Positions 1-64,000 of a stretch of 64,000 bases of DNA are shown one piece after another. The translations under genes were made by a program, and so were the position numbers. Source of the stretch: Verrucomicrobiia bacterium (GTDB lineage: Bacteria > Verrucomicrobiota > Verrucomicrobiia > Limisphaerales > UBA11358); NCBI GenBank assembly GCA_035545995.1, contig DASZXH010000053.1:188521-252520 (forward strand), given 5' to 3'. The notes under the pieces are model-generated. The model ran no database searches. It worked only from the letters and a program-made list of their open reading frames with translations, and was not told where the DNA came from. How positions within the stretch are numbered: the first letter of the stretch is position 1; every line of letters starts with the position of its first letter.

Positions 1-1723
1 TTGGCGTTTGATAGACTGCCCAACCGACCGGGCCTACGCCCCAAGGGTTGCTCAGAGACGCAATCGGTATACGGTTTTCTAGGAGACCGGTTGTAAGTGA
101 AGCAGGTTGAAACCACCCTTCAATGGTGAATGCGCCGGGAGGATTGATCTCAATCGCATAGGGAACCACTACCGCCGCGCCATTGCTGACGGTTACGGCT
201 GGGTCATTGTTGTTGGGAATGCCAGTGGCTACGCCGAAATTGACAACACCGCCGTTTGTGCCGACGTAACTTCCGTTGAAACTGCCTACGGCATCCAGCG
301 CATTGGTGCTGCCGCTCGCTTCATCCAGACGCCAATAGGCCACCGGGCCATCAGCCTCGACCACCGCCGCGTAACCATTGGTCGGAGCGTTAGCCGCGCG
401 AACTTGAACAGTAAGAGTGGCCGGGTCACTATTGGTGCTTGTGTAAGGATTACTGATAGCAACATAGTAGCTCGCGCCATTGTTGGTTAATTGAACGTTA
501 GACAGCCACAAAATCTGATTAGTAGCGCCTGCAATCGGAGAAGCTCCATTATACCATTGATAGGTCAATGGCAGCGCGCCTTCGGCCGCAATTTCAAAAG
601 CCGCCGCACTGCCGACGTTGCGAGTGATGGAGGTCAGCGGAGCGTCAATTTGGATGCCCGTCGAAACAGTGAGAGTCGCCGTGCTGCTGTTGGTGGAGCC
701 GACGCCGTTGCTGACATGAACATAATAGGTCGTGCCGTTGTCTGCAGGTGCGCAGGTGAACGACAAGGTATTGTTAGTTGCGCCACTAATAAGACTGGCC
801 CCTTTATACCACTGGTATGCCAAAGGGGCCGTTCCGTCCGCCTGGACGCTGAACTGCACACTGGTTCCCGCATAATTCGTCGTTGAAATTACATCATCCA
901 CAATGTATGGCGCAGTGGCGACCGCGCGGAAAGAGTTGGTTCCGACTTCATAATGGTTCAAAATCTGCGCGGCGGTCAGCGCGTTGGTGTAATATGCGAA
1001 TTCATCCTCATTACCATTGAAAGCCGTCGAAGGATTATTATTAAGGTTGCCGAAGAAAAGCGCGTTATAGCTTGACGCTGTTGATTGAGATTGATAAGTG
1101 GGGTCGGGTTTCGTCTGCGCCAGCGTGCCGTTGGCATACAAGGAGACATTTGTGCCATCATAGGTAAAGACCAGATGATACCACTGCCCGGCAACAAAGG
1201 GAAATGTCGCGTCCGTGTGAACGTATGTTCCGTCTGACGTGTAGACACCCCATTCATTCGGCGAATCGGGCACCTGATAGAGATACCAGCCGCCACGGAC
1301 TGCAACACTCCCCGAATAGTTGCCAATCGGACAGGGATAGACGCCTCCGGAGCTAAGAGAGGTTGGACGAAGCCAAATCTCCCATGAGAACGGAGCTTGC
1401 TCATTGAACTCATCATAATACCCGGCATAAGCAAATGCGGATTCCGACGCCGACAACAGCATGGAGTTGGTGTCTATACCGGGCTGTCCCAATTCCGGGT
1501 AAAGACTATCGCTGCTGTAAACATAGCTTCCAGGGAATTGCCCACTCGCACTGCTGTCAGCAACGGTTGTCGCTCCCGGGGCTTCTTCAAAACGATAGTA
1601 AGCAATGGGGTGATCCGCCAGGATTGTCGTGGGATAATCTGCTGCGCTCGCTACGCGAACGCCCAATAATGCGAACGCCACCACGAACGGCAGCATCTTG
1701 CGTTTCCAAGTGATAGGTTTCAT
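1..1723 (-). CDS. Secreted LamG (concanavalin-A-like lectin) domain protein with Ig-like repeats; partial, 3' end runs off the window
   Basis: Absent from the ORF track because there is no stop in the window. My reverse-strand translation from ATG 1723..1721 gives MKPITWKRKMLPFVVAFALLGVRVASAADYP (signal peptide). A LamG-like block follows (PFSWEIWLRP..GWYLYQ..GQWYHLVFTYDGTNVSLYANG), then repeats with YQWY[KN]GAS..GATN. I checked the frame codon by codon at 881-958 (NHYEVGTNSFRAVATAPYIVDDVIST). The + ORFs 107..886 are antisense shadows. Confidence 0.75.
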   Translation of the reverse strand, partial: MKPITWKRKMLPFVVAFALLGVRVASAADYPTTILADHPIAYYRFEEAPGATTVADSSASGQFPGSYVYSSDSLYPELGQPGIDTNSMLLSASESAFAYAGYYDEFNEQAPFSWEIWLRPTSLSSGGVYPCPIGNYSGSVAVRGGWYLYQVPDSPNEWGVYTSDGTYVHTDATFPFVAGQWYHLVFTYDGTNVSLYANGTLAQTKPDPTYQSQSTASSYNALFFGNLNNNPSTAFNGNEDEFAYYTNALTAAQILNHYEVGTNSFRAVATAPYIVDDVISTTNYAGTSVQFSVQADGTAPLAYQWYKGASLISGATNNTLSFTCAPADNGTTYYVHVSNGVGSTNSSTATLTVSTGIQIDAPLTSITRNVGSAAAFEIAAEGALPLTYQWYNGASPIAGATNQILWLSNVQLTNNGASYYVAISNPYTSTNSDPATLTVQVRAANAPTNGYAAVVEADGPVAYWRLDEASGSTNALDAVGSFNGSYVGTNGGVVNFGVATGIPNNNDPAVTVSNGAAVVVPYAIEINPPGAFTIEGWFQPASLTTGLLENRIPIASLSNPWGVGPVGWAVYQTP

Positions 1724-1875
1724 CGTTGATTTAATATTTTGTTTAGGTTGATTGGTGAATAGTGCGATCAATCCGTTTACGTTCATTTACCGGATCCAAA
1801 TCGGATAAACTGCACTTTTCACGCTTCTAGTATCAAACATTTCGCTGAATGCGTCTATTCACTGTTTTTGGGGGG
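1686..1875 (-). repeat. Duplicated leader plus signal-peptide start, copy 1 (partner 3243..3434)
   Basis: Shares long identical runs with 3243..3434: aacggcagcatcttgcgtttccaag, tttaccggatccaaatcggataaactgcac, ctagtatcaaacatttc, tgcgtctattc, ctgtttttgggggg. Covers the first ~12 codons (MKPI[TP]WKRKMLPF) and ~150 nt upstream of the gene. Confidence 0.85.
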
Positions 1876-2022
1876 ACCGATTTGAATGTTCTCAATTATC
1901 TTCCGAAGCGTAAGAGTTACGCCAAGCACCACTATCTCCTGAAGCCATAAGTGTCGCAGCATAGCTATGATGAATACGATCTGTCGATGAAATGATTTTG
2001 AAGGTGGGCGTACTGGGGGCGA

Positions 2023-2334
2023 GTGAAGACGCCATTGGCACGGCGGGAACAGTTGCTCAACGAGTTTGGGCGTAGTGGCTTGACTGGGAAGAAGTTCGCG
2101 GAGTTGGTGGGCGTCAGATACCAGACGTTTGCAAACTGGGCACAGAAGCAGCGGCGAGCGCGCATCGCGTATCCGGCGATAAAACGCCCCAAGCAATTAC
2201 ACAAGGCGGAAATGGTAGTGGAGCCAAACAACAGCGATAAAAATCCGCTGGTGTTGGAATTGCCTGGCGGAGCGAAGGTGGAGATAGGAGACGAACAACA
2301 GGCTGCGCTGACGGCGGCATCACTGGGGCGCTGA
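2023..2334 (+). CDS. IS66-family accessory protein TnpA-like (HTH); orphan remnant with no TnpB/TnpC nearby
   Basis: HTH-like GLTGKKFAELVGVRYQTFANWAQKQRR, and a C-terminus LELPGGAKVEIGDEQQAALTAASL typical of IS66 orf1 proteins. GTG start. No inverted repeats or transposase seen. Confidence 0.5.
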   Translation: MKTPLARREQLLNEFGRSGLTGKKFAELVGVRYQTFANWAQKQRRARIAYPAIKRPKQLHKAEMVVEPNNSDKNPLVLELPGGAKVEIGDEQQAALTAASLGR

Positions 2335-2410
2335 CCAGGCCATATTATCCTTGCCCGAAGGCACGAATCCGGTCCGGAAGAATGTTAGTGAACATTGCGG
2401 CAGCGCGCGA

Positions 2411-2446
2411 AAATAAAAAAACCGTTACCAAATTGGTAACGGCTTT
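2411..2446 (-). terminator. Rho-independent terminator for the PEP-CTERM gene (bidirectional hairpin)
   Basis: Stem ccgttacca (2422-2430) / tggtaacgg (2434-2442), loop aat. On the minus strand it is followed by a run of 8 T. Lies 16 nt beyond the stop at 2462. Confidence 0.8.
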
Positions 2447-2461
2447 TGAATGATCAAAAGT

Positions 2462-3292
2462 TTATTTTTTGAAACGACGAATTGTGCCAAGAGCCATAAT
2501 TCCAGCACCGATTAAAGCCAATGAAGACGGTTCGGGAACAGGTGTGACAGCATAAAGCGCCAGAGCACCCGTTCGCTGACCACCGGTTTGCCCATCGGTC
2601 ACCAAAGTGTCTCTCTCGCCAGCGGCATCAGCACTGACCATCATTTGGCCGCCGGGGTCTATATCTTCAGAGGCACCGCGGAACCACTCAACCCCATTGT
2701 GTCCATCGGCAGATGGAATCAAAATTTCAAGTGCATATTCCTCATTCGCAGCCAACAAGGTTTGGTCGGCAGCGGCCAACGTAAATGTGCCTTGAACCTG
2801 ACCCCCCGACGTTGCTGCGAAAGTCACAGTGTCACTGAAATCAAGAGTTATGCCTGCCGGCGAAGGAGTATACGGATTATAGGAAGCACTACTGGCACTA
2901 ACCGAAACGGTGTTCGCAGCACCTAAATCATAAAGATTGATTGTGTAAGTCGGACTCGTAATGGCAGTGACGTCCAAAAGTATGGCAAATGACCCCAAAG
3001 TAAAGGATGTGGTTGGAGTAAATGTTTCCGCGATGACACCGTAACTACCTGTAATAGTAGGGCTACCTTGAGCATTTTGTGCATCAGCCAAATTGGCATT
3101 GTTCATTGACGTATAATCAGGTGTACCGTTCCATGTGCTCAAACTGTCGCCTGAACTGTATGTAATTTGGGCTTGCGCATTGAACGCGGCAAGGACCAAA
3201 GCGCAGCTGCAGATTGCAGATGTTCCAATTTTCATTTTCATAAACGGCAGCATCTTGCGTTTCCAAGGGATAGGTTTCATTGTTGATTTCAT
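2462..3292 (-). CDS. PEP-CTERM-anchored secreted protein
   Basis: C-terminus VTPVPEPSSLALIGAGIMALGTIRRFKK is a PEP motif plus TM helix plus basic tail. N-terminal signal ends ..AFNAQAQ. The N-terminus MKPIPWKRKMLPF is shared with the gene at 1..1723. Confidence 0.85.
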   Translation of the reverse strand: MKSTMKPIPWKRKMLPFMKMKIGTSAICSCALVLAAFNAQAQITYSSGDSLSTWNGTPDYTSMNNANLADAQNAQGSPTITGSYGVIAETFTPTTSFTLGSFAILLDVTAITSPTYTINLYDLGAANTVSVSASSASYNPYTPSPAGITLDFSDTVTFAATSGGQVQGTFTLAAADQTLLAANEEYALEILIPSADGHNGVEWFRGASEDIDPGGQMMVSADAAGERDTLVTDGQTGGQRTGALALYAVTPVPEPSSLALIGAGIMALGTIRRFKK

Positions 3293-3434
3293 ATTTTGTT
3301 TAGATTGACTGTTTAACAGTGAGCTTAATCTGTTTCCATTTATTATTTACCGGATCCAAATCGGATAAACTGCACCATTCACTTTACTAGTATCAAACAT
3401 TTCTCTGATGCGTCTATTCGCTGTTTTTGGGGGG
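3243..3434 (-). repeat. Duplicated leader plus signal-peptide start, copy 2 (partner 1686..1875)
   Basis: See copy 1. The central ~40 nt (3305-3345) is divergent and the flanks are near-identical. Confidence 0.85.
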
Positions 3435-3465
3435 TTGTTTGTTAGCAAAACGACCGTTAATATCA

Positions 3466-3512
3466 CTCTACAAATTCGAGACCCCAATGCTTGTCACATT
3501 TAGCACAAGATT
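3466..3512 (+). promoter_or_regulatory. Weak variant of the conserved upstream box (copy I), ahead of the GH18-like gene
   Basis: gagaCCCCAATGcTTGTCACATTTAGCAC matches the CCCCAATG core, with TTGTCACA in place of TGACAA. The 5' dyad is missing. Confidence 0.4.
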
Positions 3513-3631
3513 TTTTACCTGTTTTCGTTATTGCCGTTGTTCTCCGATTCATCGGCAAGCGGCGCCGTCGTAATTCTGCTGATGACAGTCAGATTAAACC
3601 GAATTGGTTTCCGGTTGAAACTTTGAACTCT

Positions 3632-4528
3632 ATGAATACATACAAGCAATCCTGGCTCGTGATCGCCTGGCTTTTTGCAGCCGGCAATTCGATGAACATA
3701 AATGGCGATACTCTCTCACCACTGAAAGTTGGGACGCCCCCAAAAGTTGTCGGCGGTTATTATCCCCAATGGTCTCGCAACCCTGTATCGCTTCGAAAAA
3801 TTCCGCTGAACTACAATGTGGTATATCTGTTTGCAGCGCTACCCGTGGGTGGTGCGCCAGGCACCACCGGCGCAGTCACTTGGCCCGGAATCAGCAACTA
3901 TCCCGGCGTGTTAAAAGACGATGTCCAATACGTCCGAACAAAACAAGGCCGAAAGATAATTCTCACCATTGGCGGCTCCCACTCGGGCATGAGTTTCACA
4001 CCGGAGAAATCAAAGGCATTTATTGAGAGTATTCAGGCTATCTACACCGAATTGGGTGGAATTGACGGCATAGACTGGGATACATTTGAGGGCGATCAAG
4101 CGCCTGACACCGTAGAAATGATCAAGATCAGCCTGGCTTTAAAAGCGCTTCACCCCGGTTTTTTGATCACCACGCCGCCAGCACCTTGGAGCATGAGAGA
4201 CCGCGCTTTCTGTGCTGCCATGGTGCAAGCTGGCGTGCTCGATTATGCCGCGCCGCAATATTATGACATGGACGAAAAAATTGAACCCAGCTACATAGTA
4301 AAGAGCGTTGGCGAATGGGTCAAGTTGTTGGGTGCAGAACATGTCGTGGTAGGCTTTGGGATTAATGGCGAAAATCCTCTCTATTCGACCAAAGAAGGCG
4401 CGGTTGAGGCATGGAAGCAGATCAAAAAAAATTACCCCAACATTCGCGGTGCTTTCGATTGGAACATCGCAACGGATTGTAAAGAGGGTTGGCCATTTGC
4501 CAATGGATTGGCACCTTTGATCAAGTAA
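3632..4528 (+). CDS. GH18-like glycosyl hydrolase (chitinase / endo-beta-N-acetylglucosaminidase-like)
   Basis: GGYYPQWS, YNVVYLFAA, and GGIDGIDWDTFEG, an imperfect DxxDxDxE. Start moved to ATG 3632 (MNTYKQSWLVIAWLFAAG signal peptide), because the track start at 3491 is a TTG inside the upstream box. Confidence 0.55.
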   Translation: MNTYKQSWLVIAWLFAAGNSMNINGDTLSPLKVGTPPKVVGGYYPQWSRNPVSLRKIPLNYNVVYLFAALPVGGAPGTTGAVTWPGISNYPGVLKDDVQYVRTKQGRKIILTIGGSHSGMSFTPEKSKAFIESIQAIYTELGGIDGIDWDTFEGDQAPDTVEMIKISLALKALHPGFLITTPPAPWSMRDRAFCAAMVQAGVLDYAAPQYYDMDEKIEPSYIVKSVGEWVKLLGAEHVVVGFGINGENPLYSTKEGAVEAWKQIKKNYPNIRGAFDWNIATDCKEGWPFANGLAPLIK

Positions 4529-4581
4529 TGTGCAGCAATGAGAACCATTCTGGTCATATTTGTCACTTTGCCCAACCAGAC

Positions 4582-7239
4582 ATGAAACAACATAGAAAAA
4601 TCATCGGCTCTTTTTTAACCTGCATTTTTTTGGCCGTTTTCCAAATCTGTCCTTTGTTCGGAGATCTGGCGCAAAGCAACGAAAATTTTGTTCAACTTCA
4701 AAACGGCTGGCGTGTGCAGTCGTCATCGCTGGTGACGGCAAGCGGCGCGGCAATTTCCGTTACAGGCTTCGACGCTTCCAACTGGCGAGTGGCAACCGTT
4801 CCAAGCACAGTTTTGGCCACGCTCGTGGACGACGGTATTTACACAAACATTTTCTTCGGCACAAATCTGGCGAGGATTTCAACGTCGCCGTTCACGAATT
4901 CGTGGTGGTTCCGCAAAACATTTGATTTGAGCCACGGACAGGCCGAAGAAAACACTGATCTGGTTTTTGACGGAATCAATTACCGGGCGAATGTCTGGTT
5001 GAATGGAAAACAAATCGCGGCGGCGGACAAAACCTTCGGCGCGTTCCGCACCTTCAAATTTGACGTCACAGGTAAATTTAAATCAGGGAAAAATGTTCTG
5101 GCCGTGGAAGTGTTTCCACCGCAACCCGGCGACTTCACGATGGGGTTTGTGGACTGGAATCCAACACCGCCCGACCATGAAATGGGCTTGTTCCGTCCGG
5201 TTAAGCTGCATTTCTACAAAACCGTCGCACTGGAAAACGTCTTTGTCGAAACTAAAATTGACCACCGTAATTGGCGGGACGCGCAGCTGACGATCCACGC
5301 CGACTTGAGCAACCATTCCCGCCGTCCAGTTAAAACGATGGTCAGAGGTGAAATCGGGAATGTTTCCTTTAGCGAGCAATTCGCGCTGCAAGCCGGAGAG
5401 ACACGCGCCATCACGTTCGTGCCCGAAAATCATCCGGAGTTGAATTTCAAAAACGCCAAACTGTGGTGGCCTTGGGAATTGGGCGAGCCGCATCTTTACG
5501 AGATGAAGCTGACGGCGGAAAGTGATAGAGGTGTTTTCGACACGGAGCGGGTCCATTTCGGCATTCGTGAAGTGGCCGACGACATCAACGCCGACGGTGA
5601 TCGCGAATACATGGTCAACGGCAAAAAAATTCTCATTCGCGGCGGCGGCTGGGCGGACGAATTGTTGTTACGTGAGAGTGAAAAGAATTTGCGCGCACAA
5701 ATCGCCTACACGAAGGCGATGAATTTGAACACAATCCGGCTGGAAGGTTTTTGGGGCGAAAGCCAGCGGCTTTATGATTTGGCGGATGAAAGCGGCCTCC
5801 TCGTCATGGTCGGCTTTAGCTGTCAGTGGGAATGGAAGGATTATCTTGAAAAGGATTTCGACGAAACTTTCGGCGGCTTCGTCTCCGAAGCCGAGATGAA
5901 TCTGGCGACGAATTATCTGCACGACCAGGTTTTGTGGCTGCGGAATCATCCAAGTATTTTCGTTTGGGTGCTCGGCAGTGACAAATTGCCGCGACCGGAA
6001 TTGGAAGCGCGTTACGATGCGCTGCTGAAACAAATTGACCCGACGCGGCCAACGCTTAAATCCTGCGCCAGCGTCACCAGCTCAATCAGCGGGCCGTCGG
6101 CGGTGAAAATGAACGGCCCGTATGATTACGTCACGCCGGACTACTGGTATCTCGACAAAACGAACGGCGGCGCGTTCGGCTTTAACACCGAGACCAGCCC
6201 CGGCCCGGAGCCGCCGCCGCTGGAAAGCTTGCGGCGCATGATTCCCGCAGGCCATCTCTGGCCGATTGACAGTGTCTGGAATTTTCACTGCGGGCGATAC
6301 GAATTCGGCCAGATGAGCCGTTATCTGAACGCGTTCACGAACCGCTATAATGCGCCCAAAAGCATCGCGGAATTCGCTTTCAAGAGTCAGGCGGCAAATT
6401 ATGAAGGCATCCGTGCCATGTTCGAGGCGTTCGCAGTGAATCTGTCACACACCACCGGTATCATCCAGTGGATGCTCAATCCGTCGTGGCCAAGGTTTTA
6501 TTGGCAGCTTTACGACTATTATCTCGTCCCCGGTGGCGCGTTTTTCGGCGCAAAGAAGGGCGCCACGCCATTCGCGGTCATTTACAATTACGGCGACAAG
6601 GGAATTTATCTGGTCAACCAAACCTGCAGGAATCCTGGCGACTGCCGGACGACCGTCACAGTGTATAACTTGAACTCAAAGAAAATTCTCGAACAAACCG
6701 TGACCAATGCCGTCCCTGTTTACGGTTCAGAAAAAATCTTCGATCTGTCAAAACTTGAGCCGGATACGCCGGTTTATTTTCTGGACCTTCACACCATCGC
6801 CGCCACCGGTTCGGAAGCCAGCGCGGATAATTTTTACTGGCTTTCAACCAAACCTGACGTGCTCGACGAGGATAAAAGCACATGGTTCGTGACACCGAAC
6901 AAATCATTCGCCGATTTCAGGGCGCTCAACCAAATGCCGGAAGCGAACGTGCGGGCCAGCGTTTCCTATGCGCCCGACACCAATGGAACAGCCGCCACAG
7001 TCACATTGGAAAACTCCAGCAATACGCTGGCTTTCTTCATCGAAATGCGGATTGTGGACAAGAAATCGCAACAATCATTGACGCCGGTTTTCTGGGATGA
7101 CAATTATGTTTCGCTTCCGCCGCACGCAGTCAAAACCTTTCACGCGCTTATTCCCGCCAGCGGACAGCTAGAACTGAAATTAAATGGCTGGAACGTCAAA
7201 TTTGAATCTGTTGTCATGGGCAGCGTTCCTAAATTATGA
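4582..7239 (+). CDS. GH2 family glycoside hydrolase, exo-beta-D-glucosaminidase / beta-mannosidase-like
   Basis: Signal MKQHRKIIGSFLTCIFLAVFQ. GH2 N-terminal sugar-binding block (WRVATVPSTVLATLVDDGIY..WWFRKTF..LVFDGINYRANVWLNGKQI). The Ig and TIM regions (FGIREV..NGKKILIRGGGW) resemble CsxA-type enzymes. Confidence 0.7.
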   Translation: MKQHRKIIGSFLTCIFLAVFQICPLFGDLAQSNENFVQLQNGWRVQSSSLVTASGAAISVTGFDASNWRVATVPSTVLATLVDDGIYTNIFFGTNLARISTSPFTNSWWFRKTFDLSHGQAEENTDLVFDGINYRANVWLNGKQIAAADKTFGAFRTFKFDVTGKFKSGKNVLAVEVFPPQPGDFTMGFVDWNPTPPDHEMGLFRPVKLHFYKTVALENVFVETKIDHRNWRDAQLTIHADLSNHSRRPVKTMVRGEIGNVSFSEQFALQAGETRAITFVPENHPELNFKNAKLWWPWELGEPHLYEMKLTAESDRGVFDTERVHFGIREVADDINADGDREYMVNGKKILIRGGGWADELLLRESEKNLRAQIAYTKAMNLNTIRLEGFWGESQRLYDLADESGLLVMVGFSCQWEWKDYLEKDFDETFGGFVSEAEMNLATNYLHDQVLWLRNHPSIFVWVLGSDKLPRPELEARYDALLKQIDPTRPTLKSCASVTSSISGPSAVKMNGPYDYVTPDYWYLDKTNGGAFGFNTETSPGPEPPPLESLRRMIPAGHLWPIDSVWNFHCGRYEFGQMSRYLNAFTNRYNAPKSIAEFAFKSQAANYEGIRAMFEAFAVNLSHTTGIIQWMLNPSWPRFYWQLYDYYLVPGGAFFGAKKGATPFAVIYNYGDKGIYLVNQTCRNPGDCRTTVTVYNLNSKKILEQTVTNAVPVYGSEKIFDLSKLEPDTPVYFLDLHTIAATGSEASADNFYWLSTKPDVLDEDKSTWFVTPNKSFADFRALNQMPEANVRASVSYAPDTNGTAATVTLENSSNTLAFFIEMRIVDKKSQQSLTPVFWDDNYVSLPPHAVKTFHALIPASGQLELKLNGWNVKFESVVMGSVPKL

Positions 7240-7656
7240 TGACGGTTAATTCTGTGCCAAATTTATTGCGGTCGACGTCGGCAAACTAAAATTAAACTCG
7301 ACACGCCAATCAAAGCACGCGTGGTGCCTATGAAAAATAAATGCCGGTTAGCAGAAGCTTCACACGATGCCTAGACGTTATCCTCTTTTCAAGATATTTG
7401 CTGTCTTGAGAGGTTATGTGCTCCACCTTTTTAACACGCAACTCTATACTGGTCAGTTGCGCTTGGAGCTTTTTCTTCTCAGACTTGAGAACAGCATTCT
7501 CAGAGCACAGTTTTTCTTCTCAGATTCCGGATTTAGTTGGTCGAGTTTATACACGGAATAAAGTGACACAGAATGCACCAGTTTCAAGAAAGGCGAAAGT
7601 TGGAGTGATAAAGGTTGTTAGTCTCGATTCTCAAAACCATCTAAAACGACAGCAAG

Positions 7657-8685
7657 TTATTTTTCTAAATAACGGATCACTGCTTCCGTTCGCGTGCCGA
7701 CTTTGAGCTGTTCAAAAATTTTCTTTATATGCCCATGCACCGTCCAAACACTAATGCCCATGGCTTGTGCAATTTCCTTGTCTACGCAACCTTTGCTCAA
7801 CAGCGCCAACACTTCGCCTTCGCGGCGGGTGAGCTTGGCCAACGCCGAGTTGTCATGGTTGGAACGCAACTGCAGGAGTTCCTGAAAATAATATTTGACC
7901 CGCATTAAGAGGTCGTCTGTCATCAGTTCCGAACGACTGGCGACATTTAAAATCGGCTCCAGCAAACGGTCTGGCTTGACCCGCTTAACCAAATATCCTC
8001 CAGCTCCGCCGGGTGTTGAAACGAACATCTGATCAGCATCTACATGGATCGAATAAGTGAGAGTCGGCACTCCAGGCTGGATTGGCGCGATATTGCCGGC
8101 AGGTTTGAAGCCGATGCGACCGGCTAAATTTCGATTTAAAAGCACCATGCGAGGCTTGTGATAAGCCAATGCGTCGTTAAAAGATTCAATTGATTCGCAG
8201 GCAATGCTTCCGAATCCGGGTTGTTGGTCAATGCTCCAACACAAAGCACGGCGGACGCCTGCGTCCTGTTCCACTATCAGCACACGTTGCCGATTGGGGT
8301 TCGTCGGAGAAAATTCATTGGCTGGTCCTGACTGTTTTCCTACCAGCGTATGAATGGTGGTATAAGTCCACAATACTGGATTCATGCACCACTCGAAGCT
8401 CACGATCAGTTCACGCGGAAAATTTTGAAAAGCACTGCTCCAGCCCTGCTTTACAACCATCTGATAAATCTGTGACGCCTTAACTGCTGCCGTTTCCGCA
8501 TCCGGCGTGCCGAGCGGGAAAAAATAACCTATGCCGCTATATTCAATGCGCGTGGCCAAATCCTGTTCGGTCGCATTCGAGGCGGGGAAGTGGTAACGAC
8601 GCAGAATCAAACGGTCTTTCCAATTATTTATATCAGCGGCTGGCTGAACTTTTTTGGAATTTTTGGTAGATCCTTGCTTCAACAT
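7657..8685 (-). CDS. Atypical LuxR/GerE-family regulator: unknown N-terminal domain + pseudo-receiver + HTH
   Basis: C-terminal LTRREGEVLALLSKGCVDKEIAQAMGISVWTVHGHIKKIFEQLKV. Receiver-like core RVLIVEQDAG..PRMVLLNRNL..GGYLVKR, with Asn where the phospho-acceptor Asp is expected. ATG 8685 is preferred over the TTG at 8721. Confidence 0.7.
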   Translation of the reverse strand: MLKQGSTKNSKKVQPAADINNWKDRLILRRYHFPASNATEQDLATRIEYSGIGYFFPLGTPDAETAAVKASQIYQMVVKQGWSSAFQNFPRELIVSFEWCMNPVLWTYTTIHTLVGKQSGPANEFSPTNPNRQRVLIVEQDAGVRRALCWSIDQQPGFGSIACESIESFNDALAYHKPRMVLLNRNLAGRIGFKPAGNIAPIQPGVPTLTYSIHVDADQMFVSTPGGAGGYLVKRVKPDRLLEPILNVASRSELMTDDLLMRVKYYFQELLQLRSNHDNSALAKLTRREGEVLALLSKGCVDKEIAQAMGISVWTVHGHIKKIFEQLKVGTRTEAVIRYLEK

Positions 8686-8829
8686 CGGTCTTATGAAAAA
8701 GCTTTTGGCTGGTGCCGTCAACTCACAACGAGACGATCATCATATAGGAGGGTTGCTCATTAATAATATATTGCCTTTAAAATTTAGAACCGCTTAAACT
8801 ATCATCTGTTCGCGTCAAGCTCACAAAAT

Positions 8830-9690
8830 TCAGGCAACTTCAACTATCTTTTTCGACGTTGGGCGTTTGGTCTGCGTAACATTTTTGGCGATGATCGGTG
8901 AAACTGTACGGTATCGTTCCCATTCCGGCTGGTTTTCAAATACCCAGCGATAGTAATCTAATTGCTTCAACTGGCTACCTGCCATTTCGTCCAGGATAAG
9001 TGTGCAATCAGAATGCATTTGTAATGCAGTGGCGGAAATCGTGCTGGTAATCGGACCTTCCATCGCCTTGGCGATAATTGCTGCTTTTTCTTCGCCGGTG
9101 GCCAGCAAGATGCAGTGCCGACAATCCAAAATTGAGCCAACTCCCATCGTGGTGGCGCGATGTGGCATCATATCCGGCCGGGGGAAAAGAGGTGCGTTTT
9201 GAGCGCGTGTCACCGGCGAAAGAATTTTTACCCGTGTGCGCGAGCGCAAAGCGGACAAAGGTTCGTTGAATCCCCAATGGCCGTTCTGCCCGATGCCTAG
9301 CAGTTGGAGATCAATGCCGCCGCTTTCGGCAATTAACCTTTTATAATTGGCGCATTCGGCTGTCAGATCCGTCGCCATGCCGTTGGGCAGATGCGTATTT
9401 TTCAGATTAATGTTCACCTGTAAAAACAAATGATGGTTCATGTAATGCCGATAGGAATTGGCATGATTACTGGACAAGCCGACGTATTCATCCAGATTGA
9501 ACATGCGGCAACCTGAAAAGTCCAAATTTTCCTCTTTGTGCATCTGCACCAGCCGGGCATAAACTGATTCCATGATGTTGCCGGTGGCCAACCCCAAAAC
9601 CAAGCGCGGATTGCTGCGTATTTCTTGAGCGATAACCCGCGCTACCAAATCAGCGGCGGCATCGGCGTTCGGGCAAATCACAACTTCCAT
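8830..9690 (-). CDS. nagB: Glucosamine-6-phosphate deaminase
   Basis: MEVVICPNADAAADLVARVIAQEI..LVLGLATGN..FNLDEYVGL..QLLGIGQNGHWGFNEP are classic NagB motifs. Start set at ATG 9690, because the upstream 46 codons of the track ORF look non-coding. Confidence 0.85.
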   Translation of the reverse strand: MEVVICPNADAAADLVARVIAQEIRSNPRLVLGLATGNIMESVYARLVQMHKEENLDFSGCRMFNLDEYVGLSSNHANSYRHYMNHHLFLQVNINLKNTHLPNGMATDLTAECANYKRLIAESGGIDLQLLGIGQNGHWGFNEPLSALRSRTRVKILSPVTRAQNAPLFPRPDMMPHRATTMGVGSILDCRHCILLATGEEKAAIIAKAMEGPITSTISATALQMHSDCTLILDEMAGSQLKQLDYYRWVFENQPEWERYRTVSPIIAKNVTQTKRPTSKKIVEVA

Positions 9691-9933
9691 GAAAATTAAT
9701 TCCGTAAAATTGTTCAAATGGGCTGAACACAAACGGCATAAAAATCGTAACAGAGCAAAAGGTGGCAACAACCCCCCTGAATTAGGGGTTAGACATGGGC
9801 CGGTTTCACCGAAAAACTGAACATACAAAAGCGGTCTAAATTTTTGAATTGGTTAGTGGTGGTAAGCCCATGAACTCATATTTCGAATTTGTTTCTTCTT
9901 TTGTGAGGCTTGTATTTGCAGAACTGATGCCAC

Positions 9934-11289
9934 GTGTCTTCGCTCCGACAACATGGGCCTCGTGGTGCTCATCAATCAGTCTATCTTGATAATCACCGCC
10001 GCCATCTTTCTTTCAACGATGTGCAGACATGGTCATGCGACGATAATGTTTTTCATATTCGGCAGCAGCACGCTGATTTATTTCATCATGGCAATCTTTT
10101 CCAGGCTAAAGACCAGATTTAAGTGGCGCGGTTTTATGCTCGACGTTAGCCGTCACTTTTTCACGAAGCAGGAAGTCGAAACCTTTCTCGACTTGATGGC
10201 GATGCAAAAATTGAATGTGTTCCACTGGCATCTCACGGATGATCATGGCTGGCGGATTGAAATCAAAAAATATCCTAAGCTTACCGAGATTGGTGCCTGG
10301 CGTTCGGATGTTGGTTTTGATTTTCCTTCCAATTCCACGACGGCTTATGGCCCGGATGGACGTTACGGCAGATTTTACACACAAGACGACATCCGCGAGG
10401 TAGTGAAATATGCAGCAGCACGGCACATCACCGTTGTGCCCGAAATCGAGATGCCCGGTCACGCAACTGTAGCGCTGGCGGCGTATCCACAATATAGTTG
10501 CACTGGTGGGCTGTTTGAGCCTTTGATGACCGCCGGTATTTTAATGGCATTTATGATCCGGCCAAAGAGGAAACTTTTCTCTTCCTAAGCAATGTGCTGG
10601 CAGAAGTATCATTGTTGTTTTCCGGAAAATACATTCACATCGGTGGCGACGAGGTGCCGAAAGAAACCTGGCAACATAGCGCGGATTGTCGGGCGCTTAT
10701 GAGGCGTGAAGGACTGAAAAATGAGCAGGAATTGCAGAGCTGGTTCATCCGGCGCATCGAAAAGATCGTCAATGCCAATGGCCATTCCATGATCGGCTGG
10801 AGTGAAATATTACAAGGTGGCTTGGCGTAAAACGCCGCCGTCATGGATTGGATCGGTGGAGCAAAGGAAGCGGCCAGCGCCGGTCATGACGTGGTGATGA
10901 CACTGACTGGATATTGCTATTTTGATTTTTACCAGTCGAGTAACCACGTTGCTGAACCAAAAGCTGCTGCCTGGGGCGGTCCACTGACACTGGGTAAAAT
11001 GTATGCCTTTGAACCCATGCCCACCAACGTGCCACCCGAATTGCAATCGTATATTCTCGGTGCGCAAGGCAATTTGTGGACCGAACAAATTCCCAACTTC
11101 AGGCATGTCGAATATATGACATTTCCGCGTGCTTGCGCGCTTGCTGAAGTCACCTGATCGGCCAAAGACGCACGCAACTAGGATGACTTCATGCGCTGGT
11201 TACAAATTCAAGCAAAACGATTTGATGCGTTAAACGTCAATTATCGGCACGCTGCGTTGGAAAATCCCGAGCCGGATCCTTCCAAGTGA
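9934..11289 (+). pseudogene. GH20 beta-N-acetylhexosaminidase, decayed (5' truncation, frameshifts, three in-frame stops)
   Basis: Catalytic-domain motifs are split over the ORFs 9953..10588 (WRGFMLDVSRHF, HWHLTDDHGWR, PEIEMPGH), 10594..10830 (IHIGGDE) and 10843..11157. There is a frameshift near 10530, a TAA at 10831, a TGA at 11155 and a TAG at 11179. The frame stays readable to 11289 (..DDFMRWLQIQAKRFDALNVNYR). Confidence 0.8.
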
Positions 11290-11406
11290 AAAACGTCTTT
11301 GCTGTCAAAAATAATCAGGTCAAGCAATTTCGCTGATCGCCGCCCTTAAGCGTGATGGCGATTTCATTTCTGCTCGATTTTAACTGATGCGAATAAGTTT
11401 TCTAAA

Positions 11407-11751
11407 TTATTCAATCGTGTCTGTTGGCTTTGATTTTGAAGGTTCAGGATTTGCCTCAGATAATCCACGGCATCTGGTCGGTTGCGGATGGACTTGGGTA
11501 AAATCGCTCCGGCAGCATTTCCGTTCGGATTTCGTTTGCCCCACCTTTGGATTCTGGCGGCGGATTTTCATCAGCCGCGCCGCTTCCAGTCCGCCATAAC
11601 GTTCGATGGCTCGTAGTGCGTCAGAAGCTTCCACCGCTCCATGCTGACGCATGTCGCCGGATAGGATGACCTGTCCGCCAGTGTTAGGCTTAATTTCTAG
11701 ATCATGCTTGCGTTGCCACTTGTATGCGGCCACGGCATTTCCAAACGTCAT
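11407..11751 (-). pseudogene. Fragment of a conjugative relaxase-associated helicase (TraA/TrwC/MobF AAA_30-like)
   Basis: QVILSGDMRQHGAVEASDALRAIERYGGLEAARLMKIRRQ parallels the conserved VVLVGDPEQLQAIEAGAAFRAI....L.EIRRQ block of TrwC/TraA helicase domains. Only about 60 aa are recognisable and the rest looks non-coding. Confidence 0.45.
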
Positions 11752-12065
11752 TTTCCCAGCGCAACGGCTTTAAATGCCCCGCACGTTGCCGCTCTCCTGA
11801 TAATGAAAATCTTCTAACGCAATTTAGCGACGCTGATACAGTCAGTTTTAAATGATTTCCAAATGAGCTTGCCGCGCACACGGATTCACGCATAATAGTT
11901 GCCTGATTGAACGTGGCGAACTACGTTTGCCACCGGCGTTTTCAACCAGCGCAAATCTGTATTATCGGATGAATTGGTCTTCATGCGAATAGTATAGAAA
12001 ATCGGTATAGAAACGCAAATCTTGAAATGCTAAAATTTGCATTTCGTGCAGTAAAATCAGTTGTT

Positions 12066-12143
12066 CGGAGCGTAGCTCAGCCTGGCTAGAGCACTTGCTT
12101 TGGGAGCAAGACGTCGCAGGTTCAAATCCTGTCGCTCCGACCA
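12066..12143 (+). tRNA. tRNA-Pro (anticodon UGG), CCA encoded
   Basis: Manual cloverleaf: acceptor CGGAGCG/CGCTCCG, D arm GCTC..GAGC, anticodon stem CTTGC/GCAAG with loop TTTGGGA (anticodon TGG), T arm GCAGG-TTCAAAT-CCTGT, discriminator A, CCA. Confidence 0.9.
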
Positions 12144-12156
12144 TTTTCCCTCTTTT
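12116..12156 (+). repeat. att-like core, copy 1 (tRNA-Pro T arm to 13 nt past CCA)
   Basis: gcaggttcaaatcctgtcgctccgaccattttccctctttt recurs at 54653..54693 with 40 of 41 nt identical, and in degenerate form at 63789..63830. Confidence 0.85.
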
Positions 12157-12764
12157 GACTCCTCCTGCCGCGAAGTGACAAACAGTGACTCTGACCGCAT
12201 GAACACAGGAGATTTTTCAAATTGCACCTGCGCGGGTGAAGTGACAGCCAATGCCCCGTTTTGACCCGTTGCGACCGAATTTTGTGAGTCTCTTTGTGCG
12301 TCATTTTTCGATGAAATTTGCGCGCGATGGAAATCCAATTTTTCAATCGCTTCTTTCAATGGCAGCATCTTCGCGTCTGTGTAAGTCTTGGCAGTTTGTT
12401 TCGGATCGCGATGTCGCATGAGCGCCATCCGCACGCACTCGCTCGGCGTTCCGGGCGCAAGTTGAGTGCAATATGTGACACGAAAGCTGTGGAAGTCCAA
12501 GCGTCCGTCGCCGCGGTCTTCCCAATCAATTCCAGCCGCCTTCAGGTCGGCATAAAATTGTATGTAGCCAGGGAACCATCCCTTTGGTCTGCGAACCTCG
12601 CCGGAGATGACCCAAAGCGCAAATGTAATTGAACGAAACGTGACCCGATTTCGATACCAAAAGGGTTGATCGCAGGATCTGTTTGGATAGCGACTAGCAC
12701 ATTGAACAGGCATTCTAAAATTGGAATCCGAAATTAAGCTACCCATACTACAGGCGTAGAGCAA
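12150..12764 (-). pseudogene. Tyrosine recombinase (phage-type integrase), C-terminal catalytic part only
   Basis: HSFRVTY (HxxR), MRHRD (His) and KTYTD (Tyr) are present. There is no N-terminal SAM-like domain and no clear first Arg. The ORF reads on through the antisense tRNA (GKWSERQDLNL). The 5' end abuts box A. Confidence 0.7.
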
Positions 12765-12810
12765 TCCTACCCTAATATCTTAATGACAAGTTTGAATAAG
12801 CTGACCATAT
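12748..12810 (+). promoter_or_regulatory. Conserved upstream box, copy A
   Basis: CTACaggcGTAGagcaatcctaCCCTAATatcttaATGACAAGTTTGAATaagcTGACCATat; ATG at 12836. Confidence 0.75.
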
Positions 12811-12835
12811 TACAAGTGGATTCCGATTACAATTT

Positions 12836-13657
12836 ATGAACGTGAATTTCATTAAAAAAATTAGAAATCAGTTTAACGGTTTTACACTAATTGAACTTTT
12901 AGTAGTTATCGCCATCATTGCTATTTTGGCGGCTATGTTGTTGCCCGCTTTGGCTGCTGCAAAAAGAAAAGCACAGATAGCGTCCTGTATGAACAATCTG
13001 CGGCAAATTGGCATTGGTATGACGGTGTATGCTGGTGATAATCAAGACTATGTTTTGTCAGCGCGTCCATCAAATCCGAATACTCCCGCAGGTCAACCAG
13101 TGTCATTTAATCAAAGAGCCTTAAACCCGCCACAAGCATCCTCGGCAAGGCAAGTCAATTTGGACCCGACACTAACCAATGGGCCTTCAATCTGGTGTTG
13201 TCCGTCTTTGCCATCCAAGGGCAATGGGTTACCAGCATACGACTCCTCCAACCAGCAATGGTTAATTGGTTATCAGTATTTTGGTGGTATTACTTGGTGG
13301 TATAACACCGCCTTTTCGAGTGGCACTCCGGCTTACAGTCCAGTGAAACTGGGTAATTCCAAAAGCTCTTGGGTTTTGGCGGCAGATGCTCTGTGCAAAT
13401 TTATTCAAGGAGGTGCCTCTGCAACAAGTTGGAACATTGGCGTTCCTGCTGGTGTCCCCCACCAAAAGTCAGGGACCAAGCGCCCCGATGGTGCTAATGA
13501 ACTCTTGATTGACGGTTCGGTGTCATGGGTCAAATGGGAGAATACTTTGCAGCTTACTGAATATAGCGCGACTTATGAAAACGACTATTTTTATCAAAGT
13601 GATCTTCCTTCGGTATTCACCTCGTTCGTCATCAAGAACCTCGTCCCTACTCCGTAG
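12836..13657 (+). CDS. Prepilin-type N-terminal cleavage/methylation protein, DUF1559 / H-X9-DG type
   Basis: [25 protein letters not shown] is the type IV pilin-like leader. C-terminal [21 protein letters not shown] resembles the H-X9-DG motif (spacing here is X8). Confidence 0.85.
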
Positions 13658-13709
13658 TTGGAGTTAATGCCATGAACACAAGGAGTAAACATGCTCTTTT
13701 CAATAGAAT

Positions 13710-14345
13710 TTAATCCAAATGAACGATTCCCCTCTGTAACGCGGTTGTGACTGCTTGGGTGCGATCATGCACTCCGAGCTTGGCCAATATGTTACCTACG
13801 TGCAATTTGGCTGTCACTCTTGCAATTGCTAATTCGGCGGCGATTTCCTTATTGCTCCTTCCCTTGGCCATCAATGCCAAAACGTCCATTTCACGAACGG
13901 TTAAATCCGAATGTCTCGTCCGGTCAGCCAGACGACTGGCAACGGTTGGCGAAATACGACGTTCACCTGCATGAACCGCTCTAATGGTCTCAATCAATTC
14001 GTTGCGGGAAGCAGATTTGAGCAGGTATGTGCAAGCGCCAGCCTGGAGCGAACGGTAGATGTCTTCCTCGCCGTCATACGTCGAAAGCATGATAATGGCA
14101 GCCGATGGAAATTCCTTGCAGATTGTCTTGGTGGCATCAACCCCGCTGATGCCGGGAAGTTTCAAATCCATCATGACAATATCAGTTTTATGGCGGCGAT
14201 ACAAAGTGATGGCTTGCTCGCCAGTAGAGGCCTCGCATTCAACGACCATGTCCGGTTCCAAATTAATGGACGCAATTAATCCCATTCGGACAAGAAAATG
14301 GTCATCTACCATCATCACCCGGATTTTTTTTGCGTTAGAATTCAT
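13710..14345 (-). CDS. NarL/FixJ-family response regulator (REC + LuxR HTH)
   Basis: IRVMMVDDH, IVMMDLKLPG (phospho-Asp present), LTVREMDVLALMAKGRSNKEIAAEL. Overlaps the kinase gene by 4 nt. Confidence 0.9.
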   Translation of the reverse strand: MNSNAKKIRVMMVDDHFLVRMGLIASINLEPDMVVECEASTGEQAITLYRRHKTDIVMMDLKLPGISGVDATKTICKEFPSAAIIMLSTYDGEEDIYRSLQAGACTYLLKSASRNELIETIRAVHAGERRISPTVASRLADRTRHSDLTVREMDVLALMAKGRSNKEIAAELAIARVTAKLHVGNILAKLGVHDRTQAVTTALQRGIVHLD

Positions 14346-16564
14346 AGTTGAGGTGGAGAGACAATTCTAGTTTCTTTCCATTGAGATTCAGCTTTAGCGG
14401 CAGAGTTAAGGTCCTGTTTCTCCGCAATTTCGACTCGGATTTCAGTTCCCTGCGTCGGAGCGCTAATTACAGTGAAACGTCCTCCCATTTTCAGGACACG
14501 TTCTCTCATATCCTGCAATCCAAAATGACCTCCATAAATATATGATTGATTGTCAGGATGAAAGCCCACCCCATCGTCTATGACACGAAGGCATATCTTG
14601 TCTGAATTATATTCGAGATGAACGACAATTTGCGATGCTTGAGCGTGTTTAACCGCATTTGCCAGGGCTTCCTGGGCTATGCGCAACAGATTATTTTCGA
14701 CTGGCAAAGGCAGTTTACGCGGTGTGCCATTGCTTTCGACGGAAATGGCGACGCGGGCATGAGTTCCCGCTATCCTAGCCACACCGGAAAGGGCATCGGT
14801 AAGATTGCTGTTTTCCAGCAGGTGCGAGCGTAAATCCCACACCGAGCGACGCGCCTCAAACAGACTGTGTCTAGTCATGTTACGTGCCAGTTCAAACATC
14901 TGACGCGCAACGTGCGGGGCCGTGTCAAATTGAGAATCCGCCGTTTCCAATTGAATTGAGATTGCCGCCAGTTCCTGTTCGAGAGTATCGTGAAATTCGC
15001 GGGCGATACGAGTGCGTTCCTCAAATATAGCTTCTCGTTGAACTTTTTCGCTAATCGTGACCGTTTGTTCATGAACTTTTCGGTTCAACTCAAAAACCCA
15101 GCAGAAACCCGCCAAAAGAATTATGCTCACAATGCCAAGCAGCCAGAACAAACGTGAGAGTGTCCACCAAGGGGGATTTCGGACGACAATAACGTCATTC
15201 GGAGACCGCAACAGCAATTGAAATGCTTCCGGGGCTTTTTGTTGCGCAAGGCCCCAATTTTCCACCGGCTGAATCATAGGTTGCGCCACGCATACGCCGG
15301 TTAATTCCAACTCACTGCCTTTTTGCAATGCGAAAAAGCGGTTGTCGGCTCTGGCGGAATCTATCTGCGCATTAAGAATGATATTTGAGGTTTCCATAAT
15401 CAGAATTCGCTTGCCGCCCTCTTCAATCTGATCGGTTAGCCGCGCTCGCAATTGAATTAGCACATTGTCGTAATCTTCCGAAGGCAATTGGCCGCTGTTG
15501 ACCTGCACCGGTTTGGGCCCGGATTGATGTCCAATAATATTGAAAACAGCGTCTTCCATTTCTGGCGCAAATTCTCCCAAGACGGGAAAACCAATCACCT
15601 CTACAATGTCACCCACTGACACATGGTTTGTTTGCACACCCTGCACGTGAAGGCCAGTACCTGCGTTTTGAATAAAAAGCGAGTTCTCATTCACTTCAGT
15701 GACAGTGCCCCGGACTTTGATTCGTTGTCCGTAATAACCTCCGAAATTGAACTGTGCCAAACTGTCCAGTGGCATTTCGGAAATTTGTCCCGGAGCGGTA
15801 GCCTCAATCACGAGGTCCGAGCGGCTGGTTACACTCAAATAAGGAGCACATATCTGCCGCTTTTTATTAAACAGCGTCCGACAAACTCCCTGAACGCGAA
15901 TGGTGGTGCAAACCAATTCCTGAGCCTTCGCGGGGCTTAAATTGAAATGCTCGATTTGCACGGCCAGCCGCCGGCCGTTGAGAAGGATGTTCAGACACGC
16001 CCGATTGGTCCCGATGGGAATGACGGAACGAACAACGCCTGCAAGTTCAATCCACTGGCAATCTTCTCTGCCGCCTGCCAGTTGTTCGTAATCGAAATGC
16101 AGTGGTGTTGGCAATGTTGTCCGACCAAGGATGCGCATATGCTTCGCAAAAACCACGGGCAGATAATCACCCCGTTGAGTAATACCCTCAACTTCCACCT
16201 CATCTCCGGCGGTGACGTTGGTCGCCTCATCCAATTGAACGATTCCCTGACCCAATTTCACAAAAATAGCCGCAGTGGAATCTTGCAGAAACAAACCAAC
16301 ATCATTTTCAGCGTCGTAATAGGTAACCACACCGCGTAACCGCACCGGATATTCTTGAGCCGCCCCATCCGGTGACATTTCCCTCACTTGTTGGGCTGAC
16401 GTCAGGAAAGGTCGTTCGGGCGCCGCATTGGCACAGAAACACACAAAACCACACAGCAGTGTGAAGACGACAAGAGCAAGAGATGCTTCAACATTAAAAC
16501 GCCATACTTTCACAAAAAGCCTTCTGCCATATTTCGACCAAAACATCAATGCAGAAAACATCAT
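14342..16564 (-). CDS. Sensor histidine kinase (HisKA_3/NarX-DesK type) with a ~450-aa extracytoplasmic N-terminal domain
   Basis: N-terminal TM, a long periplasmic region, a second TM (WWTLSRLFWLLGIVSIILLAGFCWVF), the H-box REFHDTLEQELAAI, and HATPase motifs (DDGVGF, GHFGLQDMRER). Confidence 0.85.
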   Translation of the reverse strand: MMFSALMFWSKYGRRLFVKVWRFNVEASLALVVFTLLCGFVCFCANAAPERPFLTSAQQVREMSPDGAAQEYPVRLRGVVTYYDAENDVGLFLQDSTAAIFVKLGQGIVQLDEATNVTAGDEVEVEGITQRGDYLPVVFAKHMRILGRTTLPTPLHFDYEQLAGGREDCQWIELAGVVRSVIPIGTNRACLNILLNGRRLAVQIEHFNLSPAKAQELVCTTIRVQGVCRTLFNKKRQICAPYLSVTSRSDLVIEATAPGQISEMPLDSLAQFNFGGYYGQRIKVRGTVTEVNENSLFIQNAGTGLHVQGVQTNHVSVGDIVEVIGFPVLGEFAPEMEDAVFNIIGHQSGPKPVQVNSGQLPSEDYDNVLIQLRARLTDQIEEGGKRILIMETSNIILNAQIDSARADNRFFALQKGSELELTGVCVAQPMIQPVENWGLAQQKAPEAFQLLLRSPNDVIVVRNPPWWTLSRLFWLLGIVSIILLAGFCWVFELNRKVHEQTVTISEKVQREAIFEERTRIAREFHDTLEQELAAISIQLETADSQFDTAPHVARQMFELARNMTRHSLFEARRSVWDLRSHLLENSNLTDALSGVARIAGTHARVAISVESNGTPRKLPLPVENNLLRIAQEALANAVKHAQASQIVVHLEYNSDKICLRVIDDGVGFHPDNQSYIYGGHFGLQDMRERVLKMGGRFTVISAPTQGTEIRVEIAEKQDLNSAAKAESQWKETRIVSPPQL

Positions 16565-16620
16565 TACACATCGTGCTCATCTAATCATTCGAGTCAACCA
16601 TACATTTGGATAAAAAAAAA

Positions 16621-16690
16621 CTATGCCATAGGCGTAGAACAAACAAACCCCAATGCCGTTGTGACAAATTTGAGTGCTTTGGCCAGAATC
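16621..16690 (+). promoter_or_regulatory. Conserved upstream box, copy B
   Basis: CTATGCCataGGCGTAGaacaaacaaaCCCCAATGccgttgTGACAAATTTGAGTgcTTTGGCCAGaat; start codon at 16706. Confidence 0.8.
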
Positions 16691-16705
16691 GCACAACCTA
16701 TATAG

Positions 16706-18886
16706 ATGACCATGAAATTTTGTTTGTTCTTATTTTGTCTAACAATCGTCTCTTTCGTGTCCGGCGCAGAAACTCCGCCACTTTACCTCAATAGCAATCA
16801 GCCCATTGAAACGCGGGTTGACGATTTATTTTCACGAATGACGCTTGAAGAAAAAATTTCACTCGTTCACGCCAATACAACATTTACCACCGCCGCCATT
16901 ACTCGCCTGGGCGTCCCTTGCCGCTGGATGGATGATGGTCCGAATGGCGTGCGCGAGGACATCAGCCCGAATAGTTGGAATTCCGCTGGTCGCACAGACG
17001 ATTTTTCGACGGCCATGCCCGTCGGTATTTGCCTCGCGGCAACATGGAATCCCGATTTAGCTTACGCGGAAGGCGAAACCATCGGCGAAGAAGCCCGCGC
17101 CCGAGGTAAAGACATCATGTTGGGGCCAACGGTCAACATCATGCGGACGCCATTGTGGGGGCGTAACTTTGAATCCTTCGGCGAAGACCCCTTCCTCACG
17201 TCAAAGACGGCCGTTGGTTTTATCCATGGCGAGCAATCGCAGGATGTGTCTTCCTGTGTGAAACACCTCGTCGCCAATAATCAGGAGAGTGAACGCGGCA
17301 GCATAGATGTGGAGATGAGCGAGCGAGCGTTGCGGGAGATTTATCTGCCGGCGTTTAAGGCTGCCGTGCAGGAAGGTGGCGTTTTGTCAGTCATGGGCGC
17401 TTACAACCGGTTCCACAATCAGTATTGCTGCGAAAACGATTATTTGCTTAACCAAATTCTGAAAGGTGAATGGGGCTTCAAAGGTTTGGTCATGTCCGAT
17501 TGGGGCGGCGCGCACGACACGCGAGACGAAGCGATAAATGGCCTTGACCTCGAAATGGGCCTTGATAGCAAACTCGGCGGAATCAAGAGTTACAATAATT
17601 GTCATCTGGCGCAGCCCTACCTCGATTTGCTCCAAAAAGGCGAATTGCCGATGTCGGGACTGGACGACAAAGTTCGTCGCAATCTGCGTGTGATGTTCGC
17701 CACGCATGTTTTCGATTCGGGGCGCACTAATGGTTCGCTCAATACCGTTGCTCATCAAATGGCCGCCCGCCGGATCGCCGAGGAAGGCATCGTGCTTTTG
17801 AAAAACAAAAATCATTTGCTGCCGCTCGATTCGGCCAAAATCAAAACCATCGCTGTCATTGGCGAAAATGCGATTCGTCTTCAAGCCGACGGAGGCAACA
17901 GTTCGGGCATCAAAGCCTTTTATGAAGTCACGCCGCTGCAAGGCATCTTGAATCGAGTTGGTAAAAACGTGAATGTGACTTTTTCCGAAGGTTATCAGAA
18001 AGACGGCGACGCGCACTTGGCTGAACGCGCCATTGCTGCGGCGAAAGCTGCCGACGCAGTTATCTATATTGGCGGCTTGAACCATGATTTAGGCTTCGAT
18101 TGCGAAGGCGCCGACCGCAAAGATTTGGACCTGCCGTATGGCCAGAACAAATTGATTTCACAAATTGTCGCGGCTAATCCACGTACCGTTGTGGTGGTGC
18201 TCGGCACGCCCGTTGCGATGAATTCCTGGCTCGAGCAAACGCCGTCCGTCTTGCAAGCGTGGTATTTGGGCATGGAAGGTGGCAATGCTTTGGCGCGTGT
18301 CCTGTTCGGCGACGTGAACCCTTCCGGCAAATTGCCCTGCACCATTCCGAAACGGCTAATGGATTGTCCGGCTTTCGCAGATTGTCCAGTTACTTATCCG
18401 GGAACCAATGGCGTCGTAACTTACAAAGAAGGTTTGCTTGTCGGTTATCGCTGGTTTGACACCCGGCACATCACGCCGCAATTTCCATTTGGTTTCGGCT
18501 TGAGTTATACGACGTTCAAATACTTGAACTTAAAATTGGTTGCGGGAGATGGAACGAATGCGCTGGTTGTCGCACAGTTTGAAATTCAAAACACCGGCGC
18601 GCGCGACGGCGCGGAAGTGGCGGAACTTTACGTTCACCAAAACCATCCGGGTCTGCCGCGTCCAGAAAAGGAATTGAAGGGATTCAAAAGGGTATTTTTG
18701 AAGTCCGGTGAAACGCAAACCGTTTCCATTCCACTGAACTTCAACGCATTTGCGTTTTACGATCCAGCGCAAAAAACATGGATTGCGGAAAAGGATGATT
18801 TCAAGATTTTGGTCGGCAGCTCTTCGCAAAACATTGCGTTGAAAGATGATTATCGGCTGGCGGAAACGCTCCGGGAAAAAGATTGA
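16706..18886 (+). CDS. GH3 beta-glucosidase (BglX-like) with C-terminal FnIII-like domain
   Basis: Signal MKFCLFLFCLTIVSFVSGA, KHLVANNQE, and GFKGLVMSDWGG (GH3 nucleophile region). The C-terminal ELKGFKRVFLKSGETQTVSIPL is typical of the FnIII-like domain. Confidence 0.9.
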   Translation: MTMKFCLFLFCLTIVSFVSGAETPPLYLNSNQPIETRVDDLFSRMTLEEKISLVHANTTFTTAAITRLGVPCRWMDDGPNGVREDISPNSWNSAGRTDDFSTAMPVGICLAATWNPDLAYAEGETIGEEARARGKDIMLGPTVNIMRTPLWGRNFESFGEDPFLTSKTAVGFIHGEQSQDVSSCVKHLVANNQESERGSIDVEMSERALREIYLPAFKAAVQEGGVLSVMGAYNRFHNQYCCENDYLLNQILKGEWGFKGLVMSDWGGAHDTRDEAINGLDLEMGLDSKLGGIKSYNNCHLAQPYLDLLQKGELPMSGLDDKVRRNLRVMFATHVFDSGRTNGSLNTVAHQMAARRIAEEGIVLLKNKNHLLPLDSAKIKTIAVIGENAIRLQADGGNSSGIKAFYEVTPLQGILNRVGKNVNVTFSEGYQKDGDAHLAERAIAAAKAADAVIYIGGLNHDLGFDCEGADRKDLDLPYGQNKLISQIVAANPRTVVVVLGTPVAMNSWLEQTPSVLQAWYLGMEGGNALARVLFGDVNPSGKLPCTIPKRLMDCPAFADCPVTYPGTNGVVTYKEGLLVGYRWFDTRHITPQFPFGFGLSYTTFKYLNLKLVAGDGTNALVVAQFEIQNTGARDGAEVAELYVHQNHPGLPRPEKELKGFKRVFLKSGETQTVSIPLNFNAFAFYDPAQKTWIAEKDDFKILVGSSSQNIALKDDYRLAETLREKD

Positions 18887-18918
18887 AGGGCAAAACAAAT
18901 TGGGATCGGGTTGCCTGG

Positions 18919-19899
18919 ATGCGGCGACTTCACTATGTTACGGATATGCAAAGGCCATCCCATGAATTTGCGGAGACGCTGGCCCCAATTACACCTTTGG
19001 ACACCGAGCCGGAGAGATTGGTGGTCCGCCCCAAACAGGTCAAGATGCCCGAAGACGGCTTGGTGGTTTTTGAAAGCCGGCATGGACCGGGCTTTTTCGG
19101 CGACCTGAAAGATTCATATTCCAAATTCCACTTGGTGATTCGCGGACGGGCGCAATGGGATGCCGGCGGGCGGAGTTATACGACCGCGCCGGATGTGCTT
19201 TTCCATATCGCGGCGGGCGTGCCGCATCGGATACGTGATGTGCCGCACGATCCGGTCTCCAATTACGTCATTCATTATCAACCGCAACTGCTGGACAAGG
19301 AACTGATGGAGCGGTTCGCGAAGCCTCCGGGCATTGTGCTGTTGAATCTGGCGAGCGCGGATTTGCAGCAGGCGGCTCCCATCCGTTCACTTTTCCGCGA
19401 GATGCTTTTTGAATCGGACGCTCAACAACCGGGTTGGAAGGTGCTGTTGAAATCGCGGTTGATTGAGCTTGCGGTGCGCACACTGCGCATGATGGAACGC
19501 CGAAATCAAAACGCGATGGTCTTCAAAGTGGGCAGTGACAGCATGGAACGCGTGACCCATTACGCGCTGCGTTTGAAATCATGTTTTTTCCGTCAACAGA
19601 CGCTTGAGGAAGCGGCCAAATCCGTTCATTTGAGCCGGCGACAGTTCACCGATTTATTCCGGCGGGTGACGGGAAAATCATGGCGGCGTTACATTAGAAC
19701 TTTGCGCCTTGAATATGCCGCCCGGTTGCTGGCGAACACAGATAAATCAGTCATTGCGGTGGCTTTCGAGGCCGGGTTCGAGGACCTTTCCCAATTCCAT
19801 CACAACTTCAAGGAAACTTACGGTTGCACGCCGTCGAATTATCGTGAAATGCATCAACAGCCATTTCACCCCGGCGCGGACTCTCTTTCGCATGATTAA
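18919..19899 (+). CDS. AraC-family transcriptional regulator (cupin + HTH)
   Basis: C-terminal LEEAAKSVHLSRRQFTDLFRRVTG..RLEYAARLLANTDKSVIAVAFEAGFEDLSQFHHNFKETYGCTPSNYR. ATG 18919 chosen; a TTG at 18883 overlapping the GH3 stop is an alternative. Confidence 0.85.
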   Translation: MRRLHYVTDMQRPSHEFAETLAPITPLDTEPERLVVRPKQVKMPEDGLVVFESRHGPGFFGDLKDSYSKFHLVIRGRAQWDAGGRSYTTAPDVLFHIAAGVPHRIRDVPHDPVSNYVIHYQPQLLDKELMERFAKPPGIVLLNLASADLQQAAPIRSLFREMLFESDAQQPGWKVLLKSRLIELAVRTLRMMERRNQNAMVFKVGSDSMERVTHYALRLKSCFFRQQTLEEAAKSVHLSRRQFTDLFRRVTGKSWRRYIRTLRLEYAARLLANTDKSVIAVAFEAGFEDLSQFHHNFKETYGCTPSNYREMHQQPFHPGADSLSHD

Positions 19900-20109
19900 A
19901 AACGCCGTGCAACTTTCTACGAATAGAGTTTTAACCACTCGGCAAATCCGCAAAAGTTGAACGTGTTCACGTGTTTGTGGACTCTTTGAAAAAGTGAATT
20001 TTCTGAAACAAGGTGAGGAGTTACGGACTTGGCGTCACAGCCCAAAACTCCAATCATAATCGCCTGAAAACATACGACAGCCGACAAGAAGTTGTGCTAA
20101 AAAAGTCGG

Positions 20110-20538
20110 ATGATTCTCGGTCGTATTCTGCATCCGGATATTCTATCGGCTCTGGGAAAAGCCGGCCACGGAAGCTGCGTTCTTATCGCCGACGGAAATT
20201 ATCCGTTTTCAACTCATTCTCCCGCCAGCGCCACGAAGGTATTCCTAAACCTTCGGCGCGGACTGGTAAAAGTGACCGATGTTTTGGAAGTGTTACGGGA
20301 CACGGTTCCTATCGAACAAGCAACACTGATGGCAACGTATGACGGCCAACCGGCAACAATCCATCGTGAATTTTCTAAACTACTATCCCAAGACGTGCCA
20401 ACCCGAACGCTGCCGCGGGCTGAATTTTACAGCGCAGTGAACCAACCAACGACGACGCTCGTCATTGCCACCGGCGAAGAACAGCGTTTTGCCAACATTT
20501 TAATCACCATCGGCGTCGTCAAATCGGACAAACCATGA
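20110..20538 (+). CDS. fucU: RbsD/FucU-family sugar mutarotase (L-fucose mutarotase-like)
   Basis: ILHPDILSALGKAGHGSCVLIADGNYP..VFLNLRRGLVKVTDVLEVL matches the RbsD/FucU signature. Confidence 0.75.
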   Translation: MILGRILHPDILSALGKAGHGSCVLIADGNYPFSTHSPASATKVFLNLRRGLVKVTDVLEVLRDTVPIEQATLMATYDGQPATIHREFSKLLSQDVPTRTLPRAEFYSAVNQPTTTLVIATGEEQRFANILITIGVVKSDKP

Positions 20539-21566
20539 AAGCATTGGTTCTCAAAGAATACATGAAACTCTCCTACGAGGAGGTGCCGATGCCGGAATTC
20601 GGGCCGACTGACGTGCTGGTGGTAGTGAAAGCCTGCGGCATCTGTGGCAGCGACGTCCACGGTTTGGATGGCTCCACGGGGCGGCGGCGTCCGCCCATCA
20701 TCATGGGGCATGAAGCTTCCGGCGTCATCGCGGAAGTGGGCAGCGCTGTCAACGGTTGGCAACGAGGCGACCGCGTCACCTTTGATTCAACCGTTTTCTG
20801 CGGGACGTGCAAATTCTGTCGGCGTGGTGACATCAACCTTTGCGACAACCGGCGGGTGCTCGGAGTGTCGTGCGAGGATTATCGGCAGCACGGAGCCTTC
20901 GCCGAATACGTCACCGTGCCCCAGCATATTCTCTATCGTTTGCCGGATGGATTGTCGTTTGAAAACGCGGCGATGGTCGAGCCGATTTCAATTGCGTTCC
21001 ATGCCGTGCGCCGCGCGCCGCCGGTGTTGAATGACACGGCGGTGGTGGTTGGCGCCGGGATGATTGGGCTGTTTGTTATTCAGGCTTTGCGGCTGGCGGG
21101 TTGCGGCAAAATCATCGCCGTGGATGTGGTCTCCGACAAATTGAAAATGGCCTGCGACTTGGGCGCTACTCACACAATCAATTCCGGCGAGGAGGATGCT
21201 GTTGCCCACGTCCAGAATCTTACAGGCGGATTCGGAGCGGACTTGACTGTGGAAGCTGTGGGTATGACGCAAACCGTGGAATTGGCCGTTCGTTGTGTGC
21301 GCAAGGGCGGTTCGGTGACTCTCGTCGGCAACGTGTCGCCTCGAATCGAATTACCACTTCAAGGAGTGGTCACCCGCGAGTTGACGATTTACGGTTCATG
21401 TGCCTCTTCCGGCGAATATCCGGCCTGTCTCGACATGCTGGTTCGTGGGTTGGTCAATCCTATGCCCATCTTGAGTGCCGTCGCGCCGCTGGCCGAAGGC
21501 GCGTCTTGGTTTGACCGGCTTTACCATAAGGAACCGGGTTTGTTGAAAGTGATTCTCAAACCATAA
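20535..21566 (+). CDS. Zn-dependent medium-chain alcohol/sugar dehydrogenase
   Basis: GICGSDVH, GHEASG, and the structural-zinc Cys cluster CGTCKFCRRGDINLC. GAGMIGL is the Rossmann motif. Overlaps fucU by 4 nt. Confidence 0.85.
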   Translation: MKALVLKEYMKLSYEEVPMPEFGPTDVLVVVKACGICGSDVHGLDGSTGRRRPPIIMGHEASGVIAEVGSAVNGWQRGDRVTFDSTVFCGTCKFCRRGDINLCDNRRVLGVSCEDYRQHGAFAEYVTVPQHILYRLPDGLSFENAAMVEPISIAFHAVRRAPPVLNDTAVVVGAGMIGLFVIQALRLAGCGKIIAVDVVSDKLKMACDLGATHTINSGEEDAVAHVQNLTGGFGADLTVEAVGMTQTVELAVRCVRKGGSVTLVGNVSPRIELPLQGVVTRELTIYGSCASSGEYPACLDMLVRGLVNPMPILSAVAPLAEGASWFDRLYHKEPGLLKVILKP

Positions 21567-21593
21567 ACGAATTTTCGGAGCACGGTTGAATTT

Positions 21594-22769
21594 ATGCAAC
21601 GCGAGAAAGTGAGAACGGCCATCGTCGGTTGCGGCAAAGTCGCGCATTTGCACGCGGAAGCGCTGAAAACACTTCCCGCATCCGAATTTGTCGCCGTGTG
21701 CGGCGGATCACATCCGGAGTGGCGCAACGCGTTCGCCGAAAGATATGGCGTGAAAGCGTATGCCACAATTGACGATTTGCTCGCCGCCGGAGTGGCCGAC
21801 ATGATTACGATTGCGACGCCGCATCCGGCGCACGCCGATGCCGCCACGAAAGCGGCACGTGCGGGTTTACATGTGCTGGTGGAGAAACCGCTGGCGTCTT
21901 CGTTGGAAGATTGCGACGCCATCCTTGCGGCGGCACGCGACGGTGGTGGCGTGCTCGGCATGATTTGCCAGCGACGCTTCTTCGCACCTTGTCAGCGAAT
22001 CCGGCGCGCCATTGATGATGGGAAACTTGGTCGCCCAATTCTTGGCGCCGTGACCATGCTTGGCTGGCGTGACGAAGCTTATTACCGCAGCGACCCCTGG
22101 CGCGGCTCTTGGCGGGGCGAAGGCGGTGGCGTATTGGTCAATCAAGCGCCGCATCAACTTGATTTGTTGTTGTGGTATATGGGCGAGATTGACGAGTTGT
22201 TTGGTTACTGGGCAAACCTCAATCATCCCACGATAGAAGTGGAAGATACGGCGGTAGCGGGGGTTCGTTTCAAGAATGGTGCGCTCGGCAACATCGTCGT
22301 CAGCAACAGTCAGAATCCCGCGCTCTACGGCAAGGTCACGGTTCACGGCAACAACGGCGCTTCCGTAGGCGTGCAAACTGACGGCGGCGCGATGTTCATT
22401 GCTGGAATGTCGAACATCACCGAACCGCCACTGAATGATTTGTGGAGCATCCCCGGCGAGGAAAATCTGCTAGCCCGGTGGCGACAGGAGGATACCGCGT
22501 ATTTCAACTCAATTAACGCCGTTGAGTATTATCACCGATTGCAAATTGACGATTTCCTTCACGCAATTCTCGATCAACGACCGCCGCTGATTACAGGCGA
22601 GGACGGAAGACGAACGGTTGAACTCTTCACGGCCATCTATCGTGCTAACCGCGACAGGAGAGCAATCCGTTTTCCTTTGGTCGCCGAGTCGGGACGCGAC
22701 GATTTTGATGGACGGCGCCCAAGACATTTGTCGGGTCGCGAAATAGAAGCCGCCGCCGGAACGATTTGA
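21594..22769 (+). CDS. Gfo/Idh/MocA-family oxidoreductase
   Basis: VRTAIVGCGKVAHLHAEAL N-terminal Rossmann fold, VLVEKPLA motif, and the family-typical C-terminal alpha/beta domain. Confidence 0.8.
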   Translation: MQREKVRTAIVGCGKVAHLHAEALKTLPASEFVAVCGGSHPEWRNAFAERYGVKAYATIDDLLAAGVADMITIATPHPAHADAATKAARAGLHVLVEKPLASSLEDCDAILAAARDGGGVLGMICQRRFFAPCQRIRRAIDDGKLGRPILGAVTMLGWRDEAYYRSDPWRGSWRGEGGGVLVNQAPHQLDLLLWYMGEIDELFGYWANLNHPTIEVEDTAVAGVRFKNGALGNIVVSNSQNPALYGKVTVHGNNGASVGVQTDGGAMFIAGMSNITEPPLNDLWSIPGEENLLARWRQEDTAYFNSINAVEYYHRLQIDDFLHAILDQRPPLITGEDGRRTVELFTAIYRANRDRRAIRFPLVAESGRDDFDGRRPRHLSGREIEAAAGTI

Positions 22770-23836
22770 TGGAACCAACACAAATTAAACCAATGGAACT
22801 ACGTCAATGCGGCAAATACGACTTGAAGCTGCCCGTGCTCGGTATGGGATGTTGGACTTACGGCGGCGGAGAATACTGGGGAGCGCAAAGTCAGCAGGAT
22901 GTCAATGAAGTGGTGCAATGCGCGGTGGAACGAGGAGCAAATTTTTTTGACACAGCGGAAGTCTATAACGAAGGCGCAAGTGAAAGTTCGTTGGGCATCG
23001 CGTTGCGGGGTATTCCGCGTGACAAGGTTTTGATTGGTACCAAAGTCAGTCCCTCGAACGTCGAGCCTAGAAATTTGGTCAAACATTGCGAAGCAAGTTT
23101 GCGGCGGTTGCAGACCAATTACATTGATCTCTACATGGTGCATTGGCCAATCACGGCACATTCCATCAAACACTTCACCAGCGAAAAAATACCGGTTCCC
23201 TCAGTGCTTGATGCGTTTGGTGCTTTGGAATTTTTAAGACAGTCGGGCAAAATACGTTATATCGGAGTCAGTAATTTTGGCGTGGAAAAACTTTCTGAAA
23301 CACTTGCGACCGGCGTCGAGATTGTCGTCAACGAACTGCCCTACAGCCTCCTGACCCGGGCCATCGAAATAGAAATTCTGCCGTTTTGCCGGGAGCAAGG
23401 TATTGGCGTGCTGGGATATATGTCGCTGATGCAAGGAGTGCTGGCCGGCATTTATCCGACTTTGGACGATGTGCCGATTTGGCGACGGCGCACACGGCAC
23501 TTCGACAGTCGGCGCACGCCTCAATGCCGTCATGGTCTTCCCGGCGTCGAACCAGAAACTAACGCCGCGCTCGCGAACATCCGGGCGATTGCCAGCAAAT
23601 ATAACATAACGATGTCAGAACTTGCTTTGAAATGGGCGTTTGCCGGCAAAGGCATCACCAGTTCTCTATGCGGCTCGCGCAACGTCAAGCAACTCCAAAT
23701 GAATATCAAGGCGGCTTCGGAGCCTTTGGACCAGAGTATAATAGAGGAATTGAGCCAAGCCACGCAGCCACTTATGGAAAAGTTAGGGCCGAGTTTTGAC
23801 TATTACGAAAACCCGGCAAATGACCGGACAAAGTAA
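22766..23836 (+). CDS. Aldo/keto reductase (possible L-fucose / D-threo-aldose 1-dehydrogenase)
   Basis: LGMGCWTYGG, FFDTAEVYNEGASE, IDLYMVHWP, IGVSNF. The specific substrate is inferred from context only. Confidence 0.75.
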   Translation: MMEPTQIKPMELRQCGKYDLKLPVLGMGCWTYGGGEYWGAQSQQDVNEVVQCAVERGANFFDTAEVYNEGASESSLGIALRGIPRDKVLIGTKVSPSNVEPRNLVKHCEASLRRLQTNYIDLYMVHWPITAHSIKHFTSEKIPVPSVLDAFGALEFLRQSGKIRYIGVSNFGVEKLSETLATGVEIVVNELPYSLLTRAIEIEILPFCREQGIGVLGYMSLMQGVLAGIYPTLDDVPIWRRRTRHFDSRRTPQCRHGLPGVEPETNAALANIRAIASKYNITMSELALKWAFAGKGITSSLCGSRNVKQLQMNIKAASEPLDQSIIEELSQATQPLMEKLGPSFDYYENPANDRTK

Positions 23837-23851
23837 CGAAATGGCAGTGCT

Positions 23852-25153
23852 TTGAATATCCAGCAAACCAATACTGTGACACGAAACCCGGCGTCGCCCG
23901 TAATTTCACGTTTGCGATGGATGATGGTCGGATTCGCCTTCGCCGCCACTGTCATTAATTATCTCGACAGGTCGGTGCTCGGACTGGTGGCCGCGTCGCC
24001 TGGTTTCAAAGAATCGGTTCACCTGACGGACGAAGCTTATGGCAACATCGGGGCCGCGTTCATGCTTGCCTACGCCATCAGTAACGGTCTTTCAGGGACG
24101 TTCATTGACACAGTGGGAACCCGCATCGGCTATGTGTGTTGCATGGCGTGGTGGTCTTTAGCGAGCATTCTTCATGCTTTTGTCAGAGGACCATTGTCGC
24201 TCGGTTGTTGTCAATTTTTGCTGGGCACCGGCGAAGCGGGCAACTGGCCCGCAGCGGCCAAAATGGTCAGCGAATGGTTTCCGGCAAAAGAACGCGCGCT
24301 GGCCTCGGGTATTTTCAACGCCGGCGCTTCCATCGGTGCCGTGATTTCACCGTTGGTCATTGTTTGGGTGGTTACAACCATGGGCTGGCGAAGCTCATTC
24401 GTGTTGATGGGAACATTGGGATTGCTCTGGGGCGTATGCTGGTGGTTGACTCATGCCTCGCTAAAAAACACAAATACCCCTGCGACGGCGCAAAGACAGA
24501 CTGTGCCGGTGGCGAAACTTTTGCGCACGCGGTTCGTGATGTTTTTCACACTCTCGAAAGTTTTCATGGATCCGGTGTGGTATTTTCTTTTATTCTGGTT
24601 TCCGAAATATTTGGCCGAAGTGCACCACTTCAGCATGAAGGAAATCGGCTGGAAGGGGGGAATACCATATTTCACGGCGGCGATAGGAAATCTTGCAGGC
24701 GGTTTTTTGGCGTCGCGGTTGATTCGTCATGGCCTTCCCACTACGGTTGCACGCAAAGCGAGCACAACTGTTTTTGCCCTGCTGATGACCTGCATTATTC
24801 CGGCCATTTTCACCAGCAACGCGCCGCTGGCCATTGCATTCATTTCGATCACAACTTTTGGTTATACCGGTTACACGGCCAACACGCTCGCGTTTCCGGC
24901 GGATATATTTCCAAAACAGATGGTCGCCTCGGTTTGGGGATTTGCGAGCATGGGATCAGGCTTCGGCGGTATGCTGTTTATGGCGCTGTCCGGCTGGGGA
25001 ATTGGTCATTATGGTTACATGCCGGTTTTCATTGGTTACGGAATTTTGCCGTTGCTGGCTTTAATCTGTATTTTGTTTCTAATCGGACCATTACGGAGCG
25101 ATGTGAAGTTTCAACCATCCAAAGAAACATCTGACTTCTTACTTTCGAGGTAG
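23852..25153 (+). CDS. MFS transporter (ACS/hexuronate-transporter-like)
   Basis: 12-TM-like hydrophobic profile, INYLDRSVLG, GEAGNWPAAAKMVSEWFPAKERA. The alternate-frame ORF 24136..25134 is a shadow. Confidence 0.8.
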   Translation: MNIQQTNTVTRNPASPVISRLRWMMVGFAFAATVINYLDRSVLGLVAASPGFKESVHLTDEAYGNIGAAFMLAYAISNGLSGTFIDTVGTRIGYVCCMAWWSLASILHAFVRGPLSLGCCQFLLGTGEAGNWPAAAKMVSEWFPAKERALASGIFNAGASIGAVISPLVIVWVVTTMGWRSSFVLMGTLGLLWGVCWWLTHASLKNTNTPATAQRQTVPVAKLLRTRFVMFFTLSKVFMDPVWYFLLFWFPKYLAEVHHFSMKEIGWKGGIPYFTAAIGNLAGGFLASRLIRHGLPTTVARKASTTVFALLMTCIIPAIFTSNAPLAIAFISITTFGYTGYTANTLAFPADIFPKQMVASVWGFASMGSGFGGMLFMALSGWGIGHYGYMPVFIGYGILPLLALICILFLIGPLRSDVKFQPSKETSDFLLSR

Positions 25154-25209
25154 AACCATTATTTAAAGAAAGAAAATTTCAGCCAATTCACCAAGTTTGT
25201 AAAAGGAAT

Positions 25210-25278
25210 CTATACCAAGGACATAGGCTAATCCAACCCCAATGCCGCGTTGACAAGTCTAACTTTCTAATCACTATT
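25210..25278 (+). promoter_or_regulatory. Conserved upstream box, copy C
   Basis: CTATaccaaggacATAGgctaatccaaCCCCAATGccgcgtTGACAAGTCTAACtttcTAATCACtat; ATG at 25290 (or 25305). Confidence 0.75.
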
Positions 25279-25289
25279 ATGTTAGACCC

Positions 25290-27701
25290 ATGTTTAACAT
25301 CTTTATGAAGCATCAATTGCTAATCGCTGGTTTTTTGTGCGCTTGTCTCTCAGTCACTGCGCAACAAGTTTCACTCAAGGAAATTCGCACGGCTTCGCCC
25401 ACTGTCTTGGTGGCTTTTTTCAAAGACGCTTATTGGACAGGCCCGGTTTGGGGTGAGCAGTGGACCAATAACCAAGTGACGACGACCGATTTGTCGTTAT
25501 GGACGCTCAATGGCCAACCCGTGACAGCCGCCAGCAGATTTGTGACCGAGGCAAATGCCGTAGATTATCACATTTACTTGCAGGTGCCGCCTTTGACCAA
25601 TGGAATGATTTATACATTGAACACGCCTTACGGTAACACAAATTTTGTCTTCGATGATACGAAAATTTTCTGCGAGTCCATTAAAGTCAACCAAAATGGT
25701 TATAGCGCTTTGTCTCATACGCGCTATGCCAATTTCGCCATCTGGCTAGGCGACGGCGGAGCCAAACCGATTGGTGGACCCCTTCCCAATTATACTGTGT
25801 TTAACCAATTTACAGGAGAACAGATCGCTTCGGGAACACTGCAAACTGTGACAGCCGCCCAACCGGATTCATCCTCTGGTGATTATGTCTATCGGATTGA
25901 CCTGTCGGGAGTGCCCGAGGGTGGACCTTATATGATTTCCGTGAAGGGTTACGGCTGCTCATATCCCTTTGGCGTGGGTGGAGACTTTTCACGCCGCTTG
26001 GCGTATGTCGCATTCCGCGCCTTGTTTTATAATCGGTGCGGTTGCCCGATTATCGAGCCGTATGCATGGGCCAATATCCGGCCGACTCCTTGTCATACCG
26101 ACATATATGATAGTGAAGGATCGAATCAGTCAGACACCTTTCCTAACGGCACGGTTAAGAAAACTCAACCCGAATTATCTGTGCATGGAGGGTATCACGA
26201 TGCCGGAGACGCAGACCGACGGGCTTACCACCTTATGGTGCCCATGGTATTGTTGACGACTTATGAAGCCTTTCCCAATTTGTTCACTGATAAGCAATTT
26301 AATATACCGGACATTTTTGACGCGGATTTCAACATCATTGGATCAGGCAATGGGATTCCAGATATTCTTGATGAAGCCTGGTGGGGCACGATGCTGTGGA
26401 CCAACCTTCAATTTACCCCCAATGAACCCTCCGGCGCTGTCGCGTGGGGCGTCAATGCCGCAGGCTATCCGGCGTGGGGAATCAACTACGATCAGGACAC
26501 TTTGCTCTGGGGCGTTCAAACTAACGACGTCAATTCCTGTGGTTTGGCAGCCGGGTTGTTCATGCACATGGCTCGGCTCGTTCAACCTTTCAATCCTGAA
26601 CTCAGCGCAAATTTGCAGATACGCGGGGACGCCGCATACAATTATGTCAATTCTGTGCCGGGTTGGTCCATGAAAACGACGCATAAGCTTTATTACGCAA
26701 TTCAGAAGTATTTGCTGACTGGAGATGTGACTGCCAGTAATATCATTGAGTCCTTATATACCACCACAAGCGGATTTACCGGTTCTTACGAAAAACAGCT
26801 TGGAGGTGCTCTCACCGATGGCGGCATCTGGCAAGCGAGCTATTTCATGTCCTATATCCTCGCGACCAATCGGCCTACTGATCCGAATGTTGTCGCTTAC
26901 TTCAAAACGCAACTTCAAGCAGCGGCGGACCATGAAGTTAATTGGGTCAACATTGGCACTTACCCATCGGGTTGGCCTGCGAGCGTTAATCCTACGTCGT
27001 ATAACTTCAGCCAAGGATATTTCACGGACGGAGGACAACTTGGTTATCCATGCCTGCTACAGTGGGCGTTGACAGGAGAGCAGAAGTATATTGATACAGT
27101 TAGCCAGCTTATGGATTATGAGCAAGGTCTTAATCCCATCGGCAAGTGCTACATGACTGGCATTGGATTCGATAGAACCCATAACCCGGAGCAACGTGAA
27201 TCTGCCTACGCAGAATACACTGAGGGATGGGGTGGTCCTCAACCCGGAATTACTGTATACGGTCCCGGCGCGAATGGTCAAACCGCCACGGCCAATCTTC
27301 AGGTGCCGCCTGCCAATAGCCTGCCTCGGGAACGCAAGTGGATGGATGACGTGGGTAACAGTCAATGGGGTGAATTTACTGTCGAAGAGACTGAAGTTTT
27401 CCCGGCGGCTATTTATCCGGTATTAGCACAAGGTGGTAATTGGAAACCCGCGAGTGGCGAACCGTTTCTCAACCCGACTGCCTCTATCCAACCAAATACC
27501 AATGGATGGATGGTTCGATTCGGAGGCATTCCATACCAGAGTTACGTCCTGCAATCGGCGACCGCCATTGGTGGTCCGTGGGTCACAGTGACCGGACCGG
27601 TGGAAGCCGATGTTACAGGCATGGCGCAATTCACAGACACCGCGATGCCAACTTCGGCGACACGATTTTATCGTACCCAAACAGCCGCGCCGATTTATTA
27701 A
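25290..27701 (+). CDS. GH9-like endoglucanase with N-terminal Ig-like (CelD_N-type) domain and a C-terminal beta-sandwich module
   Basis: IKVNQNGY..DYVYRIDLSGVPEGGPYMISVKGYGCSYPFGVG..AFRALFYNRCG has the CelD_N plus GH9 N-terminal pattern. HGGYHDAGDADRR corresponds to the GH9 DAGD motif. The C-terminus ends ..SATRFYRTQ. Confidence 0.65.
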   Translation: MFNIFMKHQLLIAGFLCACLSVTAQQVSLKEIRTASPTVLVAFFKDAYWTGPVWGEQWTNNQVTTTDLSLWTLNGQPVTAASRFVTEANAVDYHIYLQVPPLTNGMIYTLNTPYGNTNFVFDDTKIFCESIKVNQNGYSALSHTRYANFAIWLGDGGAKPIGGPLPNYTVFNQFTGEQIASGTLQTVTAAQPDSSSGDYVYRIDLSGVPEGGPYMISVKGYGCSYPFGVGGDFSRRLAYVAFRALFYNRCGCPIIEPYAWANIRPTPCHTDIYDSEGSNQSDTFPNGTVKKTQPELSVHGGYHDAGDADRRAYHLMVPMVLLTTYEAFPNLFTDKQFNIPDIFDADFNIIGSGNGIPDILDEAWWGTMLWTNLQFTPNEPSGAVAWGVNAAGYPAWGINYDQDTLLWGVQTNDVNSCGLAAGLFMHMARLVQPFNPELSANLQIRGDAAYNYVNSVPGWSMKTTHKLYYAIQKYLLTGDVTASNIIESLYTTTSGFTGSYEKQLGGALTDGGIWQASYFMSYILATNRPTDPNVVAYFKTQLQAAADHEVNWVNIGTYPSGWPASVNPTSYNFSQGYFTDGGQLGYPCLLQWALTGEQKYIDTVSQLMDYEQGLNPIGKCYMTGIGFDRTHNPEQRESAYAEYTEGWGGPQPGITVYGPGANGQTATANLQVPPANSLPRERKWMDDVGNSQWGEFTVEETEVFPAAIYPVLAQGGNWKPASGEPFLNPTASIQPNTNGWMVRFGGIPYQSYVLQSATAIGGPWVTVTGPVEADVTGMAQFTDTAMPTSATRFYRTQTAAPIY

Positions 27702-27794
27702 CCCCAAACTACTCTGCCACTGTTGATGTAACTGATCATCTGCCCGAATCCACATCAGTCACCGCTCAAAGCCCCAAGATTTGAACCGACCTGT

Positions 27795-30140
27795 TTGCGT
27801 AGAGTGCGTTGTGTGAATCTCCTCAGTAAAACTCTTTTGGTTGCTTGGCTCGTCACTTCGGTTTGGGTCTGCACCGCGCAGAATCAAACCCTTCCCGGCA
27901 CCGCACCGCTGACAATGGAAGGTGATATTGCTTCAAATCTGGTCGCGGGCGTCCATCAATTCCTGCTGCGCAAACTGGATGAATCGGTGAATGACGAGGA
28001 GCGATTCTGGCACAGGGATTTTTCCTCATGGCAGGCATACAATCAATCCATAGCCACCAACCGGCAGCATTTGGCCGAAATCCTCGGCGTGTCCGACCAA
28101 CGTGTAGATAAGGTGTCACTTGAACTAATTACCACTCCGAACCGGTCAGCTCTCTGTGGACGCGGAAAAAACTACGAGGTATTCGCCGTGCGCTGGTCAG
28201 CATTCGGAGACGTAACCGGCGAAGGATTGTTGCTTGCACCGATTCATCGCGCACCTATCGCCAATGTTGTCGCTATTCCGGACGCCGACCAAACACCGGA
28301 ACAACTTGCCGGATTGACCGACGGCGTTGCGCCAGAGAGTCAGTTTGCGCGGCGTCTGGCCGAGAGCGGATGCCGGGTAATTGTTCCTGTGTTGATTAGC
28401 CGTCACATGGACCCTAAACGAGAGCTTTCCAACCGGGAATTCATTTATCGGCCAGCCTATGAACTGGGCCGTCACATCATCGGTTACGAAATTGAAAAGG
28501 TAATGGCGGCCATAGATTGGATGAATTTCCAAAGCACGAATTCCAACATCAAAACCGGTGTGATTGGCTGGGGCGAGGGCGGTTTGGAGGCGTTTTATAC
28601 CGCTGCTTTGGACTCGCGAATTCAAGCGGCGTGTGTCAGCGGTTATTTTGATGAACGCCAAAAAGTCATCTGGCAACAACCAATTACCCGCAACATCTTC
28701 GGTTTGCTGGAGGAATTCGATGACGCCGAGGTCGCCACGATGATTATTCCACGTAGCTTAATCATTGAAGCCGCCAAGGGGCCGGAGGTGACAATGCCCG
28801 GTGGCAACGCATATCTGCCGTCGCAAATTGGCAACGGCGCGCCCGGAGTGCTCACAACTCCCAAGCTGGATGACGTCCGCTCGGAATTTCAGCGAGCGCG
28901 CTCAATAGTGGATGGTTTGCATCCATCGCCAGACTTGCAGATGATTGCCAGTGGCGACGACGGGCAAGGACCATTTGGCAGCGAGGCTGCTTTGAGCGTA
29001 TTCTTAAGTGCATTGTCAAGCAATGCCAGTTTGGCGCCATCGGACCCAGCACCTGACAATCTTTGGCCTGATTTCGACCCAGCGGTGCGTCAAGCCGAAC
29101 AGTTGCACGAGTTGGATCGCTATAATCAATGGCTCTTGGCTGAGAGCAAATATACGCGCCAAAAATTCATGACTAAATTCGACACGACATCGCCTGAAAA
29201 ATTTCGCCAGAGCCAAGAATGGTATCGCGATTACTTCTATCGCCAGGAAATTGGACGCTTCGACGAACCGTTGTTGTCGCCCGAACCCCGTTCACGTCTG
29301 ATATACAACCAGACCAACTGGACCGGCTATGAGGTCGTGCTTAATGTGTTCTCAAACGTGTTTGCCAGCGGAATTCTTCTGGTGCCCAAAGACCTTAAGC
29401 CTAGCGAACGCCGGCCAGTCGTCGTTTGTCAACACGGTCTGGAAGGCCGACCGGAAGACACAATAACTGGTGACAGCCACTTTTATCACAATTTCGCTGC
29501 CAAACTGTGCGATCAAGGATTCATCACTTTCTCTCCCCAAGGCATATTTATCTTCGAGGATCGTTTCCGCACTCTTCAGCGCATGGCCAATCCGCTGGGC
29601 AAGACACTGTTCTCAATCATGGTGCCCCAGCAACAACAGATTACCGATTGGCTTGAAACACTACCATTTGTTGACCCAACACGAATTGCTTTTTATGGCT
29701 TGAGCTACGGCGGCAAGACAGCGATGCGTGTGCCGGCAATAGTGACAAACTATTGCCTGTCCATCTGCTCTGGCGATTTCAACGATTGGATATGGAAATG
29801 CGCCTCGACTATCAGCCCTTATAGTTATGTCTGGTCGCCCGAATATGAAATGTTCGAGTTTAACCTTGGCGAAACTTTTAACTATTCCGAGATAGCGGCG
29901 TTGATTGCCCCCCGCCCGTTCATGGTAGAACGAGGGCATAATGACACCGTTGCACCGGATGACCGGGTAGCATATGAATTCGCCAATGTTCGTTATCTCT
30001 ATGAAGCGCGCTTGGGACTTCACGACCAGAGCGATATTTATTGGTTTACCGGCCCGCATGAGATTTATGGCTACGATGACGTCGGAACCTTCAAATTTCT
30101 GCACGAACACCTGAATTGGCCTCCCGGCAACTTACACTAA
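27795..30140 (+). CDS. Large alpha/beta-hydrolase (putative carbohydrate esterase), two hydrolase-like halves
   Basis: Nucleophile elbow FYGLSYGGKTAM, a dienelactone-hydrolase/AXE-like context, and the signal LLVAWLVTSVWVCTAQ. TTG start, so the exact start is uncertain. Confidence 0.6.
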   Translation: MRRVRCVNLLSKTLLVAWLVTSVWVCTAQNQTLPGTAPLTMEGDIASNLVAGVHQFLLRKLDESVNDEERFWHRDFSSWQAYNQSIATNRQHLAEILGVSDQRVDKVSLELITTPNRSALCGRGKNYEVFAVRWSAFGDVTGEGLLLAPIHRAPIANVVAIPDADQTPEQLAGLTDGVAPESQFARRLAESGCRVIVPVLISRHMDPKRELSNREFIYRPAYELGRHIIGYEIEKVMAAIDWMNFQSTNSNIKTGVIGWGEGGLEAFYTAALDSRIQAACVSGYFDERQKVIWQQPITRNIFGLLEEFDDAEVATMIIPRSLIIEAAKGPEVTMPGGNAYLPSQIGNGAPGVLTTPKLDDVRSEFQRARSIVDGLHPSPDLQMIASGDDGQGPFGSEAALSVFLSALSSNASLAPSDPAPDNLWPDFDPAVRQAEQLHELDRYNQWLLAESKYTRQKFMTKFDTTSPEKFRQSQEWYRDYFYRQEIGRFDEPLLSPEPRSRLIYNQTNWTGYEVVLNVFSNVFASGILLVPKDLKPSERRPVVVCQHGLEGRPEDTITGDSHFYHNFAAKLCDQGFITFSPQGIFIFEDRFRTLQRMANPLGKTLFSIMVPQQQQITDWLETLPFVDPTRIAFYGLSYGGKTAMRVPAIVTNYCLSICSGDFNDWIWKCASTISPYSYVWSPEYEMFEFNLGETFNYSEIAALIAPRPFMVERGHNDTVAPDDRVAYEFANVRYLYEARLGLHDQSDIYWFTGPHEIYGYDDVGTFKFLHEHLNWPPGNLH

Positions 30141-30171
30141 CTTCAAATAAATAATCTTAATTTATGCGATA

Positions 30172-30240
30172 CCTATACCATAGGTCTATGACAAACCAAC
30201 CCCAATGTTTCAGTGACAAATTTGAATACTTTAGCCATAC
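30172..30240 (+). promoter_or_regulatory. Conserved upstream box, copy D (closest to consensus)
   Basis: CCTATaccATAGGtctatgacaaaccaaCCCCAATGtttcagTGACAAATTTGAATacTTTAGCCATac; ATG at 30313. Confidence 0.8.
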
Positions 30241-30312
30241 TTCAACCGTTCCAAAAAGCTGCAATGTAGTTTCAAAATTGCAGCTAAAGTAAAAATAAAA
30301 GCAAACAAACGT

Positions 30313-30990
30313 ATGAAAATATCCCTAAATAAACAGTTGTGCCAAATTAGTTTGGCATCGTTGATTCTTGTTGCAAGCGGGGCTGTAAGCCACGCTCAAT
30401 ATACCATAACCTTCAACAGCGCTGCCGACACGAGTTCATGGACAGATGCGGGTCAGACTGTCCACGTCACTTCCTCATTTGTGAATGACACTCCGTCGGG
30501 TCAGTCTCTTTCGACCGGTGCCTTGGGCTTTAGCGGCACCTATGGTCCAGGTGCAACTTTTGGCGGGCTTACCTATGTTTTCCCTGATATCAATGCCCTT
30601 CAATATGCCGATTTGACGTTTTGGGTCAAACAAGAGGGCACACCAGATCAATATGGTCAAATTCAATCTATACAGTTTAATCTTTCAAATTACGGCACTG
30701 GTCTCTATTCAACAGCGACTGTCCAACCAAACTATTCAGGGAGCGGATGGCAACAATTTGTCGTTCCCATCAGCAGTTTCGGTCAGCAAAGCTTGTTGAA
30801 TGACGTCAATCGAATCAACTTATACGTGTTTGATGGCAATTACACCGCCAGCACAACGATGAACATTGCATTCAGTAACATCGCGTTCACTAACCCGGTT
30901 CCCGAACCGTCTTCTTTGTTCATAGGTGGTGCTGGTGCTGGTCTGTTCGGATTCGTTTCTCTGATTCGCCGAAAAATTAATTTTAATTAA
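30313..30990 (+). CDS. PEP-CTERM protein made of one unclassified CBM-like beta-sandwich module
   Basis: The module motifs are FNSAADTSSW, SGQSLSTGALGF, YADLTFWVK, GQIQSIQ, SGWQQFVVP and FSNIAFT. C-terminal PVPEPSSLFIGGAGAGLFGFVSLIRRK is a PEP-CTERM signal. Confidence 0.8.
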   Translation: MKISLNKQLCQISLASLILVASGAVSHAQYTITFNSAADTSSWTDAGQTVHVTSSFVNDTPSGQSLSTGALGFSGTYGPGATFGGLTYVFPDINALQYADLTFWVKQEGTPDQYGQIQSIQFNLSNYGTGLYSTATVQPNYSGSGWQQFVVPISSFGQQSLLNDVNRINLYVFDGNYTASTTMNIAFSNIAFTNPVPEPSSLFIGGAGAGLFGFVSLIRRKINFN

Positions 30991-31016
30991 TTTCATAAAA
31001 CGGAATCATTTAACGC

Positions 31017-31054
31017 AAAACAGAGGGTGTTGGAGTTTGGCACTCTCTGTTTTA
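31017..31054 (+). terminator. Rho-independent terminator after the PEP-CTERM gene
   Basis: Stem cagagggtg (31021-29) / cactctctg (31041-49), 9 bp with one G-T pair, 11-nt loop, then tttt. Confidence 0.6.
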
Positions 31055-31078
31055 GTGTCATTTTGTGCGAATAAAACC

Positions 31079-33340
31079 ATGAAGATGTCTGTAAACTGGT
31101 GTCAGGCTGTCTTGGCCTGTTTGCTCTCTACCGCTGGTACTGGAACCGGTTATGGCCAGATTACCAACTGGGTTGCCACATTCAATTCCAGTGCCGACAC
31201 GGCCCTGTGGTCGCATCAAAGCGGCGATTCGGCAACCGATTATATAAGTTTTCTGGCCGGAGACGCCCCGCCGGGGCAAACCAATTCGAGCGGTTGTATG
31301 GTATTGCAATGTGCCTTTGGTCCGAGTCTTACTTGGACTGTAATTGGAAAAAATGTCCACGGCATAAATGTGAGCAACTGCACTGCTTTGGAACTCGATG
31401 TCAAAGTTGACCCCGCTCAGGCGGTTTTTGACACGTTCGGCAACGCTTGTAATTCATTTGAAATTACTCTCGGATGCGGTAGTTCAGACACATGGTTCAC
31501 CACCGATACGGGAGCTATCACCCCAATTGCTGCGTACAACGGCTGGGAACACATTGTTGTTCCAGCCAGCGCTTTTGCCGGTTACATCCAAGGAGTGAAC
31601 ACTAATTGGGCCAATGTTCAATGGGTTCTTATTGAGCCGGTTGACGGCTATTTCCCGATCACCACGAATATGGTTCTTAGAATAGCTAACGTGAAGTTCA
31701 CCGCTCCTGCCCCAATACCAGCCAATCCGACCATCAGTGTTAATGCCAGCAACACTGTTCGCACTGCCGACGCGCGTTGGTTTGGCATCAACACAGGCAA
31801 TTATGATTACGATTTCAACCTTCAACATACCATTCCCGAAGCCAATGAAGCCGGTTGGACAACGCTGCGTTATCCCGGCGGTTCAACATCCGACGCGTAT
31901 CATTGGGCACATGAAACTCAACTGAACAACACTTACGCCCATTTTGCGCAAGTTGCTACCAACTTGGGAGCCAATGTCATCATTACCGCCAATTACGGCA
32001 CTGGCACACCCGCCGAGGCGGCAGGGTGGGTCGCCGACGCAAACGTGACCAATCATTACGACTTCAAGTATTGGGAAATTGGCAATGAAGTATATGCCAC
32101 CGGGACAGAGATTGATTCCAACACTCCCGCGCACGATCCTTATACTTACGCTTCGCGCGCGGCGCAATACATCCAACAAATGAAAGCCGTTGATCCCGCC
32201 ATCAAAATTGGTGTTGTTGTGGTCAAAGGCGAACAACTCGACAACAACGGTTACACTAACCATCCGGCCATCAATTTGGTAACCGGCCAAGCCTTCACCG
32301 GCTGGACTCCCGTCGTAATGAGCACCTTGAGACAATTGGGCGTCGCTCCCGACTTTGCCATCTATCATTATTATCCCGAGAACTATCCATCTTCGCCAGA
32401 TAACGACCAGAAACTTCTGGTGATGAACAATTGGGCCGACGATGCGGCGGAGTTGCGCGGTGAAATCAACGATTTCTTTGGTCCAGCCGGCACGAACATC
32501 GAAATACTCATCACCGAAAACAACAATGATGCCGGTAATCCTGGCAAACAATCCGTCAGCCTTGTCAATGCCCTGTATTACGCCGATAGCCTCGGCCAAA
32601 TTATGCAGACGGAGTTCAATGCACGCATTTGGTGGCAACTACACGATGGCGGCCCTCCTTACACCACCGGGGACATGAACGCAAATCTCTACGGCTGGCG
32701 ACCCTACGGCGCTTTCGGCTTGATGGACTGGCAAAACGGTCTGGTATTGACTAATCGTTATCCACCCTTTTTCGCTGCTAAGCTAATCCACCACTTCATT
32801 GGCGGCGGCGACAAGGTGGTCAGCGTCTCCAGCGATTTGCCACTGGTTTCCGCCTACGCCGCCTTACGAACCAACGGTGACCTGACCCTCATGCTCATCA
32901 ACAAGAGCGCCACATCCAATTATCTAGCCAACATAGGATTGACCAATTACATGCCCGGTTCAACGGCCACGGTCTATTCCTACGGGATGCCGCAGGACAA
33001 TGCGGCCAAGGCCGGCGACAACAACTGCGACATCACAACCAATGCTTACAGTGTCAGCGCGAACTTTAATTACACTCTCGCGCCCTACTCCATTAACGTC
33101 ATTGACTTTTCATCGGCACCGGCGGCTCCCTTGCTCTCGGTTCTGCCGCTGTCCGAGTCCGGGCAATTTGTTTTCCAACTGGCCGGTCAATCAGGTTCCT
33201 ATGTGTTGCAAACTTCCACTAATTTATCAGACTGGACAACAGTGGCCACCAACACTTTGACAAACACTGTGCTTAACGTCACCAATCCCATCAGTTCAGA
33301 AACAGGCGTGCAATTCTGGCGCGCCGTGCAGTTTCAGTAA
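31079..33340 (+). CDS. Secreted clan GH-A glycoside hydrolase (GH51/GH79-like) with N-terminal CBM-like module and C-terminal beta-sandwich module
   Basis: Start moved to ATG 31079, because the track start 31037 lies inside the terminator hairpin. Motifs LRYPGGSTSDAYHW, KYWEIGNE (acid/base) and ILITENN (nucleophile candidate). Paralog of the gene at 40687..43512. Confidence 0.65.
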   Translation: MKMSVNWCQAVLACLLSTAGTGTGYGQITNWVATFNSSADTALWSHQSGDSATDYISFLAGDAPPGQTNSSGCMVLQCAFGPSLTWTVIGKNVHGINVSNCTALELDVKVDPAQAVFDTFGNACNSFEITLGCGSSDTWFTTDTGAITPIAAYNGWEHIVVPASAFAGYIQGVNTNWANVQWVLIEPVDGYFPITTNMVLRIANVKFTAPAPIPANPTISVNASNTVRTADARWFGINTGNYDYDFNLQHTIPEANEAGWTTLRYPGGSTSDAYHWAHETQLNNTYAHFAQVATNLGANVIITANYGTGTPAEAAGWVADANVTNHYDFKYWEIGNEVYATGTEIDSNTPAHDPYTYASRAAQYIQQMKAVDPAIKIGVVVVKGEQLDNNGYTNHPAINLVTGQAFTGWTPVVMSTLRQLGVAPDFAIYHYYPENYPSSPDNDQKLLVMNNWADDAAELRGEINDFFGPAGTNIEILITENNNDAGNPGKQSVSLVNALYYADSLGQIMQTEFNARIWWQLHDGGPPYTTGDMNANLYGWRPYGAFGLMDWQNGLVLTNRYPPFFAAKLIHHFIGGGDKVVSVSSDLPLVSAYAALRTNGDLTLMLINKSATSNYLANIGLTNYMPGSTATVYSYGMPQDNAAKAGDNNCDITTNAYSVSANFNYTLAPYSINVIDFSSAPAAPLLSVLPLSESGQFVFQLAGQSGSYVLQTSTNLSDWTTVATNTLTNTVLNVTNPISSETGVQFWRAVQFQ

Positions 33341-33364
33341 CGCAGAACAATTGGCACGCGACGT

Positions 33365-35812
33365 TCATATATTTGCGTTATTGAGTTTAAATACGCAGGG
33401 TAGTTCGCTAGGGCGGTTGGCGAGTATCTGCCATCGAGTCGGGAGACTGATGATGATTCCACCATTGGAATCATTGCGCCAAGATAAGGCTTCACTACTT
33501 CCCAACATCGTGACGGTTGCTCCCGGCGTGAGTTCAACTTTATGCAGCACCAATTCATTGCCCGGCCATTGGAGAGCGATGGCATAAATAATCGGGCCTA
33601 AATCACTGTGGGTAAGGCGCACGTTATCGCCGTCTTTCCAGCCGTCGCCCGGCAATGGATGGGTATGGAAAATGGCTTCGCCGTTAATCTTCAGCCAGTC
33701 GCCGGCGTATTGGAGTGCCGAGATGGCTTTGGGATGAAATTGACCTTCTTCATCAGGTCCTATGCCCACCATGAAATTGCCTCCCTTGGCCACCGCGTCC
33801 ACCAGATTGGTGACAATCCAATTCCCGTCTTTATATTTGCTGGCATCCGGTTCATAAGCCCAAATGCCGTCTCCGGCCAAAGGATAGATGACCATCCAAG
33901 GCATGTCGGTGTTTGACTTGGAGCCGGGCACAAATCCTTCGGGTGTGTAATAGTCACCGTAGTTGCCGATGCCGCGGGCACGGAACATTACGTCGGGCTG
34001 GATGCGGCGGATGATTTTCATCGTCTCCCGCAAATCCAACCAAGCGGTTTCATCATAATACTGGTCAAGATCAATGATGTCAATCTTGCCATATTGAGTG
34101 AGCAATTCGGTGAGTTGCTGGCGTGCGCGCATCACAAAATGGAACCATTGGTCAGGTTGCTCGGCTTTGTTGACGCGAGTATGCAAAGGATGGTCGGCGA
34201 AAGGGCGGAAATCAGCGTCATACCAATCCGGCAGTGAAAAATACAAATCAATCTTGACGTCATGACGACGGGCAGCATTGGTTATCTCCTTGACAATATC
34301 GCGGCGATACGGGCTGTCCATAATACTGTAAGCGAAATCGCATTCTTCAATTTCCGGTCCACCAGAGGCGGTCCAATTCACGCGGCGGCGCACGCGGGCG
34401 TGGGTGTCAAACATGGAAAATCCATCGTGATGTTTTGTGGTGAAGGCGACGACCTTGATGCCGTTGCTCTTGAACAATTCCATCCACTCGTCCGCGTTGA
34501 ACTTGGTGGGATTGAAGCTCTTGTAAAATTGCTGGTATGCCTGCCGTTGTTCGTTATTTAATCCCGGATGGCCACTGTCCGCCCGGACAAATGGCCACGA
34601 GGCGTTGCAGCCGTAACCCAGCTTTACATAGACTCCCCAATGGATGCGAACCCCAAATTTCATTTCCCGCAAAGCAGCACGGGCTTCGTCAGAAGCTTGG
34701 CTGTAATCTGGATTGGGCGTGTCCTCAATGTAGGGCTTGACCCGTTGGTAATGCACGTCCGTGGTGGGCAACTTGACATAATTGCGAAAAACTGGAAGAC
34801 CTCGATTCGCGTCAGCGGCGAAACGAAATTGCAAACCACCGATGATTTGGTCACTGGTAATCGTGGGACACCAATATTTCTCAATATGCCAGCCCACCAA
34901 GTCATTGGCCTCATAGTGGCTCACATAGGGCATCCGCTGCGGGTTATACATGGAATCGGTCAAATCCCGAATCAGCACCACGTTTTGTCCTTGATAGATC
35001 ATTTGCCGGATACCGAAAGGACGGCCTAGGATACACATATTTTCGGAAACGCCCATGATAATCACATTGGTAATGCCGCGTTGACGCATCAAGTAAAAGG
35101 CTTCACGACTGTCAGTCACGGCATCGCCCGGCTCAATTTGGATGGAGGCGATTTGCTGATGCCACGGCCAGGGCGGTTCGGTCGCCGGCTTGCAAGGCGG
35201 ATTATCATCACCGCCTCCGTCAGAATCATCAATGGGCAACGGCGCTTCGCGCGTTAAGTTGAGATTGCACCAGCCTGAGTCCAGCACGGTTCCTTGCGCG
35301 TCGGCTGGAATGGGCATTTCGACTGGCGGCGCGGCTTGAGCCAACTTGCGTTCTGGAGCTCCCTCGTAATGTTTCATTGTATCGCTGGGGCAGTGAATAA
35401 TCAGCACACCGCGACGACGCAATTCTTTGACCACATCATTGATGCGGGGAGCCATTTCCTCCACGCGGGCCATCGCGTTCCTTGACCAGTGCCGATCCCA
35501 CATGTCACAAATCACAGCAGCCGTGCGAAGCGGATCCCATTTGACTATGGTATAGGTCTGGTCCCATTTGTAAGTGCGCAAAGCTTCCTGCGAGCCACTA
35601 ATTTCATACGGGCCGGCGCTATTGATTTTGCGTAGTTGGCGCAAATTCAATTCAAACGGCTCATACGGCGCCACCTCGGGCAGCTTTGCTGCCATTCCAG
35701 AATTGGGAGGTGATACCTCGCTCTCGATTGCCGCTTTTAATTTGCCCTGTTTGAGTAGTTGCCACGCCACCGCCGCTTGAACGGTTTTCGTCAGAAATTC
35801 TCTTCGTTTCAT
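33365..35812 (-). CDS. Fusion protein: Tat-signal + isochorismatase-like (cysteine hydrolase) domain + GH29 alpha-L-fucosidase domain
   Basis: MKRREFLTKTVQAAVA is Tat-like. AAVICDMWDRHW..VIIMGVSENMCILG is isochorismatase-like. FGVRIHWG..TTKHHDGFSMFDT..DLYFSLPDW are GH29 motifs. Confidence 0.7.
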   Translation of the reverse strand: MKRREFLTKTVQAAVAWQLLKQGKLKAAIESEVSPPNSGMAAKLPEVAPYEPFELNLRQLRKINSAGPYEISGSQEALRTYKWDQTYTIVKWDPLRTAAVICDMWDRHWSRNAMARVEEMAPRINDVVKELRRRGVLIIHCPSDTMKHYEGAPERKLAQAAPPVEMPIPADAQGTVLDSGWCNLNLTREAPLPIDDSDGGGDDNPPCKPATEPPWPWHQQIASIQIEPGDAVTDSREAFYLMRQRGITNVIIMGVSENMCILGRPFGIRQMIYQGQNVVLIRDLTDSMYNPQRMPYVSHYEANDLVGWHIEKYWCPTITSDQIIGGLQFRFAADANRGLPVFRNYVKLPTTDVHYQRVKPYIEDTPNPDYSQASDEARAALREMKFGVRIHWGVYVKLGYGCNASWPFVRADSGHPGLNNEQRQAYQQFYKSFNPTKFNADEWMELFKSNGIKVVAFTTKHHDGFSMFDTHARVRRRVNWTASGGPEIEECDFAYSIMDSPYRRDIVKEITNAARRHDVKIDLYFSLPDWYDADFRPFADHPLHTRVNKAEQPDQWFHFVMRARQQLTELLTQYGKIDIIDLDQYYDETAWLDLRETMKIIRRIQPDVMFRARGIGNYGDYYTPEGFVPGSKSNTDMPWMVIYPLAGDGIWAYEPDASKYKDGNWIVTNLVDAVAKGGNFMVGIGPDEEGQFHPKAISALQYAGDWLKINGEAIFHTHPLPGDGWKDGDNVRLTHSDLGPIIYAIALQWPGNELVLHKVELTPGATVTMLGSSEALSWRNDSNGGIIISLPTRWQILANRPSELPCVFKLNNANI

Positions 35813-36096
35813 AGATTAATTCATTAAATGGAACAGTTAAATCATTAGACCGTTGAAAATAGCACCGTTCATTTTTCACGTCGCATCTAAACATTTCAAC
35901 AACGGTCGGGCTGATTGTTTGGTATATTCTTGCCATTTGTATTAGACAGTAATGAGGCACGTCTTGGAAATACGGGCGAAGCTGCCTGTTAATTAGGGCG
36001 ATGGTCAGGTGTGTCGCCTCTGCTCCAGTCTCGCTTGGGAATTTGGCCTTTGAAAAATGAACATCGCCAACCGCTCCAACTCGCCATTTTAAGCAA

Positions 36097-36166
36097 CCTA
36101 TCCCGCGGGAGTAGAACAATCCAGCCCCAATGTTTTAGTGACAAATTCATGTGTTTTAGCCATGCT
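36097..36166 (+). promoter_or_regulatory. Conserved upstream box, copy E
   Basis: CCTATcccgcgggaGTAGaacaatccagCCCCAATGttttagTGACAAATTCATGTgtTTTAGCCATgc; ATG at 36225. Confidence 0.8.
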
Positions 36167-36224
36167 ACTAACAATTCTTTAGAAACCAGTTATTATAATT
36201 CAGTCATCCAACGCAATTAAATCT

Positions 36225-39200
36225 ATGAAAAAAATCAGGAACCTCATGAAAACATTCTGCGCCAGGCATTTGTTTCGGGTAGGATTGGCAGGTTTATTTC
36301 TTGCCGTAAGCGCCACCGTTGGCTACGGCCAGATTAATTATACTTTCAACAGCAGCAACGACACCACCAATTGGTTGGATGCGAGTCAAAGTGTTACAGT
36401 CACTCCGTCTTTCATAGCCGGCGATGCTCCTCCGGGGCAGGCTCTTTCCACCGGCTCTTTGGGCTGGACAGGCACTTTTGATAATGCGGGTCATACCTTT
36501 GGCGGACTCAGCGTTTCGTTTCCTGCCACCGATTTGACCGGCTATGGCAATCTCGAATTTGATGTTAAGATCAAGGGGGCTACAGATCCCAACGGCCAAA
36601 TCCAAGAGCTACAGCCAATTTTGGTTCAAAGTGGCGCTGGCCCCGATGGTTCAACTTGGAATCAATCGAGCGTCACGATAGCGCTTACCACAGTTAGCAC
36701 TAACAACGGTTGGCAGCACATTGTCATTCCGCTCAACACCTACACAAATGGAACCTTGGGTAGTACTGTGCAACTCATGCTAGCTGTATTTGACGCCAAT
36801 TTTACAAGCGCAACAAGTGTGCAATTGGCATTTGACAATATCCAAGTCACTGGACAGGCGCCCACCGGGCTTACTTACTATGTAAGCATCTTCAATAGCG
36901 CCAATGATATTACTAATTGGCAGTTTATAAATAACTTTGACCCAACGGTCAGCAGTTCGTTTGTTCCCGGTGATGCTCCTACAAACGGACCGTCAACGGG
37001 TTGCATGGAGATGTCCGCTTTATTTAACACCACCTACTTTAAGTATGAAATGGCATATAGATTTGTTGATGCCGGTAGGCTTTCTCCAGCTCTCACCAAC
37101 TACAACGCCTTGGAATTTGACCTCAAGGTTGGCACCAACGGAGCCGGCCAGCTTTCGCCCTTGGATAGTAATGGTTATAACTGTCAGGAATGGGACTGGG
37201 AACTCGTTGTTAACGACAGCTATGTGAATGGTGGAGGTGGTAACATTGGGGCTCCCCTCACCAATAACCTTAGCAACAACGGTTGGTCACATTTCAGGGT
37301 TCCGGCCTCTGCTTTTGGATACTCTTCCGGCTATTTCGGAGGCATGATAAACGGCATGAATGTTACTAATATGTATCAGGTCAACCTCTACCCGCACGAT
37401 CCTAACTTTCCTTCAGATACGACTGTTTACTATAAAATCACCAACATCAAGTTCACAGGGCCTGGAGCTACACCAATTTACTCAGGTTTGAACAGTCGGA
37501 CAATCACCTATGGCGTCAATAGTGTGATATTGACGGGCACAGTGAGTGATGGCAATGGGAACTATTTGCCCAGCAACACTGTTGTTAGCGTGACTATCAA
37601 TGGTAAAACGCAGAGCACCAATATTTATGATTCGACGGGAGATTTCACCATCAATTACAACCTCGCCGGATTACCGCCCAGTTCCACGCCCTATACGATT
37701 ACTTATTCAAATGTCACCGATAATGTTACGTTCAGTGCTGGAAGTGATTCGAGTACGACTTTAACATTCAACAAAGTGGCGGTGCAGTTGTTCGGCACCC
37801 GTGCTTTTGACGGGACGGCGACCGCGTCAGCCTCGATTCTTTCGGTGGTGAACCTTGTGCCCGGAGATAGTTTGACATTGTCCGGGAGCGCCACGCTGGC
37901 CAGTTCTGCTGTTGGAACGCAACCCATTACTGACTTCAGTGGACTGACGTTGGGCGGCGCGTCGGCAGCAGGTTACACATTAGTCGGAGCCAGCGGATCG
38001 GTTTCGATAACAGCATCTGGCCCGGTTACACCCAGATTTTCAGGTTTAACTAGTCACACCATTACTTACGGGGCAACAAGTGTCGCGTTGACGGGTATAG
38101 TGAGCACCAACGGCACCTATCCGCCTAATGGCACTCTTATTACTGTGACCATCAATGGAAATGCGCAAACCACTACTATTTCCGATTCGACGGGAGACTT
38201 CAGCATCAATTATAATACTACCGGCCTGCCGGCCGGCACGTACACCGTCAACTATCAATCTGCCGTCGCAACTGGTTTTAATGCCGCAAGCGATTCGAGC
38301 ACCACATTGACGGTCAATAAGAGACCGGTAGCTTTGACTGGAACCAGTGTTTATAACGGGACGACAAGTGTTCCGGCATCCGCTCTTTCGGTGATAAATC
38401 TTATTGGCAGTGATAGCTTGACACTCAGCGGCAGCGTTGGGCTGGCAAGCGGCAATGTGGGGGTGGAAACCGTTGCTTCTTCCGGTGCATTAACATTGGG
38501 CGGCTCGGCGGTGGCGAATTATACTGCAGTCGGAGCCAGTGGTTCAGTGACCGTCACGCCGGCAACATTAACTTATGTGGCGACGCCAACAAGTCAGAAT
38601 TTTGGTTCGGCCAATACTAATTTCACCGGAACGGTAACTGGTTTTCTCGGCAGCGACACGTTAGCCAACGCCACGACAGGCACGTTGGCATTTACGAGCA
38701 GAATAACGCCAACCAGTCTGGGTATTTGGGGCATTACTGGTTCGGGTTTGTCGGCTGTCAATTATGTCTTTGTTCAGGCTGCTGGCAATGCCACTGCGCT
38801 GATGATAACGCCTTGCGGCCCAGTAGTCGCGCTTACTAACTGGGTTGGCATCTTCAACAGCGATGCAGACACTGCTGGATGGGTGACGAGCGCAGGCGCA
38901 GCAATCGGATATTTTTATCCCGACGCTCCTCCGTCAGGTCCTTCTACAGGCTGCCTAATTTGGGAAGCTGCCTTTGGCGGTGGAAATCCATCCTTCAATG
39001 GTATTTCGACGAACCTTCCCCATTTGAATGTCCGCAACTACACTACTCTTGAGATGGACATCAAGAATGAAGGTGTTTATGACCGATTCAGCCAAATTCA
39101 AGCGATACAAGTGAATCTTTCATTCGGTAGTGTTACGTTCAAAGCACCGGATATTCAGCTTCACAGCCCCGCGAATAGTGATTGGGTCCATTATTCGATT

Positions 39201-39896
39201 CCGCTCAGCAACTTTGTTACCGGGACCAACGTGGATTTGTTGACTAATGTCACCACACTGACTCTCAATATTTTTGATGGCAACTTCAGCACCGCTGCAA
39301 CCGCAGACATTGGATTCGCGAACATTGAATTCACCGGCGGCCAAGGTGTCGTGCCTGTTTTCTCGAATTTGAGCAGCAAGACCATTGCGACCGGCACTAC
39401 CAGTGTAATATTGACAGGCAAGGTGGGTTCCTGCGGAGCGGCTTATCTGCCGGTTAATACCCCTGTCACCGTGACCATCAATGGGAATACGCAAACCACC
39501 GCTATTTCTGATTCGACAGGAGATTTCAACATCAATTACAATACCACCGGCTTGGCGAACGGCACTTATCCGGTCACCTATTCATCTGCCGCCGACAACG
39601 TTGTCTTTGCTCCCGCAACTGACACGAGCACCACATTGACCGTAAGTAGTTCGGCGCCTCCAAACTCTCCAACTATCCTGCCGGTTTCTCGGGATGCCAC
39701 GGGCACAAACTTGGTAGTCAGAGTGGAGGCGACTCAAGTTGGACATAATTATTATCTGCTGTCCACAACCAGTCTGACTCCGCCGGTGATTTGGTCAACC
39801 AACAGCATCACCGCCGGAACCGGTGGAACCATCACCAATCTGGTGCCCATAAGTCTGTCTTCACCAGACGTGTTCTTCAAATATCTGGTGCAGTGA
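36225..39896 (+). CDS. 1223-aa modular secreted protein: 3 CBM-like modules, 3 INGNxQTT-type modules, 3 MBG-type repeats, C-terminal beta-sandwich module
   Basis: Signal peptide. CBM-like modules at about 36330-36861, 36879-37461 and 38831-39340. Repeats carry TVTINGNAQTTxISDSTGDFxINYNTTGLP and RAFDGTATA..LSV.NLV.GD.LTLSGS..LAS..VG.Q.ITDFSGLTLGG..A..YTLVGASG (MBG-like). No catalytic motif recognised. Confidence 0.8.
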   Translation: MKKIRNLMKTFCARHLFRVGLAGLFLAVSATVGYGQINYTFNSSNDTTNWLDASQSVTVTPSFIAGDAPPGQALSTGSLGWTGTFDNAGHTFGGLSVSFPATDLTGYGNLEFDVKIKGATDPNGQIQELQPILVQSGAGPDGSTWNQSSVTIALTTVSTNNGWQHIVIPLNTYTNGTLGSTVQLMLAVFDANFTSATSVQLAFDNIQVTGQAPTGLTYYVSIFNSANDITNWQFINNFDPTVSSSFVPGDAPTNGPSTGCMEMSALFNTTYFKYEMAYRFVDAGRLSPALTNYNALEFDLKVGTNGAGQLSPLDSNGYNCQEWDWELVVNDSYVNGGGGNIGAPLTNNLSNNGWSHFRVPASAFGYSSGYFGGMINGMNVTNMYQVNLYPHDPNFPSDTTVYYKITNIKFTGPGATPIYSGLNSRTITYGVNSVILTGTVSDGNGNYLPSNTVVSVTINGKTQSTNIYDSTGDFTINYNLAGLPPSSTPYTITYSNVTDNVTFSAGSDSSTTLTFNKVAVQLFGTRAFDGTATASASILSVVNLVPGDSLTLSGSATLASSAVGTQPITDFSGLTLGGASAAGYTLVGASGSVSITASGPVTPRFSGLTSHTITYGATSVALTGIVSTNGTYPPNGTLITVTINGNAQTTTISDSTGDFSINYNTTGLPAGTYTVNYQSAVATGFNAASDSSTTLTVNKRPVALTGTSVYNGTTSVPASALSVINLIGSDSLTLSGSVGLASGNVGVETVASSGALTLGGSAVANYTAVGASGSVTVTPATLTYVATPTSQNFGSANTNFTGTVTGFLGSDTLANATTGTLAFTSRITPTSLGIWGITGSGLSAVNYVFVQAAGNATALMITPCGPVVALTNWVGIFNSDADTAGWVTSAGAAIGYFYPDAPPSGPSTGCLIWEAAFGGGNPSFNGISTNLPHLNVRNYTTLEMDIKNEGVYDRFSQIQAIQVNLSFGSVTFKAPDIQLHSPANSDWVHYSIPLSNFVTGTNVDLLTNVTTLTLNIFDGNFSTAATADIGFANIEFTGGQGVVPVFSNLSSKTIATGTTSVILTGKVGSCGAAYLPVNTPVTVTINGNTQTTAISDSTGDFNINYNTTGLANGTYPVTYSSAADNVVFAPATDTSTTLTVSSSAPPNSPTILPVSRDATGTNLVVRVEATQVGHNYYLLSTTSLTPPVIWSTNSITAGTGGTITNLVPISLSSPDVFFKYLVQ

Positions 39897-39921
39897 CCGA
39901 TTGAACAACTTGCAGTTCATT

Positions 39922-39960
39922 GGAGGATGCTAATCTTTTAGCATCCTCCAAGTGTTTTAT
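39922..39960 (+). terminator. Terminator hairpin after the modular protein gene
   Basis: Perfect 12-bp stem ggaggatgctaa (39922-33) / ttagcatcctcc (39938-49), loop tctt, followed by aagtgtttt (weak T tract). Confidence 0.65.
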
Positions 39961-40498
39961 GCGGTGTGAAACAATAAAATCATTCACCCGGCGTTCGCTT
40001 GTCTTGATTGTCATGGGCGTTTCTGGAAGCGGCAAAACAACGGTGGCGACATTGTTTGCAAAAAAAACTGGTGCGACTCTTTATGAAGGGGACGAATTTC
40101 ATCCGCCTGAAAACGTCGAAAAGATGCGCCGCGGCGTGCCGTTGACCGATGATGACCGGGCAAAATGGTTGCAAACTTTAAGAGGTATTATAGTCCGTTC
40201 ACTTGACAAAGATGGGTTCACCGTCATGACCTGTTCGGCATTGAAAGCAGCCTACCGCGATTTACTTCAAGGCGGTGACCCACGTATTCAGTTCGTCCAC
40301 CTCACCGGACCACGGGCTATTATTGAAGAACGGCTAAAAAACCGGCGCGGTCATTTCATGCCGCCGACGTTGTTGGACAGCCAACTGGCAACACTGGAAC
40401 CGCCGTCGGACGCGTTGACTTTTAGTTGCGAAAAGGCCTCTTCCGAGGAAATCGCAACCGCGATGATTCAGACTTTGGGCGTTGGCCGAACAACTTGA
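39959..40498 (+). CDS. gntK: Gluconokinase
   Basis: P-loop GVSGSGKTT plus GDEFHPPENVEKMRRGVPLTDDDRAKWL, the GntK/IdnK signature. ATG 39959 chosen because the track start 39920 lies in the terminator hairpin. Confidence 0.85.
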   Translation: MRCETIKSFTRRSLVLIVMGVSGSGKTTVATLFAKKTGATLYEGDEFHPPENVEKMRRGVPLTDDDRAKWLQTLRGIIVRSLDKDGFTVMTCSALKAAYRDLLQGGDPRIQFVHLTGPRAIIEERLKNRRGHFMPPTLLDSQLATLEPPSDALTFSCEKASSEEIATAMIQTLGVGRTT

Positions 40499-40552
40499 AT
40501 TCGCCACGCAATCAGAAGAAAGACCAGTATTTAGATAGTCTTGACAAACTCA

Positions 40553-40620
40553 CCTATGCCAAGGGTGTGGAATTGTCCCATCCTAATGTTGGGTTGACAA
40601 GTTCGCGTTTTCGGCAAGGA
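40553..40620 (+). promoter_or_regulatory. Conserved upstream box, copy F (more divergent)
   Basis: CCTATGCCaagggtgtggaattgtcccatCCTAATGttgggtTGACAAGTTCGCGTtTTCGGCAAGga; ATG at 40687. Confidence 0.65.
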
Positions 40621-40686
40621 TTGCTTACAGAATAAAACTGTAAAACATATCATTCGTGTTCGTGAGCACTTTCTCCCCAAGAATTC

Positions 40687-43512
40687 ATGGCCATAATCAT
40701 ATTTAGTCTTCTGAGAAAACTGTTGGGCAAACGATGGTTACATTCCGGCTTAATATGTGTGCTTCTCACCGGAAGTGGGGAAGATAGTTATGGTCAGATA
40801 ACAAACTTGGCTAACATAACTATCAGTGTCAACACCGGCAATACTATACGGACCGCCGACACGCGTTGGTTCGGCATCAACGCGAGTGTCTATGATCCCG
40901 ATCTTAATATTCAGGATGGCATTCCCGAAATCAACAAAGCCGGTTGGCAGACTTTGCGCTTCCCGGGCGGTTCAATCGCCGACACATATCATTGGGCGCA
41001 AAACAATGTCAGTCGCAATAATACCTACGCCAACTTTGCCAAAGTTGCCACCAACATGGGAGCCACTGTCATCCTTACTGTCAATTATGGCAGCGGCACG
41101 GCCGCCGAAGCAGCGGCGTGGGTCGCAGACGCGAACGTGACGAATCATTACGGCTTCAAGTATTGGGAAGTGGGCAACGAAGAATATGGCACGTATGAAA
41201 CCGATAACCACGCTCGCCCGCATGACCCTTATACCTACGCGACGAACTTTGCGGCTTACATTCAACAAATGAAAGCCATTGATCCCACAATCAAAGTCGG
41301 TGTCGTTCTTGACTTGAACCCAACCGCCGACTCCAACGGCTACACCGACCATCCGGCCACCAATCTTGTTACTGGCCAGATATTTTATGGTTGGACCCCA
41401 GTCGTACTAAGCACATTGAGACAACTGGGCGTGACGCCCGATTTCGGCATTCACCATTGGTATCCTGAAAATTCGCCTACTCCAGAAAACGATCAAACGC
41501 TCCTTGCAGGGACGGGTAGCATAGTTGCCAACGCATCGACCCTACGCGGAGAGATCACCCAGTATTTCGGTTCGGGTGGCACGAACATTGAGTTGCTCGT
41601 CACCGAAAACAACAGTTATTCCGGCACACAAGGCAAGCAATCCGTTAGCTTGGTCAATGGTCTTTATTACGCCGACAATCTGGGGCAATTGATGAAGACG
41701 GAGTTCAATGCCTTGGTCTGGTGGGATTATACCGACTCGGGTCCGGGCACCAGCGGAAATCTAAGTTCGAGCCTCTATGGATGGCGGATGTATGGCGACT
41801 TCGGTGTAATGATGACTGGAGCCGCGGAGCCATTGACCAACCGTTATCCTCAATACTTCGCCGCCGAGTTGATGTCTCATTTTATTCGGGCTGGCGACAC
41901 GGTGTTGAATGCATCGAGCAGTAATCCGCTGGTTTCAGCTTATGCGGCGCAACGCACCAATGGTTCATTGACCTTGTTGGCCATTAACAAAAGTCTTGTG
42001 ACAAATTATCCGGTGAGTATATCACTGGCCAATTATACTCCTCTTGAGACAGCTACGCTTTACTCTTATGGTATGCCGCAAGACAACGCGGCTAAAGCGG
42101 GCAACAACTTGGGTTGCGACGTGGCGCAAACCAATATTTCTGGAGTCAGCACGAATTTCACTTACATCCTCGCGCCATATTCCATGACCATCTTCGCCTT
42201 CATGCCGGCAACTTCCTTCTTGGGGTTAAATAACCGAACTATCACTTATGGAACTTCCAGCGTGACGTTGACAGGCATACTGACCACCAACGGCACGTAT
42301 CCGCCCAGTGGAACTGTTGTCGCCGCGACCATCAACGGTAATGCACAAAACACTACCACTTATGACTCAACGGGAGATTTTACCCTCAACTACAACACCA
42401 CGGGATTGTCTGCAAGCGCCACGCCTTACACAGTCACCTACTTATCCGCCGCGAATGGCGGCTTTCCCGCCGAAACCAATGCAGCCACTACTTTGACAAT
42501 CAATCCGCTGCCGGTGGTCTTGACGGGAACTCGCTTTTATGATGAAACAGCGACCGCAACGGCGGCAATCCTATCGGTGTCGAACCTCGTAGGTAGCGAT
42601 GACGTGATATTGAGCGGCAGCGTGGGGTTGGCTGGTGTCGCCATAGGACCAGAGGCCATCACTGATTTCAGCGGACTGACTTTGAGCGGTGTGGCGGCGA
42701 CAAATTACACGTTGGTCGGAGCCAGTGGCACAGTGACAGTAGCAGCTTATCCCACGCCGCAATTCTCAGGTTTGATCAATCAGAGTATTGCTTACGGAAG
42801 TCCCAGCGTAATATTGACGGGCACGCTAGGGACTAATGGCGCTTATCCGCCCAGCGGCACTGTTATCACAGTGACTATCAATTTTTCGCCGCAAACTACC
42901 ACCATTTACGATTCAACGGGAGATTTTATCATCAATTACAATACTGTTGGCCTGCCGGCTTTTCCATTCAGTGTTGCTTATTCCTCCGTTGCGGGCGGTG
43001 GTTTCAGCGCTGCAACTAACGCGAACACCACCTTGACGGTCAATCCCGTGCCGGTGATTTTGACTGGCACACGCGCTTATGACGGAACGGCGACTGCGGC
43101 GGCGGCGATTCTTTCGGTGGCAAATCTTGTTGGAAATGACAATGTGACATTGACTGGCAACGTCGGATTGGCTGGTACTGGTGTGGGAACACAGGTTATC
43201 ACCGACTTTAGCGGGTTGACTTTGGCAGGAGCAGCGATGTGGGATTACACACTTATTGGGGCAAGCGGCACGGTGACAATAACGGCAGGCGGGATAACAT
43301 TAGGTGACATTAGCGTTGATGGCGCTCAATTCATTTTTAACTATCCAACTATTATTGGACAGACTTATCAGGTTGAATACTGTACTAATCTCAGTTCGGG
43401 TGTGTGGTTTCCTGTTGGCGACCCGGTGACTGGCACTGGCGCGCCGGTTTCGGTAACCAACAGTATTGATTCCTCGGCGCAGAAATTCTTCAGGCTATCA
43501 ATAACGCCCTGA
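40687..43512 (+). CDS. Secreted clan GH-A glycoside hydrolase (paralog of 31079..33340) + 2x(INGN module + MBG repeat) + C-terminal beta-sandwich module
   Basis: LRFPGGSIADTYHW, KYWEVGNE, LLVTENN. The repeats lie at about 42213-43290. C-terminus GAQFIFNYPTIIGQTYQVEYCTNLSSGVW..KFFRLSITP. Confidence 0.7.
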   Translation: MAIIIFSLLRKLLGKRWLHSGLICVLLTGSGEDSYGQITNLANITISVNTGNTIRTADTRWFGINASVYDPDLNIQDGIPEINKAGWQTLRFPGGSIADTYHWAQNNVSRNNTYANFAKVATNMGATVILTVNYGSGTAAEAAAWVADANVTNHYGFKYWEVGNEEYGTYETDNHARPHDPYTYATNFAAYIQQMKAIDPTIKVGVVLDLNPTADSNGYTDHPATNLVTGQIFYGWTPVVLSTLRQLGVTPDFGIHHWYPENSPTPENDQTLLAGTGSIVANASTLRGEITQYFGSGGTNIELLVTENNSYSGTQGKQSVSLVNGLYYADNLGQLMKTEFNALVWWDYTDSGPGTSGNLSSSLYGWRMYGDFGVMMTGAAEPLTNRYPQYFAAELMSHFIRAGDTVLNASSSNPLVSAYAAQRTNGSLTLLAINKSLVTNYPVSISLANYTPLETATLYSYGMPQDNAAKAGNNLGCDVAQTNISGVSTNFTYILAPYSMTIFAFMPATSFLGLNNRTITYGTSSVTLTGILTTNGTYPPSGTVVAATINGNAQNTTTYDSTGDFTLNYNTTGLSASATPYTVTYLSAANGGFPAETNAATTLTINPLPVVLTGTRFYDETATATAAILSVSNLVGSDDVILSGSVGLAGVAIGPEAITDFSGLTLSGVAATNYTLVGASGTVTVAAYPTPQFSGLINQSIAYGSPSVILTGTLGTNGAYPPSGTVITVTINFSPQTTTIYDSTGDFIINYNTVGLPAFPFSVAYSSVAGGGFSAATNANTTLTVNPVPVILTGTRAYDGTATAAAAILSVANLVGNDNVTLTGNVGLAGTGVGTQVITDFSGLTLAGAAMWDYTLIGASGTVTITAGGITLGDISVDGAQFIFNYPTIIGQTYQVEYCTNLSSGVWFPVGDPVTGTGAPVSVTNSIDSSAQKFFRLSITP

Positions 43513-43633
43513 ACTTCCTGCTTCTCATGAATTGCCATTAATCATATTGAATATATTAGATGGAGTTTGGACATTTTTTGGTTGGTTTGATTCGTTGCCC
43601 GCCGTCACGGTTAACGATACGGTTGCTTAAGTA

Positions 43634-43706
43634 CCTATGCTGAAGGCATAGTAAAATCCAACCTTAATGTTTTGATGACAAGTTTGAATATTTTACCTAG
43701 AGTTGA
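43634..43706 (+). promoter_or_regulatory. Conserved upstream box, copy G
   Basis: CCTATGCtgaagGCATAGtaaaatccaaCCTTAATGttttgaTGACAAGTTTGAATatTTTACCTAGag; ATG at 43765. Confidence 0.8.
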
Positions 43707-43764
43707 ATTCTGTTTGTGAGAAAGTGTAGTTCATAGTTCAAATCATCCAACAAAATTCATACCA

Positions 43765-45564
43765 ATGAAAACATTCAGGCATCTTCTAAAAACACCTCTA
43801 AAAAAGCGATGGCTTCGGGCTAGCCTGGCAGGTTTGATTCTGACTGTCGTCACCAAGGTCGGCTACGTCTGTGAAACCTCGGCTGGGACTAATGATGTTA
43901 TTCCGAGGAGTTTTTTCGGCCTGCATGGTATGGGCTATGGTTCCAATGGAAATCCAGTTCCATACCAGCCTTGGGGCTTAATAAGAACGTGGGACCATTG
44001 GGGGAATGGCAACATCAGTTGGGCGGGGCTTGAGCCGTCAAAGGGAACTTTTAACTGGACAGCAATGGATGCGACAGTGAATGCGGTCACAAATTTAAAT
44101 GTCGCCATTCTCCACTGTTTCGGCGCGGGGCCAAGTTGGGCGGGCGGCACTGCGCCAACCAACATCTTGGATTGGGATCTCTTCATTACCAACTTTGTAA
44201 CCCGTTACCATACGAAAATAAAATATCTGGAGACTTGGAATGAGGCCATGGCTGGAGAAGGCTTTTATACAGGAACCACTCCGATGCTTGTGCAGATGGA
44301 ACACGATCTTTATACGATAACGAAATCCATTGATCCGACCATCACGGTGCTGACGCCGGACGCAACCGGCGGCAAGGGGAACATGACGATATTTTACAGT
44401 CAGTATTTTGCTGCCGGAGGCACGAATTGCGATGCTGTCGCTTTTCACGGCTATTGCAGCGAGGCCGGCGTGGCTAATCAGATTTGTTATCCAGAAGAGA
44501 TCATAGGCATCGTCGGGAATCTGAAGGCCGCGATGAATGCTTATGGTCAAGGCTCGAAACCCATCTTTTGCACGGAAGGAGACTGGGGGTCTGAAGGGAG
44601 CGGTGCAAATCAGCCCACGACGAATGATGCTGTGGCTTTCTTGGCGCGGCACTACCTTCTCATGTGGTCGTTGGGAGTATCGAGCTATGCTTGGTATGAC
44701 TGGGAGAATAATAACGGGTATTGGCAATGGGGGGAGCTGTGGGACCCGACCTACGGCCTCGGTGCTGCGGGAATTGCGTACCAGCAATTATACTATTGGA
44801 TGGTGGGCGCCAAGATGAGCCAACCCGCTACGAACCAGGGTTCGGTTTACACCTGCGGCTTCACCCGGCCCGGCGGCTATCAAGCCTTGGCGGTCTGGAA
44901 TACCAACAGAACTTCCACTTCCTCGTTCACGGTTCCAAACGGCTACGTCCAGTACCGCGACCTTGTGGGCAACTTGTATAGCATAAGTGGAACAACGGTT
45001 ACCATCGGAATCGAGCCAATTCTGCTTGAAAATATGAACGAGCCCATATTCTCAGGTTTGACCAGCCACACCAATACTTATGGCGTTGCCAGCGTGACAC
45101 TGACGGGCTCAGTGAGCTCCTACGGCACCTATCCGCCCAAGGGCACCGCTGTCACCGTGACCATCAATGGAAATGCGCAGGGGACCACCACTTCTGATAC
45201 GAATGGGGATTTTAGCATCAATTACAACACCACCGGCCTGCCGGCCAGCCCTACGCCTTATACCGTTACCTATTCAAATGCCGCTGCCGGCAGCTTCCCA
45301 GCCGCAACCGATACGAGTAGCACTTTGACAATCAATCCGCTGCCAGTGGTCTTAAACGGACTCAGTGCCAACGGCACGCAGTTCATTTTCAGCTACCCGA
45401 CTATTGCGGGGCAGACCAACCAGCTTCAATATAGCACCAACCTCAGTTCAGGCGTGTGGTTGCCGGCGGGCGACCCGGTTGTGGGCACAGGCGTGCCAGT
45501 CTTGGTGACCAACAGCATCAATCCCTCAATGCAGATGTTCTTCAGGCTGTCCATAACGGAATAA
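43765..45564 (+). CDS. Secreted clan GH-A glycoside hydrolase (GH39/GH5-like) + INGN module + C-terminal beta-sandwich module
   Basis: IRTWDHWGNGNISWAGLEPSKGTFNW, YLETWNEA (acid/base candidate), IFCTEGDWG (nucleophile candidate). C-terminus GTQFIFSYPTIAGQTNQLQYSTNLSSGVW..MFFRLSITE. Confidence 0.6.
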   Translation: MKTFRHLLKTPLKKRWLRASLAGLILTVVTKVGYVCETSAGTNDVIPRSFFGLHGMGYGSNGNPVPYQPWGLIRTWDHWGNGNISWAGLEPSKGTFNWTAMDATVNAVTNLNVAILHCFGAGPSWAGGTAPTNILDWDLFITNFVTRYHTKIKYLETWNEAMAGEGFYTGTTPMLVQMEHDLYTITKSIDPTITVLTPDATGGKGNMTIFYSQYFAAGGTNCDAVAFHGYCSEAGVANQICYPEEIIGIVGNLKAAMNAYGQGSKPIFCTEGDWGSEGSGANQPTTNDAVAFLARHYLLMWSLGVSSYAWYDWENNNGYWQWGELWDPTYGLGAAGIAYQQLYYWMVGAKMSQPATNQGSVYTCGFTRPGGYQALAVWNTNRTSTSSFTVPNGYVQYRDLVGNLYSISGTTVTIGIEPILLENMNEPIFSGLTSHTNTYGVASVTLTGSVSSYGTYPPKGTAVTVTINGNAQGTTTSDTNGDFSINYNTTGLPASPTPYTVTYSNAAAGSFPAATDTSSTLTINPLPVVLNGLSANGTQFIFSYPTIAGQTNQLQYSTNLSSGVWLPAGDPVVGTGVPVLVTNSINPSMQMFFRLSITE

Positions 45565-45716
45565 ATTCGCCATGTGTCGCATAGGCGCTGATCAGCTTTG
45601 AGAAGGCGGTGGATTCAGATGGATAATCCTGACACGCGACTTGATTATCTCGCACGGGACGATGCAAATTTAGTGATTCCTCTTCTTTTTTCGTCAATTA
45701 CTGTGATTTAAGCGCA

Positions 45717-45785
45717 CCTATGCCAGGGGTATAGAATAATTCAACCCTAAAATCTTAATGACTGCTTTGGGTAGCTTATCTAAAG
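45717..45785 (+). promoter_or_regulatory. Conserved upstream box, copy H
   Basis: CCTATGCCaggGGTATAGaataattcaaCCCTAAAatcttaATGACTGCTTTGGGTagCTTATCTAAag. The track start 45758 falls inside this box. Confidence 0.7.
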
Positions 45786-45808
45786 TCACTGCTTCGACTG
45801 TGAAAAAT

Positions 45809-48800
45809 ATGGTTTGTAAATCAAATCTCAACGGCACCGTATTCGTGGAAAGGTGCAAACATTTTTTGAAAATACCTCTACACCATTCTAACCCTAAACC
45901 CATCGTCAGCGAAGGAAGAACCATTCCAGTGTTTAAGTTGTGTGATTCTTTAGTCAACCGAACTTTGATATTCGCCCTTTTTTTGCTCGTCGTAATTTTT
46001 CATTGCGGAATTGTTTTGGGAGCGGACAAACAGACTTGGGGAGTCAATGCAATCGTTCTAAAACCAGCTTGGAGTAATTCTCCTTCTTTGGACGACCTTC
46101 TGTCGGACCATGAACATACTGTGGTATTAAACCAATTTTATCGCAGCGGCGGCGACACTCGTCCAATGGAGCCGACCGAATGTCGCATCGCATACAACAG
46201 CAACACGCTCTTTGTAGTTTTTCGCTGCGAAGACAAGAATATGTCTTTCCCTTACACCAATCTGGATACGCAGTGGTGGTCAGAAGCGGATTGGCATTCG
46301 CTGCATGGTTTGCCTTCCGCATCGAACAACTGGCCGCCAAACCCTGATGAAGTGGATTTTTTGATTCAACCCGATGCAAGTGTTCCTTCCTATTACCAAT
46401 TTGCGGCGTCGGAACAGGGTTTGAAATTTGGCTGCAACCGATTGCTGAATTCCGGCTCTGATGCAACTCCGGATCAAGTTGCAATTGCCAATCATTCTTC
46501 AGCCCGCGCCAATGAGGTCGGCGCGTTTGAAGCAAACATTGTCAGGAAGGGCAATGAATGGCTGGTTTTTTTCCAAATACCGTGGGCCACTTTGGGGGGA
46601 AAGCCGAATTCTCATTTTGGTTTTTTGCCCATGCGAACGCGCTGGCGCGACGGCGAATTCACAACCCCAGTGGCGATTGATTTTAACGAAGGCTTGCCGG
46701 TTGATTTGTTAATCGAAACCCACTTTTCAGACACGGCACGAACTCAGGCTTCTCAAAGCAATTTATGCCGATTGCCTTCCGGCATACTTCGCTGGCAAAT
46801 GCCGGCAGTATTGACCTATCCCGACATTGAAACGTGCCAGCAAATTTGGCAGATGCAATCGTCGTTATCCACACCAACGGACAAGGACAATCTGGCGCAA
46901 CGACTTTATCTCATCCAACGCTGGATGGATTTGATGACGCTGGAAGGATTCACTCCGCTCCCCCGCGCTTGGGGAAATTTGACAAACGACCTGACGCTGG
47001 CGTTTTTCCGGCAAAAAGTGAACGCCACCTTTCAGAAGAATGACCTGCCGCAGGCGTGTCAATTGGTGGACACTTACTTGAGCCAGTTTGATAAAATGTC
47101 CCGATGGTGGTATGCCGACGGTTCGCCCGGCGACATTCTAAAGGACGAATGGAAATCAGTCACCAGCGCCGACAATTTGGAAGTGCAAGACAACACACTG
47201 CTGATGCGGTGCGCTGCCGGCAACCACGAAGTTGACCTGCGCCTTGCTCTGCCCGCAACAGGCGGGATAAGAATTTACGGCAATGATGAAGGTTACTGGA
47301 GACCATCTGATTTATTGCCGTTGAAAATCACTCAAACTTCAAACTCACGTTCCATCGAAACGGCTGAGGGCAGGATTGTTATCCACCAAAAGCCGTTTTC
47401 AATTTCTTTTTACAACGCCGATGGAAAAGAAGTGACGCAAATCGGCGCCGGAGACTTGGCTTTCAGGTTTGATTCGGATGGCAAGGTGCTCGCCGTAGAT
47501 TTCAGAAATCATCTTGCCTCAAGCGAGGCCATCTATGGCTTCGGAGAGAAATATGCTGACTTCAATGAAAATGGACAGGTATTGACGCTTTGGGGAACGG
47601 ATGACTGGGTTGGGAACGGGGAAGGTTTGGCGAACACCACCTACAAAGCCCTGCCAATCTTTCATAGTTCCAAGGGTTATATGGTTTTTAATAATTCATC
47701 TTATCGCTTGAGGGCGGATGTTGGAAAAACAAATCCAAATCAATATCGTTTCACGCAGCAAGGTCCGATATTCGATTATTATTTCTGGATTGGTTCACCG
47801 GAAAAGACATTGCAATCTTATACGGCTCTGACCGGCAGGCCGCCGCTGCCGCCGAAATGGGTTTTTGAACCGTGGATGGGTCGCGGTGGTGGAGCGTGGG
47901 CGCATGGCCCGTCGCACGATCCGGTGGCGGAAGAAGAAAGTGTCGCCAAGCGTTTCGCGGAATTGGACATTCCGCACTCAGCAATTTATGCCGAAGGCCC
48001 TTCCGCTCTTTCATCGGAATTGAACCAATTCATGGCGGCGCGCGGGATTAGAGTGTTGGGTTATTTTATGCCCGCGATTCAGCCATCGCGGCAAGAATCG
48101 CTCATGCCGGAACTAAAGTCCGATGAACTTCCAATCCTGCGCACCACGAACGGAAACATAGCTCCCGGATTTCGTGACGCTTACGTGGATTTCACCAGTC
48201 CGCACACCTTGGAACTTTGCCGACGAGCATTAGGGCGGGCTTTGGATTTGGGTGAGGCCGGAAGCATGGTGGATTTCGGCGATATGACGCCGGATGACGC
48301 CTTGTTTTATGACGGCAGACAAGGAGCGCAGATGCACAATTTTTACTATTACGACTACCAACGGACAGTCAGTGAAGTGTTTCAGGAGAAACGCGGGAAT
48401 GATTTCATCCTGTATGCCCGAGGCGCTGCGCCCGGCACGCAAAGATGGGTTGGACAATTTGCCGGTGATCATCCGGCCAATTTTGAAGGGCTTAGACATG
48501 TATTGACCGGCGCGCTGAATTTGTGCGCCTGCGGTTACTCTCTTTGGGGCAGCGATCTTGGCGGTTATTTCGGTTTTCCGCAACCGGCGGTGTATATGCG
48601 CTGGTTTCAATTCGGCTGCTTCAGTCCCTTGATGCGCCCGCACGGCACCGCGCCACGTGACCCGTGGTATTTCGGTGAAGCCGCTGTGACGAACTATAAA
48701 TTCCTGGCTTGGACCCGGGAAAATATATTGAATTACACCTACAATGCCGCTGTTGTCGCGCATAACACGGGTATCTCCATCATGCGTTCCATGCCGGTGG

Positions 48801-49426
48801 CATTTCCTGATGAATCGCAGGTGGCTGCCGTCGGAGACCAATATATGTTCGGGCCGGATTTACTCGTGGCGCCGGTGGTCAACGAAGATACTTTCAGGAT
48901 TGTCGCCTTTCCTTCCGGCGTGTGGACGAGCTTGTGGAATGGTAAAACAGTCACCGGCCCGGCCAAGCTCAAAGTGGACGCGCCTTTGGACACGATTCCA
49001 GTTTATTTGAAAGCGGGAGCTGTTATGCCGGTACAATTAAGTCCTGAATTGCAATTCGGCCAGAGCATGACCAGCGGTCGTGTCAGTGCTTTGATTGTAA
49101 CTCCCCCAAGACGAAATGAGGCCGTATCTCTACTCAACGCCCGCGGCGAAACTGCAAGGGTAATCGGGCAATCCAAATCTAATGGTTTTAGTTGGTCTCT
49201 CGAAAACTTTCCTGAAGCGAGTTATTTGTTGGTTTACGGCACAACGACCGCTTCTTCAATAAAGCTTAATGGCCAAATTTTGCCGAAGCTGGCGGCGGTT
49301 AAGTTTGGCTTGATGCCGACTGGTTGGGAAGCCGATTTGACCAGCAACCGGTTGGTTATTCGCTTACCGTCGCGCCAAATTGAGCAAAGCGATCCCAAAG
49401 CGAAAGTTGAAGTGGATGTCAATTGA
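45809..49426 (+). CDS. GH31 alpha-xylosidase-like (YicI type) with N-terminal CBM9/DOMON-like domain
   Basis: MVDFGDMTPDD matches YicI KTDFGERIPTD. QFAGDHPANFEGL and WGSDLGGYFG are also GH31 motifs. The N-terminal CRIAYNSNTLFVVFRCED..DEVDFLIQPD..YYQFAA is CBM9-like. The start is uncertain: ATG 45809, or GTG 45929 just before the hydrophobic segment LIFALFLLVVIFHCGIVLGA. Confidence 0.8.
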   Translation: MVCKSNLNGTVFVERCKHFLKIPLHHSNPKPIVSEGRTIPVFKLCDSLVNRTLIFALFLLVVIFHCGIVLGADKQTWGVNAIVLKPAWSNSPSLDDLLSDHEHTVVLNQFYRSGGDTRPMEPTECRIAYNSNTLFVVFRCEDKNMSFPYTNLDTQWWSEADWHSLHGLPSASNNWPPNPDEVDFLIQPDASVPSYYQFAASEQGLKFGCNRLLNSGSDATPDQVAIANHSSARANEVGAFEANIVRKGNEWLVFFQIPWATLGGKPNSHFGFLPMRTRWRDGEFTTPVAIDFNEGLPVDLLIETHFSDTARTQASQSNLCRLPSGILRWQMPAVLTYPDIETCQQIWQMQSSLSTPTDKDNLAQRLYLIQRWMDLMTLEGFTPLPRAWGNLTNDLTLAFFRQKVNATFQKNDLPQACQLVDTYLSQFDKMSRWWYADGSPGDILKDEWKSVTSADNLEVQDNTLLMRCAAGNHEVDLRLALPATGGIRIYGNDEGYWRPSDLLPLKITQTSNSRSIETAEGRIVIHQKPFSISFYNADGKEVTQIGAGDLAFRFDSDGKVLAVDFRNHLASSEAIYGFGEKYADFNENGQVLTLWGTDDWVGNGEGLANTTYKALPIFHSSKGYMVFNNSSYRLRADVGKTNPNQYRFTQQGPIFDYYFWIGSPEKTLQSYTALTGRPPLPPKWVFEPWMGRGGGAWAHGPSHDPVAEEESVAKRFAELDIPHSAIYAEGPSALSSELNQFMAARGIRVLGYFMPAIQPSRQESLMPELKSDELPILRTTNGNIAPGFRDAYVDFTSPHTLELCRRALGRALDLGEAGSMVDFGDMTPDDALFYDGRQGAQMHNFYYYDYQRTVSEVFQEKRGNDFILYARGAAPGTQRWVGQFAGDHPANFEGLRHVLTGALNLCACGYSLWGSDLGGYFGFPQPAVYMRWFQFGCFSPLMRPHGTAPRDPWYFGEAAVTNYKFLAWTRENILNYTYNAAVVAHNTGISIMRSMPVAFPDESQVAAVGDQYMFGPDLLVAPVVNEDTFRIVAFPSGVWTSLWNGKTVTGPAKLKVDAPLDTIPVYLKAGAVMPVQLSPELQFGQSMTSGRVSALIVTPPRRNEAVSLLNARGETARVIGQSKSNGFSWSLENFPEASYLLVYGTTTASSIKLNGQILPKLAAVKFGLMPTGWEADLTSNRLVIRLPSRQIEQSDPKAKVEVDVN

Positions 49427-49509
49427 ACGCGATTTCCTGTAATCAGACAAATCCGCCCAGACAAATGCAAAACAAATTCAAAAATAACAATCATTCTTCT
49501 CTCACTCGC

Positions 49510-52500
49510 ATGATGCACAACCAGCAGGAAAGTCCGTCAATTCATTTTAATCAGTTGTTGAATGTCAAGTTGCGACTGATTCTTGCGTGCCTTTGTTTCA
49601 GTGGCGTGGTGAGCCAAGCTTGGGCACAACAGACGCAGCCTGCCGACACCGTGTTGCCAACTGGTATGTCATTGAACTGGGATGGATTAAAGGTCGAAAC
49701 GGTGAATGCCAAGCGGTCGCAAGCATCCCTTGACGGCATCTGGCGGTTCATTCCGGCAACCGAAGGAGTTTCAGAGCCTCCGCAAGCGGGATGGGCCTAC
49801 ATCAAAGTGCCGGGCAGTTGGGGCAGCGGAGGTGGCGGTCGAAGAGGTGGACGTTCCGGTCAGGGCGCGCCTTCCGCTTTGATCGCTCAAGGTAGCGGCC
49901 CACAGTGGGAGAATTACAACGGGTCGCGGGTGGAACACGCATGGTATGAACGACAAGTGACCATCCCGTCGGATTGGCAAGGCCGCACCATCAGTTTGCG
50001 TTTCGAGCGCGTGTCCACGGACGCAATTATCTATGTCAATGGCAAGGAATGTGGAAGGGTGTCCTGGCCGTGGGGATCAGTGGACATCACGAGCGCGGTC
50101 ACGCCGGGCCAAGCCGCCAATGTCCGTGTGCTGGTGGCGGCCATTGCCGACGCGGAACAGGTGGGCGATTTCTGGCAAAATGCCTTCATGAATGTTACCT
50201 ACAGCGCGGCTCGATTGAGGACGCGAGGGCTGATTGGCAGTGTCTATTTGGAGAGCCGCCCAACCGAGGCGCACGTGAATGATGTTTTTGTGCGCACTTC
50301 CACGCGGAAAAAAGACATTGCTCTGGACGTGGACCTTGCAGATGTCAAACAGTCCGGCCAGGTTCATTTCGTGGCAGATATGCTCAATGAAAAAGGCGAG
50401 GTGGAAAAAAGTTTCAATGCGGACGCAACGGTGGAAGCCAAGTCAACACAGACTGTCACTGTCTCTTGGCCTTGGGAGCATCCACGTTTGTGGGATGTAG
50501 ATCAACCCAACCTCTACACGCTCCGGTTGACAGTGATGGGGGCGGGTGTGGATGACCAGTTTAATCAGGAATTCGGTTTCCGAGAATTCTGGATTGAAGG
50601 CCGGCAATTTTACCTCAATGGCACTGTGATTCACCTGCGCCAACCTAACTTCAATAATGGTCCACTCGGCTCGGTCGGAGACATTTTCTCGGAAGTCGGG
50701 TCACAAGCTGTGGACACCCGTGGCGACACCTCTGACGCAGGGCCGGAACTCGACCGATACGATCATAAGGGTTATCTGGCGGCGGTGTATATTCTCGACG
50801 CCAATAAATACATGAGGGACCCGCACGGAAACCTCGTCTGGAAACAAAATCAGCAACGCGCTTTGGACCGGACCGAGGTGTGGATGCACCACTACCGAAA
50901 TCATCCGTCTGCAGTGATGTGGATTGCTGGCTTCAATTTCTTTAACAGCGCGGTGGATGCGGACCCGCACTACATTGGTCGCGACGGCTGGGGACAGGAC
51001 GATCAGAGTTGGTGGCGCAACATGGCAGCCGGCAAGGAGATGTTTGAAGAACTCAAGAAACTGGACCCCACCCGGGTCTATTACAGCCATGCCGGTGCTT
51101 ATGCGGGCGATGTTTATTCCATGAATCTCTATTTGGACATGCTGCCACTTCAGGAACGTGAAGACTGGCTGAGCCATTGGGCGGAAAACGGCATAATGCC
51201 GATTACCATGACCGAGTTCGGCACTCCCATGGATTGTTCGTTCCGGCGCGGTCGCGAAGGTTTTGAAAGCAATATAACCAGCGAACCTTTGTTGACGGAA
51301 TACGCCGCCATCTATTTTGGCACCGCCGCCTATGCCGACGAGGAATCAAAATATCGGCAGTATCTTCACGACCTGTTCCGTGGCGGTATGCTCTACAACA
51401 GTTCCGAAAATCAACTGGACGTTTACACCAACGACCACAGAATCCAGCAACTTTACCGTGTGAATACTTGGCGCAGTTGGCGGACAGCCGATTTGCCTGG
51501 CGGCCTGCGCATATGGTCACACATGTCGGACGCGCTCAACGAAGTCAATTACCCAACACTGGCATGGATTGCCGGCTCAACCAATGATTACACCGCGAAG
51601 GACCATCACTTCAATTCCGGTCAGAAGTTCCAGAAACAAATTGTTCTGATTAACGATATGCGCCAGCCGGAGAATTTTACGGCAACTTGGACCGCCACAG
51701 TCGGCGGTCAGCAAGTGAGTCAAGGCGAATTACATGGCACCCTAGCGGTTTCAGAGATTCGCAAAATGCCGATTGAAATCACTACACCTCAAGTAGAAGC
51801 AGGCGACAAAGCCAATGGCGAGATTACACTCACCGCAACTATCGGTGAAGTAACTCACCATGATACTTTTGCATTTCGGGTCTTTGGCCGGGAGCGACTG
51901 GATGATGGCGACATCGCTACAATTGATCCGGGAGGTCTGACCAGCAAAATGCTGAAGAGCTTGGGCTATTCGACTCAAACTTGGAATGGTTCGGCGGCGG
52001 CGTTGGTGGTTGTCGGTCGAAATGCCTTGCAGGACAATCCGGCGATGGCCGCCAAGCTGGAACCTTATGTACGAAGTGGTGGTCGAGTGTTAATCTTTGC
52101 ACAAGATCCAACGTGGATGACAGAAGCTTTTGGCTGGCGGGTCTGCCCAAAGGTGAGCCGATATGTCTTTCCCGTCCCTAATTCTCCGGTTACTCAAGAG
52201 ATTGATGCCGATGATTTGCTCAATTGGACTGGCAACAGCACATTGATTCCAGCTTACCCAGAATATACAGGAGATTATCTCCGAGGAAACGAGCGAGAAC
52301 AGCCCTACACCGGGTGGCATTGGGGCAATCAAGGTGGAGTCAGCAGTGCAGCCATTGAGAAGCCTCACCGCAGCGGTTGGACTCCTCTGCTGGAATGTGA
52401 ATTTGATTTGGCCTACGCGCCGTTAATGGAATTGAACTACGGCGAGGGACGGGTGATTTTCTGCACACTGGACTTGGAAGACCATGTGCTATTGGATCCG

Positions 52501-53760
52501 GCGGCGCGACTTATGGCTGGGCACATTTTGGATTATGCCTTGCACTCTCCATTGTCGCCACGGGTAAACAAAGTCGTGTATCTGGGTGGCGCAGCCGGCG
52601 CGGCTTGGTTGGATAAAATCGGAGTCGGTTACGAACGGTCGGACACTCTGGACACAAGCGCTGAGTTGACGTTGATTAGCTCGGACGCAACCATTGATGC
52701 AACGGCACTCAACACCTACTTAGAAAATGGCGGCAAAGTGTTTTTCCTGCCGCGCACCCAACCAGATGGACCGTTGAATACCACTTTGAAACCTGCGGCA
52801 GACGATTTCGCCGGTTCACTGTCAGTACCAGATTGGCCACAAACCGAAGGTTTAAGCGCGTCGGACCTTCGCTGGCGCACTCACTTGGATAATCCTCCTT
52901 GGATTTTGGGTGGTGGAGCGGAGATTGGCGCGGATGGCCTGATTGGCCGTAAAACCGTTGGAAAGGGCGTGGCCATTTTCTGTCAGGTGGACCCGGACCG
53001 CTTTGATGCGGACCAGAAAACCTATTTCCGCTACACCCGTTGGCGATCCACTCGCGCAGTAGCCCAACTTCTGGCTAACCTTGGCGCCAGTTTCCCAGTG
53101 GACAGCCGAATTTTTCATCCGCTCGACACTTGGTCACTTAACTTGAATGGAACATGGCAGATGAAAGTCACACTCAACGCCACGTCCATCGCCAGTAAGA
53201 ACTCAGGAAATTCCGATACGGGCATCAGCCCGGCCGCGCAAGCATTGGTCGGAAAAACTGCGCCATCGGACGGCTGGACTTCAGTAACATTGCCCCAAAT
53301 CTTCAAAAACGACAATCAAGAAGCAGTATTTCGCAAAGAAATCACCATTCCGGACGGCGAAGCAGGCAAGGACTTGACGCTTAAGCTCGGCGCACTCGAC
53401 GGCTCTGACAATACTTATTTCAATGGCGAAGAAATCGGGCACAAGGACATGAAGTCTGCAGAAGAACAGGAAACGTCGCGCAATTACACGGTGCCTGGGA
53501 ACTTGGTAAAAGTTGGCAAAAATGTCGTCGCCATCCAGCTCTTTAGCCTCTCTGGTTCGGAAGGCTTTTCAGGCAAACCGGGTTTTCCGATGGGACCCGA
53601 TGGTAATCGGTCGGGGCGTCAAAGCACAGGCCCGCGAGTTGGTTTGGAAATGTCTTTGAATCTCCAGCCCGAAGGCGTCCAGACTCTTGGATATTATTAC
53701 CCCGACTATCGCACTGATTTCCAAATGGGAGACAACCCCTATCGCTATTATCGGTGGTAG
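49510..53760 (+). CDS. Very large (~1400 aa) GH2-like multidomain glycoside hydrolase
   Basis: GH2 N-terminal sugar-binding block (DGIWRFIP..WAYIKVPGSW..HAWYERQVTIP..ISLRFERVSTDAIIYVNGKECG). Ig/TIM entry NLYTLRLTV..FGFREFWIEGRQFYLNGTVIHLR. A second galactose-binding-like domain lies near the C-terminus. I could not find a canonical NE acid/base motif. The ATG 49510 start is uncertain. Confidence 0.65.
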   Translation: MMHNQQESPSIHFNQLLNVKLRLILACLCFSGVVSQAWAQQTQPADTVLPTGMSLNWDGLKVETVNAKRSQASLDGIWRFIPATEGVSEPPQAGWAYIKVPGSWGSGGGGRRGGRSGQGAPSALIAQGSGPQWENYNGSRVEHAWYERQVTIPSDWQGRTISLRFERVSTDAIIYVNGKECGRVSWPWGSVDITSAVTPGQAANVRVLVAAIADAEQVGDFWQNAFMNVTYSAARLRTRGLIGSVYLESRPTEAHVNDVFVRTSTRKKDIALDVDLADVKQSGQVHFVADMLNEKGEVEKSFNADATVEAKSTQTVTVSWPWEHPRLWDVDQPNLYTLRLTVMGAGVDDQFNQEFGFREFWIEGRQFYLNGTVIHLRQPNFNNGPLGSVGDIFSEVGSQAVDTRGDTSDAGPELDRYDHKGYLAAVYILDANKYMRDPHGNLVWKQNQQRALDRTEVWMHHYRNHPSAVMWIAGFNFFNSAVDADPHYIGRDGWGQDDQSWWRNMAAGKEMFEELKKLDPTRVYYSHAGAYAGDVYSMNLYLDMLPLQEREDWLSHWAENGIMPITMTEFGTPMDCSFRRGREGFESNITSEPLLTEYAAIYFGTAAYADEESKYRQYLHDLFRGGMLYNSSENQLDVYTNDHRIQQLYRVNTWRSWRTADLPGGLRIWSHMSDALNEVNYPTLAWIAGSTNDYTAKDHHFNSGQKFQKQIVLINDMRQPENFTATWTATVGGQQVSQGELHGTLAVSEIRKMPIEITTPQVEAGDKANGEITLTATIGEVTHHDTFAFRVFGRERLDDGDIATIDPGGLTSKMLKSLGYSTQTWNGSAAALVVVGRNALQDNPAMAAKLEPYVRSGGRVLIFAQDPTWMTEAFGWRVCPKVSRYVFPVPNSPVTQEIDADDLLNWTGNSTLIPAYPEYTGDYLRGNEREQPYTGWHWGNQGGVSSAAIEKPHRSGWTPLLECEFDLAYAPLMELNYGEGRVIFCTLDLEDHVLLDPAARLMAGHILDYALHSPLSPRVNKVVYLGGAAGAAWLDKIGVGYERSDTLDTSAELTLISSDATIDATALNTYLENGGKVFFLPRTQPDGPLNTTLKPAADDFAGSLSVPDWPQTEGLSASDLRWRTHLDNPPWILGGGAEIGADGLIGRKTVGKGVAIFCQVDPDRFDADQKTYFRYTRWRSTRAVAQLLANLGASFPVDSRIFHPLDTWSLNLNGTWQMKVTLNATSIASKNSGNSDTGISPAAQALVGKTAPSDGWTSVTLPQIFKNDNQEAVFRKEITIPDGEAGKDLTLKLGALDGSDNTYFNGEEIGHKDMKSAEEQETSRNYTVPGNLVKVGKNVVAIQLFSLSGSEGFSGKPGFPMGPDGNRSGRQSTGPRVGLEMSLNLQPEGVQTLGYYYPDYRTDFQMGDNPYRYYRW

Positions 53761-54399
53761 GTGTAGTACATTTCCTTTATTTTCACGAAAGCACAAAATC
53801 GAAAATAAAGCGTTTGCCTATTATCGCACCTGAAAATTGGGTTTATCAGCAGGCTTCTGTTGGCGGTTCGGCGGACGCAACGCTGCCGTCCATGCCGCCA
53901 ACGGAAGCAACGCGATTGCGTTCTATATCATCCGTCCGCGACGAGCGTGCGTGGAGCCACAGCGTAACATATGTTGGTCGCGGCGGTATTTGTTGTCGGA
54001 AATTCATGCGTGTTTTTCCGACAAAATCAAAACCTAAAGCTGACTGTATTCACAGTGATGTTCAATTGAATTTGCGATTGGCAAATGGCTCGACGGCCAC
54101 GAATTTTCATCAGATGCCTCGTCGCTTGTTTTGCGGACATTGCGTGACCATCTTGCGGGACTCTGCATATCCAAAGGCGAGATTTCAGCGAGCCGCAGAG
54201 TCCTTGTTCTGACAAGGGGTAAGGCTTGATTCCAATAAAATGAAAACTCAATCTGACATGCACCTGCACTGCATCCGGCAAATTGTTGCATACGATTTTT
54301 CGCGCTGCATGAATATGAACGTGCAATTTGGTGATACAAATTCGTGACGTGGATTTGAAGCGCGTCTGTATCTTGGTAATCATCGTTGATTGTTACAGA

Positions 54400-54693
54400 T
54401 GAAATGTTGTCATGCTTATTGAGCGCGTTGAAAATGAATCAAACAATTCAGGATTTAAGTCATCATTTGCCTCCGTTCATTGAGAAGACTCTTTCACTGA
54501 CGTGGCGATGGCTAGAATGGCTGCTTTCAGCGAATCGGGAAGTTTTTTCCATGCGGGGACAACTTGAGACAAATCATGTCCTAACACGACCGGAATTTGT
54601 GAGTCTCTTTGTGTGTCACCGGTTGGATTTCTCAAAGAATCGGCAGCTTTTTGCAGGTTCAAATCCTGTCGCTCCGACCACTTTCCCTCTTTT
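54400..54693 (+). repeat. 294-nt module, copy 2: integrase-tail-like segment followed by the tRNA-Pro 3' core (54653..54693)
   Basis: Collinear with 63537..63830 along its whole length. The core gcaggttcaaatcctgtcgctccgacca is identical to tRNA positions 12116..12143. The minus-strand frame reads GKWSERQDLNLQKAADSLRNPTGDTQRDSQIPVVLGHDLSQVVPAWKKLPDSLKAAILAIATSVKESSQ-stop. Confidence 0.85.
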
Positions 54694-54700
54694 TGTGAGT

Positions 54701-55972
54701 TTATTCCGCTGGTTGGGACGGGTTTTCGGTGATGATGCGCGCGCCGCGTTTGAACAGGAAATAGGAATAAATCCATTGAATCATCACGGTGATTTTGTTG
54801 CGAAAGCCAATCAAGAAAATGAGGTGAACCAAAAGCCATGTCAGCCACGCGGGAAATCCGTGCAAATGAATTTTGCCGATTTGCGCGACGGCTTTGGAGC
54901 GGCCAATCGTCGCCATCGTGCCTTTGTCAAAATAGCTGAACGCGGCGCGGGGCGAATCGTTGCGGCTCAATTCGTCGTCAATGATTTTGGCGACGTGCCG
55001 CGCCATTTGCATCGCGGCGGGCGAAACGCCGGGAACGGGTTGGCCGTTTTTTTCCATGACAAGCGCGAGGTCGCCGATGGCGAAAACTTCGGGATGGCCG
55101 GGCACGCTCAAATCGGGATTCACTTTCACACGTCCGGCGCGGTCGAGTTCCACGCCGAGTTTTTGTGTCAATGGCGACGCGGAAACGCCCGCGGCCCAAA
55201 CGATGTTGCCGGCGCGGATGATTTCGCCGGTTTTCAATTCGACTTCGCCGGCGCGGATGTTTTGCACGGGCGATGAAACGCGGATTTGCGCGCCGAGATT
55301 TTGCAACTGTCTGGCGGCGCTTTGCGAAAGGTCTTCGGGCAGATTTGCGAGCACGCGCGGGCTGCCTTCGATTAAAATGATTTTAGCCTGACGCGGGTCA
55401 ATGTGGCGGAAATCTTTTTCCAAAACGTGTTTGGTCAGTTCGGCAAACGCGCCGGCGAGTTCGACGCCGGTCGGGCCGCCGCCGATGATGATGATGGTCA
55501 TCAGCCTTTCTTGTTCCTGCGGGTCGGTTATTTTTTCCGCCTGTTCAAAAGCGGCGAGCACCTGACTGCGGATGTGCAGGGCATCGCGCAGGGATTTCAA
55601 ACCGGGCGCAAATTGTTCCCATTCGGGGTGGCCGAAATAATTGGTTTGGCCGCCGAGCGCGAGGACGAGGTAATCATAATTCAAAGTCTGATCGCGCAAG
55701 ACGACTTGTTTTTCCGCGAGTTTCAAATCGGTCGCTTCGTCCATCAACACGGTGATGTTTTCGCGGTCGGATAAAATGGCGCGGACAGGTTGCGCGATTT
55801 CCGGCGCGGACAATCCGGCGCTGGCGACTTGATAAAGGAGCGGTTGAAAGAGGTGATGATTGGTGCGGTCAATGACGGTGACGCGCGCGTTTGGGTTTTG
55901 AAAACTTCGGCAAAACGTCAAACCGCCAAAGCCCGCGCCGAGAACAACGATGTGGGGAGTTTTATCCGCCAT
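54701..55972 (-). CDS. ndh: Type II NADH dehydrogenase (NDH-2)
   Basis: HIVVLGAGFGGL and IIIGGGPTGVELAG are the two dinucleotide-binding motifs, and the length of 423 aa fits. Starts 9 nt after the encapsulin stop. Confidence 0.85.
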   Translation of the reverse strand: MADKTPHIVVLGAGFGGLTFCRSFQNPNARVTVIDRTNHHLFQPLLYQVASAGLSAPEIAQPVRAILSDRENITVLMDEATDLKLAEKQVVLRDQTLNYDYLVLALGGQTNYFGHPEWEQFAPGLKSLRDALHIRSQVLAAFEQAEKITDPQEQERLMTIIIIGGGPTGVELAGAFAELTKHVLEKDFRHIDPRQAKIILIEGSPRVLANLPEDLSQSAARQLQNLGAQIRVSSPVQNIRAGEVELKTGEIIRAGNIVWAAGVSASPLTQKLGVELDRAGRVKVNPDLSVPGHPEVFAIGDLALVMEKNGQPVPGVSPAAMQMARHVAKIIDDELSRNDSPRAAFSYFDKGTMATIGRSKAVAQIGKIHLHGFPAWLTWLLVHLIFLIGFRNKITVMIQWIYSYFLFKRGARIITENPSQPAE

Positions 55973-55981
55973 CAGTTTCTT

Positions 55982-56812
55982 TTATTTTTTCTTGCCCTTG
56001 TCGTCCTGACGTTTTGACGGCGACAACGCTACGGATGCTTCGCTGGTCAAAACGCGGAAAACAAAAGTTTCCTGAAGATACAGCCGCACGACGGATTCGG
56101 TGTGGCCGAGATAGCCGATGGAGACATCCTGTCCGATGCTCAACTGGAAATCGCCGCCGCGCGTGGTCAGGACGAACGCGCCTTCAATCGCCGGTGCCCA
56201 GACGAGATCGCCGTCCACGATGCGTTTGACGTGTTCGAGGACGGGATAGCCTTGATCGCGGGTTTCGGCGAGCGCGGTGTATTCGTTGGCTCCAAGCACG
56301 ACGGAGTAGGGGCCGTTCACGCCGACGAGGCGCAGTTGACTCAAGGCGCGGGCGATGGCATCGGGATAATCGCGCACGTCCGCCGGCAGCGCGTCAATGG
56401 GATTGCTCGTGCCTTCGCGAATGCCTTGAATGCCGGCTTCGCGGTAGCCATTGAAAATGGCGCGGTCTTCGGCGAAGGCGAGTTTCTTCGCGGCATCTTT
56501 TGCGGGCTGCCAATTTGAATCGTTTGATCCGCGCTCCACGTCGTCAATGGTCTGGCGGGACAGTTCAAACGGCACGCGCAATTCGACGAGCGGCTTGACC
56601 TCGCGCTGATGAGCGACGATGCCGGCGGCGGGAGCGGCAATGGATTTCAAATGTCCGGTCGCAACTCCCGGCTGGGCGATGCCGCCGGATGCCGGAACGT
56701 CCACCACGCGCCGTCCGGCCAGATACCGTTTCAGCGTTCGCGTCGTTTCGTCCTCGATTTGCGACCAGGCTGCGTCCGAGATGGGCGCGAGTTTTCGATG
56801 AAGGTTATTCAT
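55982..56812 (-). CDS. Family 1 encapsulin shell protein (linocin M18-like)
   Basis: MNNLHRKLAPISDAAWSQIEDE..LKRYLAGRRVVDV..VELRVPFEL..GYPVLEH are encapsulin hallmarks. It overlaps by 8 nt an upstream DyP gene that carries a targeting peptide. It has an unusual Lys-rich C-terminal tail, SPSKRQDDKGKKK. Confidence 0.9.
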   Translation of the reverse strand: MNNLHRKLAPISDAAWSQIEDETTRTLKRYLAGRRVVDVPASGGIAQPGVATGHLKSIAAPAAGIVAHQREVKPLVELRVPFELSRQTIDDVERGSNDSNWQPAKDAAKKLAFAEDRAIFNGYREAGIQGIREGTSNPIDALPADVRDYPDAIARALSQLRLVGVNGPYSVVLGANEYTALAETRDQGYPVLEHVKRIVDGDLVWAPAIEGAFVLTTRGGDFQLSIGQDVSIGYLGHTESVVRLYLQETFVFRVLTSEASVALSPSKRQDDKGKKK

Positions 56813-57872
56813 GTTTTTTTCCTTTCAGTGATCCGATGTTCAGTGACGCCTCGCGCGCGGGCGAAGGCGATGGTTGATTTGATTCGGTCGTCGGATTGTC
56901 CGCCGCCGGAGACGGTGCTTCGTCCCCAAGATTATCCAGAAAAGTCGCGGACGGCGCAAAAAATAAACTGCCGGTGACCGGATGGCTGAAATCCAAAAGC
57001 CGGTCGTAGTTGCCCGGCGGTCGTCCGATGAACATATTTTCGAGCATTTGTTCCGTGATGCGCGGCGTCCGGCAGTAGCCGATGAAGTAAGTGCCAAATT
57101 CGGCGTGACCGGGTTTGCCGAAGGGCATGTTGTCGCGCAGAATTTTCACTTCTTTGCCGTTCTCGGTGATGGTCGTCAACTCGTTGTGGGCGTAGGGCGC
57201 TTTCTCCGCGTCGCTGATCTCGATGTCGGAAAGTTTTTTGCGTCCGATGATGCGTTCCTGCATTTCCGTGGGCAACGCGTTCCATCGGCTCATATCGTGC
57301 AGGTATTTTTGAGTGATGACGTAACTGCCGCCGGCGAATTGCGGATCATCTTCACCAACGAGCGCGGCGTCGTAAGCGGCCTGCGCGCGCGGATTTTCCG
57401 TGCCGTCAACGAAGCCAAGCAAGTCGCGTTCTTCAAAATAGCGGAAGCCGTGAGTCTCATCCGCCACCGAAACCGCTCCGCCGATGCGCTCCATGATTTG
57501 AGTCGCCAATTCAAAACACAAATCCATTTTCTTGGCGCGGATATGAAACAAGACATCGCCGGGCGTGGCAACGGCATGGCGTTCGCCCGCGCGGAATTCG
57601 CGAAACGGATGCAGTTCGGCGGGACGCGGTTTTCCGAAAAGCCTATCCCACGCCTCCGAGCCAAAAGCCGCGACACAGGAAAGGCCGCCTTCCATGCGCC
57701 GGAAATCCACCGCGCGAAAAATTCCCGATAAATCCGCGCACAGCGAACGCACGGTCGCGCAGCTTTCGTTATCCGGTTTGATGCAGACCACCAGAAAAAT
57801 CGCGGCGCTGGTCAGCGGCGCGAGAATGGGTTGGGCGATGGGTGTTGAATCTTCTCCGCTGGCTGTGCTCAT
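56805..57872 (-). CDS. DyP-type peroxidase with C-terminal encapsulin cargo-loading peptide
   Basis: DyP motifs FVDGTENP and GSYVITQKYLHD. A Pro/Ser-rich linker is followed by SLNIGSLKGKKHE, matching the SLxIGSLKG targeting-peptide consensus. Confidence 0.9.
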   Translation of the reverse strand: MSTASGEDSTPIAQPILAPLTSAAIFLVVCIKPDNESCATVRSLCADLSGIFRAVDFRRMEGGLSCVAAFGSEAWDRLFGKPRPAELHPFREFRAGERHAVATPGDVLFHIRAKKMDLCFELATQIMERIGGAVSVADETHGFRYFEERDLLGFVDGTENPRAQAAYDAALVGEDDPQFAGGSYVITQKYLHDMSRWNALPTEMQERIIGRKKLSDIEISDAEKAPYAHNELTTITENGKEVKILRDNMPFGKPGHAEFGTYFIGYCRTPRITEQMLENMFIGRPPGNYDRLLDFSHPVTGSLFFAPSATFLDNLGDEAPSPAADNPTTESNQPSPSPAREASLNIGSLKGKKHE

Positions 57873-58078
57873 GTGAATAGTTTTAATTTCTGCCCTCTGT
57901 CGTTACATATAACAACCGTCCGTCTGGAAATCAAAGTTTGAAAGGCGCATAACGTCCAAAGCCGAACCACGCCGACGGGCGAGCGGCTCCGCTGGCTTGA
58001 TAATCGTTGTATCACTCAAACCATCCATAAACTCAAGGGGCAGTCGGGTTGGCTTCAGCGCAGTGTTAGGCCTCTGTC

Positions 58079-58852
58079 TTACTGCACCGTTTGCCCACCA
58101 TCAATCACCATAGCGTGGCCGACCATGAAGGCGGCAGCGTCTGAACATAGCCATATAACAGCCGCTGCAATCTCCTCGGGTTTGCCCATCCGTCCAACCG
58201 GCTCCTCCGCGACTACCTTCGCGCGTCCTTCCGATGTGTCACCAGTGAAGCGACTCATCATCGGCGTATCAATGTATCCCGGACAGACGGCGTTGATGCG
58301 AATCTTTTGCGCCGCATAATCGAGCGCCGCCGCTCGCGTGAGACCGATCACGCCATGCTTCGCCGCAGTGTATGCCGGGCTGCCTTTGATGCCGATTACT
58401 CCAGCACCCGATGAAGTATTCACGATTGCGCCGCCCTGCTTGAGGATGAGTGGAATCTCGTGTTTCATGCACAAGAAAACGCCGCGAAGGTTGATGTCGA
58501 AGATGCGGTTCCACTCTTCCTCGTCATAGTCCGCAGTCGGAGCGGGCTTCTTCGGTTCGATTCCGGCGTTGTTGAAAGCGAAGTCCAGCCGTCCGAAAGC
58601 CTCAATGGTCTTGGTCATAGCCGCTTTTATGTCCTCGGCTTTCGTCACGTCGCAACGAACGGCGATTGCCCGTCCTCCTTGTTCCTCAATGAGGCGGACG
58701 GTCTCTTGATTATTGCGCTCGGACACATCAGCGGCCACCACGCTAGCACCCTCGCAAGCGAACGCCAATGCTGCTGCTCGTCCGATGCCGCTCGCGGCTC
58801 CAGTCACGAATGCGACCTTTCCAGCGAAGCTTCCGTTTCGATTCGTTGTCAT
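58079..58852 (-). CDS. Short-chain dehydrogenase/reductase (SDR)
   Basis: TGAASGIGRA (cofactor motif), NNAG, and the catalytic YTAAKHG. Confidence 0.85.
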   Translation of the reverse strand: MTTNRNGSFAGKVAFVTGAASGIGRAAALAFACEGASVVAADVSERNNQETVRLIEEQGGRAIAVRCDVTKAEDIKAAMTKTIEAFGRLDFAFNNAGIEPKKPAPTADYDEEEWNRIFDINLRGVFLCMKHEIPLILKQGGAIVNTSSGAGVIGIKGSPAYTAAKHGVIGLTRAAALDYAAQKIRINAVCPGYIDTPMMSRFTGDTSEGRAKVVAEEPVGRMGKPEEIAAAVIWLCSDAAAFMVGHAMVIDGGQTVQ

Positions 58853-58973
58853 ATTTATTTGTTAATCCTTTCAATCTTATTAGTTAACGGTCAGTGTCTT
58901 CCAAGCTTTGCAGCGTATTCATAGCATAGCAAGTGCGCTGCAAAGGCCTGACATTTGTTTCTGCATTCAGAGT

Positions 58974-60413
58974 TCATAATATCGGCCCAAGCATGGCAAG
59001 GGTATTGTTCCAAAACTTTCGCGGCAAGGGCCATGTTTCAACCGCCGCGCGTGTGACCGGACGCGACCGCGCCAGAAACTCCCGTTGCCGGTCGTGCAGC
59101 GCGCCCGTAAGTTCCGCATCGTAAAGCAGGATGTTGTTCTCATAATTCAATTCAAAACTGCGCCGGTCCATGTTCGCCGATCCAATAAGGGTGATTTCGC
59201 CGTCGAGCGTGAGTGTCTTGGCGTGCAACAAGCCGCCAACGTATTCGTGAATCTCCACGCCCGCCGCCAGCAAGTCGGCGTAATAACTGCGGCTCGCGCC
59301 AGCCACAATCCACGAGTCATTGCGTGCGGGGAAGATGATGGTCGTTTTCACGCCGCGTTGCGCCGCCGAGCACAACGCATTTTGCAACGATTCATCGGGC
59401 ACATAATAGGGCGTCGTAATCATCAATTCCCGCCGCGCCGCGTAAATCAGCGATTCAAACGTCTCCGGCATCGCCGAGAATCTGGCGGTGGGGCCGGTGC
59501 CAATGACCTGCGCCGGAAAACCCGGCGACGCTGACGGCCACGGCAGCCGCAGCAGGTTGTCGAGATTTTCATTCGTGGCGCTCATCCAATCGCAGGCGAA
59601 CAGCCGCTGATTCTGGCGGGCAATCGGCCCCTCGAACCGCATCATCACATCCACCCACGGCGCAAATTTCGCCTTCACGCGGAATTCCGGGTCGGCGCAA
59701 TTCTGGCTGCCGCAATAGGTGATGCCGTTGTCAATCACCACGATTTTGCGGTGGTTGCGCAGATCAATCCGGCGAAATGGCACTCGCAACAGTGGATGAT
59801 TGAGCGCCAGCGCCACGCCCGTTTTTACACCGGCGGACTGTATCGCACGCCACATGTCTGACTTCAACAGGGCGCGGGAACCGAGTCCGTCCACCATCGC
59901 CCGACATTGCACACCACGCGCTGCCGCCCGCTTGAGCGCGTCAGCGATGCGGTTTCCGTTTCCGTCCGTCAACCAGATGTAGAACAGCACATGCACGTGC
60001 TCCTTCGCCGCGTTAATATCCGCCACCATCGCCGTGATTGCCGCATTGGAATCCGCCATCAGCCGCGCTGAATTTCCTGCGACTGGTTCAAAGCCGCTGA
60101 TGGAATGTCCGACACGAAACAAGGCTTCGTATCGTTCGGGAATTTGCGCGCGTAAGTTCAACTGTTCCGCCGCGCCTGATTCGGGTGGCGGCATACTGCG
60201 TTCAACTGCCCGCAACTTCTCCAGCCGCCGCCGACCGATGTTCACCTCACCAAACAGCATGTAAGCGACCACGCCGATCATGGGGAGCGCCAGAATCACC
60301 GCCAGCCAGGCGATGCGCGATGCCGGTTCACGATGCGGGCGCAACATCACACGCACCAACACCGCGATCTCAATCACGATGCCGATTGCCAAAAGGTAAG
60401 ATGGCGGATTCAC
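58974..60413 (-). CDS. cls: Cardiolipin synthase
   Basis: Two N-terminal TM helices and two HKD motifs (HRKIVVIDN.. and LHAKTLTLDGEITLIGSANMD). Confidence 0.9.
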   Translation of the reverse strand: MNPPSYLLAIGIVIEIAVLVRVMLRPHREPASRIAWLAVILALPMIGVVAYMLFGEVNIGRRRLEKLRAVERSMPPPESGAAEQLNLRAQIPERYEALFRVGHSISGFEPVAGNSARLMADSNAAITAMVADINAAKEHVHVLFYIWLTDGNGNRIADALKRAAARGVQCRAMVDGLGSRALLKSDMWRAIQSAGVKTGVALALNHPLLRVPFRRIDLRNHRKIVVIDNGITYCGSQNCADPEFRVKAKFAPWVDVMMRFEGPIARQNQRLFACDWMSATNENLDNLLRLPWPSASPGFPAQVIGTGPTARFSAMPETFESLIYAARRELMITTPYYVPDESLQNALCSAAQRGVKTTIIFPARNDSWIVAGASRSYYADLLAAGVEIHEYVGGLLHAKTLTLDGEITLIGSANMDRRSFELNYENNILLYDAELTGALHDRQREFLARSRPVTRAAVETWPLPRKFWNNTLAMLGPIL

Positions 60414-60440
60414 TTTGTATGGCGGTGAACTAATTTGGAA

Positions 60441-60614
60441 TCATTTGGTTTTTACCATGGCTTGACACAGATACAGGGTGCTTTCGTCGGGCACAAATGC
60501 GAGGGAAACTGAACCAAATGGCTGAAAACCATCCTCGATTAACTTGTTAATCCGATTTTGAAATGCTTCAACGTCATGGTCCAAAACGGATTTATATTCA
60601 GTGATTGTTTCCAT
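60441..60614 (-). CDS. Small DUF1737-like protein (57 aa)
   Basis: Below the ORF-track cutoff. My translation is METITEYKSVLDHDVEAFQNRINKLIEDGFQPFGSVSLAFVPDESTLYLCQAMVKTK, from ATG 60614 to a TGA stop at 60441-60443. Confidence 0.5.
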   Translation of the reverse strand: METITEYKSVLDHDVEAFQNRINKLIEDGFQPFGSVSLAFVPDESTLYLCQAMVKTK

Positions 60615-60711
60615 AAATTGTATGGCGAATTTATTTCAAGATGCGGCTTGCATGGGTTAGAAGCAATTACTGGCTTTGAATTTATATTGACGGCCAAAGC
60701 TTGGTAAGAAT

Positions 60712-61053
60712 TCAAAACCTATTTTTATGAATCCGAAGGAAATACGTTTCGGCTCGTAATTTTTCTATCTCATTCAAAAAGGATAGAATCATTTTAATAT
60801 CCGCCAGATTTTTTCCGTAGGCTGCCCGCATGGATTCGAGACGGCGCAGTATTTTGATGCCAATGCCATCAAAATAAAAGCCTTCGCTGTTTGGATTCCC
60901 GACCGGCGATATCAGGCCATGCTTGCAATACACGGCAATCATGCGGCGCGGCACATGGGTGATTCGTTCCGTTACTTCGATTGAATAGATGACATTTGGT
61001 TCCGGTTCAAAAAGCTGGATGGCGCGAAAAGAATTTTCGTTGGCACAGCTCAT
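60712..61053 (-). CDS. MerR-family (CbpM/HspR-like) transcriptional regulator
   Basis: YSIEVTERITHVPRRMIAVYCKHGLISP HTH and ILRRLESMRAAYGKNLADIKMIL. Start set at ATG 61053, because the upstream part of the track ORF overlaps fdh. Confidence 0.65.
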   Translation of the reverse strand: MSCANENSFRAIQLFEPEPNVIYSIEVTERITHVPRRMIAVYCKHGLISPVGNPNSEGFYFDGIGIKILRRLESMRAAYGKNLADIKMILSFLNEIEKLRAETYFLRIHKNRF

Positions 61054-61127
61054 AAATTTGATTCCAGATTTGAGGCGATCATTCAAATGCTTGTCGCGGT
61101 TCAAAGCGCGAAAATCAAAGCCATCAG

Positions 61128-62288
61128 TCAAGTCAGCTTGTAGGAACTCGCGCCGGTGCCCGCAAGCGTTCCGCCTTTGACGATGAGATATTCCTCGCGA
61201 ATGGGCGTGCCGCTGAAATAACTTTGGAGAATTTCCAATGTTCCGGCGGCATAACGCGTCTGCGCCGAGAGGGACGTGCCCGAAATGTGCGGCGTCATTC
61301 CATTCCAAGGCATGGTTCGCCACGGATGGTTTGATGGAGCCGGTTGGGGAAACCACACGTCGCCGGCATAACCGGCAATCTGACCCGATTCAAGCGCCCG
61401 CACCACAGCGTCGCGTTCGACGAGTTTGCCGCGCGCGGTATTGATGAGATAGGCGCCGCGTTTCATTTTTGCGAACATCGCGTCGTTGAAGAAATTTTCG
61501 GTTGAGGGATAAAGCGGCATTTGCAGGTTGACGATGTCAACCGCTTTTATCAACGACTCCGCATCCGGGTGATAGGTCAAATTCAATTCCTTTTCAACGT
61601 CCGGACTTAAGCGATGCAGGTCGGTGTAATGCAGGCAGAGGTCAAAAGGTTTGAGTCGGCGCAACACCGCCAAACCAATTCGCCCGGCGGCGATTGCGCC
61701 GAAGTGCATCCCTTCGACATCGTAGCTGCGGGACACGCAATCGGCGATGTTCCAAACGCCATTGGCGGCGAGGTTGTGGGACGGTAGATAATTCCGCACC
61801 AGCGCCAGAATCGTCATCACGACGTGCTCGGCGACGCTGATGCTGTTTGAGCCGGTCACTTCGGCGACAGTGACATGGGCGCGGGCGGCGGCGGCAAGAT
61901 CAACGTGATCGGAACCGATTCCAGCGGTCAGGGCGAGTTTCAATTTCTTGGCTTTGGCGATTCGCTCCGGCGTCAGATAGGCCGGCCAGAACGGCTGGGA
62001 AATCACAATTTCGGCATCAGGGAGATGTTTTTCAAATTCCGAATTGGGAGCATCTTTGTCGCTGGTTACAATCAGTTCGTGTCCCAACTTTTCCAGATAG
62101 GGGCGAAGTCCCAGTTCGCCCGAAACGCATCCGACGAGTTCGCCGGGTTTGAATCCGAGCGGGCCTTTTGGACTCGGAGCGGTTTGGCCGTTGGCATAAC
62201 GAGTGATGGTCGGGATTTCGTCGCGGGGATAAATCGGCGGGAATCCGGTTGACGGATCGGGATAAAGGACACAAAGAATTTTTGCCAT
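61128..62288 (-). CDS. fdh: NAD-dependent formate dehydrogenase
   Basis: MAKILCVLYPDP..GELGLRPYLEKLGHELIVTSDKD..QPFWPAYLT..AGIGSDHVDL..VAEVTGSN is near-canonical FDH sequence. Start at ATG 62288. Confidence 0.9.
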   Translation of the reverse strand: MAKILCVLYPDPSTGFPPIYPRDEIPTITRYANGQTAPSPKGPLGFKPGELVGCVSGELGLRPYLEKLGHELIVTSDKDAPNSEFEKHLPDAEIVISQPFWPAYLTPERIAKAKKLKLALTAGIGSDHVDLAAAARAHVTVAEVTGSNSISVAEHVVMTILALVRNYLPSHNLAANGVWNIADCVSRSYDVEGMHFGAIAAGRIGLAVLRRLKPFDLCLHYTDLHRLSPDVEKELNLTYHPDAESLIKAVDIVNLQMPLYPSTENFFNDAMFAKMKRGAYLINTARGKLVERDAVVRALESGQIAGYAGDVWFPQPAPSNHPWRTMPWNGMTPHISGTSLSAQTRYAAGTLEILQSYFSGTPIREEYLIVKGGTLAGTGASSYKLT

Positions 62289-62510
62289 GATTTGAATGCG
62301 TTTTATTGAATTTATAGACGGTTGCCTATGCTCCTGCCGCCCACCAATAAAAAATGCCATCCTTCTCTCGAAAGCGTCCAATCGTTTGTTTGAATCTGGT
62401 GATAACCAACAGTTATCACGCTGGCCAATGCCGTTTTAAGCTGTTCGATAAGAATGATTTGAATCAAACGGACGGCATCGCCATGAAGCGGCACAGATAA
62501 ACGGCGCTTA

Positions 62511-63428
62511 TCACGCTGGCTTTATTTTCGCAAGCGGCTCGTTAAGGATGGATTGAAGGTCCAGTTTGGTTGCAATTTGCCAGGCGGCAGTGGACAGCGC
62601 GGGCTGAATCTCGCGCCGAAGTCTAATCAAACAGACATTTTCGGCGTGTTCAGGAGTGATTGAATGGATGCGTAAGCCAACTCCATCATGTTGTGTTGGC
62701 ACGGCGCTGAGGGGCATGATAATAAACGCTCGCCCGCTTCTGGCTTCGAGCAGCAAAACGTGGAGAGCATTGGTTTCCAGCACCACATTGGGCGTAGCTT
62801 CAACTTTCTTAAAAATCTCATCTAGCGTCCGTCGGTTCTGCATGTCGCGGCTGAGCAGACACAACGGCAAATCAGCGACTTCCGCCCAGTTCAGTTGGCG
62901 GGGAAGTGACGCCTGCTCGCTGGCAATCAAAACATAACGTTCCGAAAATAACGGAAGCACGTCATAATCATCACCGGTGACTGATCTCCCATAAAGCATC
63001 GCCAGATGAAGGTCTTGCGATTTCAATCGCTGTAAAATAACGGATGTGCTGAGGGAAACCACTTCAAGCGTCAGTTGAGGCAACATTTCCCGATATTGCG
63101 CGCTAAGCAACGTAGCGGCGTGACTTGCGGTGGGAATCATGCCGATGGCCAGATGTCCCCGCGGCACGCTACGAATCAAATCAGCCTCTTGTTGAAGCCC
63201 TTTCAGTGAGGCCAGCACATTACGAACCCAAAGGATGACGCGCTCGCCTTCCGGCGTAATGCCTTCAAATGTCCGATTGCGCTTGATGATGGTGATGCCG
63301 AGTTCGCGCTCCAACTCTTTGATTCCATTCGACAACGCCGGCTGCGAGACATGACAACTCTCCGCCGCCCGGCCAAAATGCCGATGTTTGTCCAAGGCGA
63401 TGAGGTAATTAAGCTGGCGTATGAACAT
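62511..63428 (-). CDS. LysR-family transcriptional regulator
   Basis: N-terminal HTH LNYLIALDKHRHFGRAAESCHVSQPALSNGIKELERELG plus a LysR substrate-binding-length C-terminus. Confidence 0.9.
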   Translation of the reverse strand: MFIRQLNYLIALDKHRHFGRAAESCHVSQPALSNGIKELERELGITIIKRNRTFEGITPEGERVILWVRNVLASLKGLQQEADLIRSVPRGHLAIGMIPTASHAATLLSAQYREMLPQLTLEVVSLSTSVILQRLKSQDLHLAMLYGRSVTGDDYDVLPLFSERYVLIASEQASLPRQLNWAEVADLPLCLLSRDMQNRRTLDEIFKKVEATPNVVLETNALHVLLLEARSGRAFIIMPLSAVPTQHDGVGLRIHSITPEHAENVCLIRLRREIQPALSTAAWQIATKLDLQSILNEPLAKIKPA

Positions 63429-63536
63429 TCGGAATATTTATTTTGGCAACGTGGACGAGGTCAATGGCGATCATTGCCATAACAATTGAATAACAATAGA
63501 TTTGAAAATTAAATAGTTAAATCTCGAAAACAATTG

Positions 63537-63830
63537 TGAAATGTTGTCATGCCTCTTGAACGTGTTGAAATGGATGAAACAATTCAGGATTTAGGTTCGT
63601 CGTTTGCCTGCGTTAATTGAGAAGAGTCTTTCGCTGATTTGGCAATGGCAAGGATGGTTGCTTTCAGTAAATTGGAAGTTTTTCCATGCGGCGACAACTT
63701 GGGACAAATCATGTCCTAACACGACCGGAGTTTGTGAGTCTCTTTGTGTGTTACTGTTTGGATTTCCTAAAGAATCGGCAGTTTTTTTACAGGTTTCAAA
63801 TCTTGGCGCTCCGACCATTTCTCTTTTTTT
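63537..63830 (+). repeat. 294-nt module, copy 3, with a degenerate tRNA-Pro 3' core (63789..63830)
   Basis: Collinear with 54400..54693. The core is acaggtttcaaatcttggcgctccgaccatttctcttttttt. The minus-strand frame is still open through the core (..TADSLGNPNSNTQRDSQTPVVLGHDLSQVVAAWKN..) and then frameshifts relative to copy 2. Confidence 0.8.
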
Positions 63831-64000
63831 GACTTCACACTTTTTGGGTACAATGTCGAGCTGGTCAATTGAAGTCAAAAAACATTTGACAACGAGGAAT
63901 CATTGTGGATAATAACGACATATTAAGTCGTTATTTTAATTCGCGACATAATTTTGAAGAACATTAATTTTAAAATTATTGGTGATTATTAAGACAGCAG

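Follow-up and report, generated by a model that had tools for sequence, protein, structure and literature searches.

A probable decayed array of insertions at the 3′ end of tRNA-Pro

The findings presented here indicate that the 64,000-nt stretch of DNA analysed (the window) probably carries a decayed array of segments, inserted site-specifically at the 3′ end of tRNA-Pro(TGG) by way of an integrase with an in-frame attP, in which segment 2 is the older member and which is now immobile. The array belongs to an already well-known kind of tRNA-gene genomic island, and its repeats are the attachment-site scars of segments inserted successively into the tRNA-Pro gene. The target, the attachment (att) cores and the arms beside them are listed below.

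12066..12143, +: intact tRNA-Pro(TGG), the sole tRNA-Pro called (ARAGORN and Rfam); attL for segment 1
12116..12156, +: att core copy 1, 28 nt of tRNA 3′ end plus 13 nt
12157..12586, −: P′ arm, the 3′ remnant of a tyrosine integrase gene, residues 275 to about 430 of 469 (homology to integrase loci)
12281..12302, +: motif pair TTTGTGAGTC/TTTGTGCGTC in the P′ arm, 10-nt sites, putative arm-type integrase binding sites
54400..54652, −: P arm ("X arm") of segment 1, a repeat coding for the integrase tail
54480-54652, −: integrase tail ending in GHDLSQVVPAWKKLPDSLKAAILAIATSVKESSQ, in frame with the core; stop codon at 54477-54479
54596..54617, +: TTTGTGNGTC site pair in the P arm of segment 1
54653..54693, +: att core copy 2, 40/41 against copy 1; serves as attR for segment 1 and bounds segment 2 on the left
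63537..63789, −: P arm of segment 2 (X′), with the tail reading frame frameshifted
63731-63752: motif pair in X′, second site degenerate
63789..63830, +: att core copy 3, degenerate, 34/42 with one inserted T

A first-pass annotation of this DNA had claimed that the tRNA-Pro end recurs downstream, followed by a degenerate third copy, and both claims stood. The 28-mer at 12116-12143 has an exact second copy at 54653-54680, its extension by 13 nt gave 40/41 identical positions at core copy 2, and shuffled sequence (100 shuffles, up to 3 mismatches) yielded zero matches to it. Core copy 3 is not a chance match, because it shares with copy 2 a left-hand stretch of ~250 nt at 87.6% identity, and because a related genome (L004) has, at the corresponding place, a copy degenerate in the same way, extra T included. 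The junction at core copy 2 was matched at 100% by a Logan contig from an independent assembly (L007).

Two features, as well as this confirmation of the junction, were absent from the earlier annotation. Core copies 2 and 3 each close one unit of a ~294-nt direct repeat (54400-54693 and 63537-63830), and a paired 10-nt motif, TTTGTGNGTC, is confined to the three att places (5 sites vs 0.86 expected). A related motif pair lies on both sides of the core in another locus (L008), and the presence of such pairs in both arm types suggests that they are arm-type integrase binding sites. An Rfam scan of the arms gave no match. Arm X2 is 87.6% identical to the neighbouring X3 and 90.1% identical to the X′ of the relative; being no closer to X3 than to the relative's arm, it does not reflect a recent local duplication.

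The attachment site lies within the integrase reading frame

The truncated tyrosine integrase annotated beside the intact tRNA was confirmed. The ORF adjoining the tRNA corresponds to the last ~155 codons of a 469-aa tyrosine integrase, aligning to residues 275-440; it lacks the N-terminal 274 codons and continues through the antisense tRNA. Pfam alone was weak on this remnant (E=0.007), which is 60-83% identical to Phage_integrase proteins, and in every one of these homologues the ORF reads into antisense tRNA-Pro (...WSERQDLNLRRLAPKASALA...). Nucleotide homology to eight full-length integrase loci ends at 12584-12586. Integrases of this kind matched only the generic Pfam PF00589 domain and, weakly, Xer-type NCBIfam models. 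With 274 N-terminal residues missing from the only integrase in the window, the array can no longer move unless a related integrase is supplied in trans.

At the other end of segment 1, the integrase frame of the free element would end ~58 codons into the P arm and shows the conserved tail pattern W..L......A.L.I. The same tail is present in proteins P0030-P0033, alignment A3 and L116, and in X′ its frame is broken both in the window and in L004, where it matches as two separate pieces. When the window X arm and core 2 were joined to the P′ arm, a single open frame of 215 codons resulted. An attP configuration, in which the integrase C-terminal region, motif, tRNA 3′ fragment, motif and tail form one ORF with no full tRNA, was found in L008, L116 and L117 (the last with the 469-aa integrase) and in nine more cluster representatives whose tRNA cores differ. 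In L008, L116, L117 and alignment A3 the integrase ORF contains the attP core, placed 3′ of the codon for the catalytic tyrosine. Matches to the family are of three kinds, some whole, some confined to the integrase half and some to the tail half, with the split at the core.

As these sequences show, the integrase frame of the free element crosses the core, and integration strands the conserved tail at the far end of the island, leaving an integrated gene that reads into antisense tRNA in place of the tail. By analogy with phage Mx8, the tail may alter integrase activity. A broader proposal is tentative and, in our judgement, doubtful: that this is an undescribed, widespread Verrucomicrobial integrase family with an in-frame attP, swapping a ~35-residue tail for tRNA-antisense residues as a possible switch between integrative and excisive or inactive forms, and that a self-contained glycan-utilisation regulon of 42 kb was carried between soil Verrucomicrobia by an element of this family.

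Empty and occupied sites in relatives

The 3′ end of tRNA-Pro(TGG) is an integration hot spot across this Verrucomicrobiia clade. In 26 of 102 species loci, lytB and tRNA-Pro are followed by glnB after 223-452 nt, and with glnB so close to the tRNA the whole site is empty in these species. Seven more of the 102 loci carry inserts of 1.3-3.6 kb, and eight have a full-length family integrase directly 3′ of tRNA-Pro; a search of the 8-kb blocks of these eight for a second core copy gave nothing. One locus (L002) has three cores, the last of them accompanied by an X-like arm. Related elements visible end to end are small, about 5 kb, with toxin-antitoxin or Rep genes.

Empty sites had been suggested as a check, with tRNA-Pro joined to the sequence right of 54693 or right of 63830. 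The former exists: in the MAG SMAG_U6172 (L004/L022), whose LytB is 96% identical to that of the present MAG, segment 1 is missing from the tRNA-Pro site and the intact tRNA-Pro is fused to segment 2 exactly at the core, with X′ and its core present at the far end of segment 2. The latter did not turn up, in that no genome was found with tRNA joined to DNA right of 63830 (segment 2 alone empty), and the right flank of the array (DUF2292 and a sulfate-binding protein) was not near tRNA-Pro in any other species.

Contents and relative age of the segments

12587..54399: segment 1 cargo (segment of 42.5 kb), mixed content with a prepilin-like gene, a two-component system and sugar-catabolism genes
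within 12587..54399: glycoside hydrolases GH3, GH9, GH29, GH31 and GH2
within 12587..54399: large YDG/MBG and PEP-CTERM proteins
within 12587..54399, all +: seven copies of a conserved promoter-like box, the first at 12768
54694..63536, −: segment 2 (9.1 kb), with NDH-2, an encapsulin + DyP peroxidase pair, SDR and cardiolipin synthase (Pfam)
within 54694..63536, −: remaining segment 2 genes, DUF1737, a MerR-like gene, NAD-formate dehydrogenase and LysR

As had been annotated, the conserved box is restricted to segment 1. The claim that this segment holds the whole glycan-degradation cluster failed, because further glycoside-hydrolase genes are located to the left of the tRNA. The segment 1 cargo yielded neither an integrase piece nor any other mobility gene. 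Segment 2 lacks both an integrase and a P′ arm, and its NDH-2 gene ends 7 nt from the core.

The proposed composition check set segment 2 apart but not segment 1. Segment 2 is a compositional outlier in the window (GC 0.546 vs about 0.50; tetranucleotide distance 24 vs a null range of 7.5-13.6) and also in L004. Segment 1, within a window that holds no core genome sequence, has the composition of the left flank, itself accessory DNA.

Segment 2 is 90% identical to its counterpart in L004. It is old, because the third core copy and its arm are decayed alike in both genomes (extra T, broken tail frame). This common decay bears out the annotated view of an old insertion. On the preferred reading the compositionally foreign segment 2 is the older insertion and has lost its integrase and P′ arm; segment 1 either arrived later, by recombination at the core that placed it between the tRNA and segment 2, or was precisely excised in the relative.

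A transfer of segment 2 between distant genomes, considered since housekeeping proteins of the relative had no cluster mates at 90% identity or more, was rejected: this reading was dropped because the LytB of the present MAG is 96% identical to that of the relative and simply sits in its own cluster. Formate dehydrogenase proteins at least 90% identical led to unrelated contexts, and an exact look-up of the window LysR gave no match.

The window tRNA-Pro is an internal junction

1..12065: right portion of "segment 0", whose limits are the window tRNA-Pro and, outside the window, a tRNA-Pro copy close to lytB
within 1..12065: GH2, a LuxR-type regulator and NagB (Pfam)
9953-11157: broken GH20 gene, segment 0
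11407-11751, −: relaxase/helicase-type AAA_30 remnant, segment 0

In at least 60 related loci lytB lies left of tRNA-Pro, a place occupied by accessory DNA in the window, and the left flank of the window tRNA was not found at any of the 102 related loci. The LytB of this MAG (HVU08521) and HVU08533 (window 2462-3292) are encoded on one 253,103-bp contig, and the chromosomal lytB-tRNA-Pro junction lies ~18 proteins upstream of the window tRNA-Pro. On a Logan contig (L115), lytB is followed by a conserved spacer and this by the initial 29 nt of tRNA-Pro. The window tRNA-Pro is thus an internal junction and not the outermost one. Integration at a 3′ end does not yield a complete tRNA at an internal junction. 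The complete tRNA at this junction, and a left neighbour other than lytB, are observations that run against the main reading. Further points against it are that segment 1 resembles the left flank in composition, is devoid of mobility genes and begins exactly where the integrase breaks off, that the related elements visible end to end are small, and that segment 2 has neither integrase nor P′ arm and no empty site of its own among the genomes searched. Since Logan contigs stop at the window tRNA from both sides, the left junction is carried by the MAG assembly alone.

Alternative histories

Three other explanations were weighed. A small element could have left both att ends, the 42-kb glycan cluster having entered later or replaced the interior non-site-specifically, in the same event that deleted the 5′ 274 codons of the integrase. 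We consider this unlikely, although several observations agree with it: the integrase homology is cut abruptly at 12586 and the first glycan-regulon box follows at 12768, the fully visible related elements are about 5 kb with toxin-antitoxin or Rep genes, and segment 1 combines a lack of mobility genes with a composition like that of the left flank. It accords poorly, however, with the limitation of the box regulon to DNA between both att ends and with the one reading frame formed when the ends of segment 1 are joined. Moreover, as the relative has nothing of segment 1 and a clean junction between tRNA and segment 2, a single event at the core is the simplest history.

Less probable still is a larger rearrangement, or a metagenome misassembly over the repeated tRNA, that would have put segment 1 and the left flank out of their true context. 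The left flank is unlike all 102 related loci, two tRNA-Pro contexts occur within one sample, and the Logan contigs of two samples both end at 12118. Set against these points, lytB shares its contig with HVU08533, its accession being 12 numbers earlier, and both its order and its orientation are as expected; the right junction (core 2) has independent confirmation. The contig name of the related MAG indicates MEGAHIT at k=141, longer than the ~92-nt shared stretch, and the same assembly presumably applies here. In addition, a 42,685-bp Logan contig from a second sample starts at 12118 and is long enough that it would pass core 2, the stretch read being 12118-28886. That the repeats match by chance, or are dispersed copies without any link to integration, has next to no probability and is refuted by the shuffles and by the places where the repeat occurs: always at tRNA-Pro or beside one integrase family or its tail, and not scattered, so that the scattering named in the annotation as contrary to its proposal did not materialise. 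No point in favour of this explanation was found.

Comparison with known systems

Insertion into tRNA-Pro, the reading we prefer, agrees with Islander islands in the intact tDNA at one end with displaced cognate 3′ tDNA fragments in direct orientation at the other, in the tyrosine integrase adjacent to the tDNA, in a crossover in the T-stem/acceptor region and in a site that is empty in relatives, at the right junction of segment 1 in L004 and as a whole in the 26 species (PMC4383910). Islander requires each member of an array to have its own integrase, and arrays of three or more were recorded 4 times among 3919 islands (PMC4383910). Unlike such arrays, the window has an integrase in one segment only, as a remnant (the last ~155 codons in segment 1, none in segment 2), and an extra complete tRNA copy inside the array. 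Without integrase or P′ arm, segment 2 is therefore no full array member under this rule. The annotated idea of tandem elements at a tRNA 3′ end is thus supported in its essentials, but with an internal window tRNA and an incomplete second member.

Segment 2 resembles CIMEs, being bounded by att sites at both ends, devoid of recombinase and transfer genes, and in tandem with an integrase-bearing neighbour (PMC5704250); it differs from the reported cases in that the neighbouring integrase is truncated and the host belongs to the Verrucomicrobia, not to Firmicutes with their ICE/IME (PMC5704250). The att-bounded tandem pattern is what site-specific accretion followed by decay would produce.

Integrase IntP of myxophage Mx8 has its attP in the 3′ part of the int ORF, and integration creates a new gene 3′ end (PMC6070905; Tojo et al. 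1996 as cited in PMC4383910). The likeness lies in the placement of attP (PMC6070905); unlike in Mx8, the tail past the core is here a conserved ~35-residue motif across elements that target different tRNAs, and the host elements are small cryptic islands, for which an IMG/VR search found no relatives. The genes of an intact related element gave a weak HTH_17 match only. SSV-type archaeal integrases likewise have the recombination site within the integrase ORF, the gene being split on integration (PMC7253208). Compared with what is described there, the window family keeps the catalytic domain (residues 186-346 of 469) whole and exchanges the C-terminal extension alone.

Neither an ICE nor a prophage was recognised: relaxase and type IV secretion genes were absent from the scanned or Pfam-marked genes of segments 1 and 2, and neither phage structural or replication genes nor viral-contig relatives (IMG/VR) were found. 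The AAA_30 remnant at 11407-11751 lies outside segments 1 and 2.

Significance

The lytB-tRNA-Pro-glnB region is a gene-gain hot spot in abundant uncultured soil Verrucomicrobia. About 50 kb of accessory functions at the tRNA-Pro site, including glycan breakdown and an encapsulin/DyP stress module, are missing or otherwise arranged in the closest relative. The integrase family offers material for studying how an in-gene attP might control integration vs excision, a form of control for which Mx8 and SSV-type elements have so far been the main examples. As regards annotation, many "hypothetical proteins" that run through antisense tRNA-Pro or the X arm represent one half or the other of a single integrase gene.

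Repeats at the tRNA-Pro 3′ end

Islands at tRNA genes, and arrays of them, are textbook material, and the first-pass annotation had read this region as elements integrated in tandem at the 3′ end of tRNA-Pro. This reading probably holds, and the repeats are, with the same probability, att scars left by an integrase family specific to tRNA-Pro. The main features are:

12066-12143: tRNA-Pro(TGG), the sole tRNA gene in the window (ARAGORN and Rfam)
137 nt right of the tRNA, + strand: TTTGTGNGTC pair
12587-54399: segment 1 cargo, comprising a prepilin-like gene, a two-component system, GH3, GH9, GH29, GH31, GH2, sugar catabolism and large surface proteins
about 36 nt left of cores 2 and 3, + strand: TTTGTGNGTC pairs
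54694-63536: segment 2, comprising NDH-2, an encapsulin/DyP pair, SDR, cardiolipin synthase, DUF1737, a MerR-like gene, formate dehydrogenase and LysR

As had been noted from the sequence, the last 28 nt of tRNA-Pro recurred in an exact copy at 54653-54680, while dinucleotide-preserving shuffles gave zero matches to this 28-mer, even at three mismatches. The 13-nt extension was likewise present, bringing core 1 (12116-12156, overlapping the tRNA 3′ end) and core 2 (54653-54693) to 40 out of 41 identical nucleotides. The degenerate third copy (core 3, 63789-63830) matched at 34 out of 42 positions when one inserted T was allowed. On sequence match alone core 3 is weak evidence, but it is more than that, since cores 2 and 3 each closed, on the right, one copy of a 294-nt direct repeat (54400-54693 versus 63537-63830, 87.6% identical) in which similarity set in abruptly at TGAAATGTTGTCATGC. 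In addition, paired TTTGTGNGTC 10-mers with a spacing of 12 nt were common to all three att places. This 10-mer was observed 5 times in the window versus 0.86 expected, at the att places only and always on the + strand, and the pairs are putative arm-type binding sites. The arm left of core 2 (X2) was 87.6% identical to its neighbour left of core 3 (X3) and 90.1% identical to X′, the arm of segment 2 in the relative SMAG_U6172; the orthologous X′ copies of the two genomes were 91.8% identical. X2 is thus no closer to X3 than to the X′ of the relative, indicating that it is not a recent local duplication.

The minus-strand ORF next to the tRNA reached only E=0.007 against Pfam Phage_integrase. 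Its homologues were integrases at 60-83% identity, in agreement with its earlier description as a truncated tyrosine integrase. In an alignment with a 469-aa family member, the remnant covered residues 275-440; the catalytic domain occupies residues 186-346 in the full-length protein. Nucleotide homology to eight full-length integrase loci ended at 12584-12586, which means that the N-terminal 274 codons are gone. No further integrase pieces were found elsewhere in the 64-kb window, and the remnant is dead.

The integrase ORF extends across attP

All integrase homologues read through the tRNA in antisense (...KEGKWSERQDLNLRRLAPKASALA...). The X arm of segment 1 (the stretch left of core 2) was open on the minus strand in the frame of the core and ended in ...GHDLSQVVPAWKKLPDSLKAAILAIATSVKESSQ and a stop, and the same tail followed a core in three ORFs from other genomes (P0030-P0032). 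In another genome (P0033, locus L008), a single ORF comprised the integrase C-terminal catalytic region, a motif pair, a tRNA 3′ fragment, a second motif pair and the tail, with no full tRNA at the fragment. P0033 was used to scan 1.8 billion cluster representatives, and the 201 matches were of three kinds: whole members, integrase halves alone (query 1-101) and tail halves alone (query 88-153). When ten of the whole members were aligned, the embedded tRNA-antisense stretches varied and the W..L......A.L.I tail was invariant. The motif-core-motif pattern was also searched in JGI metagenomes, yielding two contigs for the tRNA-Pro subfamily, one with a 469-aa integrase whose ORF crossed the core (L117) and one with a complete tail (L116); neither carried a tRNA. 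Finally, joining the X arm and core 2 of the window to the P′ arm (12157-12586, right of the tRNA) restored one open frame of 215 codons.

These sequences show that attP lies inside the integrase ORF in this family and that integration carries the tail-coding part over to the opposite end of the island. Earlier examples of such a layout are Mx8 and SSV. In Mx8, attP lies within int and integration supplies a new 3′ end to the gene (PMC6070905), and Islander reports the same arrangement for Mx8 and SSV (PMC4383910). By analogy with Mx8, the tail may matter for integrase activity. A conserved tail kept across many tRNA targets appears to be undescribed in the literature searched.

Comparison with relatives at tRNA-Pro

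An empty site for segment 1, which the tandem reading had called for, was found in SMAG_U6172 (DASZXB010000009.1), whose LytB was 96% identical to that of the source MAG. Homology with this relative began exactly at the core, within an intact tRNA-Pro preceded by lytB, and segment 2 was present at 90% nucleotide identity. At its far end, an X′ arm and core were also present, the core having the same inserted T, and the tail frame was likewise broken. Because this decay is common to both genomes, segment 2 and its scar are older than their split. The relative had DUF218 in place of the SDR gene of the window and an additional DUF308 gene.

We then surveyed 102 species-representative loci with the same tRNA. 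The lytB gene lay about 1.4 kb upstream of the tRNA in at least 60 of them, and glnB was located 223-452 nt downstream in 26, usually followed by amt and glnA. Inserts of 1.3-3.6 kb preceded glnB in seven loci, and in eight the tRNA was immediately followed by a full-length integrase of the same family. Three cores were present on L002, a more distant contig: the tRNA, one beside an integrase remnant and a last one with an X-like arm ahead of it. In L001 the integrase was interrupted by an IS element, with glnB-amt-glnA about 5 kb further on. Altogether, these loci indicate that lytB-tRNA-Pro-glnB is the ancestral arrangement and that this integrase family has repeatedly used the tRNA 3′ end as its integration site.

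Verrucomicrobial tRNA-Pro contigs (L029, L035, L037, L041, L069 and L084), some with lytB upstream or glnB downstream, came from MAGs labelled Pseudomonadales, Bifidobacteriaceae, Bifidobacterium, Sulfotelmatobacter, Acidoferrum and Sulfopaludibacter, probably through binning errors. Two lytB-tRNA-Pro-glnB copies occurred on one 14,462-bp contig (L030 and L088, in opposite orientation), and another two on two contigs of one MAG (L033 and L060); assembly or binning may have doubled the locus in these cases, or the duplications may be real.

Segment 0 and the left junction

Left of the tRNA, the window contained GH2, a LuxR-type regulator, NagB, a broken GH20 and an AAA_30 (relaxase/helicase-type) remnant but no lytB, and none of the 102 related loci resembled this flank. 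Counted in accession numbers, the LytB of the source MAG (HVU08521) precedes HVU08533 (window 2462-3292) by 12 and HVU08540, the first gene to the right of the tRNA, by 19. In a Logan contig of the same sample, an identical LytB was followed by the conserved spacer and by the first 29 nt of tRNA-Pro, and the contig stopped exactly where its 31-mers become common with the tRNA of the window. Hence a second tRNA-Pro copy, of at least the first 29 nt, adjoins lytB. Between this copy and the tRNA of the window lies segment 0, of about 18 genes and roughly 20-25 kb including window 1-12065. The array is therefore larger than the first-pass annotation could see, and the tRNA of the window is an internal junction.

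Integration at the 3′ end would not leave a complete tRNA at such a junction. The 5′ part of the tRNA may have been the entry point of a different type of island, a mode for which Islander lists 159 islands (PMC4383910); alternatively, an element may have carried a whole tRNA copy, or the DNA may have been rearranged. Logan contigs from two samples, coming from the right, also ended at 12118, so that the left junction has its support in the MAG assembly alone. The right junction was confirmed independently by an assembled contig (L007) covering 52990-57993 at 100%.

Directly upstream of the tRNA, a 114-aa ORF (11407-11751, minus strand) matched the central part of the AAA_30 domain (E=3e-7), which is found in relaxase/RecD-type helicases, and looks like the remnant of a conjugative or mobilisable element. 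The GH20 hexosaminidase pseudogene beside NagB (9953-11157, + strand) was in at least two pieces (Pfam 1-117 and 247-343 of 348). A direct repeat of about 165 nt (1686-1848 versus 3243-3408, 85-91% identical) bracketed a short ORF (2023-2334), whose N-terminus is a transposase-like helix-turn-helix, together with most of the gene for a PEP-CTERM protein (2462-3292).

Composition and cargo of the segments

The k-mer comparison suggested earlier, run on the window, showed segment 2 to be an outlier: its tetranucleotide distance was 24, versus 7.5-13.6 among pieces of the same size from elsewhere in the window, and its GC content 0.546 versus about 0.50. Segment 1 was equal in composition to the left flank. 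The relative showed the same GC contrast (0.547 versus 0.498 on the lytB side). Segment 2 contained no integrase or P′ arm, NDH-2 ended 7 nt past core 2, and the segment resembles a CIME in the vocabulary of accretion arrays (PMC5704250). Its encapsulin shell gene lay directly downstream of the DyP peroxidase gene (cargo pair, 55982-57872, minus strand), and a LysR-FDH-DyP-encapsulin block was also seen beside IS1595 and resolvase genes on an unrelated contig (L009).

No mobility genes were found in segment 1. We lean slightly towards its 42.5 kb having travelled as one unit with the tRNA-Pro integrase. The main rival, in which the event that truncated the integrase gene also exchanged the interior of a small element for the glycan cluster, seems unlikely.

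The conserved box was confined to segment 1, as had been claimed, with seven matches (12768 to 43683, all on the + strand). The box, AACCCYAATR-N5-RTGACAART, sat within a repeat of about 65 nt with a palindrome upstream (CTAYRCC...GGYRTAG), was always located upstream of genes and resembles a promoter or operator common to the members of one predicted regulon. Segment 1 also held paralogous stretches (31925-32635 versus 41017-41724, 74-82% identical) in a 767-aa ORF and a 941-aa YDG-domain ORF, and three large YDG/MBG surface-protein genes at 37563-45348 contained multiple internal repeats of about 150-300 nt.

What the first reader, a model, noticed from the sequence alone, without database searches (positions are those of the whole stretch)
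12748..45785. A ~65-nt conserved box precedes eight secreted glycan-degradation genes, plus a weak ninth copy at 3466
Eight intergenic regions carry the same oriented element: 12748, 16621, 25210, 30172, 36097, 40553, 43634 and 45717. My hand alignment gives CCTATGCC-N3-5-GGCATAG-(8-12 nt, often aAcAAtCCAA)-CCCCAATG-N5-7-TGACAA(A/G)TTTGAAT-N2-4-TTTAGCCAT. The element always points toward the downstream gene and ends 15-100 nt before the start codon. The genes it precedes are the DUF1559 pseudopilin, GH3, GH9-like, the PEP-CTERM CBM protein, the 1223-aa modular protein, two GH-A enzymes and GH31. TGACAA followed by 17 nt and an A/T-containing hexamer (ATATTA, ATACTT, ATGCTA, ACTATT) fits -35/-10 promoter geometry. 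On that reading, CCCCAATG and the dyad would be upstream activator sites. However, the 5' dyad changes in a compensatory way: CTAC/GTAG in copy A, CTATGC/GCATAG in G, and G-T pairs in B and H. That pattern is also what a transcribed hairpin would show. I do not recognise this as any described promoter class, riboswitch or REP/MITE family.
Basis: seen in the sequence. Interest (0 to 1): 0.85.

Follow-up and report, generated by a model that had tools for sequence, protein, structure and literature searches.

The report
Shared regulated promoter for glycan-degradation genes
Eight genes for secreted sugar-polymer-degrading proteins in an uncultured Verrucomicrobiae bacterium sit behind the same ~75-base promoter, which carries an upstream protein-binding inverted repeat most likely read by the neighbouring two-component response regulator: an ordinary kind of regulon signature, in a little-studied phylum.

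Summary
The eight copies are real. They are all on the + strand, align almost without gaps (nhmmer E 1e-14 to 1e-19), lie between genes and point at the next gene. The ninth copy at 3466 is not a family member.

Relatives added 19 more copies on 11 metagenome or MAG contigs. All 27 point at genes for secreted glycan-active proteins or pseudopilins.

What is conserved is a sigma-70-type promoter. TGAC of an nTGACA -35 hexamer is invariant. A -10 hexamer cAnAnT lies 17±1 nt downstream, with A(-11) and T(-7) in at least 90% of copies. Conservation stops at the last T of the -10.

Upstream, centred near -67, lies an imperfect inverted repeat, CTAYRCC-N3-GGYRTAG, followed by a conserved block from -58 to -36.

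The dyad does not covary beyond shuffled controls, and its central pair is broken in 9 of 19 copies. RNA folding is unremarkable and Rfam finds nothing. The transcribed-hairpin reading is therefore not supported.

The module follows orthologues of the adjacent sensor kinase and NarL-type regulator (13710-16564). It lies in the kinase-divergent intergenic region in all 8 loci examined. The dyad resembles a NarL 7-2-7 site that is 1 bp shorter.

Verdict: a two-component-system regulon promoter that spread to new genes in this lineage. It is a new member of a known kind, of moderate interest.

The parts
12738..12811 (+). Copy A, before the DUF1559/N_methyl pseudopilin gene (12836-13657). Dyad region 12743-12759 with a degenerate left arm; -35 ATGACA 12783-12788; -10 CATATT 12806-12811.
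   Evidence: nhmmer E 1.2e-16; alignment A2; promoter scan lists 12783-12811; hexamers.
16616..16689 (+). Copy B, before GH3 (16706-18886) and divergent from the kinase gene. Dyad CTATGCC-ATA-GGCGTAG 16621-16637; -35 GTGACA 16661-16666; -10 CAGAAT 16684-16689.
   Evidence: nhmmer E 1.2e-19. Orthologous copies precede GH3 in L011 and L014.
25205..25277 (+). Copy C, before the GH9 and esterase genes. Dyad 25210-25226; -35 TTGACA 25250-25255; 16-nt spacer; -10 CACTAT 25272-25277.
   Evidence: nhmmer E 7.7e-14.
30168..30241 (+). Copy D, before the 225-aa PEP-CTERM protein gene (30313-30990). Dyad 30173-30189; -35 GTGACA 30213-30218; -10 CATACT 30236-30241.
   Evidence: nhmmer E 7.5e-18. Copies precede PEP-CTERM homologues in L004, L005 and L006.
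36093..36166 (+). Copy E, before the 1223-aa YDG/CBM protein gene. Dyad 36098-36114; -35 GTGACA 36138-36143; -10 CATGCT 36161-36166.
   Evidence: nhmmer E 4.5e-18. Orthologous copy at L006 2446.
40549..40621 (+). Copy F, before the 941-aa YDG protein gene. Dyad 40554-40570; -35 TTGACA 40594-40599; 16-nt spacer; -10 AAGGAT 40616-40621.
   Evidence: nhmmer E 7.9e-15. Orthologous copy at L006 6911.
43630..43703 (+). Copy G, before the 599-aa secreted protein gene. Dyad CTATGCT-GAA-GGCATAG 43635-43651; -35 ATGACA 43675-43680; -10 TAGAGT 43698-43703.
   Evidence: nhmmer E 1.5e-18. Orthologous copy at L006 11317.
45713..45786 (+). Copy H, before the GH31-GH2 genes. Dyad 45718-45734; -35 ATGACT 45758-45763; -10 TAAAGT 45781-45786. 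The listed ORF start at 45758 lies inside the -35, so the real start is further downstream (ATG 45809 or GTG 45845).
   Evidence: nhmmer E 2.1e-14.
13710..14345 (-). NarL/FixJ-family response regulator (receiver plus GerE helix-turn-helix), the proposed binder of the dyad.
   Evidence: Pfam. NCBIfam NarL model E 3e-42, below the equivalog cut-off. Orthologues are 66-82% identical with an invariant VTxKLHVG recognition helix. It lies next to the element in all 8 loci.
14342..16564 (-). HisKA_3 sensor kinase with two transmembrane helices and a ~415-aa periplasmic domain predicted as four tandem OB-like barrels; the proposed signal input.
   Evidence: Pfam; transmembrane scan; AlphaFold2 pLDDT 89.7; Foldseek hits to OB arrays; 518 homologues.

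Best explanation
Each box is a complete activator-dependent promoter of the sigma-70 type, not an RNA. Numbering takes the last T of the -10 hexamer as -7. It contains:
1. An imperfect inverted repeat, CTAYRCC-N3-GGYRTAG, centred near -67 and preceded by an A-tract.
2. A conserved block from -58 to -36, roughly AACAATCCAACCYYAATG.
3. An almost invariant -35 hexamer, nTGACA.
4. A 17±1-nt spacer.
5. A weak -10 hexamer, cAnAnT.

Proposed mechanism:
- The membrane kinase (14342-16564) senses a periplasmic signal, probably a glycan fragment, through its tandem-OB domain.
- It phosphorylates the NarL-family regulator (13710-14345).
- A dimer of the regulator binds the inverted repeat. A further protomer or a polymerase contact may use the -58 to -36 block.
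- This recruits RNA polymerase, so eight transcription units of secreted glycan-degrading and glycan-binding proteins are switched on together.

Shown here: the repeat family, its gene-proximal orientation, the promoter geometry, the lack of RNA-type covariation, and its co-conservation with the kinase/regulator pair.

Inferred: transcription initiation, regulator binding, activation rather than repression, and the nature of the signal.

In distant relatives there is one copy next to the kinase. It drives a secreted CBM-like protein, followed in most of these loci by a pseudopilin gene. The window's lineage carries the module in front of many more genes, and its copies share a lineage-specific spacer sequence. 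This suggests spread by duplication of the promoter.
For: Family and position:
- 8 of 8 window copies and 27 of 27 copies on 12 contigs lie upstream of, and point towards, genes for GH3, GH9, GH31, GH2, YDG/CBM proteins, PEP-CTERM proteins, pseudopilins and other secreted proteins.

Promoter geometry:
- In the 19-copy alignment, T47 G48 A49 C50 are invariant, A70 and T74 are at least 90% conserved, and similarity ends after column 74.
- nAnnnT follows nTGACA at 16-18 nt in 25 of 27 copies, at exactly 17 nt in 19.
- Loci L015-L020 (kinase 46-60% identical) have unrelated spacer sequences, yet the left half-site, the fixed 34-nt distance to TGAC and the -10 position persist.
- Copies A, B and C leave only 11-24 nt between the -10 and the first candidate start codon.

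Not RNA:
- The dyad shows no covariation above shuffles and a broken central pair.
- There is no consistent fold and no Rfam match.

Link to the regulator:
- The module lies in the kinase-divergent intergenic region in the window and in all 7 orthologue loci fetched.
- The regulator's recognition helix is invariant.
- The consensus dyad TATACC-AAA-GGCGTA resembles the NarL 7-2-7 site TACCCCT-AA-AGGGGTA quoted in PMC4549865.
Against: - There are no transcription start-site or binding data, so every functional step is inferred.
- The -35 is unusually invariant for a housekeeping-sigma promoter and the -10 is weak. A dedicated sigma factor, or a protein contacting TGACA, is therefore not excluded.
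- The conserved -58 to -36 block and the 21-nt-spaced direct repeat AATGTTTTRG are not explained by a single regulator dimer.
- The dyad is 1 bp shorter than a NarL 7-2-7 site. Its asymmetry (left CTATAC, right GGCGTAG) is itself conserved. In L018-L020 the right arm differs although the recognition helix does not.
- Co-localisation of the regulator and the site is circumstantial.
- Only about 300 kb of related sequence could be examined, not a whole genome.
Confidence: 0.7

Rival explanations
1. The box is transcribed and acts as a cis-regulatory RNA leader, such as a 5' hairpin or a riboswitch-like element. Transcription would start upstream of the dyad.
For: - 86.5% of cells in the 7-bp dyad can form standard pairs when G-U is counted.
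- Copies B and G fold the dyad as a perfect hairpin in the minimum-free-energy structure.
- Copies D to H have further conserved sequence downstream of the box, within gene families.
Against: - Covariation and percentage paired equal the shuffled controls. The central pair is unpaired in 9 of 19 copies and the commonest pair at column 9-19 is U-G.
- RNAalifold gives -1.2 kcal/mol with a covariation term of -0.09.
- Folding z-scores run from -2.0 to +1.35 with no shared fold.
- Rfam has no hit at E <= 1.
- Family-wide conservation ends exactly at a -10-like hexamer correctly spaced from a -35.
- In L018-L020 the left arm is kept while the right arm changes without compensation.
Confidence: 0.05
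2. The box is a mobile or propagating non-coding repeat: a REP or MITE element, or a 'putative mobile promoter' in the sense of Matus-Garcia et al. 2012. On this reading its similarity reflects recent copying rather than shared regulation.
For: - About 75 nt of homology lies in front of non-homologous genes.
- The spacer sequence and an internal 21-nt direct repeat are shared only within the window's clade, which suggests descent from one ancestral copy.
- Copies G and H also share the 5' UTR and the first codons.
- One copy in L005 carries a 13-nt internal duplication.
Against: - The aligned ends of the copies show no shared terminal inverted repeats and no sign of target-site duplications; no dedicated repeat search was run.
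- Every copy has the same orientation relative to its gene.
- Copies sit at orthologous positions in genomes only 70-80% identical in DNA. Examples are GH3 in the window, L011 and L014, and the 1223-aa and 941-aa genes in L006. They are therefore old and inherited vertically.
- Pairwise identity is 51-72%, and only 1 of 28 pairs reaches 80% over 50 nt, the published criterion (PMC3488235).
- Past propagation as an origin is compatible with the best explanation. Only the 'no shared regulation' part is a rival.
Confidence: 0.12
3. The box is the promoter of a dedicated alternative (ECF-type) sigma factor, which would explain the invariant TGACAA. Alternatively it is controlled by the AraC-family protein (18883-19899) through the direct repeats that flank the -35.
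For: - The -35 is invariant in 27 of 27 copies, as is typical of ECF regulons.
- The 21-nt-spaced direct repeat AATGTTTTRG flanks the -35. This geometry resembles the paired direct-repeat sites of AraC/XylS regulators, which I recall from memory.
- An AraC gene follows GH3 in the window and, by DNA similarity to the window's AraC region, in L011.
Against: - The -10 shows the A(-11)/T(-7) signature of sigma-70, not the CGT-type motif of ECF promoters.
- No sigma/anti-sigma pair is conserved near the copies; only L016 has one, 7 kb away.
- AraC is absent within ±10 kb in L014 and L016-L020, where the module persists.
- The direct repeat is not conserved in L015-L017.
Confidence: 0.1

Closest known systems
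NarL/NarP-dependent promoters of E. coli (7-2-7 inverted heptamers upstream of a sigma-70 promoter)
   Same: - A receiver-GerE response regulator is paired with a HisKA_3 kinase.
- The site is an inverted repeat with TA..CC / GG..TA ends: TATACC-AAA-GGCGTA here, against TACCCCT-AA-AGGGGTA (PMC4549865).
- The site lies upstream of a -35/-10 promoter.
   Different: - The dyad is 1 bp shorter (15 against 16 bp) and consistently asymmetric.
- The regulator scores below NCBIfam's NarL equivalog cut-off (144 bits against 250), so it is a family member and not an orthologue.
- The sensor has a tandem-OB periplasmic domain.
- The regulon encodes secreted glycan-active proteins, not respiratory enzymes.
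- About 75 nt are conserved, including the -58 to -36 block.
Polysaccharide utilisation locus regulation in Bacteroidota (hybrid two-component systems, SusR, ECF/anti-sigma pairs)
   Same: A locally encoded envelope sensor coordinates several transcription units of secreted glycoside hydrolases and glycan-binding proteins. The comparison with Bacteroidota rests on my own knowledge.
   Different: - Pfam found no SusC/SusD family on any window protein scanned.
- The system is a classical two-protein kinase/regulator pair with a GerE output, not a hybrid kinase with an AraC output.
- The conserved partners are prepilin-type DUF1559 proteins and PEP-CTERM proteins.
Putative mobile promoters (Matus-Garcia, Nijveen and van Passel 2012, PMC3488235)
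   Same: [quoted passage not shown]
   Different: - Identity is 51-72% and not >= 80%.
- Copies are conserved at orthologous loci across related genomes.
- Copies are tied to one regulator and one functional class.
ComA tripartite sites in Bacillus subtilis (an inverted repeat plus extra half-sites nearer the -35), recalled from memory
   Same: A NarL-family regulator with an inverted repeat, followed by additional conserved sequence between the repeat and the -35.
   Different: Here it is not shown that the -58 to -36 block is a half-site. Its similarity to the left arm (AAACCTATAC against AAACCAAATG) is weak.

Membership tests
Sigma-70-type bacterial promoter | A -35 hexamer close to TTGACA | tested here: met
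   nTGACA occurs in 25 of 27 copies and nTGACT in the other 2. TGAC is invariant, and three copies have TTGACA exactly.
Sigma-70-type bacterial promoter | A -10 hexamer with A at position 2 and T at position 6, 16-18 nt after the -35 | tested here: met
   Found in 25 of 27 copies, 19 of them at exactly 17 nt. A70 and T74 are at least 90% conserved in alignment A2. The feature is retained where the spacer sequence is unrelated.
Sigma-70-type bacterial promoter | Transcription starts about 7 nt downstream of the -10 | not testable with these tools
   No transcriptome or start-site data are available.
NarL/FixJ-family regulator operator (7-2-7-like) | Inverted heptamers with TA..../....TA ends | tested here: inconclusive
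   The site is CTAYRCC-N3-GGYRTAG. It has the same outer TA and inner CC/GG as TACCCCTAAAGGGGTA but is 1 bp shorter and asymmetric.
NarL/FixJ-family regulator operator (7-2-7-like) | A cognate regulator of that family is encoded nearby and co-conserved with the site | tested here: met
   A receiver-GerE regulator and a HisKA_3 kinase lie next to the module in 8 of 8 loci. The recognition helix is invariant.
NarL/FixJ-family regulator operator (7-2-7-like) | The regulator binds the site and expression depends on it | not testable with these tools
   This needs EMSA or DAP-seq and genetics.
Structured cis-regulatory RNA (riboswitch, leader or any Rfam family) | Match to a curated covariance model | tested here: not met
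   No hit at the copies, either at gathering score or at E <= 1.
Structured cis-regulatory RNA (riboswitch, leader or any Rfam family) | Base pairs maintained by compensatory change | tested here: not met
   The covariation score is 0.203 against a shuffled mean of 0.194, and 158 of 500 shuffles reach it. Three cells change on both sides, against 3.4 expected. The alifold covariation term is -0.09.
Putative mobile promoter (PMC3488235) | [quoted passage not shown] | tested here: not met
   Mean identity is 61% over 76 nt. Only the D-E pair reaches 80% in a 50-nt window.
REP or MITE repeat | Terminal inverted repeats or target duplications, and orientation independent of genes | tested here: not met
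   27 of 27 copies are co-oriented with the downstream gene. The aligned ends of the copies show no shared termini; no dedicated repeat search was run.

The most novel reading that the evidence does not exclude
The module is a portable regulator-dependent promoter, in some copies fused to a 5' UTR and a shared N-terminal leader peptide. Through it, a Verrucomicrobiae lineage has placed non-homologous secreted CAZyme genes under one tandem-OB sensor kinase and NarL-type regulator.

The ancestral, widely conserved target of that system is an operon for a secreted CBM-like protein, usually followed by a DUF1559 pseudopilin gene. On this reading the system would be a PVC-superphylum counterpart of a polysaccharide utilisation locus. 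It would also give the very large, uncharacterised DUF1559 family a first regulatory link to glycan capture.
Probability: 0.3. Interest if true: 0.65.

Novelty: new member of a known kind. Interest (0 to 1): 0.4.

Why it matters
- I recall no described promoter or regulon for Verrucomicrobiota, and three full-text searches found none. These bacteria degrade polysaccharides in soil, peat and water.
- The box supplies a concrete operator and promoter motif, a candidate regulator pair, and a defined set of eight co-regulated transcription units. These can be tested directly by EMSA, DAP-seq or reporter fusions.
- The box can also be used to predict regulons in metagenome-assembled genomes.
- The kinase/regulator pair is widespread: 518 homologues at E <= 1e-20.
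- The pair lies next to prepilin-type (N_methyl) genes in 7 of 8 loci. Pfam detects DUF1559 only weakly, in the window, L018 and L019.
- The motif therefore offers a route to the function of DUF1559 pseudopilin-like proteins.
- As a kind of element it is not new; it is a two-component-system-dependent promoter.

Tried and rejected
- **Ninth copy at 3466.** Rejected: no nhmmer hit at E <= 100, and 31 of 76 matches to the consensus.
- **RNA hairpin or leader.** Rejected on the covariation counts, alifold, single-sequence folds and two Rfam scans.
- **Scan of genome contigs with a strict 46-nt degenerate pattern.** Only one true hit was found (L004, a Verrucomicrobiota MAG from SPRUCE peat) and one chance hit inside an ORF (L003). 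The source genome is evidently not among the species representatives, so no whole-genome census was possible.
- **Metagenome scan.** It gave 5 useful loci on 4 contigs (L006 and L011 are parts of one contig). nhmmer did not confirm four other loci: L007 scored only E 0.014 and L009, L012 and L013 gave no hit at E <= 1.
- **Extending the source contig beyond the window.** Exact look-up of the edge proteins failed: no gene with exactly that product is on record. Look-up of the kinase returned only Logan contigs that lie inside the window.
- **AraC (18883-19899) as regulator.** It is not co-conserved with the module.
- **ECF sigma factor.** No conserved sigma/anti-sigma neighbour, and the -10 is of the sigma-70 type.
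- **Consensus promoter scan.** It lists only 4 of the 8 copies, and the total number of sites in the region is not above the shuffled expectation. The support comes from the aligned columns, not from that scan.
- **Literature.** Searches for a described Verrucomicrobia promoter motif, DUF1559 regulation or a two-component glycan regulon found nothing relevant.

Full report
**1. The observation**

- a prepilin-type N_methyl/DUF1559 protein (12836-13657);
- GH3 (16706-18886) followed by an AraC-family gene;
- GH9 (25290-27701) and an esterase;
- a 225-aa PEP-CTERM protein (30313-30990);
- a 1223-aa YDG/CBM protein (36225-39896);
- a 941-aa YDG protein (40687-43512);
- a 599-aa protein with no Pfam family (43765-45564);
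- GH31 followed by GH2 (45758-53760).

A HisKA_3 sensor kinase (14342-16564, minus strand) and a receiver-GerE response regulator (13710-14345, minus strand) lie between copies A and B.

The eight boxes align without gaps over about 80 nt. An HMM built from them recovers all eight on the + strand at E 7e-10 to 1e-15, and the next window hit has E 0.23. An HMM built from 19 copies gives 8e-14 to 1e-19, with the next hit at E about 1. A degenerate 46-nt pattern finds six copies against 0.00 expected in shuffles.

About 13% of the window is intergenic. All eight copies are intergenic and point at the next gene, which has a rough chance of 4e-10.

The proposed ninth copy at 3466 is not recovered even at E <= 100. 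It matches the consensus at 31 of 76 positions and lacks the dyad and TGACAA. What it shares is CCCCAATG, an 8-mer that occurs 12 times in the window.

**2. Source and relatives**

The GH3 and kinase proteins occur with identical sequence on Logan assemblies of SRR12170516 and SRR12170508. NCBI also holds the kinase as a protein of a Verrucomicrobiae MAG, on a 253-kb contig.

A pattern scan of species-representative genomes found one true copy, in a Verrucomicrobiota MAG from SPRUCE peat (L004). It lies upstream of a homologue of the PEP-CTERM gene (39% identical).

A metagenome scan found four contigs (loci L005, L006 with L011, L008, L010) that are 70-80% identical in DNA to the window, share its gene order, and carry several copies each.

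The kinase has 518 homologues at E <= 1e-20; those that carry a source name are mostly labelled Verrucomicrobiae, Verrucomicrobiota or Limisphaerales. I fetched seven loci (L014-L020) whose kinases are 46-66% identical to the window's.

In all, 27 copies on 12 contigs were collected. Every one lies upstream of, and is oriented towards, a gene for a secreted glycan-active protein, a CBM-like protein, a PEP-CTERM protein or a pseudopilin.

**3. Anatomy**

In the 19-copy alignment A2:
- The invariant columns are T9, C11 and G16 in the dyad, and T47 G48 A49 C50.
- Columns conserved in at least 90% of copies include A70 and T74.
- Columns 46-51 read nTGACA, and three copies read TTGACA exactly.
- Columns 69-74 read cAnAnT.
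- The spacer is 17 nt in most copies, 16 nt in four and 15 nt in one.
- Similarity across the whole family stops after column 74. Further downstream, only copies in front of paralogous genes resemble each other.

Over all 27 copies, an nAnnnT hexamer lies 16-18 nt after nTGACA in 25 copies, and at exactly 17 nt in 19. The copies are related, so this count is not an independent-trials statistic. However, the spacer sequences in L015-L020 are unrelated to those of the window, and the two hexamers still keep their positions. That is the pattern expected of a sigma-70-type promoter.

With T74 taken as -7:
- the inverted repeat (columns 6-12 and 16-22) is centred near -67;
- a moderately conserved block, AACAATCCAACCYYAATG, spans -58 to -36;
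- an A-tract precedes the dyad.

**4. The hairpin question**

The dyad CTAYRCC-N3-GGYRTAG can pair in 86.5% of cells if G-U is allowed. Every covariation measure nevertheless equals its shuffled control, with 158-206 of 500 shuffles reaching the observed value. The central pair is unpaired in 9 of 19 copies, and the commonest state of pair 9-19 is U-G.

RNAalifold gives -1.2 kcal/mol with a covariation term of -0.09. Folding each copy with its leader gives z-scores from -2.0 to +1.35 and no common structure. Rfam finds nothing at the copies, either at gathering thresholds or at E <= 1.

In L018-L020 the left arm CTATACT is kept while the right arm becomes AGTAT-like, without compensation.

The two arms therefore behave as two related protein half-sites, not as the strands of a helix.

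**5. Which protein**

In the window and in all seven orthologue loci, the motif CTATAC(C/T)-N34-TGAC(A/T) occurs in the intergenic region next to the kinase gene. It always points away from the kinase.

The regulators encoded after those kinases are 66-82% identical and share an invariant VTxKLHVG recognition helix. NCBIfam places the regulator in the NarL/NarP/MctR group, below the equivalog cut-offs.

The consensus dyad TATACC-AAA-GGCGTA has the same TA..CC / GG..TA layout as the high-affinity NarL 7-2-7 site TACCCCT-AA-AGGGGTA (PMC4549865), but is one base pair shorter. This resemblance is a lead and not a test.

The AraC gene is absent from most loci that keep the module. No sigma/anti-sigma pair is conserved nearby.

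The kinase has two transmembrane segments flanking a ~415-residue periplasmic domain. AlphaFold2 models this domain with pLDDT 89.7 as four successive beta-barrels. Foldseek matches them to tandem OB-fold arrays such as HIN200, RPA and BRCA2. That fits a periplasmic ligand sensor but does not identify the ligand.

**6. History**

In L015-L020 the only full copy, with the left half-site at the fixed 34-nt distance from TGAC, is the one next to the kinase. It drives a secreted protein of 450-710 residues. In the L016, L017 and L020 proteins the mature N-terminus (QTIITNxYxNTF...) resembles that of the window's PEP-CTERM and YDG proteins. An N_methyl pseudopilin gene follows in five of these six loci.

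L014 (kinase 66% identical) has three copies. The window has eight, and the contigs of its close relatives carry several each.

Within this clade the copies also share the spacer sequence and a 21-nt-spaced direct repeat, AATGTTTTRG. This repeat is the strongest internal self-similarity of the element and is not seen in L015-L017.

Copies G and H share the 5' UTR and the first ~15 codons as well.

Together these points suggest that one ancestral regulator-dependent promoter was duplicated in front of further genes.

The copies are old. They are 51-72% identical to each other and sit at orthologous positions in genomes that have diverged to 70-80% DNA identity. They do not meet the 80%-over-50-nt criterion for putative mobile promoters. 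The aligned ends show none of the features of REP or MITE elements.

**7. Verdict**

The box is a composite promoter: a sigma-70-type core plus an upstream operator. It most likely serves the regulon of the adjacent kinase and NarL-family regulator.

- Shown: the family, its position and orientation, the promoter geometry, the absence of RNA-type constraint, and co-conservation with the two-component system.
- Inferred: initiation, binding, the sign of regulation and the signal.
- Unexplained: the -58 to -36 block, the direct repeat and the invariance of TGACA. A second bound protomer or a second factor may account for them.
- Novelty: the kind of element is known. The specific motif, its regulator family and its link to DUF1559 pseudopilins appear undescribed in the literature that could be searched.

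Noticed in passing
window 14342-16564 (-), kinase residues ~45-470: The periplasmic part of the sensor kinase has no Pfam domain. AlphaFold2 predicts it with pLDDT 89.7 as four tandem OB-like beta-barrels, and the best PDB matches are HIN200, RPA and BRCA2 OB arrays. The family has 518 homologues at E <= 1e-20; named sources mostly label them Verrucomicrobiae or Verrucomicrobiota.
   Followed up: partly
window 36225, 40687, 43765, 45809-45960, 30313; also L005, L006, L008, L010: Secreted proteins that differ in their mature parts share an N-terminal leader of the form MKTFRHLLKTPLKKRW(F/L)RAGLA...GYGQ. GH31 carries a degenerate in-frame version about 40 residues ahead of its hydrophobic signal segment. 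This may be an extended, lineage-specific signal peptide that moves together with the promoter.
   Followed up: partly
columns 37-46 and 58-67 of each copy, e.g. window 30204-30213 and 30225-30234: The direct repeat AATGTTTTRG occurs 21 nt apart, just upstream of the -35 and of the -10. It is the strongest self-similarity at any offset (mean 6.6 of 10 matches). It is present in the window's clade, only as a repeated AATG in L014, and not in L015-L017.
   Followed up: partly
window 9953-12746: To the left of copy A lie a GH20 gene split into two ORFs (9953-10588 and 10843-11157), an AAA_30 fragment (11407-11751, minus strand) and tRNA-Pro (12066-12143). They are followed by a 209-aa ORF with a weak C-terminal phage-integrase match (E 0.006). 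This may be the border of an integrated island that carries the glycan cluster.
   Followed up: no
L014-L020 (kinase at 10001); window 12836-13657: The kinase/regulator pair is flanked by prepilin-type N_methyl genes in 7 of 8 loci; Pfam detects DUF1559 only weakly, in the window, L018 and L019. The pseudopilin gene often follows a secreted protein of 450-710 residues with no Pfam family. Dyad-like sites also precede N_methyl genes on the regulator side in L018 (CTAAACTAAAGTATTAG) and L020 (CTACTTCCAAAGGCGTAG).
   Followed up: partly
L005 ~1684-1775 (-): One copy in a relative carries a 13-nt tandem duplication, TAATGTTTTGGTG, between the CCTTAATG block and the -35. nhmmer therefore splits it into two partial hits.
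   Followed up: no
window 31017-31053 and 39920-39951: Long perfect hairpins (17 and 14 pairs) lie directly after the PEP-CTERM gene and the 1223-aa gene. They are probably terminators. The 767-aa gene after the first hairpin has no box, although its homologues in L008 and L010 do.
   Followed up: no
window 20110-25153: An operon that looks like fucose catabolism (RbsD/FucU, alcohol dehydrogenase, GFO/IDH, aldo-keto reductase, MFS transporter) follows the AraC gene and has no box. AraC more plausibly controls this operon than the box regulon.
   Followed up: no
window 55982-57872 (-): An encapsulin (Linocin_M18) gene is paired with a DyP-type peroxidase gene. The pair is unrelated to the finding.
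   Followed up: no

Follow-up and report, generated by a model that had tools for sequence, protein, structure and literature searches.

The 64-kb stretch of DNA analysed here (the window), for which an uncultured soil or peat Verrucomicrobium is the best explanation as host, contains a 41-kb cluster of genes for sugar-cutting enzymes, with eight copies of one promoter box in front (Table 1). Pfam and NCBIfam searches verified the family content at positions 16706-53760, matching the GH3, AraC, FucU, Zn-dehydrogenase, Gfo/Idh/MocA, AKR, MFS, GH9 and GH29-fusion assignments of the initial annotation. Outside this range lie one box copy and the gene behind it (12741-13657), together with the neighbouring two-component system. 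The lack of a SusC/SusD pair was also borne out, as neither SusC/SusD nor a TonB-dependent receptor was found among the open reading frames of 150 aa or longer in the window.

Table 1. Features of the cluster and its surroundings, in window coordinates; localisations (secreted, exported, surface, cytoplasmic) are predicted.
Feature	Position	Strand	Basis and remarks
Box copy 1	12741..12811	+	nhmmer E=2.1e-12; sigma-70-like site 12783-12811
Prepilin-type pseudopilin-like protein (N_methyl, DUF1559/SBP_bac_10-like)	12836..13657	+	Pfam N_methyl; GspG-like N-terminus
NarL/LuxR-type response regulator	13710..14345	-	Response_reg and GerE (Pfam)
HisKA_3 sensor kinase	14342..16564	-	Pfam
Box copy 2	16619..16689	+	nhmmer E=2.9e-19; promoter-like site 16661-16689
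Secreted GH3 exo-glycosidase	16706..18886	+	Pfam GH3 N, C and Fn3-like domains
AraC-family regulator, co-transcribed with GH3	18883/18919..19899	+	Pfam; gene call in L001
Cytoplasmic operon (next five genes)	20110..25153	+	Pfam/NCBIfam; no box
RbsD/FucU	20110-20538	+	
Zn-ADH	20535-21566	+	
Gfo/Idh/MocA	21594-22769	+	
AKR	22766-23836	+	
MFS_1	23852-25153	+	
Box copy 3	25207..25278	+	nhmmer E=2e-16
Secreted divergent GH9: Ig-like CelD_N, catalytic and C-terminal sorting-type domains	25290/25305..27701	+	Pfam
Secreted tandem alpha/beta-hydrolase, 781 aa	27795/27813..30140	+	Pfam DLH; weak GCE_fung, S9, AXE1
Box copy 4	30170..30241	+	nhmmer E=5.7e-18; promoter-like site 30213-30241
Single X module and PEP-CTERM anchor protein	30313..30990	+	PEP-CTERM; X module common with U767 and U1223
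U767: X module, GH51-like clan GH-A catalytic and C-terminal domains	31037/31079..33340	+	Profile, fold, motifs
Tat-exported isochorismatase-like domain and GH29 fusion	33365..35812	-	Pfam; no box
Box copy 5	36095..36166	+	nhmmer E=3.3e-19
U1223, 1223-aa surface protein: three X modules, YDG/MBG/Ig repeats, C-terminal domain	36225..39896	+	
Terminator, 3′ of U1223	39920..39951	+	14-bp hairpin and T-run
GntK/IdnK-type gluconokinase	39959..40498	+	TIGR01313, 174.5 bits vs cut-off 113.75; start codon candidates
Box copy 6	40551..40622	+	nhmmer E=6.9e-17
U941: GH51-like clan GH-A enzyme, YDG/Ig repeats, C-terminal domain	40687..43512	+	Profile, fold
Box copy 7	43632..43703	+	nhmmer E=2.1e-18; promoter-like site 43675-43703
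U599: GH39/PslG-like clan GH-A enzyme, Ig repeat, C-terminal domain	43765..45564	+	AlphaFold2, Foldseek
Box copy 8	45715..45786	+	nhmmer E=2.5e-17; overlaps first ATG of GH31 ORF
Exported GH31, distinct subfamily	45758 (ORF opening)/45929 (likely start)..49426	+	Pfam; subfamily motifs
Secreted GH2-like protein, 1416 aa	49510..53760	+	Pfam

The box comprises 70 nt of operator plus promoter, in which the palindrome CTATGCC-N3-GGCATAG is followed by CCAACCCCAATG and then by -35/-10 promoter hexamers; promoter-like hexamers are present inside each of the eight copies. An nhmmer search of the 64-kb window placed all eight on the plus strand at E=2e-12 to 3e-19, and the best match after them had E=0.12. 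The pseudopilin-like gene is the first gene behind a box. The conserved upstream box described previously is hence real in eight copies, but the same search found none 5′ of the FucU/oxidoreductase operon or of the GH29 fusion gene. In a related genome, degenerate boxes were found 5′ of GH9 as well as 5′ of the GH3 orthologue (L006/L035). The NarL/LuxR-type response regulator could be the protein that binds the palindromic operator. In the sensor kinase, the region of ~480 aa ahead of the kinase domains yielded no family match and is read as a putative sensor domain; a 55% orthologue of this kinase adjoins GH29 and GH31 in L035, and the arrangement HK-RR-N_methyl-GH51-like recurs in L091. The GH3-AraC pair is kept in L006 at 72-73% identity.

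YDG and MBG modules occur in the cluster proteins, as do a repeated X module of 190 aa and a common C-terminal domain, and signal or Tat peptides and common anchors are visible in their sequences. This agrees with the CBM-like, MBG and C-terminal modules formerly ascribed to the enzymes, except that in U1223 (36225-39896) no catalytic domain was found. U1223 is a putative glycan-binding protein, whose C-terminal third matches the terminal parts of giant fn3 proteins adjoining GH9 in L006, L007, L010 and L045 (46-52% identity), and the single X module protein may be a surface glycan-binding protein. The GH9 protein, initially regarded as a GH9-like endoglucanase, is a member of this family by its Pfam score (69.6 bits; cut-off 27.7), but a divergent one. 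It contains the motif HDAGDADRR and resembles cellulases in the PDB search only at E=1e-13 to 1e-22, with endoglucanase 3x17 (2e-22) and BoGH9A (1.5e-13) as best matches; it might act as backbone beta-1,4-glucanase. The three proposed clan GH-A enzymes were confirmed by profile and Foldseek comparisons. U767 and U941, with catalytic domains of 62% identity, have a GH51/GH44/GH79-like fold (profile against PDB E=5e-21, Foldseek TM ~0.7), and the catalytic motifs NE and TE of U767 are invariant. For U599, the AlphaFold2 model (pLDDT 88.7) matched 5jvk at 9e-20 and PslG at TM 0.75 in Foldseek, and the WNE and TE motifs are invariant. A 71% homologue of U599 sits after two GH12 genes in L090, its further neighbours being a GH2 and a CE2. 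Genes of the pseudopilin type adjoin GH9 or GH51-like genes in L006, L007, L010, L089 and L091.

Regarding the exo-acting enzymes, GH3 remained below the cut-offs of all NCBIfam equivalogs, with beta-glucosidase, beta-xylosidase or alpha-L-arabinopyranosidase as candidate specificities. The tandem alpha/beta-hydrolase, a candidate esterase, yielded no informative relative in the PDB. The GH29 domain is predicted to be a subfamily A alpha-L-fucosidase or alpha-L-galactosidase (PDB matches from 4.7e-38 down, e.g., 6gn6 at 3.5e-37 and human FUCA1 at 6.5e-32). GH31 likely starts at GTG 45929, as judged by start codon and signal peptide, and its N-terminal region of ~350-400 aa has no assigned domain. 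Its earlier classification as YicI-type does not hold, as YicI is only the nearest relative (26% identity): where YicI has 'HFDCFWM', GH31 has 'IYAEG' and a 15-aa deletion, the xylose-determining Cys307/Phe308 region of YicI is missing in the alignment, and no PA14 domain was found by Pfam. Likewise, the beta-galactose label given to the GH2-like protein is unsupported, since the orthologue alignment shows a conserved nucleophile motif TEFG but G-x-N-F/L in place of the acid/base NE, so that the canonical acid/base Glu is absent from the family. At its C-terminus, the similarity to an acetylesterase is limited to a GH2_N-like jelly-roll domain.

No support was obtained for the cytoplasmic operon being of fucose type. 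Its MFS protein is not FucP but of the D-galactonate/anion:cation-symporter (sugar-acid) type, the operon has no box, and it tracks GH9 and GH31, orthologous operons (65-87%) adjoining GH9 in L007 and L092 and GH31 in L036. The gluconokinase gene is probably its own transcript.

In other Verrucomicrobia, orthologues (61-87% identity) of GH9, GH31, GH3, the GH2-like protein, the hydrolase, GH29 and the oxidoreductase operon lie clustered, as do GH31, GH29, GH2-like, hydrolase, Zn-ADH and MFS genes in peat Acidobacteriaceae. The order is GH29-HK-GH31...AraC-GH3...GH9 in L006/L035 and GH2-hydrolase-FucU-ADH-GFO-MFS...GH9 in L007, and in L092 the oxidoreductase operon is followed by seven tandem GH9 paralogues. 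Across 54 loci, the GH31 subfamily is partnered by GH29 (15), Zn-ADH (10), hydrolase (8), MFS (7) and GH2-like (6) genes; other recurrent neighbours elsewhere are GH140-like (7 loci), GH39 (6), CN-hydrolase (6) and esterase genes and, in Acidobacterial loci, an SDR resembling gluconate-5-dehydrogenase or KduD. Up to five GH31 paralogues occur per Acidobacterial genome, and the gene sets around anchor genes differ from genome to genome. The closest GH9 homologue (76% identity) stands alone, away from other cluster genes, and a planctomycete GH9 (55% identity) sits amid rhamnogalacturonan enzymes (PL11, GH28).

Because the operator is common and synteny persists in other genomes and in more than one phylum, the sequence data support the genes as one functional unit, and a SusC/SusD-independent polysaccharide-utilisation regulon is the best explanation for the cluster. 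That unrelated genes for carbohydrate-active enzymes came to lie side by side by chance would fit the unclustered GH9 homologue and the missing boxes of GH29 and the oxidoreductase operon, but this appears highly improbable and is effectively refuted already by eight 70-nt boxes at E<=2e-12, with nothing else below 0.1 in 64 kb, and by the repeated co-localisation of the same orthologues in several genomes of two phyla. In the proposed regulon, one regulator would bind the palindromic operator, which lies ~35 bp ahead of the sigma-70-type promoter in each of eight near-identical copies. The neighbouring HisKA_3/LuxR two-component system is the best candidate for this role, with the GH3-linked AraC as the alternative. 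Binding would induce cell-surface proteins whose anchor is PEP-CTERM or the common C-terminal domain (GH9, two GH51-like, one GH39/PslG-like and two non-catalytic proteins of the repeated 190-aa binding module), the pseudopilin-like protein, and the periplasmic exo-enzymes GH3, GH31, GH2-like and tandem esterase; the GH29-A fusion and the cytoplasmic oxidoreductase/MFS operon, though inside the cluster, would be driven by other promoters. Surface enzymes would convert the polymer to oligosaccharides. Periplasmic enzymes would then take off ester and fucose groups, followed by another sugar through the GH2-like protein, an alpha-linked one through GH31 and, through GH3, the residues of the backbone.

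We infer that the cluster clearly serves to break down a complex polysaccharide of plant type that bears fucose. The leading candidate, as a tentative best guess, may be a fucosylated, esterified xyloglucan-type hemicellulose. The family inventory parallels the characterised xyloglucan systems of Bacteroides ovatus, Thermotoga and Saccharolobus, and the GH29-GH31 pairing fits a fucosylated substrate. The B. ovatus system includes GH5/GH9/GH31/GH2/GH3/GH43. The one of Thermotoga combines GH74, GH29, GH31 and GH42 (PMC12144081), in Saccharolobus GH29-A, GH31 and GH1 act jointly on xyloglucan oligosaccharides (PMC8037949), and activity of a GH29-A enzyme on such oligosaccharides is documented (PMC12144081, PMC8037949, PMC8245568). 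Inventory and pairing thus favour the saccharification of fucosylated xyloglucan put forward in the initial annotation, whereas GH31, the GH2-like protein, the MFS and the lack of any proven xyloglucanase family (GH5_4, GH12, GH16, GH44, GH74) in the window do not. Neither xylose isomerase nor xylulokinase was found in the window, and none of the cluster enzymes is close to a characterised xyloglucan-active enzyme. The non-Bacteroidetes layout is correct as to SusC/SusD, but such xyloglucan loci are already known from Cellvibrio, Xanthomonas, Thermotoga and Ruminiclostridium.

Nearly as likely, with the same architecture and regulation, is another fucose- or L-galactose-bearing, esterified, probably acidic heteroglycan abundant in peat or acid soil, such as pectic RG-I/RG-II-type side chains, glucuronoxylan-lignin esters, uronic-acid-containing bryophyte xyloglucan or a microbial exopolysaccharide. 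GH31 would then remove an alpha-linked sugar other than xylose, and the oxidoreductase operon, the ACS-type MFS and the gluconokinase would catabolise a sugar acid. The symporter group of the MFS and the gluconokinase score are in line with this and count against xyloglucan, as do the non-canonical active-site motifs of GH31 and the GH2-like protein, the GH140-like, GH39 and CN-hydrolase neighbours of GH31, the Acidobacterial SDR, and the planctomycete GH9 homologue within an RG-I lyase and GH28 cluster. The acidic substrate is further consistent with the recurrent esterase neighbours of GH31, the weak glucuronoyl esterase matches of the hydrolase, the exopolysaccharide-hydrolase type of the PslG-like U599 and the fact that exo-alpha-L-galactosidases also belong to GH29-A; the divergence and solitary 76% homologue of GH9 and the boxless GH29 and oxidoreductase genes additionally speak against xyloglucan. 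On the other hand, genes for pectate lyase, GH28, GH43, GH78, GH105, GH106 and sulfatase are all absent from the window, GH9, GH3, GH31 and GH29 form the classic xyloglucan combination, and xyloglucan is favoured by the XylR-type regulators adjoining GH9 in L006 and L007, the XylE-like porter in related loci and the GH12 pair next to the U599 homologue. It is unlikely that the cluster is a general beta-glucan/hemicellulose scavenging regulon for no single cognate polymer, in which surface endo-enzymes would take any available cellulose- or hemicellulose-derived oligosaccharides and broad exo-glycosidases would finish them. The tandem GH9 paralogues of L092, the GH31 paralogues, the variable gene sets and the typically broad specificity of GH3 and GH29-A would agree with such a function, but against it stand the single, highly conserved operator, which implies that one signal acts as inducer, and the tight GH31-GH29-hydrolase-ADH-MFS module seen across phyla, which points to one defined oligosaccharide.

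Every enzyme family named for this stretch in the initial annotation was recovered by an ORF listing combined with Pfam and NCBIfam scans of the window. The gene order was also seen in two Logan assemblies. Taken as a whole, the locus is very probably a coherent glycan-utilization regulon. The cluster genes belong together, since their orthologs are likewise clustered in other Verrucomicrobia, at 61–87% identity.

Features of the window discussed in the text, in order of position
Feature	Position (nt)	Strand	Assigned by
Second PEP-CTERM protein, 276 aa	2462-3292	minus	
Upstream amino-sugar cluster	3491-12000		
GH2 exo-beta-D-glucosaminidase-like gene	4489-7239		
NagB/6-phosphogluconolactonase-like gene	8830-9828		
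Interrupted GH20 frame	9953-10588		
Box, ahead of pseudopilin-like N_methyl/DUF1559 gene	12741	plus	nhmmer
HisKA_3 kinase and LuxR-type response regulator	13710-16564		
Box, ahead of GH3	16619	plus	nhmmer
GH3	16706-18886		Pfam/NCBIfam
AraC	18883/18919-19899		Pfam/NCBIfam
RbsD/FucU	20110-20538		Pfam/NCBIfam
Zn-ADH	20535-21566		Pfam/NCBIfam
Gfo/Idh/MocA	21594-22769		Pfam/NCBIfam
AKR	22766-23836		Pfam/NCBIfam
MFS	23852-25153		Pfam/NCBIfam
Box, ahead of GH9	25207	plus	nhmmer
GH9 with Ig-like CelD_N domain	25290-27701		Pfam/NCBIfam
Tandem alpha/beta-hydrolase, 781 aa	27795-30140		
Box, ahead of PEP-CTERM protein	30170	plus	nhmmer
PEP-CTERM protein, 225 aa	30313-30990		
Hairpin, 17-bp stem	31017-31053		
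U767, 767-aa protein	31037-33340		
Isochorismatase-like/GH29 fusion	33365-35812	minus	
Box, ahead of U1223	36095	plus	nhmmer
U1223, 1223-aa YDG/MBG protein	36225-39896		
Hairpin, 14-bp stem and T-run	39920-39951		
Gluconokinase ORF	39920-40498		
Box, ahead of U941	40551	plus	nhmmer
U941, 941-aa protein	40687-43512		
Box, ahead of U599	43632	plus	nhmmer
U599, 599-aa protein	43765-45564		
Box, ahead of GH31	45715-45786	plus	nhmmer
GH31 ORF	45758-49426		
GH2-like protein	49510-53760		
Encapsulin (Linocin_M18) and DyP-type peroxidase genes	55982-57872	minus	

Intergenic inspection, alignment and an nhmmer scan of the window yielded eight copies of an upstream box, all on the plus strand and with E-values from 2e-12 to 3e-19 (next-best match E=0.12); a generic promoter scan recovers four of the eight. 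Each copy consists of the palindrome CTATGCC-N3-GGCATAG, followed by CCAACCCCAATG, a -35 hexamer (T/G)TGACA and, 17 nt on, a -10 hexamer. The eight copies argue for a co-regulated gene set; the same scan found none upstream of the FucU operon and GH29. Since the last copy covers the first ATG (45758) of the longest GH31 ORF, the true start of GH31 should lie downstream and is most likely the GTG at 45929, ahead of the signal peptide; acidobacterial GH31 orthologs carry Tat signals instead of this signal peptide. A HisKA_3 kinase and a LuxR-type response regulator, encoded between the first and second copies, are candidates for the regulator acting on the box. The arrangement of kinase, regulator, N_methyl and GH51-like genes is found again in another locus, and in a related genome the GH3-AraC and GH9 orthologs are preceded by a degenerate copy of the box; for the kinase sensor region, a lenient Pfam scan found no usable match. 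Located 3′ of the U1223 gene, a strong hairpin and its T-run extend over the TTG annotated as the start of the gluconokinase ORF, which makes a separate transcript for this gene probable. Another hairpin, between the PEP-CTERM gene and the U767 gene, may act as an attenuator.

The GH31 enzyme had been described as a YicI-type alpha-xylosidase. In the PDB it comes closest to maltase-glucoamylase, YicI, Lmo2446 and other alpha-glucoside enzymes (~1e-50 to 1e-61); with YicI of E. coli it shares 26% identity. The nucleophile motif GSMVDFGD and the acid/base motif QFAGDH, including their Asp residues, are invariant in the subfamily, and the YicI segment HFDCFWM is replaced throughout by IYAEG together with a 15-residue deletion. 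Cys307 and Phe308 within this segment are reported from YicI mutagenesis to be the residues selecting xylose over glucose, and an alignment over the subfamily did not find them in the window GH31. Likewise, Pfam gave no match to a PA14 domain, the aromatic platform of which is a mark of xyloglucan-oligosaccharide-specific GH31 enzymes (PMC8245568). With this segment and PA14 absent and identity this low, the YicI-type label cannot be kept, and judged by its sequence the window GH31 is a member of a distinct subfamily. Among GTDB species genomes, this subfamily occurs at 57–80% identity in Verrucomicrobia and many peat/soil Acidobacteriaceae MAGs, the highest values being reached between Verrucomicrobia and the peat Acidobacteriaceae Terracidiphilus and Silvibacterium, and some genomes hold up to five paralogs. 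This cross-phylum identity and the paralog numbers suggest lateral transfer and expansion of the subfamily among peat bacteria. A lenient Pfam scan of the N-terminal ~350–400 aa gave nothing usable.

A similar picture was obtained for the GH2-like protein, to which removal of beta-galactose had been ascribed. Only its N-terminal sugar-binding and Ig domains match GH2 well. In the TIM barrel, the nucleophile motif TEFG is invariant, while the canonical GNE acid/base motif reads G(F/R/A/P)N(F/L/Y) in six of six aligned sequences, i.e., the window protein and five orthologs from loci of other genomes (L011, L029, L033, L037 and L046); across the family WIAG-x-N-(F/L/Y) stands in for W-x-x-G-N-E. 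The second clan GH-A catalytic glutamate of a beta-galactosidase was thus found in none of the six, and the proposed activity is not supported. As the acid/base residue is replaced and the nucleophile kept, the family might use an unusual mechanism or act on an unusual substrate. A GH2-acetylesterase fusion, which would suit acetylated fucogalacto-xyloglucan, was considered on account of the PDB matches 7kmm and 9ega and rejected: the C-terminal likeness to sialate/xyloglucan acetylesterases is that of a GH2_N-like jelly-roll domain alone, with no SASA/SGNH match. For the tandem alpha/beta-hydrolase, a PDB search was uninformative.

The GH9 protein scored 69.6 bits against a Pfam cut-off of 27.7 and carries the DAGD motif. 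Its nearest structures are cellulases and BoGH9A (E=1e-13 to 2e-22), and on these matches no characterized enzyme is more than a distant relative. A database protein encoded on a 253-kb contig is 100% identical to it; that gene call is 798 aa long, its start lying 3′ of the ORF's first ATG. A lenient Pfam scan of the N-terminus gave nothing usable. A role as exo-beta-glucosaminidase was considered in view of the GH2 glucosaminidase, NagB-like and GH20 genes that lie upstream and of the ROK and SIS genes beside GH9 in locus L006 of another genome. It was not supported, because the PDB matches at E<=0.001 comprise endoglucanases, cellobiohydrolases, cellulases, the xyloglucan-specific BoGH9A and two chains labeled only “J30,” and because the nhmmer scan of the window found no box at the upstream amino-sugar genes. 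For GH3, the NCBIfam models rank as arabinopyranosidase, beta-glucosidase and beta-xylosidase, all far below their cut-offs. GH29 carries a Tat signal and belongs to subfamily A, which includes broad fucosidases and an exo-alpha-L-galactosidase; the Saccharolobus GH29-A enzyme is active on xyloglucan (PMC8037949). The verrucomicrobial GH29 is fused to an isochorismatase-like domain exported by Tat; six loci of Acidobacteriaceae have, between GH29 and GH31, a free-standing Tat-exported CN-hydrolase instead (e.g., L015 7162–8331 and L018 7495–8604). The two domains show no similarity, so homology was rejected and two different Cys-hydrolase-type folds occupy one genomic position.

The three clan GH-A enzymes of the initial annotation proved to be real, as judged by the folds and invariant glutamate motifs of U767, U941 and U599. 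U767 and U941 share a 475-aa catalytic domain (62% identity) and have no Pfam or NCBIfam match of their own. The motifs GNE and TE(N)N are invariant in an alignment of 24 homologs, and the family profile matches GH51 arabinofuranosidase structures at 5e-21 over half of the domain. An AlphaFold2 model of this domain type (pLDDT 76.5) resembles GH51, GH44 and GH79 structures alike (TM ~0.7, 14–17% identity). The U599 catalytic domain (model pLDDT 88.7) has invariant WNE and TE motifs and finds its best folds in GH39 5jvk and PslG (TM 0.69–0.75, 13–18% identity); for U599 itself the family scan gave a sub-threshold GH42 match and nothing else, and its homologs weakly match GH10, GH42, GH39, GH5 and GH_cc. 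In locus L090 (6381–11494) of another genome, a 71% identical U599 homolog comes right after two GH12 genes, with GH2 and CE2/GDSL esterase genes close by; proteins of this contig carry a T9SS sorting tail. All-against-all BLASTP of the window proteins revealed further shared modules. A ~190-aa module, here called X, is present singly in the 225-aa PEP-CTERM protein and at the N-terminus of U767 and in three copies in U1223, and has no Pfam family even in a lenient scan. YDG/Ig repeats are common to U1223, U941 and U599, and a C-terminal domain (...LQxSTNL..W..V...F(F/Y)R) ends GH9, U767, U1223, U941 and U599. As Pfam and NCBIfam scans found no catalytic domain in U1223, it is read as a putative binding protein.

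The genes from AraC to the MFS had been interpreted as a fucose-type catabolic operon. The RbsD/FucU-family (mutarotase-family) protein scores 42.6 bits with the RbsD model and 30.4 with the FucU model, both below cut-off, and the MFS transporter is of the D-galactonate/anion-symporter type rather than FucP. Pfam and NCBIfam detected neither FucI, FucK nor FucA in the cluster, nor any other isomerase, kinase, aldolase, lactonase or dehydratase of a fucose route, including the oxidative fuconate enzymes, which leaves the interpretation unsupported. A GntK/IdnK-type gluconokinase is present in the cluster. Zn-ADH and MFS might correspond to the E. coli L-galactonate proteins LgoD and LgoT, although identity is only 28%, lower than the scores to the IolM and Tdh models.

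The oxidoreductase operon adjoins GH9 or GH31 in other genomes. The entire operon lies next to GH31 in locus L036, and in L092 it is followed directly 3′ by seven tandem GH9 paralogs (4900–22409; 54–77% identical to the window GH9). Loci L006/L035 combine GH29, kinase, GH31, an SSF transporter, AraC, GH3, ROK, SIS, GH9, an XylR-type regulator, an N_methyl protein and a giant fn3/X-module protein, and L007 holds GH2-like, hydrolase, FucU, ADH, GFO, MFS, GH140-like, GH9, XylR, N_methyl and giant-protein genes. Across 54 loci, the neighbor seen most often within 10 kb of GH31 was GH29 (15 loci), followed by Zn-ADH and a gluconate-5-dehydrogenase/KduD-like SDR (10 each), a CarboxypepD_reg/TonB-type outer-membrane barrel (9), the tandem hydrolase (8), the MFS and GH140-like genes (7 each), and GH2-like, Tat-exported CN-hydrolase and GH39 genes (6 each). 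The closest GH9 homolog (76% identity) stands alone, without cluster genes, and a planctomycete GH9 (55% identical) lies among PL11, GH28 and GH2 genes.

GH9, GH31, GH2-type, GH3 and GH29 together with arabinofuranosidase-like enzymes and an esterase form the textbook xyloglucan set, which counts for xyloglucan as the substrate, our tentative first choice. This choice is further favored by XylR-type regulators and an XylE-like porter in related loci, by the U599 homolog that follows two GH12, a GH2 and a CE2 gene, by the Xanthomonas precedent of GH9 as an auxiliary xyloglucanase (PMC8245568), and by the GH29–GH31 pairing known from Thermotoga (PMC12144081) and Saccharolobus (PMC8037949). Against it count the departures from canonical active sites in GH31 and the GH2-like protein and the lack of any proven xyloglucanase family or xylose catabolic gene, including xylose isomerase and xylulokinase, in the window. 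The proposed saccharification of fucosylated xyloglucan is thus supported in part, by the set of gene families but not by the two active sites and the fucose operon.

Another fucosylated, esterified or acidic glycan comes next in order and is almost as probable, given the sugar-acid type of the transporter and the gluconokinase, the GH140-like, GH39, CN-hydrolase and KduD-like neighbors elsewhere, and a GH9 homolog in a rhamnogalacturonan context, all of which disfavor xyloglucan. A regulon for hemicellulose in a broad sense is quite unlikely. GH31, GH29 with its attached or adjacent Cys-hydrolase-type domain, GH2-like, tandem hydrolase and the RbsD-ADH-GFO-AKR-MFS operon form a module that is 45–80% identical between Verrucomicrobiota and peat Acidobacteriaceae. 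That this module acts not on canonical xyloglucan but on a fucosylated glycan with acyl or amide decorations that has yet to be recognized, by means of new specificities, unusual GH2-like catalysis, a non-canonical oxidative sugar pathway and receptor-free capture via pseudopilin and X modules, is a rather doubtful proposal. Should xyloglucan be the substrate, this would be the first such system described in the phylum, as far as the literature searched shows; otherwise, the module shared across phyla points to a so far unrecognized glycan-processing pathway in peat.

BoGH9A and BoGH31A are among the PDB matches of the window GH9 and GH31. The Bacteroides ovatus XyGUL, which comprises GH5_4, GH9, GH31, GH2, two GH3, two GH43, SusC/SusD and an HTCS, resembles the window locus in its clustered and apparently co-regulated GH9, GH31, GH2-type, GH3 and arabinofuranosidase-like enzymes and, by predicted localization in the window, in combining surface binding proteins and endo-enzymes with periplasmic exo-enzymes. 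In contrast, the window has no hybrid two-component sensor, and Pfam, applied to the ORFs of 150 aa or more in all 64 kb, found no SusC, SusD or TonB-dependent receptor, in agreement with the earlier statement on SusC/SusD. Its putative binding proteins are X-module/PEP-CTERM proteins, its fucosidase is GH29 rather than GH95, its clan GH-A enzymes resemble GH51 and GH39 instead of belonging to GH5_4 or GH43, its GH31 lacks PA14, and its GH2-like protein lacks the acid/base residue.

The non-Bacteroidetes layout is not new in itself, as xyloglucan loci are already known from Cellvibrio, Xanthomonas, Thermotoga and Ruminiclostridium. The Xanthomonas citri and Cellvibrio japonicus loci, from non-Bacteroidetes Gram-negatives, encode a fucosidase-galactosidase-xylosidase-glucosidase cascade plus esterase (PMC8245568, PMC4285296), to which the exo-enzyme set and candidate esterase of the window are comparable; Xanthomonas uses GH9 (XacEgl9) and GH3 as auxiliaries (PMC8245568). 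However, their GH74, GH35, GH95, CE20, TonB-dependent transporters and nearby xylose isomerase and xylulokinase are all missing from the window. Thermotoga maritima has GH74 near GH29, GH31 and GH42, the GH29 and GH31 genes being near neighbors on the chromosome (PMC12144081), and the GH1, GH29-A and GH31 exo-enzymes of Saccharolobus solfataricus were tested together, with GH29-A and GH31 acting on the same xyloglucan oligosaccharides (PMC8037949). The window shares with both, at the family/domain level, a subfamily-A GH29 with a PA14-less GH31, but the best PDB relatives of its GH31 (~26% identity) are YicI and maltase-glucoamylase, and it adds surface-anchored multimodular enzymes. Verrucomicrobial CUT loci from freshwater MAGs likewise cluster GHs, predicted to be extracellular, with transport and sugar catabolism genes (PMC5615132). 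These loci are centered on TonB-dependent receptors and process fucose by a microcompartment pathway, whereas the window has no receptor and has the oxidoreductase operon in that place. The window differs in lacking a gene for an outer-membrane receptor, in counting a pseudopilin-like gene among the regulon members, and in its eight-fold repeated operator, its putative binding proteins built of X modules with PEP-CTERM or C-terminal anchors, and its divergent enzyme subfamilies shared with Acidobacteriaceae.

Verrucomicrobia and Acidobacteria are dominant, poorly cultured carbon-turnover bacteria of peat and soil, and this locus bears on the little-understood ways in which they take up and break down plant polymers when no SusC/SusD system is present. 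It offers a compact regulon with one operator used eight times, anchored multimodular enzymes, putative non-catalytic binding proteins made from one module, divergent GH31, GH2-like, GH51-like and GH39-like subfamilies, and an oxidoreductase operon tied to GH9/GH31 in several genomes.

Upstream of the glycan cluster lies a separate amino-sugar cluster, with a GH2 exo-beta-D-glucosaminidase-like gene containing an Ig_GlcNase domain and a NagB/6-phosphogluconolactonase-like gene. Its GH20 probably represents either a pseudogene or a fault of the assembly, since the frame stops after 211 aa and only short ORFs follow up to ~12000. A second PEP-CTERM protein in this region has no other recognizable domain. 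On the other side, the glycan cluster ends with the GH2-like gene, beyond which follow NDH-2, encapsulin and DyP peroxidase, an SDR, a phospholipase-D-family (cardiolipin-synthase-like) protein and regulators; the adjacent encapsulin and DyP-type peroxidase genes represent a classic cargo-shell pair.
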